64,000 nucleotides of DNA, taken from Reclinomonas americana ATCC 50394 (Eukaryota). The stretch's first letter is position 1. Each line of letters starts with the position of its first letter. Positions 1 through 64,000 of this stretch are shown piece by piece. Where the stretch lies: positions 1 to 64,000 of the forward strand of contig PS015421.1 of NCBI GenBank assembly GCA_048213135.1, written 5' to 3'. Under the pieces are notes generated by a model. It had not been told where the DNA came from. It searched no databases and saw nothing but the letters and a program-made list of their open reading frames with translations. The position numbers were made by a program, and so were the translations under genes.

Positions 1-264
1 TATGAGCAAGAAGGAGAGAGATGATTGTGAATGAAAAAAGGCACCTTGAGTCGACTCAACACAGGCTCCCACTCAATCACACGATTGCGCGGGTTGCTCA
101 TGGAGAGCAGTGTCTGCTTGAGGTTGGGCGGCATCGAGTCCAACACACTGCTCGGGGGAATGCTCGTCGCCTGTTTGCTTGTGTGTGAGAGAGAGACAGT
201 GGAAACGGCTCTGGGTGCCGCACACAGAGAGACTGGGAGAGGGAGAGGACAACGCAACAGACAT
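1..264 (-). CDS. Hypothetical protein, 5' part (runs off window)
   Basis: ATG TCT|gttgcgt intron ...acag|ATSIPPSSVLDSMPPNLKQTLLSMSNPRNRVIEWEPVLSRLK|gt. No motif recognised. Confidence 0.35.
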
Positions 265-583
265 GGAGCTCACATCGCCCAGTGACACACGCGTGGGTGG
301 CGATGGAGGAGGCACGGGCACGCTCATTGGTTTCGAATTGATTGAGGTAACGCACTTAGGTGACTCATGTCACATCAGATTGCAATATTTCGCACTTGTT
401 TCACTTTTTCATGGCGGCCAACAAAGGGCCATACAACAGAGGCAGAGCAGAACAGATAATAATAAGTAGACAATGAGAAGCGGGAGAGAGAGAGGAGGGG
501 TCGTCCATGAGACGAAAAGAGAGAGTAATTGAGTGAAATCAAAACTGTAGGGTTGGTGAGTGGCTCATGGAAATCGCGTGGTT

Positions 584-3504
584 TCACATGGAGCCGGAGT
601 GCGACAGGACTCCCATGGAGAGGGAGCGTGCGCGCGATGCAGGCGAGAAGCCGCCACTGCCACCACCGCCGCCACCACCACAGGATGGTGGAGGCGGGGG
701 CGGGTTGCCCCACAGTTGGCGCTCCTCGCGCTTGTGTGCGGCACAGTGCGCCTTGAAGCGCGCATCAAACATGGTGGTGTAACTACCCTGGCACAGGTCC
801 TGTGTGTGCGTGCACAAGAATGAGTGTCACAACGCTGCGGGCAAAAGGGAGCGAGAGAACGCAACAGGATGTGACGAGTGGAACTGGCGGTAGCCACCCT
901 GCAGCAGGAACAGCTGCGGGAAGTGCAGCAGCGGGTAACGCTGCACGTTGACTGTGCGATCCCAGTTGCGCAAGTGCTTCCACAGACGAGGTGCGCGGTG
1001 CGTTGAATACTCGCAGTGGAGCACCACACAGCGCGGACGTGGGTGCATGGAGAGCGGAACAAAAAAGAAGTCCTCAAAATCGTGCTTGTGACCGAGATTC
1101 CGTGCACCCTCAATGTGGCCGCCCTCGAACTCATACGGGTATCGGCAGTCGATGATCAAAATCTCGTCGCGGTTCAGAGTCGGCACGCCACCGCTCAACA
1201 TCAAGGCCAACTGCAACAAGGTGAGAAAAATGGAAGAAAATCCCTGCTCTTTCTTTCTCTTTCTCTCTCTCACACACAAACCGTCTCGGGCCGAATGGTC
1301 ACGCACGCCTTGTCGTTCAAGAACGAATCCACCATGGCGGGCTCCGGCTCCTCCAGATCCGACTCATGACTGCACAAATCAGAAGAATACCGGTCAGAAT
1401 ACAGAAGAAACAGGGAAACAGGTCACTGCGTGACACACGCACCCCGAATCACACGAGGCCAGCGAGTCTGGAGGGTCGCACGACGCCGTCAAATGGCGCA
1501 TTGCGCCAAAGGTGACGGTGTTGACCGAGGCGGCATGGCGGCGCTGTCGTCGTCGCGCAGCGCGGTTCACATGCAGCATGCCATCGTCATCCTGCACGTA
1601 GCCGCAGCCATTGTCGTCGCCAAACTCATCGTCGTCGTCGTCGTCGTACACGCCCAGATCGTCCACCTCACTGGCCGGACGACGCATCACACCATCCCCA
1701 CCAGCGGCAGAGGCGGCGCCCGAAGAAATATGTGCGCCACCGCTGCGCATGGTCGGGACATCACCGCCGCTNNNNNNNNNNNNNNNNNNNNNNNNNNNNN
1801 NNNNNNNNNNNNNNNNNNNNNNNNNNNNNNNNNNNNNNNNNNNNNNNNNNNNNNNNNNNNNNNNNNNNNNNNNNNNNNNNNNNNNNNNNNNNNNNNNNNN
1901 NNNNNNNNNNNNNNNNNNNNNNNNNNNNNNNNNNNNNNNNNNNNNNNNNNNNNNNNNNNNNNNNNNNNNNNNNNNNNNNNNNNNNNNNNNNNNNNNNNNN
2001 NNNNNNNNNNNNNNNNNNNNNNNNNNNNNNNNNNNNNNNNNNNNNNNNNNNNNNNNNNNNNNNNNNNNNNNNNNNNNNNNNNNNNNNNNNNNNNNNNNNN
2101 NNNNNNNNNNNNNNNNNNNNNNNNNNNNNNNNNNNNNNNNNNNNNNNNNNNNNNNNNNNNNNNNNNNNNNNNNNNNNNNNNNNNNNNNNNNNNNNNNNNN
2201 NNNNNNNNNNNNNNNNNNNNNNNNNNNNNNNNNNNNNNNNNNNNNNNNNNNNNNNNNNNNNNNNNNNNNNNNNNNNNNNNNNNNNNNNNNNNNNNNNNNN
2301 NNNNNNNNNNNNNNNNNNNNNNNNNNNNNNNNNNNNNNNNNNNNNNNNNNNNNNNNNNNNNNNNNNNNNNNNNNNNNNNNNNNNNNNNNNNNNNNNNNNN
2401 NNNNNNNNNNNNNNNNNNNNNNNNNNNNNNNNNNNNNNNNNNNNNNNNNNNNNNNNNNNNNNNNNNNNNNNNNNNNNNNNNNNNNNNNNNNNNNNNNNNN
2501 NNNNNNNNNNNNNNNNNNNNNNNNCGGCGACGACGGCGGTGCATGAGCACGTCGTCGTGCTCGTCTTCGTCTTCCACCTCCTCGTCAATACGCACAGTCA
2601 ATGTCGAGGCCACTGCAACGGTGTTATTGGAGGCGGCGGCGACAACTCGGTTAGCAGCACGTCCACCACCACCACTGCTGCTGCTGCTGCTGCTAGTGGA
2701 GGAGCTGGCGCTCTTGCCGTCGACACACGAGTCGAAGCGCTCAATGAGCGAGGAGCTGGGCGAGTGCAGGCCTCCACACACCACCAAGGCGGCGGTGCGA
2801 CGGCGATGCTGTTGCGGCGAGGTGCCGGCCGAGCGGTATGGTCTGCGCACAGCCAGGGGCGCCACCATCGGCAGCCCATGCTCATCCTCGTCCTCCTCCG
2901 CCACCTCAGCCTCCATGCGCGCATCTCCGCTCGGATTCTCACCCGGCGCAACCGCGGCATCATCATCATCATCGTCGTCCTCGTCCAGCAAACGCCGAGG
3001 CCGCGGCGCCGATGGCGGTGTGTGTATGATGCTGATCGGGCGCTGCTGCTGCTGCTGTTGCTGCACCACAGTGGCAGCAGGTTGCTGACGCGGTCTCAAC
3101 ATGACCGGCGACGGCGACTGCGCCAAGTGCAGCGTCGACAGCGAGCGCGCCATGCCCGTGACCGGCGACTGCGGGTCGTCCAGGCGTCCCGCAGCGGCGG
3201 CATTGGCAGTCAGCAGCACGCGCACAGAGAGCGGCGAGGCGAGCGGTGGTGGCATGATCGAGTCGAGCGCGGCGGACACATTCGCAGCAATTGTGCCGCG
3301 TCGCCGGCGCTCCTGGCTCCACACCACGTCGTCCTCGTCGGGGGCGCCGTCTCTGGACGAGGCCGTGGAGAAGGCATCATGCTGCAGGTCCACCGAGGGC
3401 GGCGACACAGCAGAAGAAGCAGGCGGTGGCGAGTTGGCGGTGATGAATTGGAGACTATTGGGTGTCTTGGCGCGTTTGGGTGGGTTTGGGCGGCCGTCTG
3501 CCAT
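584..3504 (-). CDS. CDC25: Cdc25-family dual-specificity phosphatase (multi-exon, spans gap)
   Basis: Rhodanese domain LIIDCRYPYEFEGGHIEGARN, active-site loop HCEYSTHRAP, DR...YPLLHFPQLFLLQGGYRQF. Long low-complexity SP-rich N-terminal region. Confidence 0.9.
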
Positions 3505-4809
3505 GTGCGTGATGTGAGTGGGACACTTGCAGAGGGTGGGAGCCTCCTGTTCGTCCTCGGCGGCGGCAGCAAGTGACGTTGCGGTCGAGCGCGCGACGAG
3601 AAGAACAACTGGATGCGCCGAGGCACCGCGACTCAATGCTGTAAGGAGAGAAGAGAAGAGAGAGGTGTGAATGCAGGTTCTCGCACACAACCAGACACGC
3701 ACACGCACGCACCCCACTCGCAGAACACACACGCAACAAGAAAAAGAATTAAAAAAACGGAACGAATGGGGAATACAAATTTCCAATTGTGCTTGTCGCC
3801 AAATTTCGCAACGGCCATGTTTTNNNNNNNNNNNNNNNNNNNNNNNNNNNNNNNNNNNNNNNNNNNNNNNNNNNNNNNNNNNNNNNNNNNNNNNNNNNNN
3901 NNNNNNNNNNNNNNNNNNNNNNNNNNNNNNNNNNNNNNNNNNNNNNNNNNNNNNNNNNNNNNNNNNNNNNNNNNNNNNNNNNNNNNNNNNNNNNNNNNNN
4001 NNNNNNNNNNNNNNNNNNNNNNNNNNNNNNNNNNNNNNNNNNNNNNNNNNNNNNNNNNNNNNNNNNNNNNNNNNNNNNNNNNNNNNNNNNNNNNNNNNNN
4101 NNNNNNNNNNNNNNNNNNNNNNNNNNNNNNNNNNNNNNNNNNNNNNNNNNNNNNNNNNNNNNNNNNNNNNNNNNNNNNNNNNNNNNNNNNNNNNNNNNNN
4201 NNNNNNNNNNNNNNNNNNNNNNNNNNNNNNNNNNNNNNNNNNNNNNNNNNNNNNNNNNNNNNNNNNNNNNNNNNNNNNNNNNNNNNNNNNNNNNNNNNNN
4301 NNNNNNNNNNNNNNNNNNNNNNNNNNNNNNNNNNNNNNNNNNNNNNNNNNNNNNNNNNNNNNNNNNNNNNNNNNNNNNNNNNNNNNNNNNNNNNNNNNNN
4401 NNNNNNNNNNNNNNNNNNNNNNNNNNNNNNNNNNNNNNNNNNNNNNNNNNNNNNNNNNNNNNNNNNNNNNNNNNNNNNNNNNNNNNNNNNNNNNNNNNNN
4501 NNNNNNNNNNNNNNNNNNNNNNNNNNNNNNNNNNNNNNNNNNNNNNNNNNNNNNNNNNNNNNNNNNNNNNNNNNNNNNNNNNNNNNNNNNNNNNNNNNNN
4601 NNNNNNNNNNNNNNNNNNNNNNNNNNNNNNNNNNNNNNNNNNNNNNNNNNNNNNNNNNNNNNNNNNNNNNNNNNNNNNNNNNNNNNNNNNNNNNNNNNNN
4701 NNNNNNNNNNNNNNNNNNNNNNNNNNNNNNNNNNNNNNNNNNNNNNNNNNNNNNNNNNNNNNNNNNNNNNNNNNNNNNNNNNNNNNNNNNNNNNNNNNNN
4801 NNNNNNNNN

Positions 4810-5400
4810 CTCTCTCATCAAACAACAAAGAAAAAGTCTCTCACAAGGAGGCACGCAACGAGAGAGATTGAGATCCATGGCTTGTGCGAGTGGCGACGGG
4901 GGTGTGAGAGTGATGAGCTCACAGTGACTGTACAAGGGGAAAAACGTCTCGCGACGGCGACTCGTCGTGTTTGCTCACAACGCACGCACACACACGTGTG
5001 TCTGTCTGTCTGTGTGCGTGCAAAATGGGCGCAAATGTGCGAGAAAGAGACAGCAGGGGAGAAGACTGTGCGTGCGTGTGCTCTCCTGTGCTCCACAAGT
5101 GACGGGTGAAAAACGAAACGTAGCAATGATTGAAGCCACGATTCATCATCGTCTCAAACTGCAGTCCGTCTGCCCTCGCACCCTGCTGCGCCTCATTGAA
5201 TGAGATGCGGAAGTCGTCGCATCCCTGCAATCGAAGGCATCTCGTGTGGATGGAGAGAGAGTGAGAGAGGGAGCGACATGCTTGAGATGATCGCCGTCAG
5301 TTGTCTATCGATGGTGTGCGCAGCGCGGGAGGTGAATCGCAGCTGCTGCTGCTGCACATATCGCCGGTGTGGCAATGACGAATCGCTGTCTTCCTTCCAT
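4810..5400 (-). CDS. Hypothetical multi-exon protein, 3' end lost in gap
   Basis: Consistent GT-AG splicing gives MEGRQRF|TTDGDHLKH|GCDDFRISFNEAQQGARADGLQFETMMNRGFNHCY|. No family recognised. Confidence 0.3.
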
Positions 5401-5540
5401 ACATCTCCACGACGCACAACGACGAGATCAAACAACACGGCCAGCAGAGTTTTCACTGCAGGCACAGTGTTGTGGGGAAAAAAACACACACAATCGATCA
5501 TCGCCAGGAGGGAAAGCAGCCGCCGCCACCGCCTCTGCGT

Positions 5541-7060
5541 CTACTTCAGGTGCTTGAACAGCTCAGGAGCCGTCTGTGTGCATCGGAGGAGTGAGTGAGA
5601 ACGCCCAATTGCACGACGGGCAGATTCAAAGGAACGTGTGAGAAACAACTGCAGTGGTCAAAGCACAAGGGAGGGAGAGCAAGCCACAGACCAGATCAGT
5701 GAATGAGCGCGCCGTGCGTGCATGCGAAGCACGACGGACAGCGATACGAAAAGAAGGAAAAAAGAGATTCAACTGCAAGCACTGCAGAAGCGAGGGAAGC
5801 AGCCACGAGAGGTGCCAAAGATAAGATGCCGTGATGAGCAATTCCAACGCCGAGCACATGAGAAGCACGATCGCGGCAGAGATACCAAAAGAAAAACAGA
5901 GGAGAATGAGATATGCAGTTGCAGTGATCGGTCAAAGGAGAGCAGCCATGAGAGACACAGATGAGAGACGATAATGCGTCGTGCATGGAATGAGAAGCAG
6001 ATACCCAAAGAACGACACTGACGAGCATGAGAATCCAGCTGCAGTGGTCGAAGCAGAAGCGAGGCATGAGAGGTCCCACAGATCAGCAGCTGCATGATGA
6101 GCAATTCCAGCGCCGAGCACATGAGAAGCACGATCGCGGCAGAGATACGAAAAAACCAACAGAAGAGAATGAGAATCCATTGAAGCAGAAGCAAGAGAGC
6201 AGACACACAGAGATGAGAGATGATAATGCGCATGGAATGAGAAACACGATCGCGGCAGCGATACGAAAAGAACAACAAGAGAATGATGATCCAGCTGCAG
6301 TGGTGGAAGCAGAAGCGAGGGGGGGCAGACACACACAGATCAGAGACGACTATGCCGCAAGCAACTCCGCGTGAACAACAGATATCCAAAGAACGAGCAT
6401 GAGAAATGCAACAGCAGTGACCAAGCACAAGTGAGGCATGAGAGGTCCCACAGATCCGTGCTGAGCAATTCCAACGCCCATCAGCAAAGCACCGAGGAAA
6501 AGCACAGCTCCGCGGGGTACGCAATCCAATCTCCTTCCACAATCAAGGAATACGATGCAATCACGAACCAATACCCGCACACAATAGACACAGACAGACA
6601 GGCAGCAAGACAGCCAGAAAGAATGACTAGGAAGAGGAGAAGAAGATGCTGCATTTTTGTGCAAAAAACGATACGCAACATGCGAGTCGATGCACTTCCA
6701 CAAATCCTGCAGCGCTCTGCACACACACACACACACACACAAAGTCAGCGATGCTCACTCTCTCTCACTGCTCACACTGTCTCTGTGAATGTGCGAGTGA
6801 CGCACCCACTGCAGTCTCCATGTGCACCCGCATTCACACGCTCCTCGCACGAGGCCAGTGATTTCCGGAACACGTGGCAGTGCTTCTCCTCGTTGTGCGT
6901 GTCGAGTGCCGCCTTGGGATCCTGCACAGACACACACAAAGAGCGTCATTTACCGCGACATGGCCCAAAAACACACTCTTCCCCACGACACACAACGAGC
7001 AATGAAGTGCGGAGAGAGTGCGTGAGAGAGAGCAACATGCAAAAGGCACACACTCACCAT
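5541..7060 (-). CDS. QCR6: Cytochrome b-c1 complex subunit 6 (hinge protein), 4 exons, about 62 aa
   Basis: Spliced product M|DPKAALDTHNEEKHCHVFRKSLASCEERVNAGAHGDCSG|ALQDLWKCIDSH|TAPELFKHLK* matches the hinge pattern DP..C..CxERV..DC..D..C.D..A..LF..LK. Confidence 0.88.
5700..6480. repeat. Degenerate tandem duplications inside the 1.1-kb QCR6 intron (5574-6679)
   Basis: gatgagcaattccaRcgccgagcacatgagaagcacgatcgcggcagagatac at about 5833 and 6096; gaggcatgagaggtcccacagatc at about 6061 and 6433. Confidence 0.8.
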
Positions 7061-7149
7061 CGTTGCGACGTTGGTTGCAAGTGAGTGTGGGACAAATGTT
7101 GACGTCATCATCGCTTTTTGTTGCAGAAAGAGCTCACTCATCAACCTCC

Positions 7150-7217
7150 ATGTCTGCTGCGTTTGCCCGTGCCAATGAGCTCTTTGTAGACGAGGACTAC
7201 GAAGGCGCACTGGAGAA
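7150..7217 (+). CDS. SGT1: SGT1/SUGT1 co-chaperone, exon 1
   Basis: MSAAFARANELFVDEDYEGALEK, a typical SGT1 TPR start. Donor AA|gttgagt, followed by a gap. Confidence 0.75.
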
Positions 7218-8417
7218 GTTGAGTTGTCACTTGCCAAAAAAAGCTCTCTTCTTTCGCTGTCTCTCTCTCTCTGTGTCTGTGTGTGTCTGCGTGCGTGTCT
7301 TTCTTGTCATGNNNNNNNNNNNNNNNNNNNNNNNNNNNNNNNNNNNNNNNNNNNNNNNNNNNNNNNNNNNNNNNNNNNNNNNNNNNNNNNNNNNNNNNNN
7401 NNNNNNNNNNNNNNNNNNNNNNNNNNNNNNNNNNNNNNNNNNNNNNNNNNNNNNNNNNNNNNNNNNNNNNNNNNNNNNNNNNNNNNNNNNNNNNNNNNNN
7501 NNNNNNNNNNNNNNNNNNNNNNNNNNNNNNNNNNNNNNNNNNNNNNNNNNNNNNNNNNNNNNNNNNNNNNNNNNNNNNNNNNNNNNNNNNNNNNNNNNNN
7601 NNNNNNNNNNNNNNNNNNNNNNNNNNNNNNNNNNNNNNNNNNNNNNNNNNNNNNNNNNNNNNNNNNNNNNNNNNNNNNNNNNNNNNNNNNNNNNNNNNNN
7701 NNNNNNNNNNNNNNNNNNNNNNNNNNNNNNNNNNNNNNNNNNNNNNNNNNNNNNNNNNNNNNNNNNNNNNNNNNNNNNNNNNNNNNNNNNNNNNNNNNNN
7801 NNNNNNNNNNNNNNNNNNNNNNNNNNNNNNNNNNNNNNNNNNNNNNNNNNNNNNNNNNNNNNNNNNNNNNNNNNNNNNNNNNNNNNNNNNNNNNNNNNNN
7901 NNNNNNNNNNNNNNNNNNNNNNNNNNNNNNNNNNNNNNNNNNNNNNNNNNNNNNNNNNNNNNNNNNNNNNNNNNNNNNNNNNNNNNNNNNNNNNNNNNNN
8001 NNNNNNNNNNNNNNNNNNNNNNNNNNNNNNNNNNNNNNNNNNNNNNNNNNNNNNNNNNNNNNNNNNNNNNNNNNACCTCGAGGCGATACATGAGCATGTA
8101 CAGGAGTGATCAGAGATCATGACAGGCGCGGACACGAGCACAGAAACAGAACGAATCGACAACTGTGCAAGAATTGTCACAAGGTGGTACTGTGCACAAG
8201 GTGGAGAAACGAGCACCAATACAACTCGTGACACGAGTGCGTACAGGAGTGAATAGACATGGTGGCAGGCGCGGAGACGAGAACAACGATCCTGAGGTGG
8301 AAGGATACCGAGAGACAACTTGCGACGATGCGCAGGAGTCGTTAAGAGTTGAGTACACGAAGACGAGTAGTGATTCTACGACTCAAGCCGTGGTGGACTG
8401 CTCTCCAGCCGACGAAA

Positions 8418-8706
8418 CTATCCAACTCGGCATCACACTTGCGAATCCACGTGCGCGCCATCGACGACTCCTCAATCGCATTCGCTCGCTGGAAGCACTG
8501 CCGCGCCTCCGCATACGCCGCCTTTTCAAACAACGCCACGCTGAACCACAAAACAAAGAGAGACATGAGAGGAGAAGAAGGGAGACTTGTGAGTGAGAGA
8601 AGAAGATGAGCACTGACGAGCTCAACAAACAAACCCTTTCTTCAGCAACGCCTGCTGCGAATTCGGCTCCAATCGCAACGCGTGATCGGCATCGATCACC
8701 GCCTCT
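8418..8706 (-). CDS. SGT1: SGT1 TPR-domain exons (on an apparently inverted contig)
   Basis: EAVIDADHALRLEPNSQQALLKKG|VALFEKAAYAEARQCFQRANAIEESSMARTWIRKCDAEL. WIRKC is the SGT1 TPR terminus. Confidence 0.8.
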
Positions 8707-8839
8707 GACAAACACGCACAATCAGTGACTGCTTTCTTTTGCGCTCTCTATGTCTCTCTGTATGTTCACAATCACTCTCAGCTCACAATCTCTCACTCTC
8801 ACTCTCTCTCTTTGCTTATCTTTCTCTTTCTCTCATTCT

Positions 8840-8904
<65 letters not shown>

Positions 8905-8937
8905 NNNNNNNNNNNNNNNNNNNNCACACTCACTGAC

Positions 8938-9197
8938 CAGCACAATGTGGCATGCGGCCAAGTTGGAGTGACACGTCACGTGCTCTGCTGCACTCGGCGC
9001 CACCTCCAGAGCGCGATTGTAGAGATTGATGCAGCGACGAATGGAGGCCGAGTCGTGGCGCTGACGAAAGAGCTCATTGGCCTCGCTCTGCACACAGAGT
9101 GAGAGAGAGAGAGAGAGAGAGGAGGGGAGAGAAGGAGGCAGACTGGAGGCACCTTTAGCTTCTCGAATGCAGCGTGCTTGTCTGCCTCGTCACTCAT
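8938..9197 (-). CDS. TPR protein, N-terminal exons
   Basis: MSDEADKHAAFEKLK|SEANELFRQ...LYNRALEVAP...CHSNLAACHIVL|gt fits the TPR consensus. Confidence 0.7.
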
Positions 9198-9306
9198 GGA
9201 ACGAAAAACGTGGATTTGAATGACAACGAAGCAGGACCTGCACGACGTGTATTCACTTCTTTTCTCTCCTGTTCCTGTACCTGTCACGCGTGGGGAGGCC
9301 ACTGGC

Positions 9307-10362
9307 TTACTTGCCGCGGTTCAGCTCGTTCCACTCGTGCATCTCCATGCCGTCGGGTGCGCTGCCTTCGACCTTTTTCTTGCCGACCTCGTCCCAGTTG
9401 GTGGACAGCACCGTGCCGCCGCTCTCGTACTGCACATGGGGCGAGATGAGTGTGTGCAGTTGGGGGAGGGGAGGGACGCGGCATTTACACACGCAACGTA
9501 GGACTTGAGCATGGCGCGTCGCGTGTCTTCCGTGGCGTTGGCGTAGATACCGGAGAGGAGCTTTTGCAGGGCGGCGTCGCCCTCTGGCTTCTCGTTCTTC
9601 TCCTCCTCCACCACCTGGTGTGCAATGGCGTCAAAGTCGTGGCGCTTGGTCGACGACGACGGATACTTTTTCGGATCAAAGCCCGCGGGCGCTGTGGAGG
9701 ATGCTACGCGATCGAGAGGAGAGGTGAGCGCGAGAGTGGCTGCCAAAGGAAAAAACAACGAGCGGTGTTGTCGCACGCAACATCGCACAACAGACGAGGA
9801 CACGCCTGGCCGTGCATCGGCGGGTCTCTCCAGCCCTGACCACTTCTCGCCGGGGCGCGACTTGTTGAACTTGATCTCGACCTTGGTCGGCAGGAAGCGC
9901 GTGGTCAGCGACGCGGGATCCACCGGCGCGAACAGCGGGTCGGCCTCCATTTGGAACTCGCGACCGTCGCCGAGGCACAGCTCAATGTGCAGCTGTGTGC
10001 GCGCACGTGTCAGTGTGAGTGGGAAGAGAACGACACTGAGGGCGAAAGTACCGTTTCGGAGGTGAGGCGAATGTCAGCCGAGTCGGCGACCACATTCTTG
10101 GCCATCACGTCAACGGTGACGGCGGTCGTCGTCTGGAACCACTCGAAGCGGATCTTGGTCGGGTCCACAATCATGGGCGTCGACGGCGGGTGGATGGCTG
10201 CTGATGCCGGCACGGCACCACGCGGTGCAGCGGGAGCTGGTGCTGCTGGTGCTGGTGCGGCGCTTGCTGTTGTCGTTGTCGTGGTGGTGGTCGTTGTAGC
10301 GGTGGATGAGGAAGCAGGCTTGTCGGTTTCCATCGCCGCAACACCGTCGCCGCCACCGCTGA
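9307..10362 (-). CDS. SGT1: SGT1 CS and SGS domains (on an apparently inverted contig)
   Basis: CS domain [17 protein letters not shown]...TKVEIKFNK...W. SGS domain YPSSS...[61 protein letters not shown]. Confidence 0.93.
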
Positions 10363-10393
10363 CTGTGAAGGGGAGTGGGTGAGACATACAGGG

Positions 10394-10448
<55 letters not shown>

Positions 10449-11068
10449 GAGAGAGAGAGAGTAGAGAGACGACGNNNNNNNNNNNNNNNNNNNNNNNNNN
10501 NNNNNNNNNNNNNNNNNNNNNNNNNNNNNNNNNNNNNNNNNNNNNNNNNNNNNNNNNNNNNNNNNNNNNNNNNNNNNNNNNNNNNNNNNNNNNNNNNNNN
10601 NNNNNNNNNNNNNNNNNNNNNNNNNNNNNNNNNNNNNNNNNNNNNNNNNNNNNNNNNNNNNNNNNNNNNNNNNNNNNNNNNNNNNNNNNNNNNNNNNNNN
10701 NNNNNNNNNNNNNNNNNNNNNNNNNNNNNNNNNNNNNNNNNNNNNNNNNNNNNNNNNNNNNNNNNNNNNNNNNNNNNNNNNNNNNNNNNNNNNNNNNNNN
10801 NNNNNNNNNNNNNNNNNNNNNNNNNNNNNNNNNNNNNNNNNNNNNNNNNNNNNNNNNNNNNNNNNNNNNNNNNNNNNNNNNNNNNNNNNNNNNNNNNNNN
10901 NNNNNNNNNNNNNNNNNNNNNNNNNNNNNNNNNNNNNNNNNNNNNNNNNNNNNNNNNNNNNNNNNNNNNNNNNNNNNNNNNNNNNNNNNNNNNNNNNNNN
11001 NNCGTGTGCGCGTGCATGACAGTGAGAGTGAGAATGAGTGTCACATTTGAGGATGCTTGAGCGTGCAG

Positions 11069-12357
11069 ACCGACTGGGCGTCGGCGATGCGAGCGGCCAG
11101 TGCTGGCGTGGAGGCGTTGAGTGAGTGCAGTGAGCCTCTGGCGCCCATGTTGCGGTGTCGACTGCTGTCGCGCAAGGCTCTGGCGGTGCATCAGTGCAAG
11201 CGACCGAGTGCAGTGCTGCGCGATAGTTGCGTCTGTCTGTCTGTCTGTGTGCCTTCTCAGCTCCACGTGCTGCTGTCGAGTTGACGCGTCTTGACGGGTA
11301 GCGCTGGCCATGCTGAACTCGGTGTTTGAGGACGATGCGGAGGCGCTGTGGGCGTCGGTGGTGCAGCCGTTTCGAGAAAAGGAGCTGGAGTTGTCGTTCT
11401 GGGTGGCGTGGGAGGAATCGCTGCCGCTGTCGACGCTGTCGGTGGCCACGCGACTGGCGATCTGTCGGCAGTGTGTGCGACTTGGCGAGTACGACGAGGA
11501 TGTGGTGCTGAGAGTGGTGGCGGCGGAGATGATGAGTCGGCATGGCGATGAGCTGTCGTTCTCGTTGGATGAGGTGTGCACTGAGCCGCTGCTGGGTGCC
11601 ATGCTGGGCGGCCTCATGGAGCGGTACCCGAACGCGGGCGAGTGGATCGCGTCGGCGTCTCGTGATGCACCCGAGCAGAACATGGTGTACAGTTCCGAGG
11701 CCGACGCCGTCCTCGGCGTGTTTCGACGCATTGTGGATCACGGTGAGCACCTCACCTCCCTCCCCCCCTCTCTCTCTCCCCTCGTGTCTTCTCACTGTTG
11801 GAGAATGGGTGGCAGGCGAGGATCGGCATCGGCAGGTTCTGCAAGACGACCGCCGTTTCGCTCTCATTCTCGGTTTCTACCTCATGTTTTCACTCAACAT
11901 GGCCGAGCCGGCCATGGTGCTGGCACGTCAGCTGGTCGGCCTCGGTCGTTGCGTTGCGCCGTGTGAGTGTTGTTGTAGGTGAGGTTCATGTGCTCACCGT
12001 CGACTGACATGCAGCCGAGTGGAAGCAGCTGCTGGTCGATCTGCACTTTTTCGATCGCATGCGCCACGTGACTGGCCTCGCCCGCACCCCCGACGAGCAG
12101 ATTCAGTTGTACAAACAGTTCCTGTTGGAGATGGGATTCACCGAGGGTGAGGCGCAACGTCGGTTTCTTGTTGTTGTAGTTGTTGTACTTCGTGTGCTCA
12201 TCGCACGGCAGACGTGTTGCCGGAGCGTGCGCCCGTTCAAGACCCACTGCCACCAGCGCGTCCGGTCATGTCGCCGCTGGTACCAATGTCGGTGGAGTTG
12301 GTGCCGGAGCTGCCGGCTGGCCACCCGGCGAGCGAAGACTTCCCCATACCGCGTTGA
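11069..12357 (+). CDS. Probable continuation of the TPR protein (C-terminal exons)
   Basis: Phase-0 acceptor then TDWASAMRAASAGVEAL...LLSRKALA completes the TPR begun at 8938-9197. Five exons, ends DFPIPR*. Confidence 0.6.
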
Positions 12358-12563
12358 CGAAGAAGATTCAGTGAATACGTACCCCCAGCAGCACAAGGAA
12401 GAAGAATCACCATGATCGAGCAGGCGGTTGTCTGGCCAGCATCGACGTGCAGTCGTCGCGACATGATCGATCGTCTTCAGTCTTCACACACAACGCACGC
12501 GGGTTTGTGAGAGCGGAGGCAGCTGCAACAACACTTCCAACGAATAGATTCACAGGGAAAATC

Positions 12564-13474
12564 ATGAGTGCTGCAACGGTGGCCCGCAATGTTCTTTTGC
12601 TCAGCTCGGGCATGTTGTTGCGCAATCGTTGTTATGATTCTGATGCAGAAAGAATAAGTTTCTCACAACGGTCGTCTTGTCACTGTTGCCAGTGGCCTGA
12701 GTGGCCTTCATCATCTCCTGTTCCCCACCTCGGCGGCAAGCGTGCTGCTCGGTGCGTGCGCGCGTGTGTGTGCGTGTGAGTATGTGTGCACGCAGAAGAG
12801 AAGCTCGAACGGGAGAATATCAGGCAGTTTCTGCGCTGACGTCCGCGCGCGCGCGTGCGTGCGTGCTGTCGTTGCTGAACCTGTGCAATGTGTCTGTTGT
12901 GCCATAGGTGTCCCCAACCCCTCAGTGGAGCTCCGCACAGTGCTGCAGGTGCGTGTCAGTCGTTGAGGGTTCTTTCTGTTTTGTGGGATCTATTCTTTTA
13001 TGTCCGTGGGGGATACAAGCTCCTCACGACCTAATTCCAACCACATTCCTGCAACTCCGCAGACTTCTGGATGCGCATTCCTGCTGCTGGCCGCCGTGCT
13101 GTTCTTGTTGCGTTCCGAGCGAGTGAGCGACACTTCATACACGGACAGAGAGGGAACGAGAGGGCGATGTGTACATATTCTTCGAGCCGCCCGATTTGTG
13201 TGTACGGCCTAAAATGCGCACGTCTGCACTCGACAGCTTGCCAATCACCAAGATGGCGCTGCGTGCCGCCGGTACCGGATTCATCCTCAGCGGCCTCGGC
13301 ATGCTGCTGACCTTCTACAACATGTCGGTGGTCAGCACCATCTGCTGGATCCAAACCGGCCTGCATCTCGGATTTGGCATTGTTCTCCTCACGAATCCGG
13401 GCATGCATCTCCCCGCAATGCCACGCCTCATTCAGGGCAACGGCATTCACCAACCGGAGAAGAAGAACGAGTGA
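12564..13474 (+). CDS. Small multi-pass membrane protein (about 4 TM), unknown family
   Basis: Five in-frame exons: MSAATVARNVLLLSSG|IGLSGLHHLLFPTSAASVLL|GVPNPSVELRTVLQ|TSGCAFLLLAAVLF|LPITKMALRAAGTGFILSGLGMLL...KKNE*. Confidence 0.55.
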
Positions 13475-13749
13475 CGGGGGTAAAACGGCAATCGGGAAAC
13501 GGTCGTGTGCGTGTGTGAGGGAAGGCCAGCGAGGTGAACAACAAGTGGGCGCGCGGGGAAAGTCAGTGTACAGCTGTACCCTGCAGGGCATTGGTCATTA
13601 TATACGTCTTTACACATGGGCTAGTTGCGTAACCAAAGGACAGCGGATACAGTGCGAAGAGTAGGGAACAAAAGGGTAGAGGGAGAGAGAAGAGAGACTG
13701 CGAAAGAGTGGCACAAACACAAGAAATCCATTACTCCACAGAGAAACCA

Positions 13750-14310
13750 TTATCGAACATGTGCGTGCGCAGTCCGAGATCTCGTCGAACGCGCCACGGC
13801 CGCGGAGTTAGTCGTAGTCAACGATGCGGCCATCGTCTTGCTCGCACATTCTGCGGCTGCGGTGTTGGCATGGGCGGTGGTGGACATCACCGATCGGTAG
13901 GGACATTGTTGCAAGGCGAGCAGCGACTGTTCGTACGGCAGTGGCGCAGGTAGTGTGCGATACACGGACTCGGCGCTGGACATGCGTGCAATGGCGCCCG
14001 CGTCGCCGCTATAGTACAGTTGCACGTCGGTCAAGTAGGCGCGCTGTTGTAACAAACAGAGCGGTGATCAGCCGCCGAAGCGCACAGAAAACTCGAGAAA
14101 CAGAATCTCAGCGGTTTCTCTCTTGTTCTCACTGCAGTGCGAGAGAGATACCGGAATGCATAATGGTGCCGAGGAAAGAATAAGAGAAGAAGAAGGGAAG
14201 GAAGGAGGGAGGGTGTGGGAAGGAGGAGAGCGCAAGAGCAGCAGCGCGTGTGTGTGATGGCTTTGCTGCATTAGGGTAAACAGGATTGGAACTGAAGAAT
14301 TGGACGCCAT
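13750..14310 (-). CDS. Possible small hypothetical gene
   Basis: Open frame 13750-14043 after a caacag acceptor. Upstream exon phases could not be reconciled. Confidence 0.2.
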
Positions 14311-15545
14311 TCGCCGACTCAACAGCCACACATCCCTTCCCTCTCACTCTCCCCGAGGGGGGCGAGGAGGAGGAGAGAGTGGGCATCAAGCGAGGCGATA
14401 AGAAGAGACAGGAGAGAGAGAGAGAGAGAAAAGAAAGAGAGAGAGTGTGTGTGACTGAGAATCGAATGTCGGGAAACACACACACACCAGTGACTGCAGG
14501 GCCTCGGTCACTCGCGGGTCGTCTTCGAGGCATGCCATCGCGTGTTCTTCTTGCTGATCAAAAGTCATGTGTGTGTGTGATGTTGTGGTGTGGTGGTCTC
14601 CTCTCCCGACTTGCTCAAAACAGAAAAAAATGGGAACAAATTCAGACAATAATTTGTCGTCGAACAAAATTTGACAGAAATCAACAGAAAAAGGCAACTG
14701 CCGACGAGTGTGAGTGTGAGGGTGTGAGGTTGCGGGTACGAAGGTGGGGGTCAGACCGAGTCGTGGCGAGAGAGAGAAAGAATAATTGATCAATCGTGCG
14801 ATAGTTGCCAAAAACGAGAATTGGCAAACTGTCGCGCTAATCTTTGTTGTTTCACTCCTCTCCCGAGATGCCAATGTTAAATCTCCATGCGGCGCCTGTG
14901 CAGTGCAATACATATGTCAAGCGAATGCGGAGTGCGGTGCCAGCGCACCGCGACGAATTCCAAGAGCACATTTTTGTGTGCGCGCAGTGGGTTGCAGCAC
15001 CCACCACTTGCGCGCTGTGCCACTTGGCGGACGCGGTCTGCCACACGGGGTTGAAGTCTCCCATTCCACTCGTCTCTGCTCATCCACTGCCTGGCACACT
15101 CTTCGAGCCGCATAGCATAAGATGTGCTATCGCGAAAGACCACCAATTCTGGGCAACGGTGGCGACGATGGGCAATCCTCGAGATCTCGGTATGTCGCAG
15201 CGCTAGCAAGCGAGCGTGCACCCACCAGGTGGACCAGACGCACCACCAAACGGCGCCGACAGATCCGCACAGCCACTACCAGCACACATTCTGCCACGCC
15301 ACATTATCACGCACATACTGCCGACCCCTGACACACAACTGCAACAACATTTTGTGCGGCGACACCGCACAACCGCAGATACTCCCTCCTCGCCCGCACC
15401 TAGTGGATTCAATTCTCTCTGCCTCAAGCGCCCTTTCCTCGCAATACCTTTCTCGGCAAGCAGACAACAAAGCGCACATCGCCCACCGCACAATTGAAAA
15501 GAATCGATATCGGCAAAGGGAAAAGGGGAGGCGAAGGGGTCCTCC

Positions 15546-16986
15546 TCACAGATCCCAGTCGCCCGACTCGTCGGTGTTGCGGATGGCACCACCTTCGTCG
15601 CCGTCGCCGCCGCCGCCCTCGAGTCCAGTTGGCGACATGGCCGGGTGTGAGACAGCGCGTGAGACGGCGGTCTCGGAGACCGTCATGGCCACCTGCGCGT
15701 CGGCACCGGTCAGGACCGCCTCGCGTCGCCGTCGCTCCTGCGAGATCTCCTCCAGAATGAACGCTGACGCCATGGACTTGCCCGAGATCTGCGCCAACAT
15801 ATCGCGCGCCCGCCGCGCCTCGCCCTCGGTCACACGCAGCAAGTGCTCCGATTGCGACACCACCAGCGCAATACGATCCAGCTGCTCATTCAATCGCCGC
15901 GCCGGCACCGTCACCTCCTTGTGCACGGCCTTGTGCAGATCGCTGGCCGAGTGCTCCAGATCGCGCAGTCGCGTACCGAGGTTGGCCGGCGCATTCAAAA
16001 TCTTCGGTCCGCGCTTCACCATAAACGTGGTCACGCTCTCGCGCACACGATTGCCGAGCTTCTGCAACCCGCGTGCCAGCGCGCTCTTCTTCTTCGGCTG
16101 CGGCGGTTCCTCTGCTGCTGTTGGTGTCTCAACGACCTGCGCATTCTCACCAGTCGGCTCCGCGACAGCAGCCGCAACAACGACAGGTGCAGCGGTCGGC
16201 GACGGCGCAGCAGTGGTGTTCTTGTTGCGCGAGAACAGATTGCTAAAGCCGGTCTTGAGCCGCGAGAACATGCCTCCTCCGCCACTGCTCTTCCCACTGC
16301 TGCTGCTGTTGGTGTTGGAGGCAGCGGCGGTCGGCGACTTTTTCTGACTCTCCTCCGAGGCCGCCACGGTCTCGCGTCTGCGCTCCTCCAGCAACCGCCG
16401 CTTATCGCCCATGGCATCGCCGGGGTACGGTGGAGGCGGTGCTCGCTGCTGCTGCTGCTGCTCAGGCTGTTGTCGCGCAGCTTCTCTCTCACGCTGTGCC
16501 TGCAACTGCGCGCGTGTTCTCGCCGCCATGGCATCCAGCTGCGCATCGCGCTCCACAATCGCCTCCAGACTGCTGCTGCTCGCCGACAGCTGCATCTCGC
16601 GCTCCTCGTCCTCCTCCTCTGTCGGCATCGACCCTGCCGTCCTCTCATCCTCCTCCATCTCCTCGTCCTCGTCATCGTCTTCCTCCTCGTCTTCCTCGTC
16701 ATCCTCGCCCATGACTGTGTGTGGAGAGAGTGAGTGGCGAGCGAGAGGAGAGTGTGTGTGTGACATACGCGCACCTACACGCGCTCGTGTGGGCAACACG
16801 GCCACTGCGGGTGGAGGCACCACAGCGCGAGGAGCAGGCGCCTGCATAAGAGTGTGTGTGAGAGAGCGTGTGTGTGTGTTAATAGACACTCTCTCACACG
16901 TGCATGTGCGCGCTCACCGCAAAGTAGTCATCCTCCTCCTCCTCGTCGTCCTCACCGTGCGTCACCACTCCCTTCTTACTGCTCAT
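15546..16986 (-). CDS. Hypothetical acidic/coiled-coil protein
   Basis: Exon 1 MSSKKGVVTHGEDDEEEEDDYFA|gtgagc, then a long GC-rich ORF with D/E tracts and helical segments. No domain recognised. Confidence 0.7.
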
Positions 16987-17057
16987 GTTTGCCTGTCAGA
17001 GAGTCACACTCACAGTCTGTCAAATCAACGAGCTCTCATTCTCTCTGTGTCTTTGTC

Positions 17058-17260
17058 ATGCGCGCCACTCTCCTCCTCCTCGTCCTGCTCATCGCTGCCA
17101 CTGTGCTCGTCGCACTGTGCGCAGAGGCCGCGCGTATGCCCATGCCAGGTAACGCGCACATTGTGTCTCTCTTTCTCACTCGTTTGACACTCTGACACAC
17201 ACACTGTGACACACAGGCGGCCAGTTCCCAGTGGGAGTTGCGTGCCTCTCATTAAGAGAA

Positions 17261-17299
<39 letters not shown>

Positions 17300-17767
17300 G
17301 CGCGAATCATCTTTTCTCACTCATTCCCTCTCTCGCATGTAGTCGGGCGACCTTGAGCGCGAAGACATTGTCGCTGCTGCGCAGGTACTGTCCTCTCTTG
17401 CTCTTCTCCTTCTTTGACTTCTCTGTCTTCACACGTGCGCATTCTCCGAACACAACAGGCCGCTGTCTCGCACATTTCCTCGACACAGAATCTGCGCGTG
17501 CAGCTCAGCCGTGTCACACGCGCGGCCACACAGGTTGTCGGTGAGTGGCCGCACTCAACTCACCTCTGCTTTCTCTTTGGCTTGTCACGCGCGCTCACCT
17601 CCTTCGCAGCCGGTCTGAACTATTACCTCACGGTGGAGCTCGACGAGCTTGGTGGCGCCGGCAACGCCAAGCGCACCTACGATGTCGTCGTCTATCGCGG
17701 CTTTGATCGCAAGTACTCGGTCTCGCGTGTCTCGGAGGTCCACGAGACCAGCTTCGGTTCCGAGTAA
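17058..17767 (+). CDS. Secreted cystatin (cysteine protease inhibitor)
   Basis: Signal peptide MRATLLLLVLLIAATVLVALCAEA, N-terminal PGG, QVV|AG motif followed by LNYYLTV. Five exons. Confidence 0.88.
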
Positions 17768-17865
17768 CTTCCCTGTTTCCTCCTTTCCCTCACACCCCGC
17801 CTGCCTGCCTGCCTGCTTCCTTGCCAGTGCGTTGTATAAAGAACGNNNNNNNNNNNNNNNNNNNN

Positions 17866-18476
17866 TGCGCCAGAAGCGCGAGGTGCACACGTTCCCCGCA
17901 CACTTCCCTGTCACGGCGGTGTCGTTCTCGGATGCGTCGGATCAGATCTTCTCCTCTGGCATCGACAATGTGGTGAAGGTGTGGGACGTGCGCAAGCAGG
18001 CGCAGCTAATGTCCATGGAGGGCCACGAGGACACCGTCACGGGCATGTCGTTGAGTCCGGACGGCTCGTACCTGCTCACCAACTCGATGGACAACACGGT
18101 GCGCATCTTTGACGTGAGACCCTTTGTCGCCGACGGCGTGCGCTGCGTGAAGGTGTTTTACGGAATTCAGGTGAGTGATGCGGATAAGGAGAGGAGTGAG
18201 GAGAGGAGAAAGGCTCATGTTTTGTGTGTCGCACAGCACGGTCTGGAGAAGAATCTGTTGCGATGTGCGTGGTCGTCGGATGGCACCAAGGTGGCCGCCG
18301 GCTCGGCCGACACGCCCTCACACGTGTTTGTGTGGGACACGGCCACACGCCGCGTGGTGTACAAGCTGCCGGGCCACGGCGGCAGCGTCAATTCAGTGCA
18401 CTTCCACCCCTCGGAGCCCATCATCGCCTCGGCCTCCTCCGACAAGACCATTTTCCTCGGCGAGTTGGAGCTCTGA
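17866..18476 (+). CDS. SNRNP40: U5 snRNP 40-kDa WD40 protein, C-terminal half (inverted contig)
   Basis: DQIFSSGIDNVVKVWDVRK...GHEDTVTGMSLSPDGSYLLTNSMDNTVRIFDVRPF...HGLEKNLLRCAWS...YKLPGHGGSVN..FHPSEPIIASASSDKTIFLGEL*. Confidence 0.93.
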
Positions 18477-18971
18477 AAACCCCCCACTACGAAAAAAAGA
18501 CAATGAACGGCGCGGTAATGGTGTGCATGGTGGTCATCATCCTTTTCCCCTTGNNNNNNNNNNNNNNNNNNNNNNNNNNNNNNNNNNNNNNNNNNNNNNN
18601 NNNNNNNNNNNNNNNNNNNNNNNNNNNNNNNNNNNNNNNNNNNNNNNNNNNNNNNNNNNNNNNNNNNNNNNNNNNNNNNNNNNNNNNNNNNNNNNNNNNN
18701 NNNNNNNNNNNNNNNNNNNNNNNNNNNNNNNNNNNNNNNNNNNNNNNNNNNNNNNNNNNNNNNNNNNNNNNNNNNNNNNNNNNNNNNNNNNNNNNNNNNN
18801 NNNNNNNNNNNNNNNNNNNNNNNNNNNNNNNNNNNNNNNNNNNNNNNNNNNNNNNNNNNNNNNNNNNNNNNNNNNNNNNNNNNNNNNNNNNNNNNNNNNN
18901 NNNNNNNNNNNNNNNNNNNNNNNNNNNNNNNNNNNNNNNNNNNNNNNNNNNNNNNNNNNNNNNNNNNNNNN

Positions 18972-20999
18972 NGATCCCATAGCTGCGGCGGTGCGGGGTG
19001 AGGAGGAAGAGGAGGAGGAGGAGGGAGGGGGGGGGGGGGAAGGATGAAGAAAGAAACGCAACTCGCACAGTGTCGTCGTCGCTGCCGGAGCACACCAACT
19101 GCGGTCCTCTGCGTGCGGGATGGCACGAATTTACCAGTGCCGAGTGCCCGCGCAGAGTCTTGATCTTTTCGCCGTACTCGGCGTCCCACACCGCCACCAT
19201 TGTGTCGACCGACGACGTAAACAGGCGACTGCGAGTGGATTGTGAGGGGGTTTTGAAAGGGAGAGCATGGGAGACTGCAGCGACGCAACGTTCCGTCCGT
19301 GGACCAGTGCAAGTCGGTGACCGAGTGCTTGTGACCCTCCAACAAGCAGTAGTTCTTGCAGTCCTCGTACACGTGCCACAGGACTGCCAAAAAACAACGA
19401 GGGGATGTGAGAGCGATGCAAACAACAAGTGAGCAGTGCGGCGCCACGCAACAGATTTGCTTGTCGAACGCGCCCGATGCCAGGTGATTGCCGTCCGGTG
19501 AGAATGCCACGCAGTTGACGGCCGCCTGTGGAGNNNNNNNNNNNNNNNNNNNNNNNNNNNNNNNNNNNNNNNNNNNNNNNNNNNNNNNNNNNNNNNNNNN
19601 NNNNNNNNNNNNNNNNNNNNNNNNNNNNNNNNNNNNNNNNNNNNNNNNNNNNNNNNNNNNNNNNNNNNNNNNNNNNNNNNNNNNNNNNNNNNNNNNNNNN
19701 NNNNNNNNNNNNNNNNNNNNNNNNNNNNNNNNNNNNNNNNNNNNNNNNNNNNNNNNNNNNNNNNNNCGAGGGAGTAAGAAGGAGAAGGGGAGGGGGAGGG
19801 GGAGAGGGAGGGAGAGGGAGGGGGAGAGGGAGAGGGAGAAAGCAAGCAATAAAGGAGAACGCTGTCGCGCAAGATATGCAGAATTCAACGCCAGTTGAGT
19901 ACGCAAGAGAACAAGAAAGAGCGAGAGAGAGAGGAAGCAACAGAGAAGAACGCCGTCGCCCAAGCATGTATGCAAGAATCCAAGAGAGACATAAGTCAGA
20001 GAAGGAGAGAGCAACAAGCGAAGAATGCAGTCGCCCAAGACATGCACGATGTAACGCCAGTCGTACACGCAAGTGAGCAAGAGCAAGAGAGAAGACAGAG
20101 AGGAAGCAACAGAGAAGAACGCCGTTACCCACGCACGCATGCACAAGAACCCAAGAGAGAGATAAGTCAGTGAACGAGAGAGCAAGTGACAGAGAGGAAC
20201 GTCATCGCCAAGGAGATGCGCCATGCACTGCACGCACGAGTGCAAGTGCAGAACAAGCAAGAGAGAGAGAGAAAGAAAGGAAAAAGAAGCAACAGAGAAG
20301 AACGCCGTCGCCCAAGCATGCATGCAAGAAGCCGAGAGAGCGATAAGTCAGTGAAAGAGAGAGAGAGAGAGAGAGAGAGAGCAAGCGACAGAGAAGATCG
20401 TCACCGCCGAGGAGGTGCACCGTGCATGAGAGCAAGAGAACAAGAAAGAGAGAGAGAGGAAGCGATCAACCACACTGCAGTCGTCCAACGTGCATGCACA
20501 AATCGCATTCCCCTTCCTCCCCTTCTCCTCTTCCCCTTCTCACTCTCTCCGCCCGTGCACGCAACTCCATGCCCCTCCAGTCGCATGTTTGGCGCCTGCA
20601 GACCGCTGGTGCGCTTGGGACCCTGCGCGCGATCCATCACAAATGAGACTCTCTCATTCATCACTTTTCTCTCTCACACACACGCACACACGCATAAGAC
20701 AGTGCACAGACGCAGAGCGACAGGCAAACCGTTGAGAGAGAGAGCGCGCACAACAGACATCAGCAAGTCATGTGCAACCCACACACGCACGCACGCACAC
20801 GAGCGCGCGCTCTCCCTCTCTCTCATCGCTCTTCTCTAGCCTTTCCCTTCCCCCCTCTCCCTCGCTCTCTCACCAGCGAGACAAGTGCCTGCGTTGAGTT
20901 TGCCGAGGCCGATGAGGAGGCAAGCACCAGTGCGCCACCACTTCGTTGCCGCTTCACATCCAGACCGCCCTCTGCCTCGCCATCAGCCGCGCGCTTCAT
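18972..20999 (-). CDS. SNRNP40: U5 snRNP 40-kDa WD40 protein, N-terminal half
   Basis: GPKRTSGLQAPNMRLEGHG, FSPDGNHLASGAFDKQIFLWHVYEDCKNY, VNSCHPARRGPQLVCSGSDDDTVR|LWD. Confidence 0.93.
19840..20490. repeat. Degenerate tandem array in a SNRNP40 intron
   Basis: [27 protein letters not shown] recurs at about 19936, 20105 and 20288, with weaker half-period copies. Confidence 0.8.
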
Positions 21000-21230
21000 C
21001 TTAATCAAGAGTACGATAGTCACAGCGATCGATCAATGGACATCNNNNNNNNNNNNNNNNNNNNNNNNNNNNNNNNNNNNNNNNNNNNNNNNNNNNNNNN
21101 NNNNNNNNNNNNNNNNNNNNNNNNNNNNNNNNNNNNNNNNNNNNNNNNNNNNNNNNNNNNNNNNNNNNNNNNNNNNNNNNNNNNNNNNNNNNNNNNNNNN
21201 NNNNNNNNNNNNNNNNNNNNNNNNNNNNNC

Positions 21231-21349
21231 CTTGCGCACATGCGGAGGAACGTACTTGCGCGGGCCGTCGCCCGCGCTCACGCCATTGGAGTGGGAAGAA
21301 GTGGTGTTGGTCTGGTCCGACCCAGAAGCCGTCTGGGTCACACCGTTGC
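21231..21349 (-). CDS. Orphan exon with YVPPHxR motif (DDX3/Ded1-like N-terminus?)
   Basis: ccacag|GNGVTQTASGSDQTNTTSSHSNGVSAGDGPRKYVPPHVRK, truncated by a gap. No helicase core in the window. Confidence 0.4.
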
Positions 21350-22265
21350 CTGTGGAAAAGAGGTGAGAGAGTGGTGAGGAGGAGGATGGAGGAGGAGGAG
21401 GAGGGGAGAGAGGAGGGGAGTGTGCGAGGTTCTATAACGGGACACTCGGGGCGGTTTGAATGGCGCGAATCCCTATGTGCCAAGAGGATATTCTCACATC
21501 GCCCCCGCTTCCTTTCAATCAGAGAAAAACGAAAGGAGAGTGGCGAATTGTGACTACAGAGAGGCGGAGGGGGGAGGGAGAGGGAGAGAGGGAAACAGAG
21601 TGTGGGTGGGCATGGAAATGCACGCGCGCGCGCGCGTACAAGACAACAACTCGACCGACAACAGCGATTGGTGGAGGAGGGAATCGAAAAGGAAGGAATC
21701 CCATGTGTGGAACAAGTGACAACACAAGGAGAGTGAGAGAGGGGAAAGAGAGCGTGAGTGTGGGGTTTGCGCATGTGCAGATGTCCAACGGTTTCCATAA
21801 CGGTCGACAACGGTGCGAGAGGAGAGTGCGTGGCGAGTGGAGTGGCTAGTGTGTGGAGGGTAGGGTACGAACCATTGTGGGGATTAACGCTCATATATCA
21901 GGAAAAAGGGTTGAAAAGGCGGGCCGATCCGTTGGTCGGCGTCGCACGGGACAGGGTCTACTTTCTGACGAGTCGCGAAGTTCAACAACGCAAGAACAAT
22001 AACAACTTTCTATTCCAAACTGTAACACAGCTGCATGATGATCACCATCTTGAGTGATAAGCGTGGTTGAACAGTGGATTTGACGCACTTGCATTGACGC
22101 ACACAAACCAGATGAGGATGGGGAAGAGGCGCTACGTGCGCTGCAGAGTGGGTGGCATGCAGGAGGGCGTTCTCATAGTATGCGTCGGCATACAGCGAGT
22201 CGGCAGCCATCGCGGCGGCGGACGTGCAAGTCACGAGTTCGCAGGACAAACTTCTCTACAGAGAG

Positions 22266-22895
22266 ATGGGACAGATGGGAGACCGCGCGGGTGCCTTGGA
22301 AGAAGCCATCCGGTGCCCGATCTGCTATGATTCATTCGACATTGAGGAGCACAGGCCGATGGTGGTGCCGTGCGGCAACGGCCACGCTATGTTCCGTTCA
22401 CACTATCCCCTTCGTATACGTTGTTTCACTCCCTCGCTCATATCTTTCCTCCTTCTGTCCCTCCCTCAGTTGCCTCGCCTGTGTGCAAGTGTATCGCGCG
22501 CAAGAGTGTCCAGTGTGTCGCGGAGAATTTCGCCCTCGCGCTCTTCCTTGTGATGCTCCCGCGCCTCCTCATCATCCGTATGAGGAGGACATTCATCTGC
22601 GTGGTGTTTTGGAGGTGCTTCCGCGTGGTGCTGCCGCCGCAAGTGGGGAGCAAGGTGCTGCCCTCCCCGAGGTGCCGTTTGCCGAGTTGACTCTTCTCAG
22701 CGAACTTGGTCGCGGAACGAGTGCCGTGGTGCATCGTGTGCGCTGGCAATTGTCAGATGCCTTTGCGCTCAAAGTCTTCCGTTGTGCAAGTGCGGCGGCG
22801 CGACTGGAGGTGTCGGAGGCGGTTCGGAAGGAGGCGGCGGTTGCCATGCGTGTTCGGTGCGTTCCGTCATTGCAAATCTCATTGAGTGCGAGTGG

Positions 22896-22929
<34 letters not shown>

Positions 22930-24863
22930 TGTGTGTGTGTGTGTCTGAGTGCGTGTGAGAGAGATAGTAAGCGGAATGAGAGACTGGAGAATGAGGGAAA
23001 GGAATGCATGTGGAAAAGATACAGGTTCCACGATTTCTCTTACACTCCATGCGCTGTTTGTTTCTCCTCTCTTATTTTCTCTTCAATCTTTCTTCTTTCC
23101 CTCTCTCTTTTTCCTCCACTTACTATGCTATTGGTGCATATGCATTCCGTACACATTCACCAATCGGTTATCATGCTTTCCTTCGTGATTTCCTCTCCGT
23201 CGCTTTCCGCACTTTCACTCACGTTGTGGATTATCTGCTCCTTTTACTCAGTCACCCGAATGTGATTGGCGTTTACGGCATTGTGCCAGACGCTCCCGAT
23301 GGTCCAGGGTACATCATGGACTTCAGCGTGGGCGGTTCATTGTCGGATCTGTTGTTTGTACGCTGTGAGAATCTCACCAATGTGGAGGCGAGTCTCTTGT
23401 GTGTTCTCGAAGCGAGCATTCGCTTACAAGTTGATGTTAATACTCACTGACATCTCCATGGTAGCGTCTCGATATGTGTATCGATGTTTTGCGAGGCCTG
23501 GTGAACTTGCATCGCCATCGAGTCGCTCATCGAGATCTCAAACCGGAGAATGTGCTGCTGGACGCGCGACGCGTGCCTCGATTGGCGGACTTTGGCCTCG
23601 CTGATACGGCGTCGACCGCTTCGCGACTGACGGGTGCTGTGGGAACACCGATGTAAGCAAGCTTCTGTCGGTATCGGGTTGTCGCTTTTGCCTTTCACGT
23701 TTACCCGACGTCTGTCTCCCTGGCGTGGTGTTCTCCAGGTATATGGCACCAGAAGTATTGAATGCGGAGGTGAGGGAGCGAAGATGGGAAGAGCCGTTGA
23801 AGGTGCACTTTCAATGTCGCTTGTCTGAATGTGTGATCTGCTGCAGCCATACGACTTGTCTTGTGACGTGTACTCGATGGCGATGATCATCTGGGTGGTG
23901 TTTGCCAGCGAGCTGCCGTTCTCAGGGCTCGCACCGTTGCAGGCAAGTGCTGACAGACTTGGCAACTGTAGTGTACCCATAGCAAGTTGACAAATATACT
24001 CTCAGATACTGCGGCGCATCGACCGGGGGGAACGTCCGCCTGTGGAATCGATCCCTGCTGAGCTTCGTGATATTGTTGCTCGTTGTTGGGTCTGCGGAGT
24101 ATGACTTCATTGATGCACTTTGGGGTGTATCTCATTGGCTGTGTTCATGCAGACAACGACGCCGGCAGATCGTCCATCAAGCGTGGATGTTCTCGCTGGC
24201 CTCCTACAAGTCCGTCAGCTCTGGGTGCAGGAAGCAGGTGCGCAGTTGGAGGTGGGCGAGCGTGTGGCGGTAGCCGCGCGTGCGGGTAACCAGCGTCGCC
24301 TGCGGGCAAGTGGGGATGTGATTGCCAGTCTTCTTCATGTTCGCCCGCTTTGGGAACAGGAGCCAGATGTGCAGCATGAGGACCATGAGCGTGTGGCAAC
24401 AGCTGCACGTGCAGATGAGCAGCTACGCTTTCAACAGCAACAATTGCGCATGCGAGAGGAGGCGGCCTCTCAAGCGGAGCAGCAACTCCGTATGCGAGAA
24501 GTGGAACTGCAACGACGCGAGGAGCGGTTGGCCGCAGAAGCCGCTGAGCGATCGAGACTTGCGCGCGAAGCGGACACCTTGCGCCGACGGCAAGAGGCGG
24601 ATGCACTGCGTCAACGGCAACAGGCCTCCGCTCGCGCTCAACAACAGCAGGCTTCCGCTCGCGCTCAACAACCGCAGGCTTCCGCTCGCGCTCAGAAACC
24701 GCAGGCTTCCGCTCGCGCCCAGCAACCGCAGGCTTCCGCTCGCGCTCAGCAATCGCAGGCTGCCGCTCGCGCTCAACAACAGCTCCGCCCGGATGCGCAA
24801 GATCAAGATCGCACTACTGATAGTCGTTTGGAAATGCTACGGAGAATCCGGATATTTTATTAA
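22266..24863 (+). CDS. RING-HC finger + TKL-type Ser/Thr kinase + coiled-coil tail
   Basis: CPIC...PCGNGHAICLAC...[46 protein letters not shown]...RPS. Confidence 0.9.
24618..24779 (+). repeat. Coding 27-nt tandem repeat x6 (xQASARAQQ)
   Basis: Direct repeats of ccgcaggcttccgctcgcgctcagcaa-like units in the kinase tail. Confidence 0.9.
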
Positions 24864-25571
24864 ATCGGTGGGGTTCAGGTCGTGGTTCCGGATGCACCGG
24901 TTATGCCACCCACGTGTCGCGCAAGTTGCAAGCGAGACTGAGGCAGATGATTTAGGACACATGCGGTGGACAACTAGAGCGGGATTGGTGAATGCGTGAC
25001 AGGCGAGTGAGAGAGGCGCATCGATGTGAGCTGAAGTGCAAGAGGACAGTAAGAGTAGTGGGTCTTTGAGGATGAGTCTAAGAAGGTGAGGGTGGATGTA
25101 GGGATAGGGATGATGCGAGTGGGATTAAATTGGAGAATGATTGGGGGAGGGGGAGATGGATCCGGAGAGACAGACTTGATTGTACATGTATGTTTTCACG
25201 CTGCGGTTTTTCACATTTTCTCGGATAGAACGCGGCGATGAGCTTGTTGATTCTCCTCGTGAACTTGCCTCCCGTTGTGACATTGTCGTCAACTCTCGTT
25301 ACTTTGGTCGCTCGCGGTGCTGCTCTCTCTGATGTTGTGCTTGGCGAGAAGTTCGCGTTCTGCTTGGGTTGTCTGGCCAGACAGCTCATCGCTGTTACAT
25401 TTTGCAGGGCCTGTTGAATTGAGCGCGCGCGGGCTTTATTCATGAAGACTGGTGTTTGTGTTGATGTTTTGGATATGGTTGGACCTGGTCACCTGTTGCT
25501 TTTTTGTTGGTGAATGAGTTTATTAATTAAACACCCTTTGTCTGTTTGTACACCATACAACAATTCACCCG

Positions 25572-28500
25572 TCATCCGCGACGGCTGGAGCCTGCCAAAC
25601 CCACCAGCACATAACTCGACACCATGCCGATGCCCTTGACTGCATGCATGTGCCAGCAAAGATGAGTGTGCAGGGAGAATGACTGTGCTGCACACGCTTT
25701 ACAACCACGCACCTTCCACACTGGCCGATTCAACATCAAACACACCGCGTGTCTTGCGGTGCGTCGCCTGTGTGTTTCACCATCATTGGTCAGCGACGAC
25801 GAAGCCAAGTGCTTTTTTTCTTCCCCGCTTCTGTCGCCCTCTCACCTCACTGATCTGGATGGCTCCCATGGGCGCGGAGCTCTCCATGCGCGATGCCATG
25901 TTTACCGAATCTGACGCGGGATGAGAGAGACGTCAGAAAAACGCAGAGCGACAAGTTGTCTCCAACCCCACTCACCGCCATACAAGTCGAACGTGCGAAT
26001 GAGGCCGGCCACGATGCCCGACGTCACCGGGCCAGTGTTCACGCCAATGCGGAACTTGATCTCCAGTTGTCGCTGCGTGCCAAGTCAGACACACGAAACA
26101 CATGCAGACGAAGAACGAGCGGCTGTCACGAAACTCGCTGACACAAGTCCAACATGACCTGCTTGGCAGCCATCGTAAACTCCACCACCGCCGTGGCGTG
26201 ATCGTGACGCGGGACGTACATGCCCGACACGGCGAGGTATGCCGACCCTATGTTTACACGACACACATGTTGAGTTCTTGTGAGGAGAGGCTTAATTCTC
26301 TCCTTTGTGCATGGCACTCACCAATGGTCTTCACTCGCTCGATATTGTGCTGCTTCACGAGTCTGTCGAACGCACTCAGCAGCACGTGCAACACCTCAAT
26401 CTTCTCCAGCAGCGACACTTTGCCGTCGCCACCCACTGCCCCTGCATGTCAACGCAGTTTGAGCAACAACAGAGGATGGGCGTCTCACACACACTGCCAC
26501 TGCCACTGCACCTGCGCTGCCGACTGCGTGCTGCACCGAGAGCACCTTGATAAATGTGCACGTCACTTCTGGGTGAAACTCAAACATGGTTGGCGTGTCG
26601 TCAATTACATGCTGTGCGTGCGTCTGTCAGGCTGGAAGCATTCGGCGGAGAGGAGCGCCACATCAACGCACCGCATCAAGCATGTTGAGCGCGCTGCCAA
26701 ACGACGAGGCAGTGAGCTTGTCGAGTGCGGGTCGAGGGAATGACACACCGAGCAACTGCACCAGGTGAAATGAGTCGAAAACACACACTTGATTGACCAC
26801 TAGAAGCCACCGAACCTCCTGCAAGTTGACATTGCGAGTGCGCTGTTCATACATCGCCTGCAGCTGCGAGTTGCGTTCCGAGATGCGCACCATGATGCGC
26901 TGTCGACCTTCCCACGCCGTCTGGAAGCCACGAACAAGCAGCGACACACTACGCCAGCATTCACCAGTCAGAAGGCACACTATGTACTCGTCTGCACTCA
27001 GTACTCGAACGGTGCACGCAACACTTGTCCATCTTTCCGCGCCATCTCCACCTCGCAGCCACACCCCGATTGTACCACGTCGCGAAGAACAAGCGGCCGC
27101 AGCAGTGTTTGCACGTTGGCGTGACCTGCACGCATACAACAGTTGAGGAGGACAGTCGCAAGAACAGCAAGCACCGTCAGCGACGCACCGGTCAGCTCCT
27201 CCACCGAGAACCCGAGAAGCCGCGGAACACCCATGTTGCACCACTCCACTTCTCCATTCTCGTCAGTCCACAAGAGCTGTACAATGTTCTTGAGCAACAC
27301 TCGTTTCTCTCTCTCTCTCTCACACACACACTCTATCATGCACACGCAACAGCATCGGTGGTCATGGACAGCAGGTTGGTGATTTCGTCGATTCGTTCCT
27401 CGTACGAGCTGCGCACCTTGGCCTCGTCCATGTTGTTGCGCACCACTGCGCAAAACATGCGCCCTCCCGGCACCATCACATCGAGGACGTGGATCCGCAC
27501 CGCAATCACTGATCCGTTCTTGCACAGCGCCTTCACCTCGCGCCCACTGTGCACGCACACAGTCAGTGGCGTTCAACCAAATACTCTCGCGCCATTGCCA
27601 AGTAACACGAAACTGCAATGCCGCAGCGTGAGCTCGTTCACCAGTCTGCGAGTGCGTTGAGAGATACTGTGCCAGGTATCTGCACGTACATTCAGCGACA
27701 GTCAGATCAACACACTATTACTCATACTCTATATTGTCGCAACCTCGCTTGCACGCAACGAATCATGTCGTTCCGAGTGCGGTGCCGGCACCAGCATGCG
27801 AATGTTTCGGCCCACCAGCTCGGCGGCGCTCGTGTAACCGAACAGTTGCACGGCGGCCTCATTCACTTCCTGCACAATGCCTTGCGTGTCGGTGTAGATG
27901 AGCCCGTCCGGCAGCGTGTGCACCATGGAAACCGTCTGCAGTGGTGCGATGATGAGCAAAAGCAAGTGGTTGTGCTCACTGTCCACACGCTGCGTACCTT
28001 GGCCAGCCGCGCCGCGCCCTCTCTCAACGCAACCAACTTGTCTGCCGCCTCCATCATGGTGACGGCAAAGAACCGTCGTCCATTCACCTCACACTCCACC
28101 ACTGACAAGTCGACGGGCACCAGTCCACCGTCTCGATGGCACGCCTGCAGGAGTGCCTCATCAGCAACGGGCACACGCACGATTCTCAGGGCATGCACGC
28201 ACCTCAGTGCGGCGCACAACCGTCAGCGGGCGCCGTGTGGCTGCCGGTTGTGTCACGTGCCGACTAATGTGTGCGTCGTGCACGGCGTGCAGCTGTGCCG
28301 GAATGAGAACCTGCACAGTACGATCCACCGTGAGCACAGCTACCACTACCACCAGGGAGACACATCATCCGACCGCAAGCACCTTGATGTTTTGGCCCAC
28401 GATATTGTCGGCGGCATATCCCAGCACGCGCGTGACCATGCGATTGGCGAATTCAATAATGCCCTGCGTGTTGCGGCATGCATCAGCAACATCTCCCTCA

Positions 28501-31500
28501 ACCACACACCATCGACAACTCCTCCATACACACCGTCTCCCCAGCCAAAAGCAGCACACGACCTGTTCACGACTGATAATGAGAGTGCAGTAGAGACACA
28601 ACAGCACTGCACAGCAAGACAGGTGCGTAACTTGCGATGATCTCGCGGAACATGTGCTCGTGCTCGTTCATCGCTCGGTTCACCTCCATCGAGGCGAGCA
28701 GTGAATCTGTGTTTCGCTTCCTCTCAGCCCCACATTGAGGATCAACAGAGCTAAACCAGGGCGCCAGTACGCAACGCGGCAACAGCTGCAACTGCAGCTC
28801 GGCAACGGAGTTGATCACAGTCGTCGGCACGTGCATGAGGGTGCGTTTGAAGAATCGAATTTGCATGTCCATCTCTGCGAGCAGTGGTCGCAGCAGAAAC
28901 ACCGCCCCGACAAGAGTCACCAGGAGCCCAATGACCAGCATGGCCTCGGCCAGAAACTCGGTGCGCTGCACAAAGCGTTCCAGGCCGTCTTCCAGCAGCT
29001 GCGATGCGAGCCATGCAATGAGAGCACTATTGCCACATTGCACACATCATCTCATCCTCTTCTTCCTACCTGAGAACTGGCCGCAAAGTAGTCCATGAGG
29101 ATGTACGTCGAGGCCACCAAGAAGTCCGCAAGATCCAGGTCCTTGGCCGTCGGCGGGTCGTGCAGCGTCGAAGCCAGCAAGTCGGATGTATCCAACACTC
29201 TGTTGATCTGCACGCCAGTGTGAGTGAGACATGAGGTGATCACACCCCATCGATCTCCCCCTCCCACACACCAGTTCATGTATCGGCAGACACTTGAGCT
29301 GTTGCACCCACGCGGGATTGGCGGTCACGGCAGCCTCGGCAGTTGTGCATCGCGCTCCGTACAGCAATTTGTGCTGCTGCTCATCAGCTGCGGCATCCCA
29401 CCCATTGTCCATGACTTCGTCGACAACTTGTAGGTGTTTCGCTCTCGTCTACGCACGACACGATGGTGCGTGAGTGTTGAGAACACGAATGATTGTCAAT
29501 CCCACGCTATCGTCTCACCGTAGTCACGAGTCCCTGCAAACGTGCTTGGGTCTGTTCGCGCGGCACCAATCCAACCGGATTGAGGTACTGCACAGCCACC
29601 ATGATCAACACTGGAAACGTGGTGGCACGTGACTGTGCGTTCCCCAGCACGGTCATCTCCCGCACAGTCTCTGCCGCAATCACCGATGCACCATACCTAA
29701 CGAGGAAATGTTAGCGCAACAGAGAAGAACAAAAGGATGCTCTGTTTCTTCCAGCCACCACCACCACGCAACGACATGCACGCCGTGGCGACAAAGGCCA
29801 CAAGCACAATGCAGCAGGCACGGAAGAAGATATTATGCATAAACTGCATGTCGGTGCGCGTGCACTGCGTGGGCAGGTACTTGTTCGTCACTGTCGTCGA
29901 CGGATGCACTCCCTGTGCCCAAGAACAGAAAGTGGGAGTCAGCACATGAAACCAGATTTTGACTCCTTCCTTTCCCATCACAACGCAACATCACGAGCAG
30001 CCTCCGAGGCCTCCAGGTAGTTGAGGTAGTGGTCGCGCATCTTGTGGTGCACGACGCGCACGTCAGCCTTTGGCACCAGCGCAAAGGCTCGCAGACTGCG
30101 AGTCAGCGTGTGACGAATGCCGAGCACCATGGGCAAGAAGGCAAGCATCAGTAGTGCCACGCATAGTCTGCGTGTTTGCGCGGGACATCAGTACGCGAAT
30201 GAATGAGAAGAACGCATGCAAGCACGTACCCGCCCGCCAGCGCAAAGTCAATCCACGCTTCTACACCGTAGCCGTTGGCGAGTTGCACCGTGTGATCGTT
30301 GAACTCTTGTGCGATGCGATACACGGCGTCGTTGGTGGCGCCGCCATTCGCCAAGGCAATGACGAGGTTCTCCTCACGGATGCTCATGGTGCGCACAGAC
30401 ATGTGGAACACATCCTATCAGAGAATGAAGTAAGCGCACTGGCATTGTACTTCCCATTGCAACACCAGCACACCGCACACCATGGTGCTGTCGAGAAATC
30501 GGTAGATCACGTCGATGGTGGGCATCGTTTGCGACACAAGCTGACCACCGATGTTGTCATACACAATGGTGCGGAATGGAGCAGTGACACTGACGGCGGA
30601 GACGTAGGGTCTGGCAACAAGGATACATCACGGTGAGCAACTCATGGGAACCAACAACGCAGCCAATCGCGGCAGCACACACCGCGTGGCCAGCTGGTCC
30701 AGAATAATACGCGAGGCAGTCACGTTGGCAGCGAGGAACGGCCGCAAGTCATCCACTTGGGCCGCACCGTTGGCACCCGACAGCGCAGCACTCCAGATGC
30801 GCCACGCCAGCAACGTGTTGGTGACTGCGTCGACACACACCGTGGACAGGTCGGCGAAAAAGTCGTTGTTGGACTGGAACACCGCAGTCATGGAGTACGA
30901 TCGTGAAAACACAAAGAGAATGGCCACAAGGCACGCCGCGGTCATGATCAACAGCACCCACAGCGCGCGCGTGATGGTCGGATTCTGCGGTTACACACTG
31001 AGGGCAGAGAGCTCCTTGACTTGGCATCATCGTCCCAGAGACAACTGACCTTTTCGCTGACGATTGTACGGCGCAGCTGCGCAGAGCCGGTGCTGTCGGC
31101 GCTCACACCGGAGCGCATGGAACTTCCGCCCGAATGCTTGGAGCTGCGCAGCAAGAGTGAAAAACCGAGGAAGAGCTATATACTCCTACACCGACAACGG
31201 CGTTTGCGTTACCTGCCACCTCCCACCGACGAGCCGCGATCGCTCAGCGCGTCGTTCGCATCGTTGCTGGCGAAATCTGCATGTCATCGAGGGTCAGCAG
31301 TGGGGGAAAAGAGGGTGCACACGTGTCTGCGCACGAAACTCAATTTCTTCGACGTGCGGCTCCTCGACTACAACAGCAATGTGAGCATCGCGTACAGACA
31401 ACGAAACAAAACAACCAAAAGAAGACAGCACTCACTTCGCCACGTGACAATTTGACGGCGCTGCGTCGCGTGGCTTGCTCCGCTGTCTCCTCCGCTCCAG

Positions 31501-34500
31501 CAGTGTCCACTTCTGTCGACGATGAACGCTGATGAGCACGGCAGCAGTCGGCGACAGCGGAAGTAAAAAAAAGACACTGCCCCACCTTTGGCCGTCTGCC
31601 AAACGGACTTGCTCGGGCGCACGGCAATTGTCTCCACTTGTGGAATGTCATCGTCGCCAGCTGAGACTGTGCAGAAATGCAAGGTGAGCAACCTTGCGCG
31701 TCATTGGCGGCAACTCGATACGACGATCGCAACTGGTGCTGCAGCTGCTGGAGATGGTATCAGATTCAGCCTCGCCGTGCGAGTCTTGCCCTGACATGCA
31801 CAGGTCGTCGCCAGCGCTTGATTCTGCATGCTCAAACATGACGCGGCGCAGTTGCTGCGTGGGGCAAGTGGATGAGCCAATAGAGTGAATATGCATGAAA
31901 AACATGATCGACAGCGCACCGCTGAGGCCTCCTCCAGTGCAAACAAGCGTTCCTTGACACGATTCTGCGTGCACAAGCCGTCGGCATTGGAGGTCATCTG
32001 TTCGGCAAGGTCGTCCAGTCGCCGACTTCCGAGTTCGTCGTTCTTGATCTCGGAGGTGAACTGCGTTGCATGAGTACAAGGCAGTCCAGCTCAATCAAGC
32101 CTCAGATGACATAAAATACCTGTGCGTACCACAGTACGAGCTCGGCCTGATCCGGGAACTCGTCAAGCAGCCTCTTGAAACCCTCTTCGCACTTGCGTTC
32201 CTGCTCCCGTAGCGTCAGCAGGAGCGACAACACCCTGTCCTCTGTGTGCGCAAACAAGCAAGTCAGTCGAGCTGCTCACCAACGCGCATGCCCACCAACC
32301 AACATGACGCACCCCGTCCAGCCTGCTCCAATTGTCGCCACACGGACATGAGCACCACGTAGCACTGGCACCACTCTTGGTGCACGGCCGCCAGCCGCAC
32401 CCGGTACAGCTGACTCTTGAAGTTGACATCTTGCGCTAACGTGCTCACAATCTCGGCAACCACGCGCCGCATATCCACCGGCAACGTTGCCTCCATGTCG
32501 TTGCGTGCGGCAATGTCGGCAATCATCTGCTGCGCCTGTTTCACATCCGTGTCGAAGCTCCACATGTACAGTGCGCTCAGCAGCGCCACACAGTCGGCCT
32601 GATTCACATTCTCCGCAAAGTTCATGCGCCCTGTTGACGGCACTGTGCGTGAGGCACACACGCGACATACATGCGCACAAGTACACGCAAACACAAACAC
32701 ACAAACCAAGCTCGAAAATGTCCATGGCACGGTTCCACGGATCGGATGCCGACACAGGTGGGAGTCTGGCGGCCAGCTCCACCGACCACACATTCGGGAA
32801 GAGTCTCTTCAGATCTGCCTCCAGGTTCTCTGCGCTGGCACTGCTGCCGCCACTCAGCGCACCGCGCTGCACGAGTTAAAAAAGAGGCGATGAGGGATTA
32901 TGGAGGAAGGAAAGGGCAGCCAGTCACGAACACACCAGGTATCGTGCAGTCGGACTCGACAAGTCCGCGAGACTTGACGACGACGACGACGCAGCAGTGG
33001 AGGCCGAGCTGCGCACCACGGTGGCCGCAAAGGCGTCCATGTGCCGACAAACGTATCGGTATCGCAGGTGGGTGGCCAGCAGGCCGCACACACATCCCAG
33101 GCACAGCCCGCCGACCGCCACTGCCGCCTGCGTGAGCCACGACGACGAGAGGAGCAGGCGAGCGGTGGTGGGCACGAGAGCCAGATACACGCCCGCGCAA
33201 GCAGCCAGTGTCACCGCGGCGCACAAGGCGGCGGCCAGCGGCGCCGACACCCGTCCGTGCACCGGCAAGTACTTGAGCACGCCGATGAAGAGCAGCAGCG
33301 CGCCGAGCGCAGCCGCCACCATGTGCACCAGCGGCAGTGCGTCGGCCACAAACGTGTGCGTCACCGCCAGCAGCACGCGCAGCACGTTGAGGGCGGCAAT
33401 GTAGCGGCCGCTGAGGATGCCGGAGGACCAGAGACGGGAGGTTGGCTTGAAGTCCAGCGAGCTGGCAGAAGAAGAAAGGTGAGGGGGAGAGGGGAGAGGG
33501 AAGGGGGGAGGGAGAGAGAGGGAAGGGGGAAGAGAAGAGAGAGAGAGAAGGACGGAAGGAGGGAAGAAATAGAAGAGGAGGGAAGAAAGAGATAGAAGAG
33601 GAGGGAAAACAGACAGAGGAGAGGCGAGCGAGAGAGAGGCACAGTGTGAAGACGCAACAGCAGTGGCACAATGCAGCCGAGTGTGGCGAGCAGCAGGGAG
33701 AGAACGAGCCCAACGGCGCCAAGGAAGACATTACTCGGATCGTTGCATCCTGTGGCATGTGAGGTGAGTAGACGCGAGGGAGAGGGAGAGAGGAAGAGAA
33801 CAGCGCAACTCCACGACGTGGAATGCACAGTGGCGCTGAGGTGTTGCAGTGTGCGATAGTCGCAATGCAGTGGGCGAATCAACAGCAGCACCACTGCAGT
33901 CAGTAGCGGTCCCACCGCCAGTGCCAGCTGTCGCCATTTCGTCACACGTGAGTGAGAGTGAGAGAGACAAGAGAAAACAGGCAAAGACGACGCACCAGAA
34001 ATCGAACGACGACTTGTCGGATTCGTGAGTTTGGTTGTTCGGTGGTCGCCGTCTGCTGCGTGTTGCGGCACTGGCGCCACACCAGAAAAAGAAGCAGTGT
34101 GACAGACACCGCGGCAAAGACCCACGCCACGTACAAGCGCGATATCGACATCTGCCCAAATCGAAAAACAATCATCAGCGCGCATGTTGTAACGATATGC
34201 ATTGGTGAGTATTGCACATACCATTTGCGGCAGCAGAGTCGCGCCAGTGAATAGGCTCTCGCTGGCACCGCTGGGGAACACGGACGGCACGAACACTTGG
34301 GCCAGCACGCTCAAGTGCAGCCACGCGAACGCCGCAGCGTCGAGCGGGGTTATCTGCGGAGGCACACGAAAAAGCATTGCAATGAATATCAAATCGCGTA
34401 ACCAGTTGTGAGAGGGAGAGAGAGAGAGTGGTGCGAGAGACAAGTCAGGAGTGGTGGTGACCAACGTCGTGTACGGTGTTGCGAGGGGAGAGATGATGCG

Positions 34501-34503
34501 CAC
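25572..34503 (-). CDS. TmcB-like multi-TM protein with 3 PAS domains and a C-terminal class III nucleotide cyclase domain (start uncertain)
   Basis: Hydrophobic N-terminal TM block and helical TPR-like region. PAS repeats GIIEFANRMVTRVLGY, TDTQGIVQEVNEAAVQLFGY, TDENGEVEWCN. Cyclase motifs ERVKTIG, FRIGVNTGPV, FDLYG|DSVNMASRMES, KGIG. Confidence 0.85.
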
Positions 34504-35235
34504 GCGCTAAGGCGGGGTAGAGGCAGTAAAATTCTTTTGCGGCGCGAAAAATGAATCTGCCAAAGTCGTCGTCGATCTTTGCGACCACGAGGTGCACGCA
34601 ACAGAGGAAAACAGTGGCCGCTGTCGATGCAGCTGCGCCAGCTGCTGGCAGAACTTGCCCACGGAGCCTGTCATGACGCGAAGACCGAGAGACAACCAAC
34701 GGCCGAAATCCACACAAGCGTGGCGAGTCTGTCGCACACACACACGCACGCACAGACACGAACACACACAAAAAGATCGCTTCAGTGCATGCAGGGTCCC
34801 CACACACACGCAGAGTGAGTCACTCAAACGATCACTGGCCGAGCAAGACGAAGTCACGCAAGTCGGAAAACTCACCAAGAACGGAGACTGTCTTGGCTCA
34901 CCACTCCGGAGTAAAAAAACGGGTGACAAGTTCCTGTTTCCTGTCGTAGGAGACGTTGAAGACGGCACGTTCCTCCCGGAGATTGATCGTGTGAACAATG
35001 TGCGTTCGGTCACGGAAGTTTCCGCCACACATGAGCACTGGAGTTAGTATGCAATGGCGATGTGTGGCATGAGTGGGCGACGGATAAAGGGAGAACAGAG
35101 AGACACGAATGCGGAGGGTGAAAAAACATCCTCCACACCGCGACGCGTGAATGACGCAGCGATGTTGAGGAAAAGCAATTGATTGAAAAACCATTCAATC
35201 AATTTTTCAACAGCAACTTAGCAGGTGTGGAGTGC

Positions 35236-36483
35236 TCAACGACGGCCACCGCCGCCACCGAGCAGTGCGAGTAAGAAGAGGAACAGATTGGCAACTGTGG
35301 AACGAGGCAGAGAAATGGAGGAGGGAGATCGGAAAATGCACGGTGAGTAAAATGATTGGAAATACCGGCAGTTTCCCGCCAATGATGACGCCTCCTCCCC
35401 CCGCACTCACCATCCAGGTACAGCGACACCGCCGGCATCACCCATTCGTCGAGATTGTTGGAGTACTGATGCAGGAGCAGGGAGGTGTCGTAGAGAATGT
35501 AGAGACTGAAGATGATGGAGCCGGCCAGGCTGATGGCAAAGTAGACCCACGAGCCCAGCGGCACCACCAGCTGAATAAACAGCGTAATGATGAGCGCCAT
35601 GCTGGCAACAAACAGCGCCGGGCCCTGTGACAGAAGCGGCGAAACCGATGAGAGTCAGCAGTGGTCACAGGCATTGCGCATGCTGATCATGCGAAGCCAC
35701 CACGCAACGAGGAACGAGAAGTCCTTTTTCGTGATCAGCACGAACGCAGTCAGTCCAACAAAGATGAGCGCCGTTACGATGAATGCCTATGTGATCACCA
35801 CCCCGCAAGGTGAGCAACAGCGACATAATCAGCGCATCGAAAAGCGTCTGCGGTACCTCCAGCACGACTTTGGTGTCGTAATGCGCGGCGATAAAGGCCA
35901 CCATCCATGAGAATGCCTGACAAATGGCACGTGAGCTCCCAATCAATCACATTTTACGCAAGCATGGACACGTACAAATGTCCACACAAACAGGAGAATG
36001 CCGTTCCACGGCGCCTGCAAAAAACATACAGGAGGCGGACAGCGTCAGCAACTACTACTGATCACAACGCATCGAGGTTTCCCGCTCGCACACCTTCTTC
36101 CTCACGTAGATGAGCACAAAGAGAAGCACAAGTGTGACGACCCATGACGTCCAGAACATCCAGTTCTGTGGACGACCAATCAAAAAAAGTTCATCGAACA
36201 AAAACAACACAGAGGAACGACGGAACACGCACCGCGCGAAGCGCCCAATTCCGAGCGCCAGGTCTGCAGAAATCAATCAATCAACTAACGGAAGCAGCCA
36301 CTCCTGCGCGGTAATCGCCCTACAAAGCACGCAACGAGAAGAGCAGAATGCAGCTGATGCCGATCGTCAGCGACAACATGAGGAGCAGGACCGTGTATAC
36401 GCGCTGCGATGCCGACACCACGGTGAGCGTGTGGGGGTCAATACGGTCACGCGAAACGACAAGGCGGCTCACCACAATGAATG
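35236..36483 (-). CDS. Bax inhibitor-1/Lifeguard (TMBIM) family membrane domain
   Basis: AFIV|RVYTVLLLML, APWNGILLFVWTF, KKDFSFL|G, IFSLYILYDT, AVSLYLD|VANLFLFLLALLG. Confidence 0.9.
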
Positions 36484-37170
36484 CTGAGGATCCGGAGGAC
36501 GACGACAACGACAACGACAACGACGACGATGCAAGTGAGCAAATACCGCCCAATCGATTTCACCGAAGCAGAGGAAAAACAGCAGAGGAAAAACAGCAGA
36601 AGAGNNNNNNNNNNNNNNNNNNNNNNNNNNNNNNNNNNNNNNNNNNNNNNNNNNNNNNNNNNNNNNNNNNNNNNNNNNNNNNNNNNNNNNNNNNNNNNNN
36701 NNNNNNNNNNNNNNNNNNNNNNNNNNNNNNNNNNNNNNNNNNNNNNNNNNNNNNNNNNNNNNNNNNNNNNNNNNNNNNNNNNNNNNNNNNNNNNNNNNNN
36801 NNNNNNNNNNNNNNNNNNNNNNNNNNNNNNNNNNNNNNNNNNNNNNNNNNNNNNNNNNNNNNNNNNNNNNNNNNNNNNNNNNNNNNNNNNNNNNNNNNNN
36901 NNNNNNNNNNNNNNNNNNNNNNNNNNNNNNNNNNNNNNNNNNNNNNNNNNNNNNNNNNNNNNNNNNNNNNNNNNNNNNNNNNNNNNNNNNNNNNNNNNNN
37001 NNNNNNNNNNNNNNNNNNNNNNNNNNNNNNNNNNNNNNNNNNNNNNNNNNNNNNNNNNNNNNNNNNNNNNNNNNNNNNNNNNNNNNNNNNNNNNNNNNNN
37101 NNNNNNNNNNNNNNNNNNNNNNNNNNNNNNNNNNNNNNNNNNNNNNNNNNNNNNNNNNNNNNNNNNNNNN

Positions 37171-37510
37171 CGAGTGGAGAGGAATGGAGCAGAGTGCACG
37201 AGTGGAGAGGGATGGAGCAGAGTGCACGAGTGGAGAGGGATGGAGCAGAGTGCAGCGAGTGGAGAGGGACGGAGCAGAGTGCACGAGTGGAGAGGGATAG
37301 AGCAGAGTGCTCGAGTGGAGAGGGATGGAGCAGAGTGCAGCGAGTGGAGAGGGATGAAGCAGAGTGCACGAGTGGAGAGGGATGGAGCAGAGTGCACGAG
37401 TGGAGAGGGATGGAGCAGAGTGCAGCGAGTGGAGAGGAATGGAGCAGAGCGCACGAGTGGAGAGGGATGGAGCAGAGTGCACGAGTGGAGAGGAATGGAA
37501 CAGAGTGCAC
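37171..37510. repeat. 28/29-bp minisatellite, about 12 visible copies, runs into gap
   Basis: Unit cgagtggagagggatggagcagagtgca(g), directly tandem with no spacers. Intronic. Confidence 0.95.
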
Positions 37511-37682
37511 TGCACCCTTCTCGGCCCGTGGCAGAAGCAGCAAAGGAAAAACAGCCAGAGGAATAGCGACCTCTACACCAAGGAAAGTAAAGCGAGTGCA
37601 AATAGCGACGAAGGCAGCGCGCAGCGAGTGGAGAGGATGCACTGCACCTTTCTTGGCCCGTGACATATGATCGGCCACGTAC

Positions 37683-38398
37683 GCGTTGCGCTGCGCCTCT
37701 GGATCCCACTCCGGCTGCCGTCCGTGCCCACCACCACCACCACCACCGCCTCCACCACCACCTCCGCCTCCGCCTCCACTCGGATCTTTCGGTGGGTGCG
37801 GATCAGCAGGCGGGTACGGATACGGCGGCGGTGGCCCGACATTGTGATAGGGCGCCTGCGCGTGCGCCGCCTACAGCATCGCACTCAAAGCAGTCAGAGC
37901 CAAGTACTCTCTCCTTGCCTCCCTCCCGACTCCCTCACACGCCTTTACGGGTTCCGTCGGCAGACCTAGCGAATCCAGTACGTAACCACGCGCGACACTC
38001 ACATCGCCACCGGCAGCCTGCAGCAGCTCATGGAGGACGGGGGGGTCGACCTGCGGGAACTCGCGATGGAGAGCCTCCACTGGATGCACCTGCAATCAAA
38101 GATGAGATGGATCGCCACATAAGAGGTGCGAAGAGTGACTCACGGGAACGTGCTGTTGCTCGTAGGCAGGAGGAGGAGGTGCGGGGTATGGATATGCGTA
38201 GGCGGCTTGTGGAGGTGCGCCTGGTGGATGAGGTGGAGGAGGAGCGGCGGCATATGGAGCCGGAGGTGCGGAGGGCGCAGATGATTGCTGTCAGAGTGTG
38301 AGTGCGCGCGCATGTGTGTGAGGGGGAGAGTGTGTGTAAGCGCACACCGGTACTGCTGCTCGTGCCGCGACTGCAGCCAGAGGCCAAGGAGATGCCAT
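37683..38398 (-). CDS. Pro/Tyr-rich N-terminus with CUE domain; probable 5' part of the TMBIM gene
   Basis: VEALHREFPQVDPPVLHELLQAAGGDVSVARGYVL (CUE FP motif), PPPPAY and PPPPYPY motifs. Ends at a donor facing the TMBIM exons. Confidence 0.65.
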
Positions 38399-38563
38399 TG
38401 TGATTCACTGACGATGATGATGATGATGACGCGTGTGTGCGTCAATCTCTGTTCTCACTCTCTTCTCCCGTAAGAGCGCGCGAGCGAGTGTGTGATAGAG
38501 CCGTTCACACTGCGCGACTGTGGCGTGAATGCGAGGATCCTTGGCGTGTCCGGCTGCGTGTCA

Positions 38564-39557
38564 TTAGCGACGTTGTCGGAGAAACGTCAGCTGGGAGACC
38601 ACTGCCAGTGGAACGTCGTAGGCGGGTGGGATGGCGCCGGCGGTGCGGCTCAACGAGGCAGCATCGCGGGCAAAGTCGGCGGCGGTGGTGAGAGTGGGTG
38701 GTGCGGGTCGAGAGAAGCAGTCTGCGTGGGGGGAGAGGTGAGGGGTAGAGGGGGGAAGGGAGGGTGGAGGGGAGGGGAGGAAGGGAGGAAGGAGGGAAGG
38801 CAGGAGAGGGTAGAGGGGAGGGGAGGGGAGAAGGAGAGAGAAGAGAGAAGAACAAGGAGCAAGGCACATGAGGAGAAAGCACAAGAGAGGAGAAGTGTGT
38901 GAAGGGCGAGGAGAGAAAAAGAAGGAGCAAGGCACATGGGGAGAAGGCAGAAAAGAGGAGAACTGTGTGGAGAGGCGAGGAGAGAAGAACAGCAAGGCAC
39001 ATGAGGAGAAAGCACCAGAGAGGAGAATTGTGTGCGAAGGGCGAGGAGAGAAGAACAAGGAGCAAGGCATATGAGGAGAAAGCAAGAGAGGAGAATTGTG
39101 TGCGAAGGGCGAGGAGAGAAGAACAAGGAACAAGGTACATGGAGAAGCCTGACATACACGCACACCGAGAGAGGGGAGGTGTGTGCCAAGGCCAGGAGAG
39201 AAGAACACACACTTCTCCCTATTCTCTCTCCCTCTCCTCTCCTCTCTCTTCTCTCACACCAGTAAACACCGCTCGATCACTGCCAGTCGCCGTCCGCAGC
39301 AGCACAATCGCCGCATAGACCAGAAAGTAGGCGACTGCAGCGAGCGCCACCAGCATCGGAATCGTGATGCTCCACTGCCTGCAAAGAAGAAAAAATCAAA
39401 CAAATGAGTGTCGCCATCAATCAGTAAAGAGGAAGCAGAGCGCGCAACTTATGCGGGTAATACGTGATGCCCCACGAGTGGAGAACCTCGTCAGGGACCC
39501 ATGTCCACACAAGGTACACCACTGGAGAGAAGACGGGAGAGGAGAGAGAGTGAGAGG

Positions 39558-39643
<86 letters not shown>

Positions 39644-39874
39644 NNNNNNNNNNNNNNNNNNNNTGAGTGACAGCGTGTGAGAGAGGAGAGTGTGTGTGTG
39701 AGTGAGTGAGTGAGTGAGTGAGCAAGAGTGACTGCACAAACCAAACAGTGTCCACGAGGCCATGTACACCGCCAGTGCCGTGTGCTCCGTCGACTCGTAG
39801 AACTTTGCACGTGGCAGCGACCGTGTGCATGAGAGCGGTGGCCCAGAGAGCGACGCCACCTCGCCAGCGTTCAT
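38564..39874 (-). CDS. PIGP: GPI-GlcNAc transferase subunit P
   Basis: VYLVWTWVPDEVLHSWGITYYPHK|QWSITIP...; C-terminal AIPPAYDVPLAVVSQLTF. Confidence 0.85.
38845..39150. repeat. About 70-bp purine-rich tandem repeat in PIG-P intron
   Basis: atgaggagaaagc...gaggagaattgtgtgcgaagggcgaggagagaagaacaaggagcaaggca, about 4.5 copies (39003 to 39073 period). Confidence 0.9.
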
Positions 39875-39910
39875 TCTATGGAAGCAGGACAACACGAAGT
39901 CGTTTGAAAG

Positions 39911-40690
39911 ATGAACAACGCAAAGAGGTTCCTTGTGCGCAACCGCGAGAATGGCGACTTGAACCAGGTGAACTGCGATGTGCCTGTGCAGTGCGCACGC
40001 GCGTGTGCTCATCTCTCCCTGTGTGTAGTACTGGTACAGTGAGAGCACGATTGCTGCGCTGGCTGCGGAGGCTGAGGAGCACTGTGGTGGTGGTGGTGTG
40101 GCGGCGTTTGTGTCGACGCCGAGTGTGTTCTTTGCGTTGGCGGAGGACAGCGCGTTGCGGCAGCGATCGTGGTTGTTGGATGTTACGCGCGCGGGAAAAA
40201 AACACGTTGTTGTTGTTGTTGTTGGTGCTTAGTCGTTGACTTGTATGTGTGTAGATTGACGACAAGTGGGCGGCACTGCCTCAGTTTGTGCACTATGACT
40301 TTCGGGAACCGGTGGCCATGTCGGCGTCGCTGGCCGGCTCGTGCGATATGATTGTCATTGATCCGCCATTCATCACGCGCGATGTGTGGGAAAAGTACGC
40401 GGAGACGGCGAACTTTCTGGCCAAGCGCGATCCAGTGACAGGCAACAGTTGCGTGGCAAGTGTGGATGATGCAGTCGCTCTTGCTGACTCGCGATCTCCT
40501 GTGCTCAGTCACCGCCAAGATCCTGTTGTCGACAATCCAGGAGAATGTCGAGATGATGAGCGAGCTGCTGGCGGTGCGGCCGTTGGCGTTCAAGCCCTCG
40601 ATTCCCAACCTGGTGTACCAGTACGTGCTGTACGCCAACTACGACTCGAGTAGGTTTAGTGAGCGCAATCCAGAGGTACCCGAGGATTGA
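39911..40690 (+). CDS. EEF1AKMT1: eEF1A lysine methyltransferase 1 (N6AMT2/Efm5 family)
   Basis: ENGDLNQ|YWYSESTI, AFVSTPSVF, FVHYDF, IVIDPPF, FKPSIPNLVYQYVLYANY. Confidence 0.88.
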
Positions 40691-41640
40691 CGACGGGAGA
40701 GAGAGAGAGAGAGAGGCAGAGTTGAGAAGTACATTCTTGCTTGTGTGTGTTGATGAGAGGAAGGGAGGATAGAGGGTCGCGAGTGCGGGAAGAAGAGGCG
40801 CACACTTTATCCTGAGGTCTCCGAGGAGAGGAAGAGAGAGAGAGACGCAGAGTAGGGCGCTCTCTCTCCCTCTCTCTCACTGGCATGTGTTGATCCGACG
40901 GTGGGCGGAGAGAAGGTCACGAGTGCGGGAAGAAGAGGCACACGCTTTATCCAGAGGTCCCCGAGGATTGACACACGTACGGCACGAGAAGGGGAGAGAG
41001 AGGCAGAGTTAGTCGTACACTCTCTTGCATGTGGTTCCGAGGGGTGAGAGAACGTCACGATCGCGTGCGTGCACTGGCGAACGCCTCAGTGAGCACAATC
41101 CAGAGGCCCCGAGGGTTGACGGGGAAGAGAAAGAGGCAGAGTAAGTAGTACACNNNNNNNNNNNNNNNNNNNNNNNNNNNNNNNNNNNNNNNNNNNNNNN
41201 NNNNNNNNNNNNNNNNNNNNNNNNNNNNNNNNNNNNNNNNNNNNNNNNNNTCTCTTGCGTGATTCGTGGAAGGGAGGAGAGAAGGTCACGAGTGCGGGAA
41301 GAAGAGGCGCTTAATCCACAGGACCCCGAGAATTGACACGCGCACTGCACGAGAGGGGAGAGAGGCAGGGCAGTACTTTCTCTTGCGTGTGTTGAACCGA
41401 GGGGTGAGAGAAGTGATGCACGCCTCGGTGAGCACAATCCAGAGGTTTCTGAGGATTGAGAGAGCGAGAGGAGGCCGGGNNNNNNNNNNNNNNNNNNNNN
41501 NNNNNNNNNNNNNNNNNNNNNNNNNNNNNNNNNNNNNNNNNNNNNNNNNNNNNNNNNNNNNNNNNNNNNNNTAGTACACTTTTCCTTGTTTGTGAGGTCA
41601 CGATCGCGTTCGTGCACTGGGGAAGAGGAGGCGCACGCGT
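40660..41640. repeat. Degenerate tandem array (about 130-150-bp unit) between two convergent gene ends
   Basis: atccagaggNNcccgaggattga-like core at about 40668, 40809, 40949, 41098, 41314 and 41437. gtcacgagtgcgggaagaagagg at about 40777, 40917 and 41285. Confidence 0.85.
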
Positions 41641-42229
41641 GCGCGGATGCTGGCTCGGCGGGCGGCAGCCTCGCGCTGCCACTGTGCGTCGTCGTCGTCG
41701 GGCGTCCACAGTGGACCGAGCTGTGCGCCGAGCTCAGTAGTGACCGTCGGTGCCTGTAACACGGGGTGAGTGTCAATTAACAAGAGAAGTTAGTTGATGG
41801 TTTCACGCACCGGGCACGCCACGTGCATGATTGGAGCCGCCTGCGCAGTGAGCCGGTGAGCGAGTGAGGGCGGGCGGGAGAGCACTGCAGAAAAACGGTC
41901 TGTCATACCGCGTCTACAGGTTCGGCGGTAGCGGCTGACTCGAGAAACAGCCCGTCAAAGTCATGCTCCGCAGTTGTCCGTTTCGGCGAGGTCGGCAGCA
42001 GCAGAGACAGGCGCGGAGGTGGCGGTGACTCCCCAAACAACGAGTCGACTTCGATCGTGTCGGAGGGGGGTGAGTTGAAGTGGTGGTGGTGGTGGTGGTG
42101 GTGCGGTTGAAGTGTCGACATGCAGGACTTTGTGGTGGTGGTGGGAGGAGGAGGAGGAGGTGTAGGTGTAGGTGCTGGTGCGGGCGGTGGTGGTGGTGGG
42201 AGGAGGGAGCGTCGGCGTCGGGTGTGCAT
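41598..42229 (-). CDS. Hypothetical low-complexity protein (2 exons)
   Basis: MHTRRRRSLLPPPP...EPVDA|gtatga ... acag|APTVTTELG...RVRLLFPSARTRS*. Confidence 0.45.
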
Positions 42230-43586
42230 GGGAGCTGGGTGAGGGGGGACGACGAGTCGAAGGAATGGATTCGGTGTTTGCTTCAAGTGGGTGGAATGGT
42301 GGTGGTGGTCGAGGATTGTGGGGTGGCGTGGCGTATGTTGGGCATGTTTGAGTGGTGTGATGTGCGTGTAGTCATGGTGGTGAGTTTAACTGCACACGGA
42401 GCCGGAGGCGGCGGAGAGTTTCGCGAAACAACCAATAGACTAATTTTTCGAGCAGTGTTTAGGATTGGCATCGCGCGTGCGTTGCAAGGGCGGAGTACTA
42501 GTGGAGGGCCAGATGCATGAGTCGGGATTCGCATGTTTGTCTGTGTCAGGCACTGGGGAGAAAGATGCGGAGTATTGCGCCGTTGTAATTGCATGCAGCT
42601 TTCAATCATGTGCACGTGATGCTGCATATTTGCAGGTGACCCATGGACTCACCATCAATCGTCTGCAGCCTCACGCAACAGTACATGAGGGAGGCTGTGG
42701 GCGATGATTGCAAGGAAGCACTTGCATTCGAGGCAGCGCTGCGTTCAATTTGTCGTCGTGCACGTGGTCGTACGGCGCTGCAAGCCCAGAGCTCTCCCGC
42801 GACATTAGGATCGATTGATCCCCACGTGCACAACACTTTGAATCCAGCCGGGGAGGAGGTGGTTAACTTCGATACTCCAGTGGCCACTCATTCACGTATA
42901 CTCCGCCGGATTACTGGATTCCCGAGATTTCGCAATACAACCCAAGGGATTTCGTTACTGCGCCATAAGATGCACAGCGATTCGCCGCTGTCCGCTTTGA
43001 CTGATGAAAACTTCTCATGGCCAAGGTCGATGTCGACACATACACTTGGCTCTTTATTGATTCGGTTGCGTATATACCCCCGCGCAACTATGGCATGTTG
43101 TCGCCACTGGCGTGATTGATTCCACTGACCTACGGAGCGCATGCCTTTGGTCAGCCACGCGTTGCGACGCACGTAATTGGACAAGGCAGGAAAGGCAAGC
43201 ACTTCCTCGCGAAAAGGCACTCGCCTCCCACGCAAGTCCCCCTGACCCGCTTTCTTCGCAAACACCGCCGCCGTCTCCGCCTCTCGCAAGCGTCACCACA
43301 TATCCGCTATATTTCGCATATCCCATCTGCGAGAACTCGTGACAGCGACAAAAATCGTCTTTCCTTATCGGGCGCACACCTGCCAATTCCGTAAGATGCC
43401 GCAACCTCCAATTTTCACCCTTGTTTGTTTTTTTTTCGCTGGTGCTTGGTGAGCAGTGACCGTCGACCCCCAAACCACCCCCGCCCTCGATTTCCTCTCC
43501 TCGCCTCGACAGTGCCCACCACCCCTTGAGACAACCACGCCCTGCCTGCGCTCCGGTATCAAATTCACTCACACTGCCCGCAAATT

Positions 43587-44456
43587 ATGATCATGTCAGA
43601 ACGTGGCCTGTCGCCCTCCTCTCCCACCTCATCCACCTCCTCGTCATCCACCGCACCCGCCGGCGGCTACCCCTCACGGCGTGTCACACGGCGAGAGGTA
43701 TGTGTGTGCTCTCTCTCTCCCTCTCTCTCCACCACCCTCACTGCGCACGTGTGTGTGTGTTCAGACTGCACTCCTCGAGGACGTGTATCAACGCAATCCG
43801 TACCCAACGCGCGAGGAGAAGGAGGTGTTGGCCAACCAGCTGCAGACATCATGGTGCGTGCGTGGGCGTGATGCGTTTTGTGTGTGTGTGTGTGCACGCG
43901 ACTCGCTTTTCCCATCGTGCATCTTTCTTGATGCCCTAATTTCCCCTTTTTTAGTGATGGTGAGCCTCACGTGTACATACCTTCGTGTTTCTCTCTCGCG
44001 CTTTCCGCTCGTGCTTCGTCCGCTCGTTGTTTATCTGTATGTGCGCGTAGAGTTACATGTGCGGCGTGTGTCGCATTTCTTCTGTCTCTGTGGAGCACTG
44101 CGGCTTGTCCGTGTTCGGATGTTGTTGACTGTGTGTCTCAACCCATTCCTGTGTGGGGCACTCGCTTCGTACACGTTCACACGCTATCTCCCTACGTCTA
44201 TTGTCTTTGTGTCTCTTTAGACTGCGCATCGCGACGCTGATGAAAAAAGATGCGATCTCATTACGCTGGCTGTCCTTTCGCACGGGTTTCTTCCTTTTTT
44301 GTCATTATAATTGGTGGGCGGCATCTTTGCTGCTGTCGAGAAGGATCTGATGCAGACAACTGCTGCGTGGTTCCCTTTCTTCTGTTTCGTATCTCTTCCA
44401 TTCTCTGCCACTCATTTGCTTCCCTTCTCCCTGTAGAACTGAAACTTGCGTGTTTC

Positions 44457-44533
<77 letters not shown>

Positions 44534-45401
44534 ACTCTNNNNNNNNNNNNNNNNNNNNNNNNNNNNNNNNNNNNNNNNNNNNNNNNNNNNNNNNNNNNNN
44601 NNNNNNNNNNNNNNNNNNNNNNNNNNNNNNNNNNNNNNNNNNNNNNNNNNNNNNNNNNNNNNNNNNNNNNNNNNNNNNNNNNNNNNNNNNNNNNNNNNNN
44701 NNNNNNNNNNNNNNNNNNNNNNNNNNNNNNNNNNNNNNNNNNNNNNNNNNNNNNNNNNNNNNNNNNNNNNNNNNNNNNNNNNNNNNNNNNNNNNNNNNNN
44801 NNNNNNNNNNNNNNNNNNNNNNNNNNNNNNNNNNNNNNNNNNNNNNNNNNNNNNNNNNNNNNNNNNNNNNNNNNNNNNNNNNNNNNNNNNNNNNNNNNNN
44901 NNNNNNNNNNNNNNNNNNNNNNNNNNNNNNNNNNNNNNNNNNNNNNNNNNNNNNNNNNNNNNNNNNNNNNNNNNNNNNNNNNNNNNNNNNNNNNNNNNNN
45001 NNNNNNNNNNNNNNNNNNNNNNNNNNNNNNNNNNNNNNNNNNNNNNNNNNNNNNNNNNNNNNNNNNNNNNNNNNNNNNNNNNNNNNNNNNNNNNNNNNNN
45101 NNNNNNNNNNNNNNNNNNNNNNNNNNNNNNNNNNNNNNNNNNNNNNNNNNNNNNNNNNNNNNNNNNNNNNNNNNNNNNNNNNNNNNNNNNNNNNNNNNNN
45201 NNNNNNNNNNNNNNNNNNNNNNNNNNNNNNNNNNNNNNNNNNNNNNNNNNNNNNNNNNNNNNNNNNNNNNNNNNNNNNNNNNNNNNNNNNNNNNNNNNNN
45301 NNNNNNNNNNNNNNNNNNNNNNNNNNNNNNNNNNNNNNNNNNNNNNNNNNNNTCGTACGTACGAACGTACGTACGTCGTCGTCGTCGTTCGTTCTTCTTC
45401 G

Positions 45402-45438
<37 letters not shown>

Positions 45439-45468
45439 TTCCTCCGTACGTACGTACGTACGTACGTC

Positions 45469-45528
<60 letters not shown>

Positions 45529-46427
45529 CTCTCTCTCTCTCTCTTGCACACCTGCCACTGCATTTCTGTATTTCCTTCCTTTGTTCTCCTCTCCCCCTTC
45601 CACTCACTCACCTCCTCCCTCCTCTTAGTCTCTGCTTTCCTTCTGTCTCTTTCTCTATTCATCCATCCCTGCTGTCTCTTTTCCTCACTCACCTCCTCCT
45701 CCTCTTCCTTTCCCCCACCACAGGAACGTGATCAACATCTGGATGCAGAATCGCCGCGCCCGCGAACGCAAGATGCTCCGCGAACACGGCATGGATCCAC
45801 CTCCTCGCCTGCCTCCTGTTGGCGGTGAGACTGCGGCCACTGCTGTCGATGGCATGGTCGGTGTCGAGTATCCGTATCACCAACATCAGCAGCAGCAGCA
45901 CCACCACCACCACGCGCAGCAACATCAGCATCACGATGCGTACTACCAACTGCCGCCACCACCACCACCGCGCATGTTTGTGCCGCCGCCGTCGATGGAT
46001 GTCGACCACGTGTATGGTACCGTGCAACCGATGGCGGCCCCCGCACGAGCTTCGCCTTCGCCCTCCGCCACGTCCTCGTCGTCGAAGCGCGGTGGTCGTA
46101 GCTCCACGGCCGCCGCCAACAAGGCCATGGGACACGCCTGGTCGGCACACTCGCTGTTTGACGCCAGTGGCGGGCAGTGGATCGACGGCCGGTCGCCCAG
46201 CTCCGACGATGTCTCCACCACGTCGTCGACCACAAGCTCCACCACCACCAGCGCCTCGGGAAGGTGTGTGTATCTCCGTATCTGTATCTGCATCTCCACC
46301 TGTTTTTCTCACACCCAACTCCATGTGTTGCAGTTCGACTGCCTCACTGCTGCAACAGTTTTCGCGCCCTCCCGAGACCCCATCGCCGTTTGCCAGTGTC
46401 GCCGCTAGCTATGCGCGTGCGATGCCC

Positions 46428-46458
<31 letters not shown>

Positions 46459-47369
46459 TTTTGTGCGCACCTGTACTGCCCGCTGCCGTGGTGGTCGTGC
46501 ATCCGTCGGCTGCAGTTTACGCACCGCCACCGCCGGCCTCAGCGGCGGTGCCGGCCAGCGAAGTGTCACTGCCGCGCGAAATGTTTGAGCCGCTGCACTT
46601 TGCCACTGTGCAAACACAGCTGGCGTCGCACTCGGGCATGGTGATGGTGGTCGACTCGATGTGGAACATTCGCTTCTGCAATCCCATGACGCGCGATCTC
46701 ATGGGTCTCACGGAGGCCGTGGCCAGTGTTCCGTTGCGTACACAGCACAGACGGAGAGTGGGAGGAGACAGAGTGGGAGTAGAAAGCACTCTTGTTTGTC
46801 ATTTCCACTCTTGTTCCTGCTGACCTTCTTCTCAGACAGTGGGGAGAGACAGAGTGGGAGTAGAAAGCACTCTTGTTTGTTCTTTTCCACTTCTCCGTCA
46901 TTCACGTCCACTTCCCTGTTTCACTCCTCTCTCTCATTCGCTCACTCTGTTCCCTCACTCTTCGTGCTTGTTGCTTCTCTCATACACGCACTATCTCCTT
47001 AAGCTTCCCCTTGTGACTATCGCCTTCCTCTTGTGACTCTCGCCTTCCCCTTGTGACTCTCGCCTTTCTCTTGTTGTCCCTCCCGCTCACCTTCTTCTCC
47101 TCCTCCATTGCAGTCTGAGCACTGTGGACCTGCCGTGCACTCCGACGCTGTTCGAGGTGCTGGGCGCAATGATCAACGGCGGTCTCAACATGTGCGTGCG
47201 CACCTCGCCACCGTGGGTGGTGCAGAGATCGCCCAAGCTGGCGTATGGCGTCTCTGCTGCGGCCTCCGAGAGAATGGTGGTCATGTCGTGCGTGGGCCGA
47301 CAACTGGTCGACACGGATCAGTTTGGCGGTGCACTGTTTGCGGTGGTGACCACGGTACACCCGGTCTAA
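43587..47369 (+). CDS. Homeodomain transcription factor with C-terminal PAS-like domain
   Basis: RRVTRRE|TALLEDVYQRNPYPTREEKEVLANQLQTSW|NVINIWMQNRRARERK; C-terminal MVMVVDSMWNIRFCNPMTRDLMG. Confidence 0.85.
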
Positions 47370-47698
47370 CGCAAACCTGCTGCTGCCACTGCTTTTTGAG
47401 TTTTTTTGTTGATCTAGACATTTTGCGAGTTTTTTTCCTATTGTTAAGTGTTTTGCGAGAATTTCCCTTCCCTTCCCTTCTTGGTGCGGCTACGGTGGGC
47501 GTCCGTGAGCGGGACCCACATTTTTGCTCCTCTTATAGACCGTTTTTTTTGGTGTTGTCGTCAACTGCGTGTGTACGAGTATTTGTTCCTAATCATAGAC
47601 GACTTATTACTGCACTTGTGTTGTACGAAGAAAACAATTTTTGCATTGAAATGAATCCATCTTACATGACGCGCGCGGTCCATCATTCCCTGTGGCTA

Positions 47699-50600
47699 CT
47701 ACAGATCGTCGGCAAAGCTCACTGCCTGGTGTGCCAGCTTGCAAAAGTTGACAAACTCGTCTCGACTGCATCAATGAGTTTGTTGTTAGTGCCTGCCACA
47801 CAGTACGTACTACTGCTCTCTCTCTCTCCCTCCTCTTCTGTCTCTTACCCACGCGTGCATCCACTGACTGAGTACTGCTTCCTTGCTGTCTTGTCCTCCT
47901 CTCGCCCTCTCTGTGGTTGCATCAAAGTGTCTCGGGGTATTTGCTCCTTCCCCATTTACTCCCTCTTCTTCTGTCTCTTTTCCCTGCTGCCTCAGAGATC
48001 CGCCCCTTTGCTTGCACACACCTCTCTTCTCACTCTCCTCGCTGACTCTGCTGAGCAATCACACACAAACCACACATTATCGGGCTTCACGACAACAAGC
48101 TGCATGTGCTCACGAAACATAGAGAAGGAAGGAGAAGGGCTGTGAAGAGCTAATCTTCTTCTGCCAGTTGTAAGCTAACACTCTATTCCTCCCCCTGCTC
48201 CCTCTCCCCTTCTCCCTTCCCATCTACCTGAGTACACCATCCGCATTGCGATCGAACGCGCCGAGCAATTCGGCCATGTCCTCCGCCGTCGGCTCGGGTG
48301 TCAGCGCCACCTCGGGCGACAGTTGGATGAGCACTGTGTGTGTGCGACACACGAGTCGTCAGTGTTACTCAATGAGAAGCACACGCATCATCAACGAAGC
48401 ACTTGCCTTGTCGCAGCTCGAGCACCGCCACCAGCAGCTCATTCTGGTCAATGAATCCACTCTTGTCGCGATCGTATCTTGTGAACACCGAGGCGACCTC
48501 GTGCGCAAACTCGTCCGAATCAAAATACTACGCACATGCGGACAGACTTAGTGATGGCGACAGCAAGTGATAGAAGGGTCACCAGAAGGCACCTCGCGCA
48601 TCTCGGCCAGGGAGCGACTGGCAGGAACCTCCGCACTCTCGGCATCGACATCACCCACTGGTACCGCCAAGTCTACCTCGCGTTCTTCGTCGGCACCGTC
48701 GTGTGACTGCTGACGACGACGCAGTGGGTAAGTGCGATGCGCTGTACAGGAACCAGATTTTGTGCCGCGCAACGCACCTGCGCACGCTGTTCTGCGAGTG
48801 CGGCTGCTTGCTGCGCCCTGATGAGCACCAGCATTACTTGCTTCATATAGATGCCGAATTCTTGCTCGCTCAAAACGCCTGGCGAGGGAAAGAAATCATG
48901 AGTTCACGCACGACTCCGCATACACATCATCGCGCACACCATCATGATTGCGATCGAGTTGGTGAAGAGTGTCTCTCGATTGCTCCTCTGACGGTGGCCG
49001 CTGCTCCAGCATGGCCGGCTGCACCGAGGCCAGACGATTCCACACATCGCACACAACCTTGTGGATCTCCTTCTCGTCGATAAAGCCAGACGAATCACTG
49101 TCGTAAAAGGCAAACGTCGAGGCGACAATCTCGTTGAACTGCTCCGATTCCAAGAACTCGCCAATAACATCAACCTCGCCATCGCCGGCCTCCTCCTCCG
49201 CCTCCTCCTCCTCGTACTAAACATCAAGCGACAGTGAATAGGCGAATACTTGGCGACAGAAAGTGGCTTCGGCTACTCAACTCTTGCCGACGTCGGTGCC
49301 GAGAACTGCAGCGCGCAGTGTCGTCAGACGGCGAGACCAGACAATCAAAGACAACTAACTATTCCACACAAACCTCCACACCGCTGGCCACCAACTCCTC
49401 CACTGTCAGCATTGTCGACAGCACGTGCCGCAAGAACACGGCAAACTCGTCGCGGTCGAGGAACCTGAGTNNNNNNNNNNNNNNNNNNNNNNNNNNNNNN
49501 NNNNNNNNNNNNNNNNNNNNNNNNNNNNNNNNNNNNNNNNNNNNNNNNNNNNNNNNNNNNNNNNNNNNNNNNNNNNNNNNNNNNNNNNNNNNNNNNNNNN
49601 NNNNNNGCGTGTCAGCCACATGCCGGCAGTCCGTGCACATGATGCTCAACAACCAAAAAAAACACACCCGTCACGATTAAATCGATCAAACTGCGACATG
49701 GCCGCCTGCACCTTGTCAAAGGTCGGCGCCTCCTCCTCTGCCACCGTCGGTACCACTTGCGCTAGTCCTGCGACAGTCCAAGAACTATTCAGCAACAGTC
49801 CATCCAGATCAACAACGCACTTCCACTGCGCGGCTCAACTGTTCCAGAAATCGAGCACGGCATTCAGCAATTCGTGCACATCGATCGAGCCCGACTGGTC
49901 GTGGTCGTACGCGGCAAACGACTCGTCGAGAATCACCGCAAACTGCGGCGATGCGAAGAACTTGAGGAGGAACTCGGTGTGTTCACCGCCGGCATCCATG
50001 CCACGCAGGTCGCCGTCGACAGCCGGTGGCTATTTATCCAAGATTGGTGAGCAACATCATGCACACACACGCGCGCACCACCTCTTTCCCCACTCGCTCA
50101 CAGACTCACTGACACACACAGCACACACATCTGAGAACACACACAGCACACATACACACACAACACACATACACACACACAGCACGCATACATCGGCGAA
50201 CACACACACACCACCTCTTCTCCCACTCGCACACACACATCTGCACACACACATCTGCGAACACACACACACCACCTATTCCCCCACTCGCACATCTGCA
50301 AACACACGCACACCACCTCTTCCCCCAATCGCACACACACAACAGAGACACACAACAGAGACACTTCCAAGCAGCGATGCTTACCATCCACGGACGAGAA
50401 TCCACCTGCACATCAACGAGAGCAGTCAGCACAACAGAGAGAGTCGGGCTTCGAAAATAAAGACAGCAGCGAACGCACCCGCAAATACTTGAGCACCAGA
50501 TCGCCCACAAACAGAGCGAATTCGTTGCCGTTGAGATCGTCTTGCGACGTGATCAACGAGAGCACCGATCTCGCAAAGTCGGTGGTTGGCGGCGGAATCG

Positions 50601-51734
50601 AGGACAAGTCCGGAATGATACCGGTGAGATCTGATGTCGGGCAAGCGATGAATATCCTTCGCAGCGCGAAATCACCAACGACAAGGCACGAGCGGGTGCG
50701 TCACGCAACAGTCCCAGATTTGCGGCACGGAACGCAGCACATCGCGTGCATCCACCAGGCCCTCACCCGTGGCATCCCACTCCGAAAACAGTCCCTCAAT
50801 CACCGCCTGCTTGAAGTGATCCGACTGCAGCAGCTCCTCCATCGGATCGCCACCACCCGCTCCCGGCTCGCCCAGCTCATCGTCCCCTGTGTCCTCGTAC
50901 ACACCCGCACTGCCGTCTGTCTCATTGTCGAGACCAATCGAATCGCCGGCCTCGAACTCAACAGCCGCATGCTGCGGATGATTGTCGATGGGAGCTGCCG
51001 CAGAGGCGGCCGCTGCAGACACAGCAGAGGCGGAGGCAGGCGCAGGAACCTGTGCCTGTGGCTGCGACACCGCCGCCGTCGCCGACGGTGGCATGTGCGA
51101 CTGACTGCCCTTGGCCGGCGCGGGAATGTGATGCTTGAGCGTGCCAGGCGGCAGTCGGCGCACCGCTCCCGCCGGCGCCCCCACCGTCAGCGCCACATAC
51201 GGTCCGCCCTCCTTCTCGTTGGCCTTGTGCCGCGCACGCAGCTTGTCGGCAATCTCCTCCTTAACGTGTTGCCCATCTGTTGCCTCGTTGATGAGTGATA
51301 TCATAGAGATGAACGAGATGTCCTTTTCTCTCTCCCAGTGTGTGTGTGTACGTATCACTGTAAAGTTCCCTTGCGCTCTCATCCCTTCCAGGCCCCGTGT
51401 CTCTGTCTTGTTGCTGCGTGCCTCTCTCTCTCTCTCCCGCTCTCTCTGTGCCTTGTTATTCTTCTTTCTCTCTGCAACTCACCCTTCGCGGTCTCCTTGT
51501 ACTCTGGAAACGGCAGCGGATGACCACCACATTCGGCCAAGAAGCTGCACCGCACACGCATCAGCACCTCACACACACAGTCTTCCTTCTCTCTCCTCAG
51601 ACTCACTTTGCAGCGAAATGGTACAACGACGACGGTTTGGCGCGAGCCACTGCCTTGATCAGCTTCTTCACGGCCTCGGCAAACTGGTCAGGAACAGGCA
51701 CTTGTTCCACAGAATGCAGCTTTGAGAAATCCAT
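47699..51734 (-). CDS. RIIa dimerisation/docking domain + multiple EF-hands (radial spoke RSP7-like)
   Basis: N-terminal EQVPVPDQFAEAVKKLIKAVARAKPSSLYHFAANF (ropporin/RIIa-like). EF loops DHDQSGSIDVHE, DSDSSGFIDEKE, DRNHDG, DRNADGVLSRDE. Confidence 0.8.
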
Positions 51735-51754
51735 TGCTCGTCACAACGATTGAT

Positions 51755-51977
51755 ATGAAAACGACTGAGGTCTGTTCGTCGGCCGGATGGTGAATCACAC
51801 ATCGGAAACACGCACAATGGTGCGTCGAGGCTCTCTCTCTGTGCACTGCGTGTGCCTGTGCGCTTGTGTGTGTGCAACTGTGTTAACTGACATCGCATGT
51901 GCGGGCAGGCTCTGTCACTTGAGTTCTCGGCACAAAAGTCGCTGCTGCAGTCGCTGGAGGCGGTGCACAATCAGATC

Positions 51978-52022
<45 letters not shown>

Positions 52023-52506
52023 CTGTGTGTGTATACACGTGTGTCTGTGTCTCTCTATACATGCGCACACAGTGCGTGTGTGAGTGTGTGTGCGCATGCT
52101 CGACAATGTCCACACACTCACACTCTCACTCTCTCTCCACCAGGCGTGGCCGTGATGAACAACGACGGACACATTGTGGAAGTTGCGTCTCTCTTTGCTT
52201 CCTTCTCTTCCTTTGCCTCCACAGCAATCTCATTGGAGAGCATGTGTGCAGAAATCTGGCGAGGTGTCGGAGGACGACGCACAGCAGATCTTTATGCTGC
52301 TGCAAGACACACACAGCTTGTTGAGCACGGTCGGTGATCCGTCGCTGCAACGTGTCACCAGTTGCGACTACGTGTGATGAGAAAAAAAAAAGGAGAAATC
52401 ACTCTTTGATTCACCCTCTTTTCCGATTGCAGTCTCGTTCCGTGCCGCGTCGTATGTCATCACCATGGGCAACGATCGGATATACGTGGTCAAGAAGCGC
52501 TTGTGA
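51755..52506 (+). CDS. LAMTOR4: Ragulator complex subunit LAMTOR4
   Basis: LEAVHNQIGVAVMNNDGHIVE|KSGEV...LQRVTISFRAASYVITMGNDRIYVVKKRL* resembles the LAMTOR4 roadblock fold. Alternative in-frame ATG at 51897. Confidence 0.8.
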
Positions 52507-52595
52507 TGGAGCTGGTGTTTTGTTTTGTGGGTGATCTGTGTGGAGAACCTCTTGAGAGAGGGGGAGGGGAGAGAATTAACCGAGTTGTGTGTCAT

Positions 52596-53666
52596 TCATT
52601 TGTCGCTTCCGGTCATGTGTACATCGCCGCGGCCTCCTCCACTTGCTCCTCCACCGCCGCCTCCTCCCGCTATTGCGGAAGATGCGGAGGCTGATGAGGG
52701 TCCGGTGGAGGAGCCATTCGCTGCTGATGCTGCCGCCGCTGCTGCTGCTGCTGCGGCTGCTGCTTGCGCGGCCGCCTGCTGTTGCATCTGCTGCTGTGTG
52801 GTGGTGGAGGAGGAAGAGGAGGAGGACGACCCGGATGTTGGCCAGCCTTGGATGTGCATGAGGTAGCGCAGGTTGCGGTCGAGATTCTTCATGTTGCTGC
52901 GCTTGGGATCGTTGGAGCCGACAGTCTGCGTGGCGAGGTGAGAGCGATGATGCGATGGGGAGCAGGGACCGCAGACACGCGCAACTACAATGTTGACTGA
53001 GGCACACTTGGGCGGCAAGTGCAATCCGTTGTCCTTGAGTTGGGTGCGGAGATCGGTGACCAGGCTGTCCAGGTGACTCTTGTCTGCGTCGAGGGCATGA
53101 GATGGAAGGAATCAAGAGGCGGCGGAGCGAAGAGCAAACGTAGCGCAACGCTCAAAATCAAGCGAGGTGAAGCCGCAGTCAAAGGCCGAGTCGCTGGGAT
53201 GAGAGACGTGAGAACCCCGGAAAGTGTGAGGAGAGAGAGAGAGAGAGAGACGACACGGGACGAAACATGGCATCAAACAGGGCGGTAGCCTCGGTGCGCG
53301 TCTGCTCCAACAGGGCGCGAGCCTTCTCCACCGCCGTCACATCACGATCGCACGTGTTGTCTTCGCGCTGCCGGCACATGTTCTCAAACTGCAGTCTCCG
53401 CTGCTTATCCTGCACCAGCACCAGTGAGCCGACACAAAAATGGACTGCCGCCCTCACTGCACGCAACAAACGGCGGCGCCTGTGCTTGCGGAACGGTGTT
53501 AGGAGCGCGCATTGCCAGTGCTTGTTGCTGCTGCTGTTGCTGTTGTTGCTGTTGCTGTTGTAGCTGCTGCTGCTGTATCTGTAGTTGTTGTTGTTGTTGT
53601 TGCTGCTGCTGCATTTGTTGTTGTTGCTGCTGCTGCTGTTGTTGTTGTTGTTGTTGTTGTTGAATG

Positions 53667-53711
<45 letters not shown>

Positions 53712-53756
53712 TGTTGCTGTTGCTGTTGTTGCTGCTGCTGCTGCTGAGGGTGCATG

Positions 53757-53788
<32 letters not shown>

Positions 53789-54219
53789 GTGGATGGCGGC
53801 GAGCTGCTGTTGGTAGATTTGCTGCTGCTGCTGCTGCTGCTGTTGCTGCTGCTGGTGTTGTTGCTGTTGCTGCATGTACTGCTGCTGCTGTTGTTGTTGC
53901 TGCTGTTGCTGCTGTTGTTGTTGATACTGCGCAGCGGTCACTCGTGCCGCTTGCTGCTGCGGCTGTACCTGCTGCTGAACCGGCTGCTGCACTTGCTGCA
54001 CGGGTTGCTGCTGCACTGGCTGCTGCTGCGTCGTATAGTACTGCATCGGCTGCGGCGCAACCATGGTCTGCGACGCGGTCGGCGTCGCCGCAGTCGCCAC
54101 CACCTGGCCCCTCGGCATCGCCGCCATGTACTGTGGCGTCGACGGCGCCGCATACGTGGCAGGCGACTGGTTCTGCTGTGGAGGCTGCTGCGGCACCGGC
54201 GGCGGTGGCTGCTGTAACC

Positions 54220-54259
<40 letters not shown>

Positions 54260-54386
54260 CATGGCTTGCCACTGCACCGCGAATCACACTGTCAATCACA
54301 TCGATTCGCACACACATCGACACACACGCGCACCTGTTGCTGTTGCTGCTGTGGATGTTGTTGTTGCACTGGCTGCTGCTGTTGCT

Positions 54387-54423
<37 letters not shown>

Positions 54424-54723
54424 ATAATACGCTGCTGCTACAGCTGCTGCGTGTTGTTGTTGCTGCTGTTGTTGTTGCTGTTGTTGCTGTTGTTGTTGGT
54501 GAGTCACCGCCATGAACGCTGCTGCTGCTTGCTGCGCTGTGTTGGAGCCATAGTGTGGTTGTGGTTGTTGTTGTTGTTGTTGAGGTGGTGCCTGCGCAAC
54601 CACAGCTCCATATTGTGGCGGCACTGTTGTCGGCGGAGGTCCGTGTGTGTGCGCAACAGGAGGCGGGGGAGGAGGTGGAGGGAGCGGCGGCTGAGCGTAT
54701 GTTGGCGTGTATGGGTAACTCAT
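52596..54723 (-). CDS. Very glutamine-rich hypothetical protein
   Basis: MSYPYTPTYAQPP start, mixed CAG/CAA tracts over two exons, short helical C-terminal region. No domain recognised. Confidence 0.7.
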
Positions 54724-54771
54724 CGCACAACGAGATGGAGTCCAACACGACCGACGCTTGTTGTCCTGCTT

Positions 54772-56209
54772 TCACTCAAGTCCCTTCTCGACTTCGCCGT
54801 CATCGTACTCTTCCTCTTCGCCTTCACCGCCACTGGTGTAGTCGAGGGCCTGTTCTGGCTCCACTCCACAGCTGTCGCTCGCATCATCTGCGTCGCGCGA
54901 CGGCGGCGCTCGCGGTGGCGAGCCCGACTGCAACTTGGCGAGGAACGACTCTTCGGTCCACCACCATCCGCCTTTGTCGCCGCCACCGGCCGCACGCAGA
55001 CCAGCCTCCAACAGCGAGCGCGCCGTGTCTTCCAGCAACTGTGGGCGGGCCACGTGGCGTCGCCAGTCGTCGGGAATGGCGTGCACACCGTAAAAGGCAC
55101 CGGCGAGTTGTCCGTAGATGGCGGCGGTGGTGTCCGAGTCGTTGCCGAGGTTGATCACCAGCAGGCATCCCTCCTCGAACGAGTCGGTGTTGAAGAAGGC
55201 CCACAGAGCGGCCTCCATGGCGGCAATGACAAAGCCGGTGCCGTAGACCTCGTCGCGACTCTTGGCCTTGTACGCGCCACGAGCCACGCCACGCACCCGG
55301 CCCTGCAGCTCGCGCTTCGGTTGCTTCCAGTAGCTGCGACCCAACTGTGCACAAGGGAACTGAGTCGTGCACCAAAGCGAGAGACACCAGCAGGAGGTGT
55401 CCACGCAACGACGCAAAACTCGGGCGACAACAGCTGCTTCTTGGTGCAGCCGGCGAGCGCTCCGACAATGAGACTGGAATAGTAGCGGCAGGCGTCGATG
55501 CACAGCGGACTGCGGTGCGTCGTGCAGCTGCTCTCACCGGCCTCCTCAATGGCGGCCTCGGCGCCCGACGCAAAGAAGAAGAGCGGTGCGGCACCGATCC
55601 GCATCAGCGATCCATTCCCCGAGTACTTGATATCGGTGCTGGCTCCGATCTTCGGATCGCGCTTGCCATGTCGACAGTAGCCCGACAACGCCGCACGAGT
55701 GGTGTTGCCAATGTCGAAGCAGCCGCGCTTGCTCGAGGCCAGATAGCCCTTTCCGTGTCGCCAGCGCAGATAGTGCGACAGCTGATTGTTCAAATCGGTG
55801 CCTCCGCACTCGACGAGCGAGGTGGCCAGGCACAGAAACATCGACGTGTCATCGGTCCACTCGCCCTTCTTCAAGTTGTGCGGGCCCCCGCCATTCATGC
55901 ACGTCACTGCCGGAAATACACATGTGAGCATACGAACCCACGCCAGCGCGGAAAGAAACCCAATGAGTGTGCACGCACCTGTGCGAAAGGAATTCCGCGG
56001 CTTGAACTCCACTTGCGCGCCAACAGCGTCGCCCGTGGCGCAACCAAACACACACCCGAGATATCGATCTGTACATGCATACAAATATGAGCCCGATCCA
56101 GTCAAGATGAGAGCAAGAAAACCAAGAACACACCAATGAGCGGCATGCCACCCGTCTCCAGTGTCTCATACGACACGCCACTGCCACTGCCACTGCTGCC
56201 ACTTGCCAT
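54772..56209 (-). CDS. ADP-ribosylglycohydrolase (ARH/DraG/Tri1 family)
   Basis: [67 protein letters not shown]. Confidence 0.93.
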
Positions 56210-56414
56210 TCTTCTCTCGCACAACGAAGCAAAGGGACAGACAGAGACGAACGTTGCATGCTCGCGCACGGCAACTGTCCACTTTCATCACACGCGCTCA
56301 TTTGTGAGAGACGCACGCTCTCTCGTGCGCGTTTCTCTCTCTCTCTCTTGTGTGTGTGAGTGTGTGTGTTTGTAAAGAGAGAGTGTGCGAGTGAGTGAGA
56401 GTGAGAGTGGTAAA

Positions 56415-56907
56415 ATGTCAGTGGCGTGCCCGAATGGGTGTGGAACGAGTGTGGAGAGTGAGTCTGCGTTGATTGCGCATCAGAGATGGTGTATCAAGGG
56501 ACGTGTTCCGTGTCCGTTTCAGAGCTTTGGGTGTGACTTGACAGTTGCGTTCGAGAAAACGACTTGTCTCTTGTCACGTGTTTTGCTCATTGTCATCATC
56601 ATCCAGTGTGCGCGTGATGAGCTTGGGCGGCATGAGCAGGAGGATATGCACTTTCACTTGTCGTTGCTGTGTGCCACGTTTCAGGAGCGGTGAGTGGTTG
56701 AGCGAGGAGAGTGAGAGGCAGAGGGAGAGAAGGGAGAGAGAGAGAAAGGCGAGGAAGTGGGAGTGAGGGGGACAGGGAGAGAGAGAAGGGTAAGAGTGTG
56801 TGCGTGAGAGAGAGATGGATGATGGAGAAAGGGCGAGGGAGGGAGAGAGACAGAGACAAAGAGAGAGTGAGAGGAAGAGGAGTAGAGAGAAGAGAGAGGA
56901 AACGAGG

Positions 56908-56938
<31 letters not shown>

Positions 56939-57051
56939 GGAAAGTGAAGGAGGAAAGGCGAGGAAGGGAAAGCGAGAGAGTGGTAGTTTGAGGGAGAAGG
57001 AGGAGATTGAGAGTTTGAGTTTGAGTAAGTGATCATGATCATGAGTGAATC

Positions 57052-57100
<49 letters not shown>

Positions 57101-57250
57101 TAGTAGGAGGAGGGAGGGAGTAGGAGAGTAGTTGTGAGGGNNNNNNNNNNNNNNNNNNNNGTACGTACGTACGTAGTACGTACGTAGTAGTAGTAGTAGT
57201 AGTAGTAGTTAGTAGTAGTAGTAGTAGTAGTAGTAGTAGAGTGAGTGTAG

Positions 57251-57301
<51 letters not shown>

Positions 57302-60300
57302 ACTTTGAGGAAGAGGGGGAGAGTGAGAGAAGTTTAGTGAGTGAGCGATCATGAGTGATTGTGATTTGAGGTCATCGTCGCAGCATCTCTCTCATCCTGT
57401 CTCTCCTCTCTCCTCTTCTTCTCTTCCAATCACTTCTCTCAACTCTTCTCTCCCCCTCTCCCTTCCATCTCTTCCCTCCCTCTCTTCTATTCTCTCTTCT
57501 CGTCTTCGCCCCATTCTCCCTGTCCTCGCTTCTCTCTTCTGTCCTTGCTTCTTCCCTCCCTCTCTCCTCTCGTCCCTTTCTCTCCTGAAACCTCTCCTTC
57601 TTCCCTCACTCTCTCCTCTCTCTTGTCTCCTCCCTCTCCCTTCTCCCTCCTCCCTCTCCTCCATTTGTCTCCCTCTTCCCTTCTCTTCTTGTCTCCTCCT
57701 TCTCCCTTGTCTCCTCCTTCTCCCCTCCTCTCCCCCCTTTCTCTCCTTCGCCCTCCCCCTTTCCCTTCTCCCCCCTCTGACGCCCTCTCCTTTTCCCAGC
57801 GACACCGAGTATCGCAAGATCATTGCGGAGAAGGACCAGATGGTGTCGGCGTTGCACCAGTCGGTGGTCGACTTGACGTCGGTGTTGCAGGATAAGGAGA
57901 GCACGATTGCGGAGCTGAAGAGCGGCTATCGCTCCATGCAGGACCTCATGTCACGACTCATGGTCTCTTGTCATCGTCATACCCTCTCCTCCTGTGCTGT
58001 CGCTCACTCCTCTCTCTCTTTGTGTTGTGCCAGACCGAGTCACAATCACAGGCACTGGCTGTGGCGCATCTGCAGGCCGCCGTGCACGGATCGGCAGTGG
58101 CGACAGCAGCGTCGGCGTCTGCGGCACCGGCATCACCACGCAAGCAGCAATCGCCGGCTCGATCGCAGAGTTTTGTAAATGTGCGCTCGTTGACGCCGGC
58201 GGCCGCGGCCGCGGCGACGCCACCACCGACAGGAAGCCTGTCTCCACGGTTGCGTTCGTCGAGCCGTGGTGGTGCGGACACGCCAGAGTCGCCGCGGGTC
58301 GGCAGCTTGCGGGATCTGTCGGCCGCCGGTATGGCACCGGCGGCGGCGGCGGCACCGACAGCGCTCTCGCCCGTCTCGGGAGCCATTGCGATTGCGCCTG
58401 CGGCGAATCGGCGCAGCAGCTTGGCCGAGGTGGCACCGCGCACGGCGTCTCCGAAAAAGGATCACGCCCGCGCCGAGGTATAGAGTGTGCTGTGTGTAGA
58501 CTCATTTGCAATCGCTGTTGCTGACCACTCATTGCATTCAACAGGCCCAATACCCACCTCGCAAAGCGCCCACCGCCGAAGCTCTCGTGCCCGCTGCTCC
58601 CTCCCCGTCACCTGGCGTTGGTGCCGAGGCCGCCACAGTGTCGTCGTTGCCGAGTCCGCGCCGACGTGGCAGTGGCGTTGCGGTGGCTGTTTCACCGACT
58701 GCGGCCGCCGCACTCAGTGCCTCGCAGTCGGCACCGCCGTCCATGGCTCTGGGTGCAGTTGTTGCGGCTGCCCCCGCAAGTGCCGCGCCGGTGCCACATC
58801 CAATCGTACCGACTCTGTCGCTGGCGTCGGCCGGTCTGTCGAGCCCCGTGAGCAACGCCAAGCATTCGCCTCGCATGTCACCACGCAGCATCTCGTCGGG
58901 CCGGCCACCAGTCGGTCTCACGGGCGGCAGTTCACCCCGCCACTTTGCCACTCAGTCGTCGTCGGTGGCGGTGGCGGTGGCAGTGGCGCCCGGCTCACCC
59001 GCTCCCGAGGTGACGGAGACCGTGTCGGACAGCGAGGCCCCGTTGAGTGCTGGCCGCCGACCACCACTCGGCACCTCGGCCGACCGTCCACGCACACCAC
59101 CTGCACAGCCGTCTGCGTCGCCCACGGTTTCCCCATTACGGCCGCGCACCGGCACTCCCATGCGTTCCAATCCCGAAACTCGTCGCAATATCATTAATCA
59201 GCTACACTCCAAAATCCCCCGCAAGACCGGCAGTCCGGTGCCGCCTGCAAGTGGCGACAGCGGCAGTGGCCTGACCAGTGTTCACACCGCCCCTCCAGGC
59301 CTGCTGCTGGCACAAATAAGAGAGGCGCAGGCGCAGGATGAGTCGCTGGCGGCGTCACCAGGTGAGCGGGTACTCTCGAAAGGTCCCACATATCCAGTTG
59401 TGTGGTCTCACGCGCCTTTCTTTTCCCCCGCGACAGACTTGCTACGTGTGAGTCGAATAAGTGGTGGAGGTGGTGCTGATGACGATGCGTCGGCGGGTGG
59501 CTCCGATCGGAGAGCATCGCTCAATTCGTCGTTTGAGAGCTCACTGGCAGACGATGGGCGGTCCTCGGCGCTCATGTCACTGCACTCTCCTCGGAGGAAT
59601 TCAGCGCGCGACATTGTGGCCAGCTCCATGGAGGAGCGGCGCGATCCGTCGCCTGAACTCGCCATTCCGCAAGTGTCGAGCCTGTTGCCACCGTCGGCCG
59701 AGCTGCAGCGTCGCTTGTCACATCAGAAATCGTTGCGTGCTGTGCGCACTTGTTGTGTTGTCGCTCACATGTCTCCTCACTTGTGACACACCAGACCAAC
59801 GAGCGCCGACTATACGGTTTTGTGCCCGACGTGTGGCCGCAAGGTTCCACTCGAGCGTTTTGAGAAGCACGAGCAAATGTGCCAGAAGAACGATTCAGCG
59901 GTGCGTGTGTGCTATTGGGGTGATGCGCAATAAGTGGTAATGGCGTCATCCTCAATCATCGTGCAGAAACGTGCCGTGTACGGCTCGGTAAGTTCGATTC
60001 CTAGTCCGGGCTCGGCCACCGGACCCGCCACCCCGCAGTCCAGCAGTGCGGCGAGCAGCGCCAGCAGTTCATCGTCAACAACACCAAGTGGCAATCCACC
60101 TGGGCCCACCTCCGCGTCCAGTCAGCCAGCCACATTACCGCGGCCCAAGGCGCACAGCAATGGTCGAACGGCGTCTGTGGGTGGCGCGGCTGCTACGGGC
60201 GACGGTCGCTCACCGCGCGCCTCACCACCCAGTAGTCCACCCACCACAGCATCGAGGCAGGCAAGGCAGAGCCCGCCACCTGCCAACGGGCGTGCTTCGG

Positions 60301-60668
60301 CGCGACCATTGTCGTTTAGTGGCAGCTCGCTGGCGGCCAGCAAGAACATGCCTGCGGATTCTGTTGTGCGGAGCAGCGGGTCAACCTCACCCACTGGATT
60401 TACACGTGCTGCTGGTGCCTCTGCATCGGCACTGCCGATGCCGGCCTCCTCAGCTCGTTCACCAACACGGCAACCCTCGTCGGCGACCGGCATTCCTTCA
60501 CTGTTGCGCTTTGGGAGTCTGTGTGTTTGATCCTCTCTGCCTTGTTTTTGCTGACGAGGACGCCGACATTGCAGCAGATCGGCCCAACAACGACTCGTCC
60601 GGTCATCGCGCCCCGTAAGTGCGTCGGGCAGCGGTGCGCCAGCCACCAACGGTAGCAGTAGCCGGTAG
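56415..60668 (+). CDS. TRAF-type zinc finger + coiled coil + Ser/Pro-rich protein with C2HC zinc finger
   Basis: VACPNGCG...H...C...VPCPFQSFGC...H...H, heptad region, CPTCGRKVPLERFEKHEQMCQK...KRAVYGS. Confidence 0.75.
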
Positions 60669-60790
60669 CAGTGGGTGGTGGTGGTGGAGGAGGCGGATGT
60701 ACGAAAAATACCCAAATGAGAATCGCGCACGATAGGCTCCACGAATGCAAGCTGAATCCAGTCATTTATGATAGATTTCGGTTCCAGCCG

Positions 60791-62890
60791 TCACACCTTG
60801 TAGTACGCTCCCATTCCCTGCGTATCGTCGTGATCTACCTTGGCTTGGGCCATGGACCGCTTACTGCCCGACCGTCGCCGACGCCGGCACCACCACTTAT
60901 CCCAACATGATGCCGAGATCTGCTGCACGTCGCCGCTGTCGCCGCGGTGCAACAGGGAGGTGGCCGAGTGCGTGCGACCCGAGGCCGTGTCGTCAAACGG
61001 GTCGCCGCCCGACTCGCCGTCATCGTCTCGCGTGAAGCTGTGCGGGCAGATGCGACGGCCGATTCCACGCACCAAATCGGTGAAGAGAGTGCGGCCGACT
61101 CGTCGCACACCGCGTCGGCTGCGATGCAAACCGCGACCCTCGCTCTTCAGCTGGTACACCAAGCGGTTGCAGTGTTGCGAGAGGCGGAAGCGCGGATACA
61201 GATCGCTCTGCATGCTCACGTAGACGTGCCGCTGAGCCTCGTCAAACGTGCGCGCATGTGTCCGTTTCTGCGCAAAGTCTTCCACAATGGCCGATCGCAG
61301 CACGTCTGCCCATGGGACGCCAGTGAGCAACTCGAGTCGCTGGTGACAGATGATGTGGTGTGCACACGCGTACCTGAAATGTTGATCTCTCGCATCGACC
61401 CGTCGGCAATGAACCTGTCGAAAATGCTCTGCGCCAGCCCCTCCCACGCCGGTGTGCCCTCTCTTCGGTGTAATTCGTCGACCTGCACATACACACACTC
61501 CCAGCATGAATCGACGAGCTGCAATGTGGGTGTGCGGCACCGCAGACGCAACAGCCAAGTAAAACATCAAGTTCTCCTCGGCATACGACTCCTCGAGGTA
61601 GGCCTCTGTGGACGCACACCCCGTGGTGAGAGAACACACATGAGAGAGAGAGAGAGAGAGTGAAAAGGAGAGAGAGAGCTAGAGGGAGAGAGACGAATGG
61701 AGAGAGAGAGAGGAGGGGTGCTCGTGTCGTGGAGGGAGAAAACACGCACCGAAATAAAAGAGACCGAGTGGGTCGCGAATGAGGTCCTTGACTTGCTTTG
61801 GTAATACCTGCACGGAGATGAGTGAGTGTGTTACTTGCAGGCGAGAAAGCCATGCAGCAGACCGTGGTCTCTGTGAGCCCAAACACCAGAGCAATTGCCA
61901 GACCTGCGACAATCGGAGGGTGAGGACAAGGACCTGAGCTTACCCTTCTTGTCTCTTTCTACTCCTCCTCCCTTCCATGTCCCCTCCTCTTTCTCTCCTT
62001 GTGCTATCCCCTCTTATCGTCCTTCTTCCGCTTTTCTCTCCCCTCTGTCACAATACGAAGGACATATAGCACTCACCGCTGAGGCCCTTCGAGACAACGG
62101 CAAACCACACCAACACGTTGGTGGCCGACGTGGCATCGACCGAGTCCATCAGGCGGTACGCCAGTGGGAACACCCAAAACGCCACAAAGAGCACAATGTA
62201 CCTGTTCCACAGGTGAGCACCACGACACGGACAAACGTGACTGGCCACCACGCCGCCACGCAACACAATGGTCTGCTTCTTGGCGCGGATGGTGGCCAGG
62301 TACACGGATGGCGGAATGGAGCCGAGATTGGGTGAGCCGCGGAGAATCATGGACATGCGCATGGCCGGCTGATCGCCGTTGCGTCGCGAGGCCACTGCAG
62401 CAGAATGATTGTGAAAATAAGCAACACAAGGCAATAAGGAATAGATACACTGCTGGAGCACGCAACGTGAGGTGCGGTTCGCGGCGCCATCGAGAATGTG
62501 CTGCTCAAAACCGTCAGAAGCAAGAACAAGGGAGATGAGTCGAAGAGGGCGGCTTTTGATACTCACCGAGCGGACCATCATCCACGACGCTTCGGTGGAG
62601 TTGCGCGGTTGTTCGGTTCGGGCTGCAGTGGTGGCGGGGGCTCGAGACGCCTCGCCTCGCGGCGTCGTGACCATCTCGGACATCTCCACTGAGCGGTCGA
62701 CGGCCAAGCGTGGCGTTGCGACAGGTGTCGCCGGCGCCGTCGGCGGCAGCAGCACCACGGTTGGGGGCGCAAATGTCACGGTGGCCTCGCGCCTCGGCGC
62801 CGCCGGTGATGTGGGGATGGAGGAGCTGGGATCGGTGGGACGCGGTGACATCATGGGCGACTCTGCCACGGCTCCAGTCGACAGTGCTGC
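60791..62890 (-). CDS. 7TM-RGS protein: ICL3, TM6-7 and RGS domain
   Basis: RYIVLFVAFWVFPLAYRL...KGLS|GLAIALVFGL, then LIRDPLGLFYF|EAYLEESYAEENLMFYLA...IFDRFIADGSMREINIS...FDEAQRHVYVSMQSDLYPRF. Confidence 0.85.
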
Positions 62891-63248
62891 GGGTGAGAGG
62901 GGGAAGGAGAAAGAGAGGGGGAAGGAGAGGGAGAGGGAGAGGGAGAGGGAGAGAAGAAGGGGAGGGGGAGGGAGGGGGAGAGGGAGAGGGAGAGGGAGAG
63001 GGAGAGGGAGAGGGAGAGGGAGAGGAGAGGAGAGGAGAGGAGAGGAGATGAGAGGAGAGGAGAGGAGAGGAGATGAGAGGAGAGNNNNNNNNNNNNNNNN
63101 NNNNATGGTCGCGACTTGTGTTCCTCGCCTCCTTTGCATACACTCTGCAAGCGGTGTTTGCTGTGTGGCGAGGCGCAGGAGGGTAATGAGCACCTCCTCC
63201 TCTCTCATTTACTCACAAGCTCTCTCTCACACACATATGTCTGCGCAG

Positions 63249-63891
63249 GCAAAGTGGATGCGCGGAGGCTGGTGCGCTCGACCACTACTCGAGCTTGGCG
63301 GTCATCACGTGGCAGATTACGATGGTCATTGCGGTGTACATGAATGTCATTCGACAGGTCCGCTATCACGACTCCTCCTTGTCTTCGGATCTGTGCTCAT
63401 TGCGCCTTTCGTGTGCCTTGGTGTGTGTGTATGTGTGTGTGTGTGTGTGTGTGTGTTTGTAGGATAAGCGCGTGTCGTCGTTCCGCTGGCACATGTACTT
63501 CACGGTGCTGTGCTATGGCCTCCCGCTGGTGGTGGTCGTGGTGCTGTACATTGTGCAGCGGACGACTGGAATCCTTGTGTATGGCTCGCCGGCCTCGGTC
63601 GATGACTGGTGTGTGTGTGTGCCATCTGTTGCTGATCATGCGTGTCTATGCGCTCTCTCACGTGTGACATGACGTAGGTGTTCCATTGGCAACGACAGCG
63701 CTGTGTTGCACATTTTCGGCGTGCTTATCTACACTGGCGTTGGCGAGGTCTTTACGCATTCCTCCGCCATGCGTTTGTGGATGCTTGTCTATCTCACGGT
63801 GCGCTCTTCTTTGCGCACGCAGGTTGTCTACGTTGTCGTGTGGATTGCTCTGGCTCGCTCGGCGTCACGCGCCAAGTCCATGATTATGAAG
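63249..63891 (+). CDS. GPCR-like TM3-TM5 exons; probable N-terminal part of the 7TM-RGS gene on an inverted contig
   Basis: CAEAGALDHYSSLAVITWQITMVIAVYMNV, LCYGLPL, ECL2 WCSI, TM5 ...VVYVVVW. Pattern of cAMP-receptor/GCR1-like GPCRs. Confidence 0.7.
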
Positions 63892-64000
63892 GTGAGTGAG
63901 TGAGAGAGAGAGAGAGAAAGAGAGTGTGTGTGTGTGTGTGTGAAGACGTGCCCATCAGCCTTCTTCTCACCGCACCAACTCACCCACGCTGACAACACGC

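Follow-up and report, generated by a model that had tools for sequence, protein, structure and literature searches.

Within the single 64-kb stretch of Reclinomonas americana ATCC 50394 DNA that made up the sample (the window), the heptamer GTTGCGT on balance appears to mark 5′ splice sites of the U2-type GT-AG kind that form a genuine class, abundant here, used after an exon-final A, C or T and read in one fixed U1 register. No earlier published description of such a donor class was found, and the sequence pattern suggests a frequent and probably new form of noncanonical-register 5′ splice-site recognition. Donors with such an apparent shift of register are rare in humans and common in this R. 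americana window.

Occurrence and strand of the motif

A first-pass annotation of the window had listed 20 sites at which an intron would begin with GTTGCG, and the motif is present at all 20, on the strand given there and in no case preceded by G; the +7 base is T in 18 of them, the exceptions being 52361 (A) and 60503 (C). The variant GTTGAGT likewise occurs at 7218 on the reported strand, after a non-G base. Across the window GTTGCG was counted 91 times, compared with 51.6 ± 6.4 expected from 100 dinucleotide shuffles (none of which contained at least 91), and GTTGCGT 44 times, compared with 11.9 expected under a second-order Markov model. Genes were modelled in three runs, two of them donor-agnostic, with GT...AG as the sole intron requirement and no donor matrix (67 and 80 predicted introns), and the third with a trained donor model. 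Within the gene spans of the two donor-agnostic runs, sense and antisense copies of GTTGCGT stand at 22:3 and 26:3 (binomial p = 1.6e-4 and 1.5e-5), and those of GTTGCG followed by a base other than T at 19:13 and 17:14.

Junctions anchored by homology

The sites that the first-pass annotation had regarded as fixed by conserved protein sequence proved uneven in this respect: homology is residue-exact at 9497, 19062 and 35708, leaves a margin of a few residues at 19289 and 19452, and at 865, 6679, 36335 and 56544 no Pfam match bridges the junction. In the SGS domain of an SGT1 gene, a 68-nt intron (9430..9497, minus strand; donor tac/GTTGCGTGT, the slash marking the exon-intron boundary) separates exons that match positions 2-51 and 50-82 of the Pfam SGS profile, and both the exon frames and the HMM positions are contiguous after ...KSY, with zero spare residues; this donor was chosen in all three gene-model runs. 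Three minus-strand introns fall within an SNRNP40 gene. At 19384..19452 (69 nt; donor tct/GTTGCGTGG) the HMM match 55-81 stops at the donor and restarts past the intron as 80-111, no other in-frame GT being seen close by in the sequence context, and at 19229..19289 (61 nt; aac/GTTGCGTCG) the flanking segments are 80-111 and 109-167; both donors were chosen by the second donor-agnostic and the trained runs. Splicing of the third intron (18983..19062, 80 nt; cga/GTTGCGTTT) fuses ...DTVR with LWD..., a WD-repeat motif, at HMM positions 167/168, and the alternative donor placed by a gene model at 19057 disrupts this motif. In a TMBIM/Bax1-I gene, an 84-nt intron (35625..35708, minus strand; ctc/GTTGCGTGG) lies between exons matching positions 99-127 and 122-195 of the Pfam Bax1-I profile; the HMM alignment reads ...KKDFSFL, a 28-residue stop-bearing insertion and then GPALF..., and the insertion corresponds exactly to GTT...CAG. 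At 9497, 19062 and 35708 the in-frame GC donor located 3 nt downstream was excluded, since it would insert a residue absent from the profiles.

In an RGS-domain gene, splicing of a 70-nt intron (61483..61552, minus strand; gct/GTTGCGTCT), whose donor was chosen by the second donor-agnostic and the trained runs, fuses ...EENLMFYLA with VDELHR..., and the Pfam RGS match restarts right where the following exon begins. An ADP-ribosylglycohydrolase gene carries a 65-nt intron (55345..55409, minus strand; gtc/GTTGCGTGG) across which the Pfam profile is matched in two frames (1-187 and 192-287); here the candidate in-frame donors, GT at 55412, 55409 and 55404 and GC at 55406, have homology scores within 2 bits of each other, too close for homology to separate them.

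Further predicted introns and candidate donors

Donors chosen in all three runs include those of a 66-nt intron in a Cdc25-like gene (800..865, minus strand; cct/GTTGCGTTC), downstream of a rhodanese domain that ends 3 residues before the donor, and of a predicted 61-nt intron in an N6-adenine-methyltransferase-domain gene (40448..40508, plus strand; aca/GTTGCGTGG), where the Pfam match stops 2 residues upstream. The same holds for a candidate in-frame intron of 78 nt (or 90 nt) in the SGT1 linker (9704..9781, minus strand; gat/GTTGCGTGC), where, in this poorly conserved region, the protein has 30 inserted residues compared with the SGT1 HMM, and for predicted introns at 11226..11301 (76 nt, plus strand; ata/GTTGCGTCT), 29913..29989 (77 nt, minus strand; gat/GTTGCGTTG), 50631..50709 (79 nt, minus strand; act/GTTGCGTGA) and 46733..47113 (plus strand; tcc/GTTGCGTAC), the last less certain on account of its 381-nt length. 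The trained run agreed with the first donor-agnostic run on a predicted 76-nt intron at 29697..29772 (minus strand; gtc/GTTGCGTGG) and with the second on one at 34354..34602 (minus strand; tct/GTTGCGTGC), which its length of 249 nt again makes less certain. It also predicted a 67-nt intron at 11948..12014 (plus strand; gtc/GTTGCGTTG), near which the second donor-agnostic run took the GT at 11945, 3 nt upstream, and was alone in predicting introns at 33462..33658 (197 nt, minus strand; gct/GTTGCGTCT), 59732..59794 (63 nt, plus strand; atc/GTTGCGTGC) and 62395..62466 (72 nt, minus strand; cac/GTTGCGTGC).

A small plus-strand gene, taken in the first-pass annotation for LAMTOR4, an identity for which tool searches gave no confirmation, contains two introns. 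The first (52182..52251, 70 nt; gaa/GTTGCGTCT) was delimited by three-frame reading, and the trained run used the identical donor with a closer acceptor (43 nt). The donor of the second (52361..52432, 72 nt; cca/GTTGCGACT), with A at +7, was chosen by none of the gene models; stops occur inside the intron, and the open frame restarts beyond it and continues to a stop codon.

At other listed sites the motif marks putative donors. That of QCR6 (6673..6679, minus strand; cat/GTTGCGTAT) follows an exon containing the match to UCR_hinge profile positions 1-42, a second one in TMBIM (36329..36335, minus strand; ctc/GTTGCGTGC) lies inside the weakly aligned N-terminal part of the HMM, and the zf-TRAF match extends 4 residues beyond that of TRAF (56544..56550, plus strand; aca/GTTGCGTTC). 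Those considered less firm from the outset are at 252..258 (minus strand; tct/GTTGCGTTG), 28769..28775 (minus strand; cgc/GTTGCGTAC), near which the first donor-agnostic run took the GT at 28770, and 60503..60509 (plus strand; act/GTTGCGCTT, with C at +7). Related donors of the shifted type were predicted at 3757..3763 (minus strand; ttc/GTTCCGTTT; second donor-agnostic and trained runs), with G at +6, T at +7 and a non-G base at −1, and at 53260..53266 (minus strand; cat/GTTTCGTCC; trained run), and both donor-agnostic runs chose another GTTTCGT donor, at 26134.

Use as a donor in gene models

GTTGCG was the most frequent donor hexamer in both donor-agnostic runs, accounting for 10/67 and 12/80 predicted introns, compared with a background share of 1.2% among GT sites in the window (91/7598; binomial p 8e-9 and 2.5e-10). 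On the reversed sequence, the donor-agnostic model placed no GTTGCG donor among 20 predicted introns. Among short predicted introns the share of GTTGCG was about a fifth to a third (9/40, 10/47 and 16/50), and 19/40 and 21/47 short predicted donors matched neither register, many of them probably being mispredictions. The gene modelling was crude, and many of the donors chosen other than GTTGCG look wrong, which, together with the closely scoring neighbouring donors at 55409, would fit an enrichment of the heptamer through codon pairs or repeats, with the true donors at neighbouring sites. Such an artefact is highly improbable given the residue-exact junctions in SGT1, SNRNP40 and TMBIM, where the profiles exclude the downstream GC donor, the confinement of the strand bias to the +7T form, and the occurrence of GTTGCGT, which is not three-periodic.

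The −1 base and a common footprint

The claim that such donors never follow G was borne out: none of 28 putative GTTGCG donors has G at −1, compared with 12 of the 63 remaining GTTGCG sites (Fisher p 0.015). In the three gene-model runs, G precedes 0/9, 0/10 and 0/16 of the short predicted GTTGCG introns and 19/31, 20/37 and 20/34 of the other short predicted introns (p 0.0014, 0.0025 and 3e-5). Donors with +5G and +6T, in turn, carry G at −1 in 13/14 to 17/20 cases. Among short introns of the donor-agnostic predictions −1G is coupled to GT at +5/+6, and a non-G base to the combination of +3T with GT at +6/+7 (register tables [[10,1],[0,10]], p 3.4e-5, and [[13,0],[2,11]], p 2e-5). The +3 base, which would face A7, is U in every one of the 11 shifted-type donors, and C at register position +4 is found in 10/11 and 11/11 of the shifted class, compared with 2/10 and 3/15 of the canonical class; the former has almost solely GC at +4/+5, in contrast to the diversity of canonical donors. 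H/GUGCGU donors are rare in the window (0 to 2 cases). Both G/GUNNGU and H/GUUGCGU match a single footprint, G-[G/U]-U-N-N-G-U, with constant spacing and a cut offset by one base.

Median intron length is 69 for both shifted and canonical donors in the trained set, and composition and the distance to the branch motif are alike in the two classes, which therefore appear to belong to one kind of intron. These similarities also bear on whether the motif could be the conserved 5′ end of recently spread introners, with the −1 base reflecting their target site. One sharply defined heptamer across many introns of similar length would suit introners, but only one of 153 pairs among 18 class members shares a 13-nt match, which is of low complexity, and sequence information stops at +7/+8. 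Introners are already disfavoured by these comparisons and are very unlikely.

Proposed recognition in a fixed U1 register

No snRNA gene was found within the 64-kb window. The most likely reader of the footprint would be the 5′ end of U1 snRNA, in which C9 would be the partner of the first G and A7 that of the U, while C4 and A3 would pair with the distal GU. Recognition would take place in a single fixed register and cleavage later, at whichever GU the footprint holds, that is, 3′ of the first G of the footprint in the canonical class and 5′ of it in the GUUGCGU class, so that GUUGCGU introns would be cleaved one base upstream of the position predicted by the register. U6 and the catalytic centre would have to tolerate the additional U at +3. 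If U1 kept a fixed register and the cleavage site could slide, a footprint of just this constant spacing would be predicted.

The earlier suggestion of shifted or bulged recognition is supported in part, as a sequence pattern, by the register tables, but a plain shift on standard U1 does not fare as well. For pairing with the 5′ end of standard U1, the prediction is −2.9 kcal/mol for Y/GUUGCGU, compared with −6.1 for G/GUGCGU and −10.5 for G/GUGAGU, and thus no better than for H/GUGCGU (−3.5 kcal/mol), which is nevertheless rare in the window; this weakness in the modelled duplex counts against a plain shift, as does the C at +4, where standard U1 would be expected to favour A (opposite U1 position 5). 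A plain shift also predicts that −1G is merely dispensable, leaving its avoidance unexplained.

Alternatively, G+1 and U+2 may pair normally in the canonical register with the U at +3 (or +2) bulged, GUUGCGU being GUGCGU plus one U and its GCGU then pairing like +3 to +6 of GUGCGU. In humans a register with a one-nucleotide bulge at +2/+3 has been validated, with 68 predicted sites in Table 3 of PMC4856993. With such a bulge, however, −1G would gain a pair with C9 and ought to be preferred or of no consequence, in conflict with its absence from the putative donors, and the strict association of the extra U with a non-G −1 base is not predicted; this reading is improbable.

A somewhat stronger, though still rather unlikely, candidate is a lineage-specific reader of GUUGCGU, such as a co-evolved or extra U1 or U6 variant or a protein cofactor, rather than slippage of the standard machinery. 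The near-invariant C at +4 suggests an opposing G, as does the frequency of GTGCGT and GTACGT among canonical donors, and a U1 box of the ACGUAC type strengthens the predicted duplexes (shifted class −5.3, G/GUGCGU −12.0). Co-evolved U1 boxes are described in Entamoeba (GUUUGUU/AACAAAC) and Mastigamoeba (ACGUAC), and Physarum is said to carry both standard and modified U1s (10.1101/2022.06.08.495308). The same source, however, describes standard U1 boxes despite +4C donors in Thecamonas and Mamiellales, both donor classes occur here within single genes (e.g. TMBIM and the Cdc25-like gene), and a U1 fully complementary to GUUGCGU plus the usual C would favour the −1G that is never seen.

Comparison with known systems

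Experiments in human cells have established both shifted and bulged registers of U1 (PMC4856993), including the shifted (+1) register at atypical 5′ splice sites (Roca and Krainer, 2009, as summarised in PMC4856993). As described there, the human +1 shift resembles the class proposed here in having an intronic GU followed by U or another non-consensus base and a consensus-like block one base downstream, without −1G and with cleavage still at the GU. The block is GCGU here and AAGU in the human case, and, unlike in the latter, pairing here stops short of +8 and only a weak duplex with standard U1 is predicted. All validated noncanonical registers together are put at ~1.5% of 201,541 human sites (PMC4856993), compared with ~20-30% of the short introns predicted in the window. 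The bulged and asymmetric-loop registers of that account share an extra intronic nucleotide between GU and the distal G-U pairs, and a functional donor longer than 6 nt, but a bulge gives no reason to expect that −1G would be excluded.

The Entamoeba and Mastigamoeba cases, as reported, indicate that the U1 box is changeable in protists, and resemble the present class in the U at +3, the extension of the donor to +7U and, in a relative, C at +4 (10.1101/2022.06.08.495308). According to that source, ~88-90% of the few introns of Entamoeba have a common motif with +5G and +6U, as in the canonical register, whereas here two registers stand side by side in an intron-rich genome, with G at +6. Noncanonical registers of both U1 and U6 have been proposed for the tandem donor of STAT3 (PMC11162779), which, as presented there, is similar in the idea of out-of-register binding by U6 in addition to U1 at particular donors, and differs in being a single human tandem site and not a genome-wide class.

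Use of GTTGCGT as a donor in the window

A class of 5′ splice sites that begin GTTGCG(T) after a non-G exon base (A, C or T) was proposed in the first-pass annotation as a second class of donor, and gene prediction bears it out more strongly than that description implied, GTTGCGT being the single commonest predicted donor heptamer in the window. The donor observation can be regarded as confirmed for this one 64-kb stretch at the level of sequence data. Genes were predicted with a small semi-Markov model in which codon log-odds were first trained on Pfam-matched stretches, split codons were handled exactly, introns were confined to 40–400 nt, an acceptor term was included and the donor term consisted of GT only; it replaced a first model that lacked an acceptor term, allowed introns of up to 1200 nt and had returned mostly junk long introns. 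GTTGCG was the top donor hexamer in both of these donor-agnostic runs, at 10/67 and 12/80 predicted introns against a background of 91 of 7598 GT sites (1.2%; binomial p = 8e-9 and 2.5e-10), and at two other places the model chose the GT lying three bases upstream of a GTTGCG. The same model applied to the reversed sequence gave 20 introns, none of which had a GTTGCG donor, and an artefactual origin of the class is accorded little weight. Once a donor term trained on intron positions +3 to +8 only had been added, GTTGCGT was found at 19 of 74 predicted introns, and the share of GTTGCG among short (≤150 nt) predicted introns was 9/40, 10/47 and 16/50 in the three sets. The gene models are crude: they miss some true exons, such as the small exon before 35708 in the TMBIM gene, and many of the other donors that they predict appear to be wrong.

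The window contains 91 copies of GTTGCG, compared with 51.6 ± 6.4 in shuffled sequences, and 44 copies of GTTGCGT, compared with 11.9 expected. Repeats and codon periodicity were rejected as the origin of the heptamer, which is not a three-periodic repeat, unlike other enriched GT-heptamers. Within gene spans defined without donor information, GTTGCGT occurred in sense and antisense orientation at ratios of 22:3 and 26:3, whereas GTTGCG followed by A, C or G gave 19:13 and 17:14; the motif is thus a signal of the transcript strand, with +7T as part of it.

Junctions were also tested with profiles made from fetched homologues. Conserved protein sequence is continuous after removal of the introns at 9497 (SGT1), 19062, 19289 and 19452 (SNRNP40) and 35708 (TMBIM), with GT at +1/+2. 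The SGT1 exon upstream of 9497 ends in KSY and the next exon is contiguous with it on the profile, leaving no spare residue. In SNRNP40, profile positions 55–81, 80–111 and 109–167 correspond to three exons, with the introns at 19452 and 19289 lying between them, and the intron at 19062 links DTVR to LWD. At 35708 the TMBIM alignment passes from KKDFSFL through a 28-residue insertion containing a stop to GPALF, and the insertion is exactly GTT...CAG. Use of the in-frame GC donor that lies three bases downstream at 9497, 19062 and 35708 would insert one residue absent from the profiles, which identifies the first GT as the donor at these sites. The donors at 865, 6679, 36335, 56544, 52182 and 52361 were assigned by frame logic or gene models only, and at 55409 the donors 55412, 55409 and 55404 and a GC at 55406 lay within 2 bits when 102 donor/acceptor combinations were scored, too close for homology to single one out.

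Exon context and register of the donors

Each site for which the class had originally been proposed carries the motif on the strand assigned to it, and none follows G. When these sites were pooled with those picked by a gene-model run, 28 of the 91 GTTGCG sites were obtained as putative donors, and the base at −1 was T in 11, C in 11, A in 6 and G in none, with +7T in 26; the other 63 sites had −1G at 12 and +7T at 18. Only three GTTGCGT heptamers in the window are preceded by G (28033, 43065 and 58249), none of them predicted as a donor. Among the short introns of the donor-agnostic sets, −1G was found at 0/9 and 0/10 GTTGCG donors versus 19/31 and 20/37 other donors (p = 0.0014 and 0.0025). 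When +5 was G, −1G was present in 13/14 and 16/21 cases, in agreement with the original claim that −1G sites use GTGMGT and that GTTGCG follows a non-G base.

The same relationship is apparent when donors are sorted only by the position of the distal GT, a sorting that leaves another 19 and 21 donors outside both registers. In the first set, −1G donors had this GT at +5/+6 in 10 cases and at +6/+7 in one, while non-G donors had it at +6/+7 in all 10 (p = 3.4e-5); in the second, the 13 −1G donors all had it at +5/+6 and non-G donors had it at +5/+6 in two cases and at +6/+7 in 11 (p = 2e-5). The canonical G/GUNNGU and the shifted H/GUUGCGU (H, A, C or U; slash, cut) can thus be written as one seven-base pattern, G-[G/U]-U-N-N-G-U, which is cut after its first G in the canonical donors and before it in the GUUGCGU class. 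The rule is that where the −1 base is not G, the intron has an extra U at +3 and its GCGU is displaced by one base. All 11 of the shifted-type donors had U at +3, and these donors fit the U1 footprint better after a move of one base downstream, by which +1G takes the −1 slot, U the +2 slot and GU the +5/+6 slots. Predicted G/GTTTGTGTG donors at 1281, 32706 and 49373 (all on the minus strand) have +3T but +5G/+6T and all follow G; they make up a small recurring class that obeys the same rule in the canonical register.

Type of intron

GTTGCG introns are U2-type GT-AG spliceosomal introns. Every one of the 51 introns compared has AG at its 3′ end, C+T makes up 64% of intron interiors, and a CTSAY branch-like motif lies 7–26 nt before the 3′ end in 11 of 18 GTTGCG introns; it occurs in 25 of 33 other introns at similar spacing, apart from two in which it lies at 49 and 101 nt. 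In the trained set GTTGCG introns and the others have the same median length, 69 nt. U12-type introns have an extended conserved donor and a branch site near the 3′ end and lack a pyrimidine tract. Minor-class identity was rejected for the GTTGCG introns, in which the donor is GTTGCGT, information ends at +7/+8, and the 3′ parts resemble those of other introns. Derivation from introners, intron-generating mobile elements whose copies share extended sequence similarity, was likewise rejected and is given only slight weight, since among the 153 pairs formed by 18 introns a single pair shared a match, of 13 nt and low complexity, and since composition and branch-motif spacing are similar to those of other introns. 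GTGAGT, GTGCGT, GTATGT and GTGTGT donors coexist with GTTGCGT.

Recognition of the donor

Because spacing is constant and −1G and +1G are used in a complementary way, the donor is likely to be recognized in a fixed register. It is proposed that both donor classes would be read in one such register, the U1 5′ end being the candidate reader, and that the cut would be set afterwards at whichever GU is available; shifted recognition of this kind by a member of the U1 family is marginally favored. The shifted or bulged recognition initially suggested for the class is supported as to pattern and plausible as to mechanism but is partly at odds with the energetics of standard U1. The duplex predicted between Y/GUUGCGU and the standard U1 5′ end has an energy of only −2.9 kcal/mol, and a clean helix forms in neither the canonical nor the shifted register (RNAduplex, a model that excludes pseudouridines and proteins), with −3.5, −6.1 and −10.5 kcal/mol predicted for H/GUGCGU, G/GUGCGU and G/GUGAGU, respectively. 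H/GUGCGU is rare in the window even though its predicted duplex is no worse than that of Y/GUUGCGU.

Pairing in the canonical register with a bulged +3U would also produce the observed pattern, as canonical pairs would then flank one unpaired U in GUUGCGU. However, a bulge at +2/+3 leaves −1G free to pair with C9, the U1 base facing the −1 slot, and −1G was nonetheless absent from all 28 putative donors; this explanation appears improbable. Shift and bulge alike would make −1G dispensable, but neither accounts for its avoidance.

At register +4, the slot counted from the U1 footprint, A would be the base preferred by standard U1. C was found at this position in 10/11 and 11/11 shifted donors versus 2/10 and 3/15 canonical ones, and in predicted duplexes a U1 with G opposite it would strengthen all observed donor classes. 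Both points favor a dedicated or co-evolved snRNA or cofactor that reads GUUGCGU, which is considered unlikely overall, though less so than the bulge. Spliceosomal snRNA genes were sought in the window with Rfam, which returned no matches at the gathering threshold and, at E ≤ 1, only 15 far-sub-threshold matches to miRNA, sRNA and snoRNA models and none to a spliceosomal snRNA. The relative weights given to the fixed-register reading, the dedicated reader, the bulge, introners and artefact follow from the weak standard-U1 duplex, the register +4 C and the avoidance of −1G. More tentatively, and with some doubt, G in the C9 slot may be near-obligatory, so that the intron +1G fills it when the exon cannot and the cut is routinely made one base upstream, by way of a changed U1 box (G opposite register +4), a second U1 or U6 variant or a dedicated cofactor.

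Comparison with known systems

The shifted register is established for rare human sites, with bulged registers as close relatives; validated noncanonical U1 registers together make up ∼1.5% of 201,541 human donors and bulges at +2/+3 number tens of sites (PMC4856993). They are far rarer than the class described here and do not form a two-register system with +6G. Entamoeba has a near-universal GUUUGUU donor and a co-evolved U1, whereas in the window two registers coexist, with G at +6, and the motif heads just 9/40 to 16/50 short predicted introns, too few for a near-universal donor of the Entamoeba type. Mastigamoeba has a +4C donor and is reported to have the U1 box ACGUAC, with G opposite +4; in Thecamonas and Mamiellales, +4C donors occur together with a standard U1 (10.1101/2022.06.08.495308). 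A two-register system with +6G like that in the window is seen in none of them. No prior description of GTTGCGT or GUUGCGU as a splice motif was found in literature text, as distinct from logos in figures and supplements; searches for a shifted register in candidate protist lineages returned nothing on splicing, and those for splice signals of Monosiga, Acanthamoeba and Thecamonas returned the Entamoeba preprint as the only relevant item.

The genome may hold another case of snRNA/splice-site co-evolution, and one with common shifted donors and a clean rule would offer natural substrates in large number and would show clearly how register constraints have shaped evolution. What fixes the precise cleavage site once U1 has left is debated (hand-off to U6/U5; SNRNP27K, LUC7, U1C), and work on the question has drawn on only a few rare human sites. 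If +1G does substitute in the C9 slot, a quarter or so of all introns of this organism would be spliced by a register slip known in humans as a mere oddity, and a natural system for this question would be at hand. Gene finders trained with a single 6-nt donor matrix will mis-score the GTTGCGT class, and a donor model that is longer or has two classes is needed to annotate this genome and its relatives.

Genes and other features of the window

The window (G+C ∼55%; 17 assembly gaps, 5672 N altogether) is a gene-dense eukaryotic stretch with short introns. Most gene names in the first-pass annotation were recovered by Pfam on open frames, namely a rhodanese/Cdc25-like gene (830–1363, minus strand), SGT1 (SGS domain), WD40/SNRNP40, Bax1-I/TMBIM, zf-TRAF, RGS and UCR_hinge/QCR6. 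LAMTOR4 was supported by no tool, the candidate having no Pfam match at E ≤ 0.5 and its two exons retrieving nothing relevant from PDB. PAS, EF-hand, homeodomain, N6-adenine-methyltransferase and ADP-ribosylglycohydrolase domains were also detected. The best protein matches of SGT1 are animal SGT1, and SNRNP40 shows 51–59% identity to the matches listed, animal and plant alike; a metagenome scan with a SNRNP40 exon found relatives at 53% and 30% only, useless for orthologous introns.

The 5′ exons of SNRNP40 (profile 34–167) lie on the minus strand at 20631–19060, and its 3′ half (profile 170–346) lies on the plus strand at 17866–18553, between gaps at 17846–17865 and 18554–18972. The piece 17866–18553 is probably inverted within the scaffold.

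Introns and spacers are filled with (GT)n, (CT)n, (GTCT)n and C-rich runs, for example at 6717–6805, 57250–57470 and 63360–63460. Such runs explain the sub-threshold Rfam matches to miRNA and snoRNA models at ∼57250–57500 and inflate the counts of GTGTGT ‘donors’ in the gene models.

The sequence GTC GTTGCGT at 11945/11948 (plus strand) and 55412/55409 (minus strand) contains an in-frame pair of GTs three bases apart, which may act as tandem donors with products that differ by a single codon. The introns at 9704–9781 and 19384–19452 (both minus strand) are 78 and 69 nt long, multiples of three; the former is stop-free and its retention would give a 26-residue insertion (30-residue with a 90-nt alternative).

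The ADP-ribosylglycohydrolase gene (54775–56165, minus strand) is interrupted by a spliceosomal intron. The best matches of its first exon (55158–56165) have 44–54% identity, and the few that bear organism names are bacterial, which together with the intron suggests possible lateral acquisition followed by intron gain.
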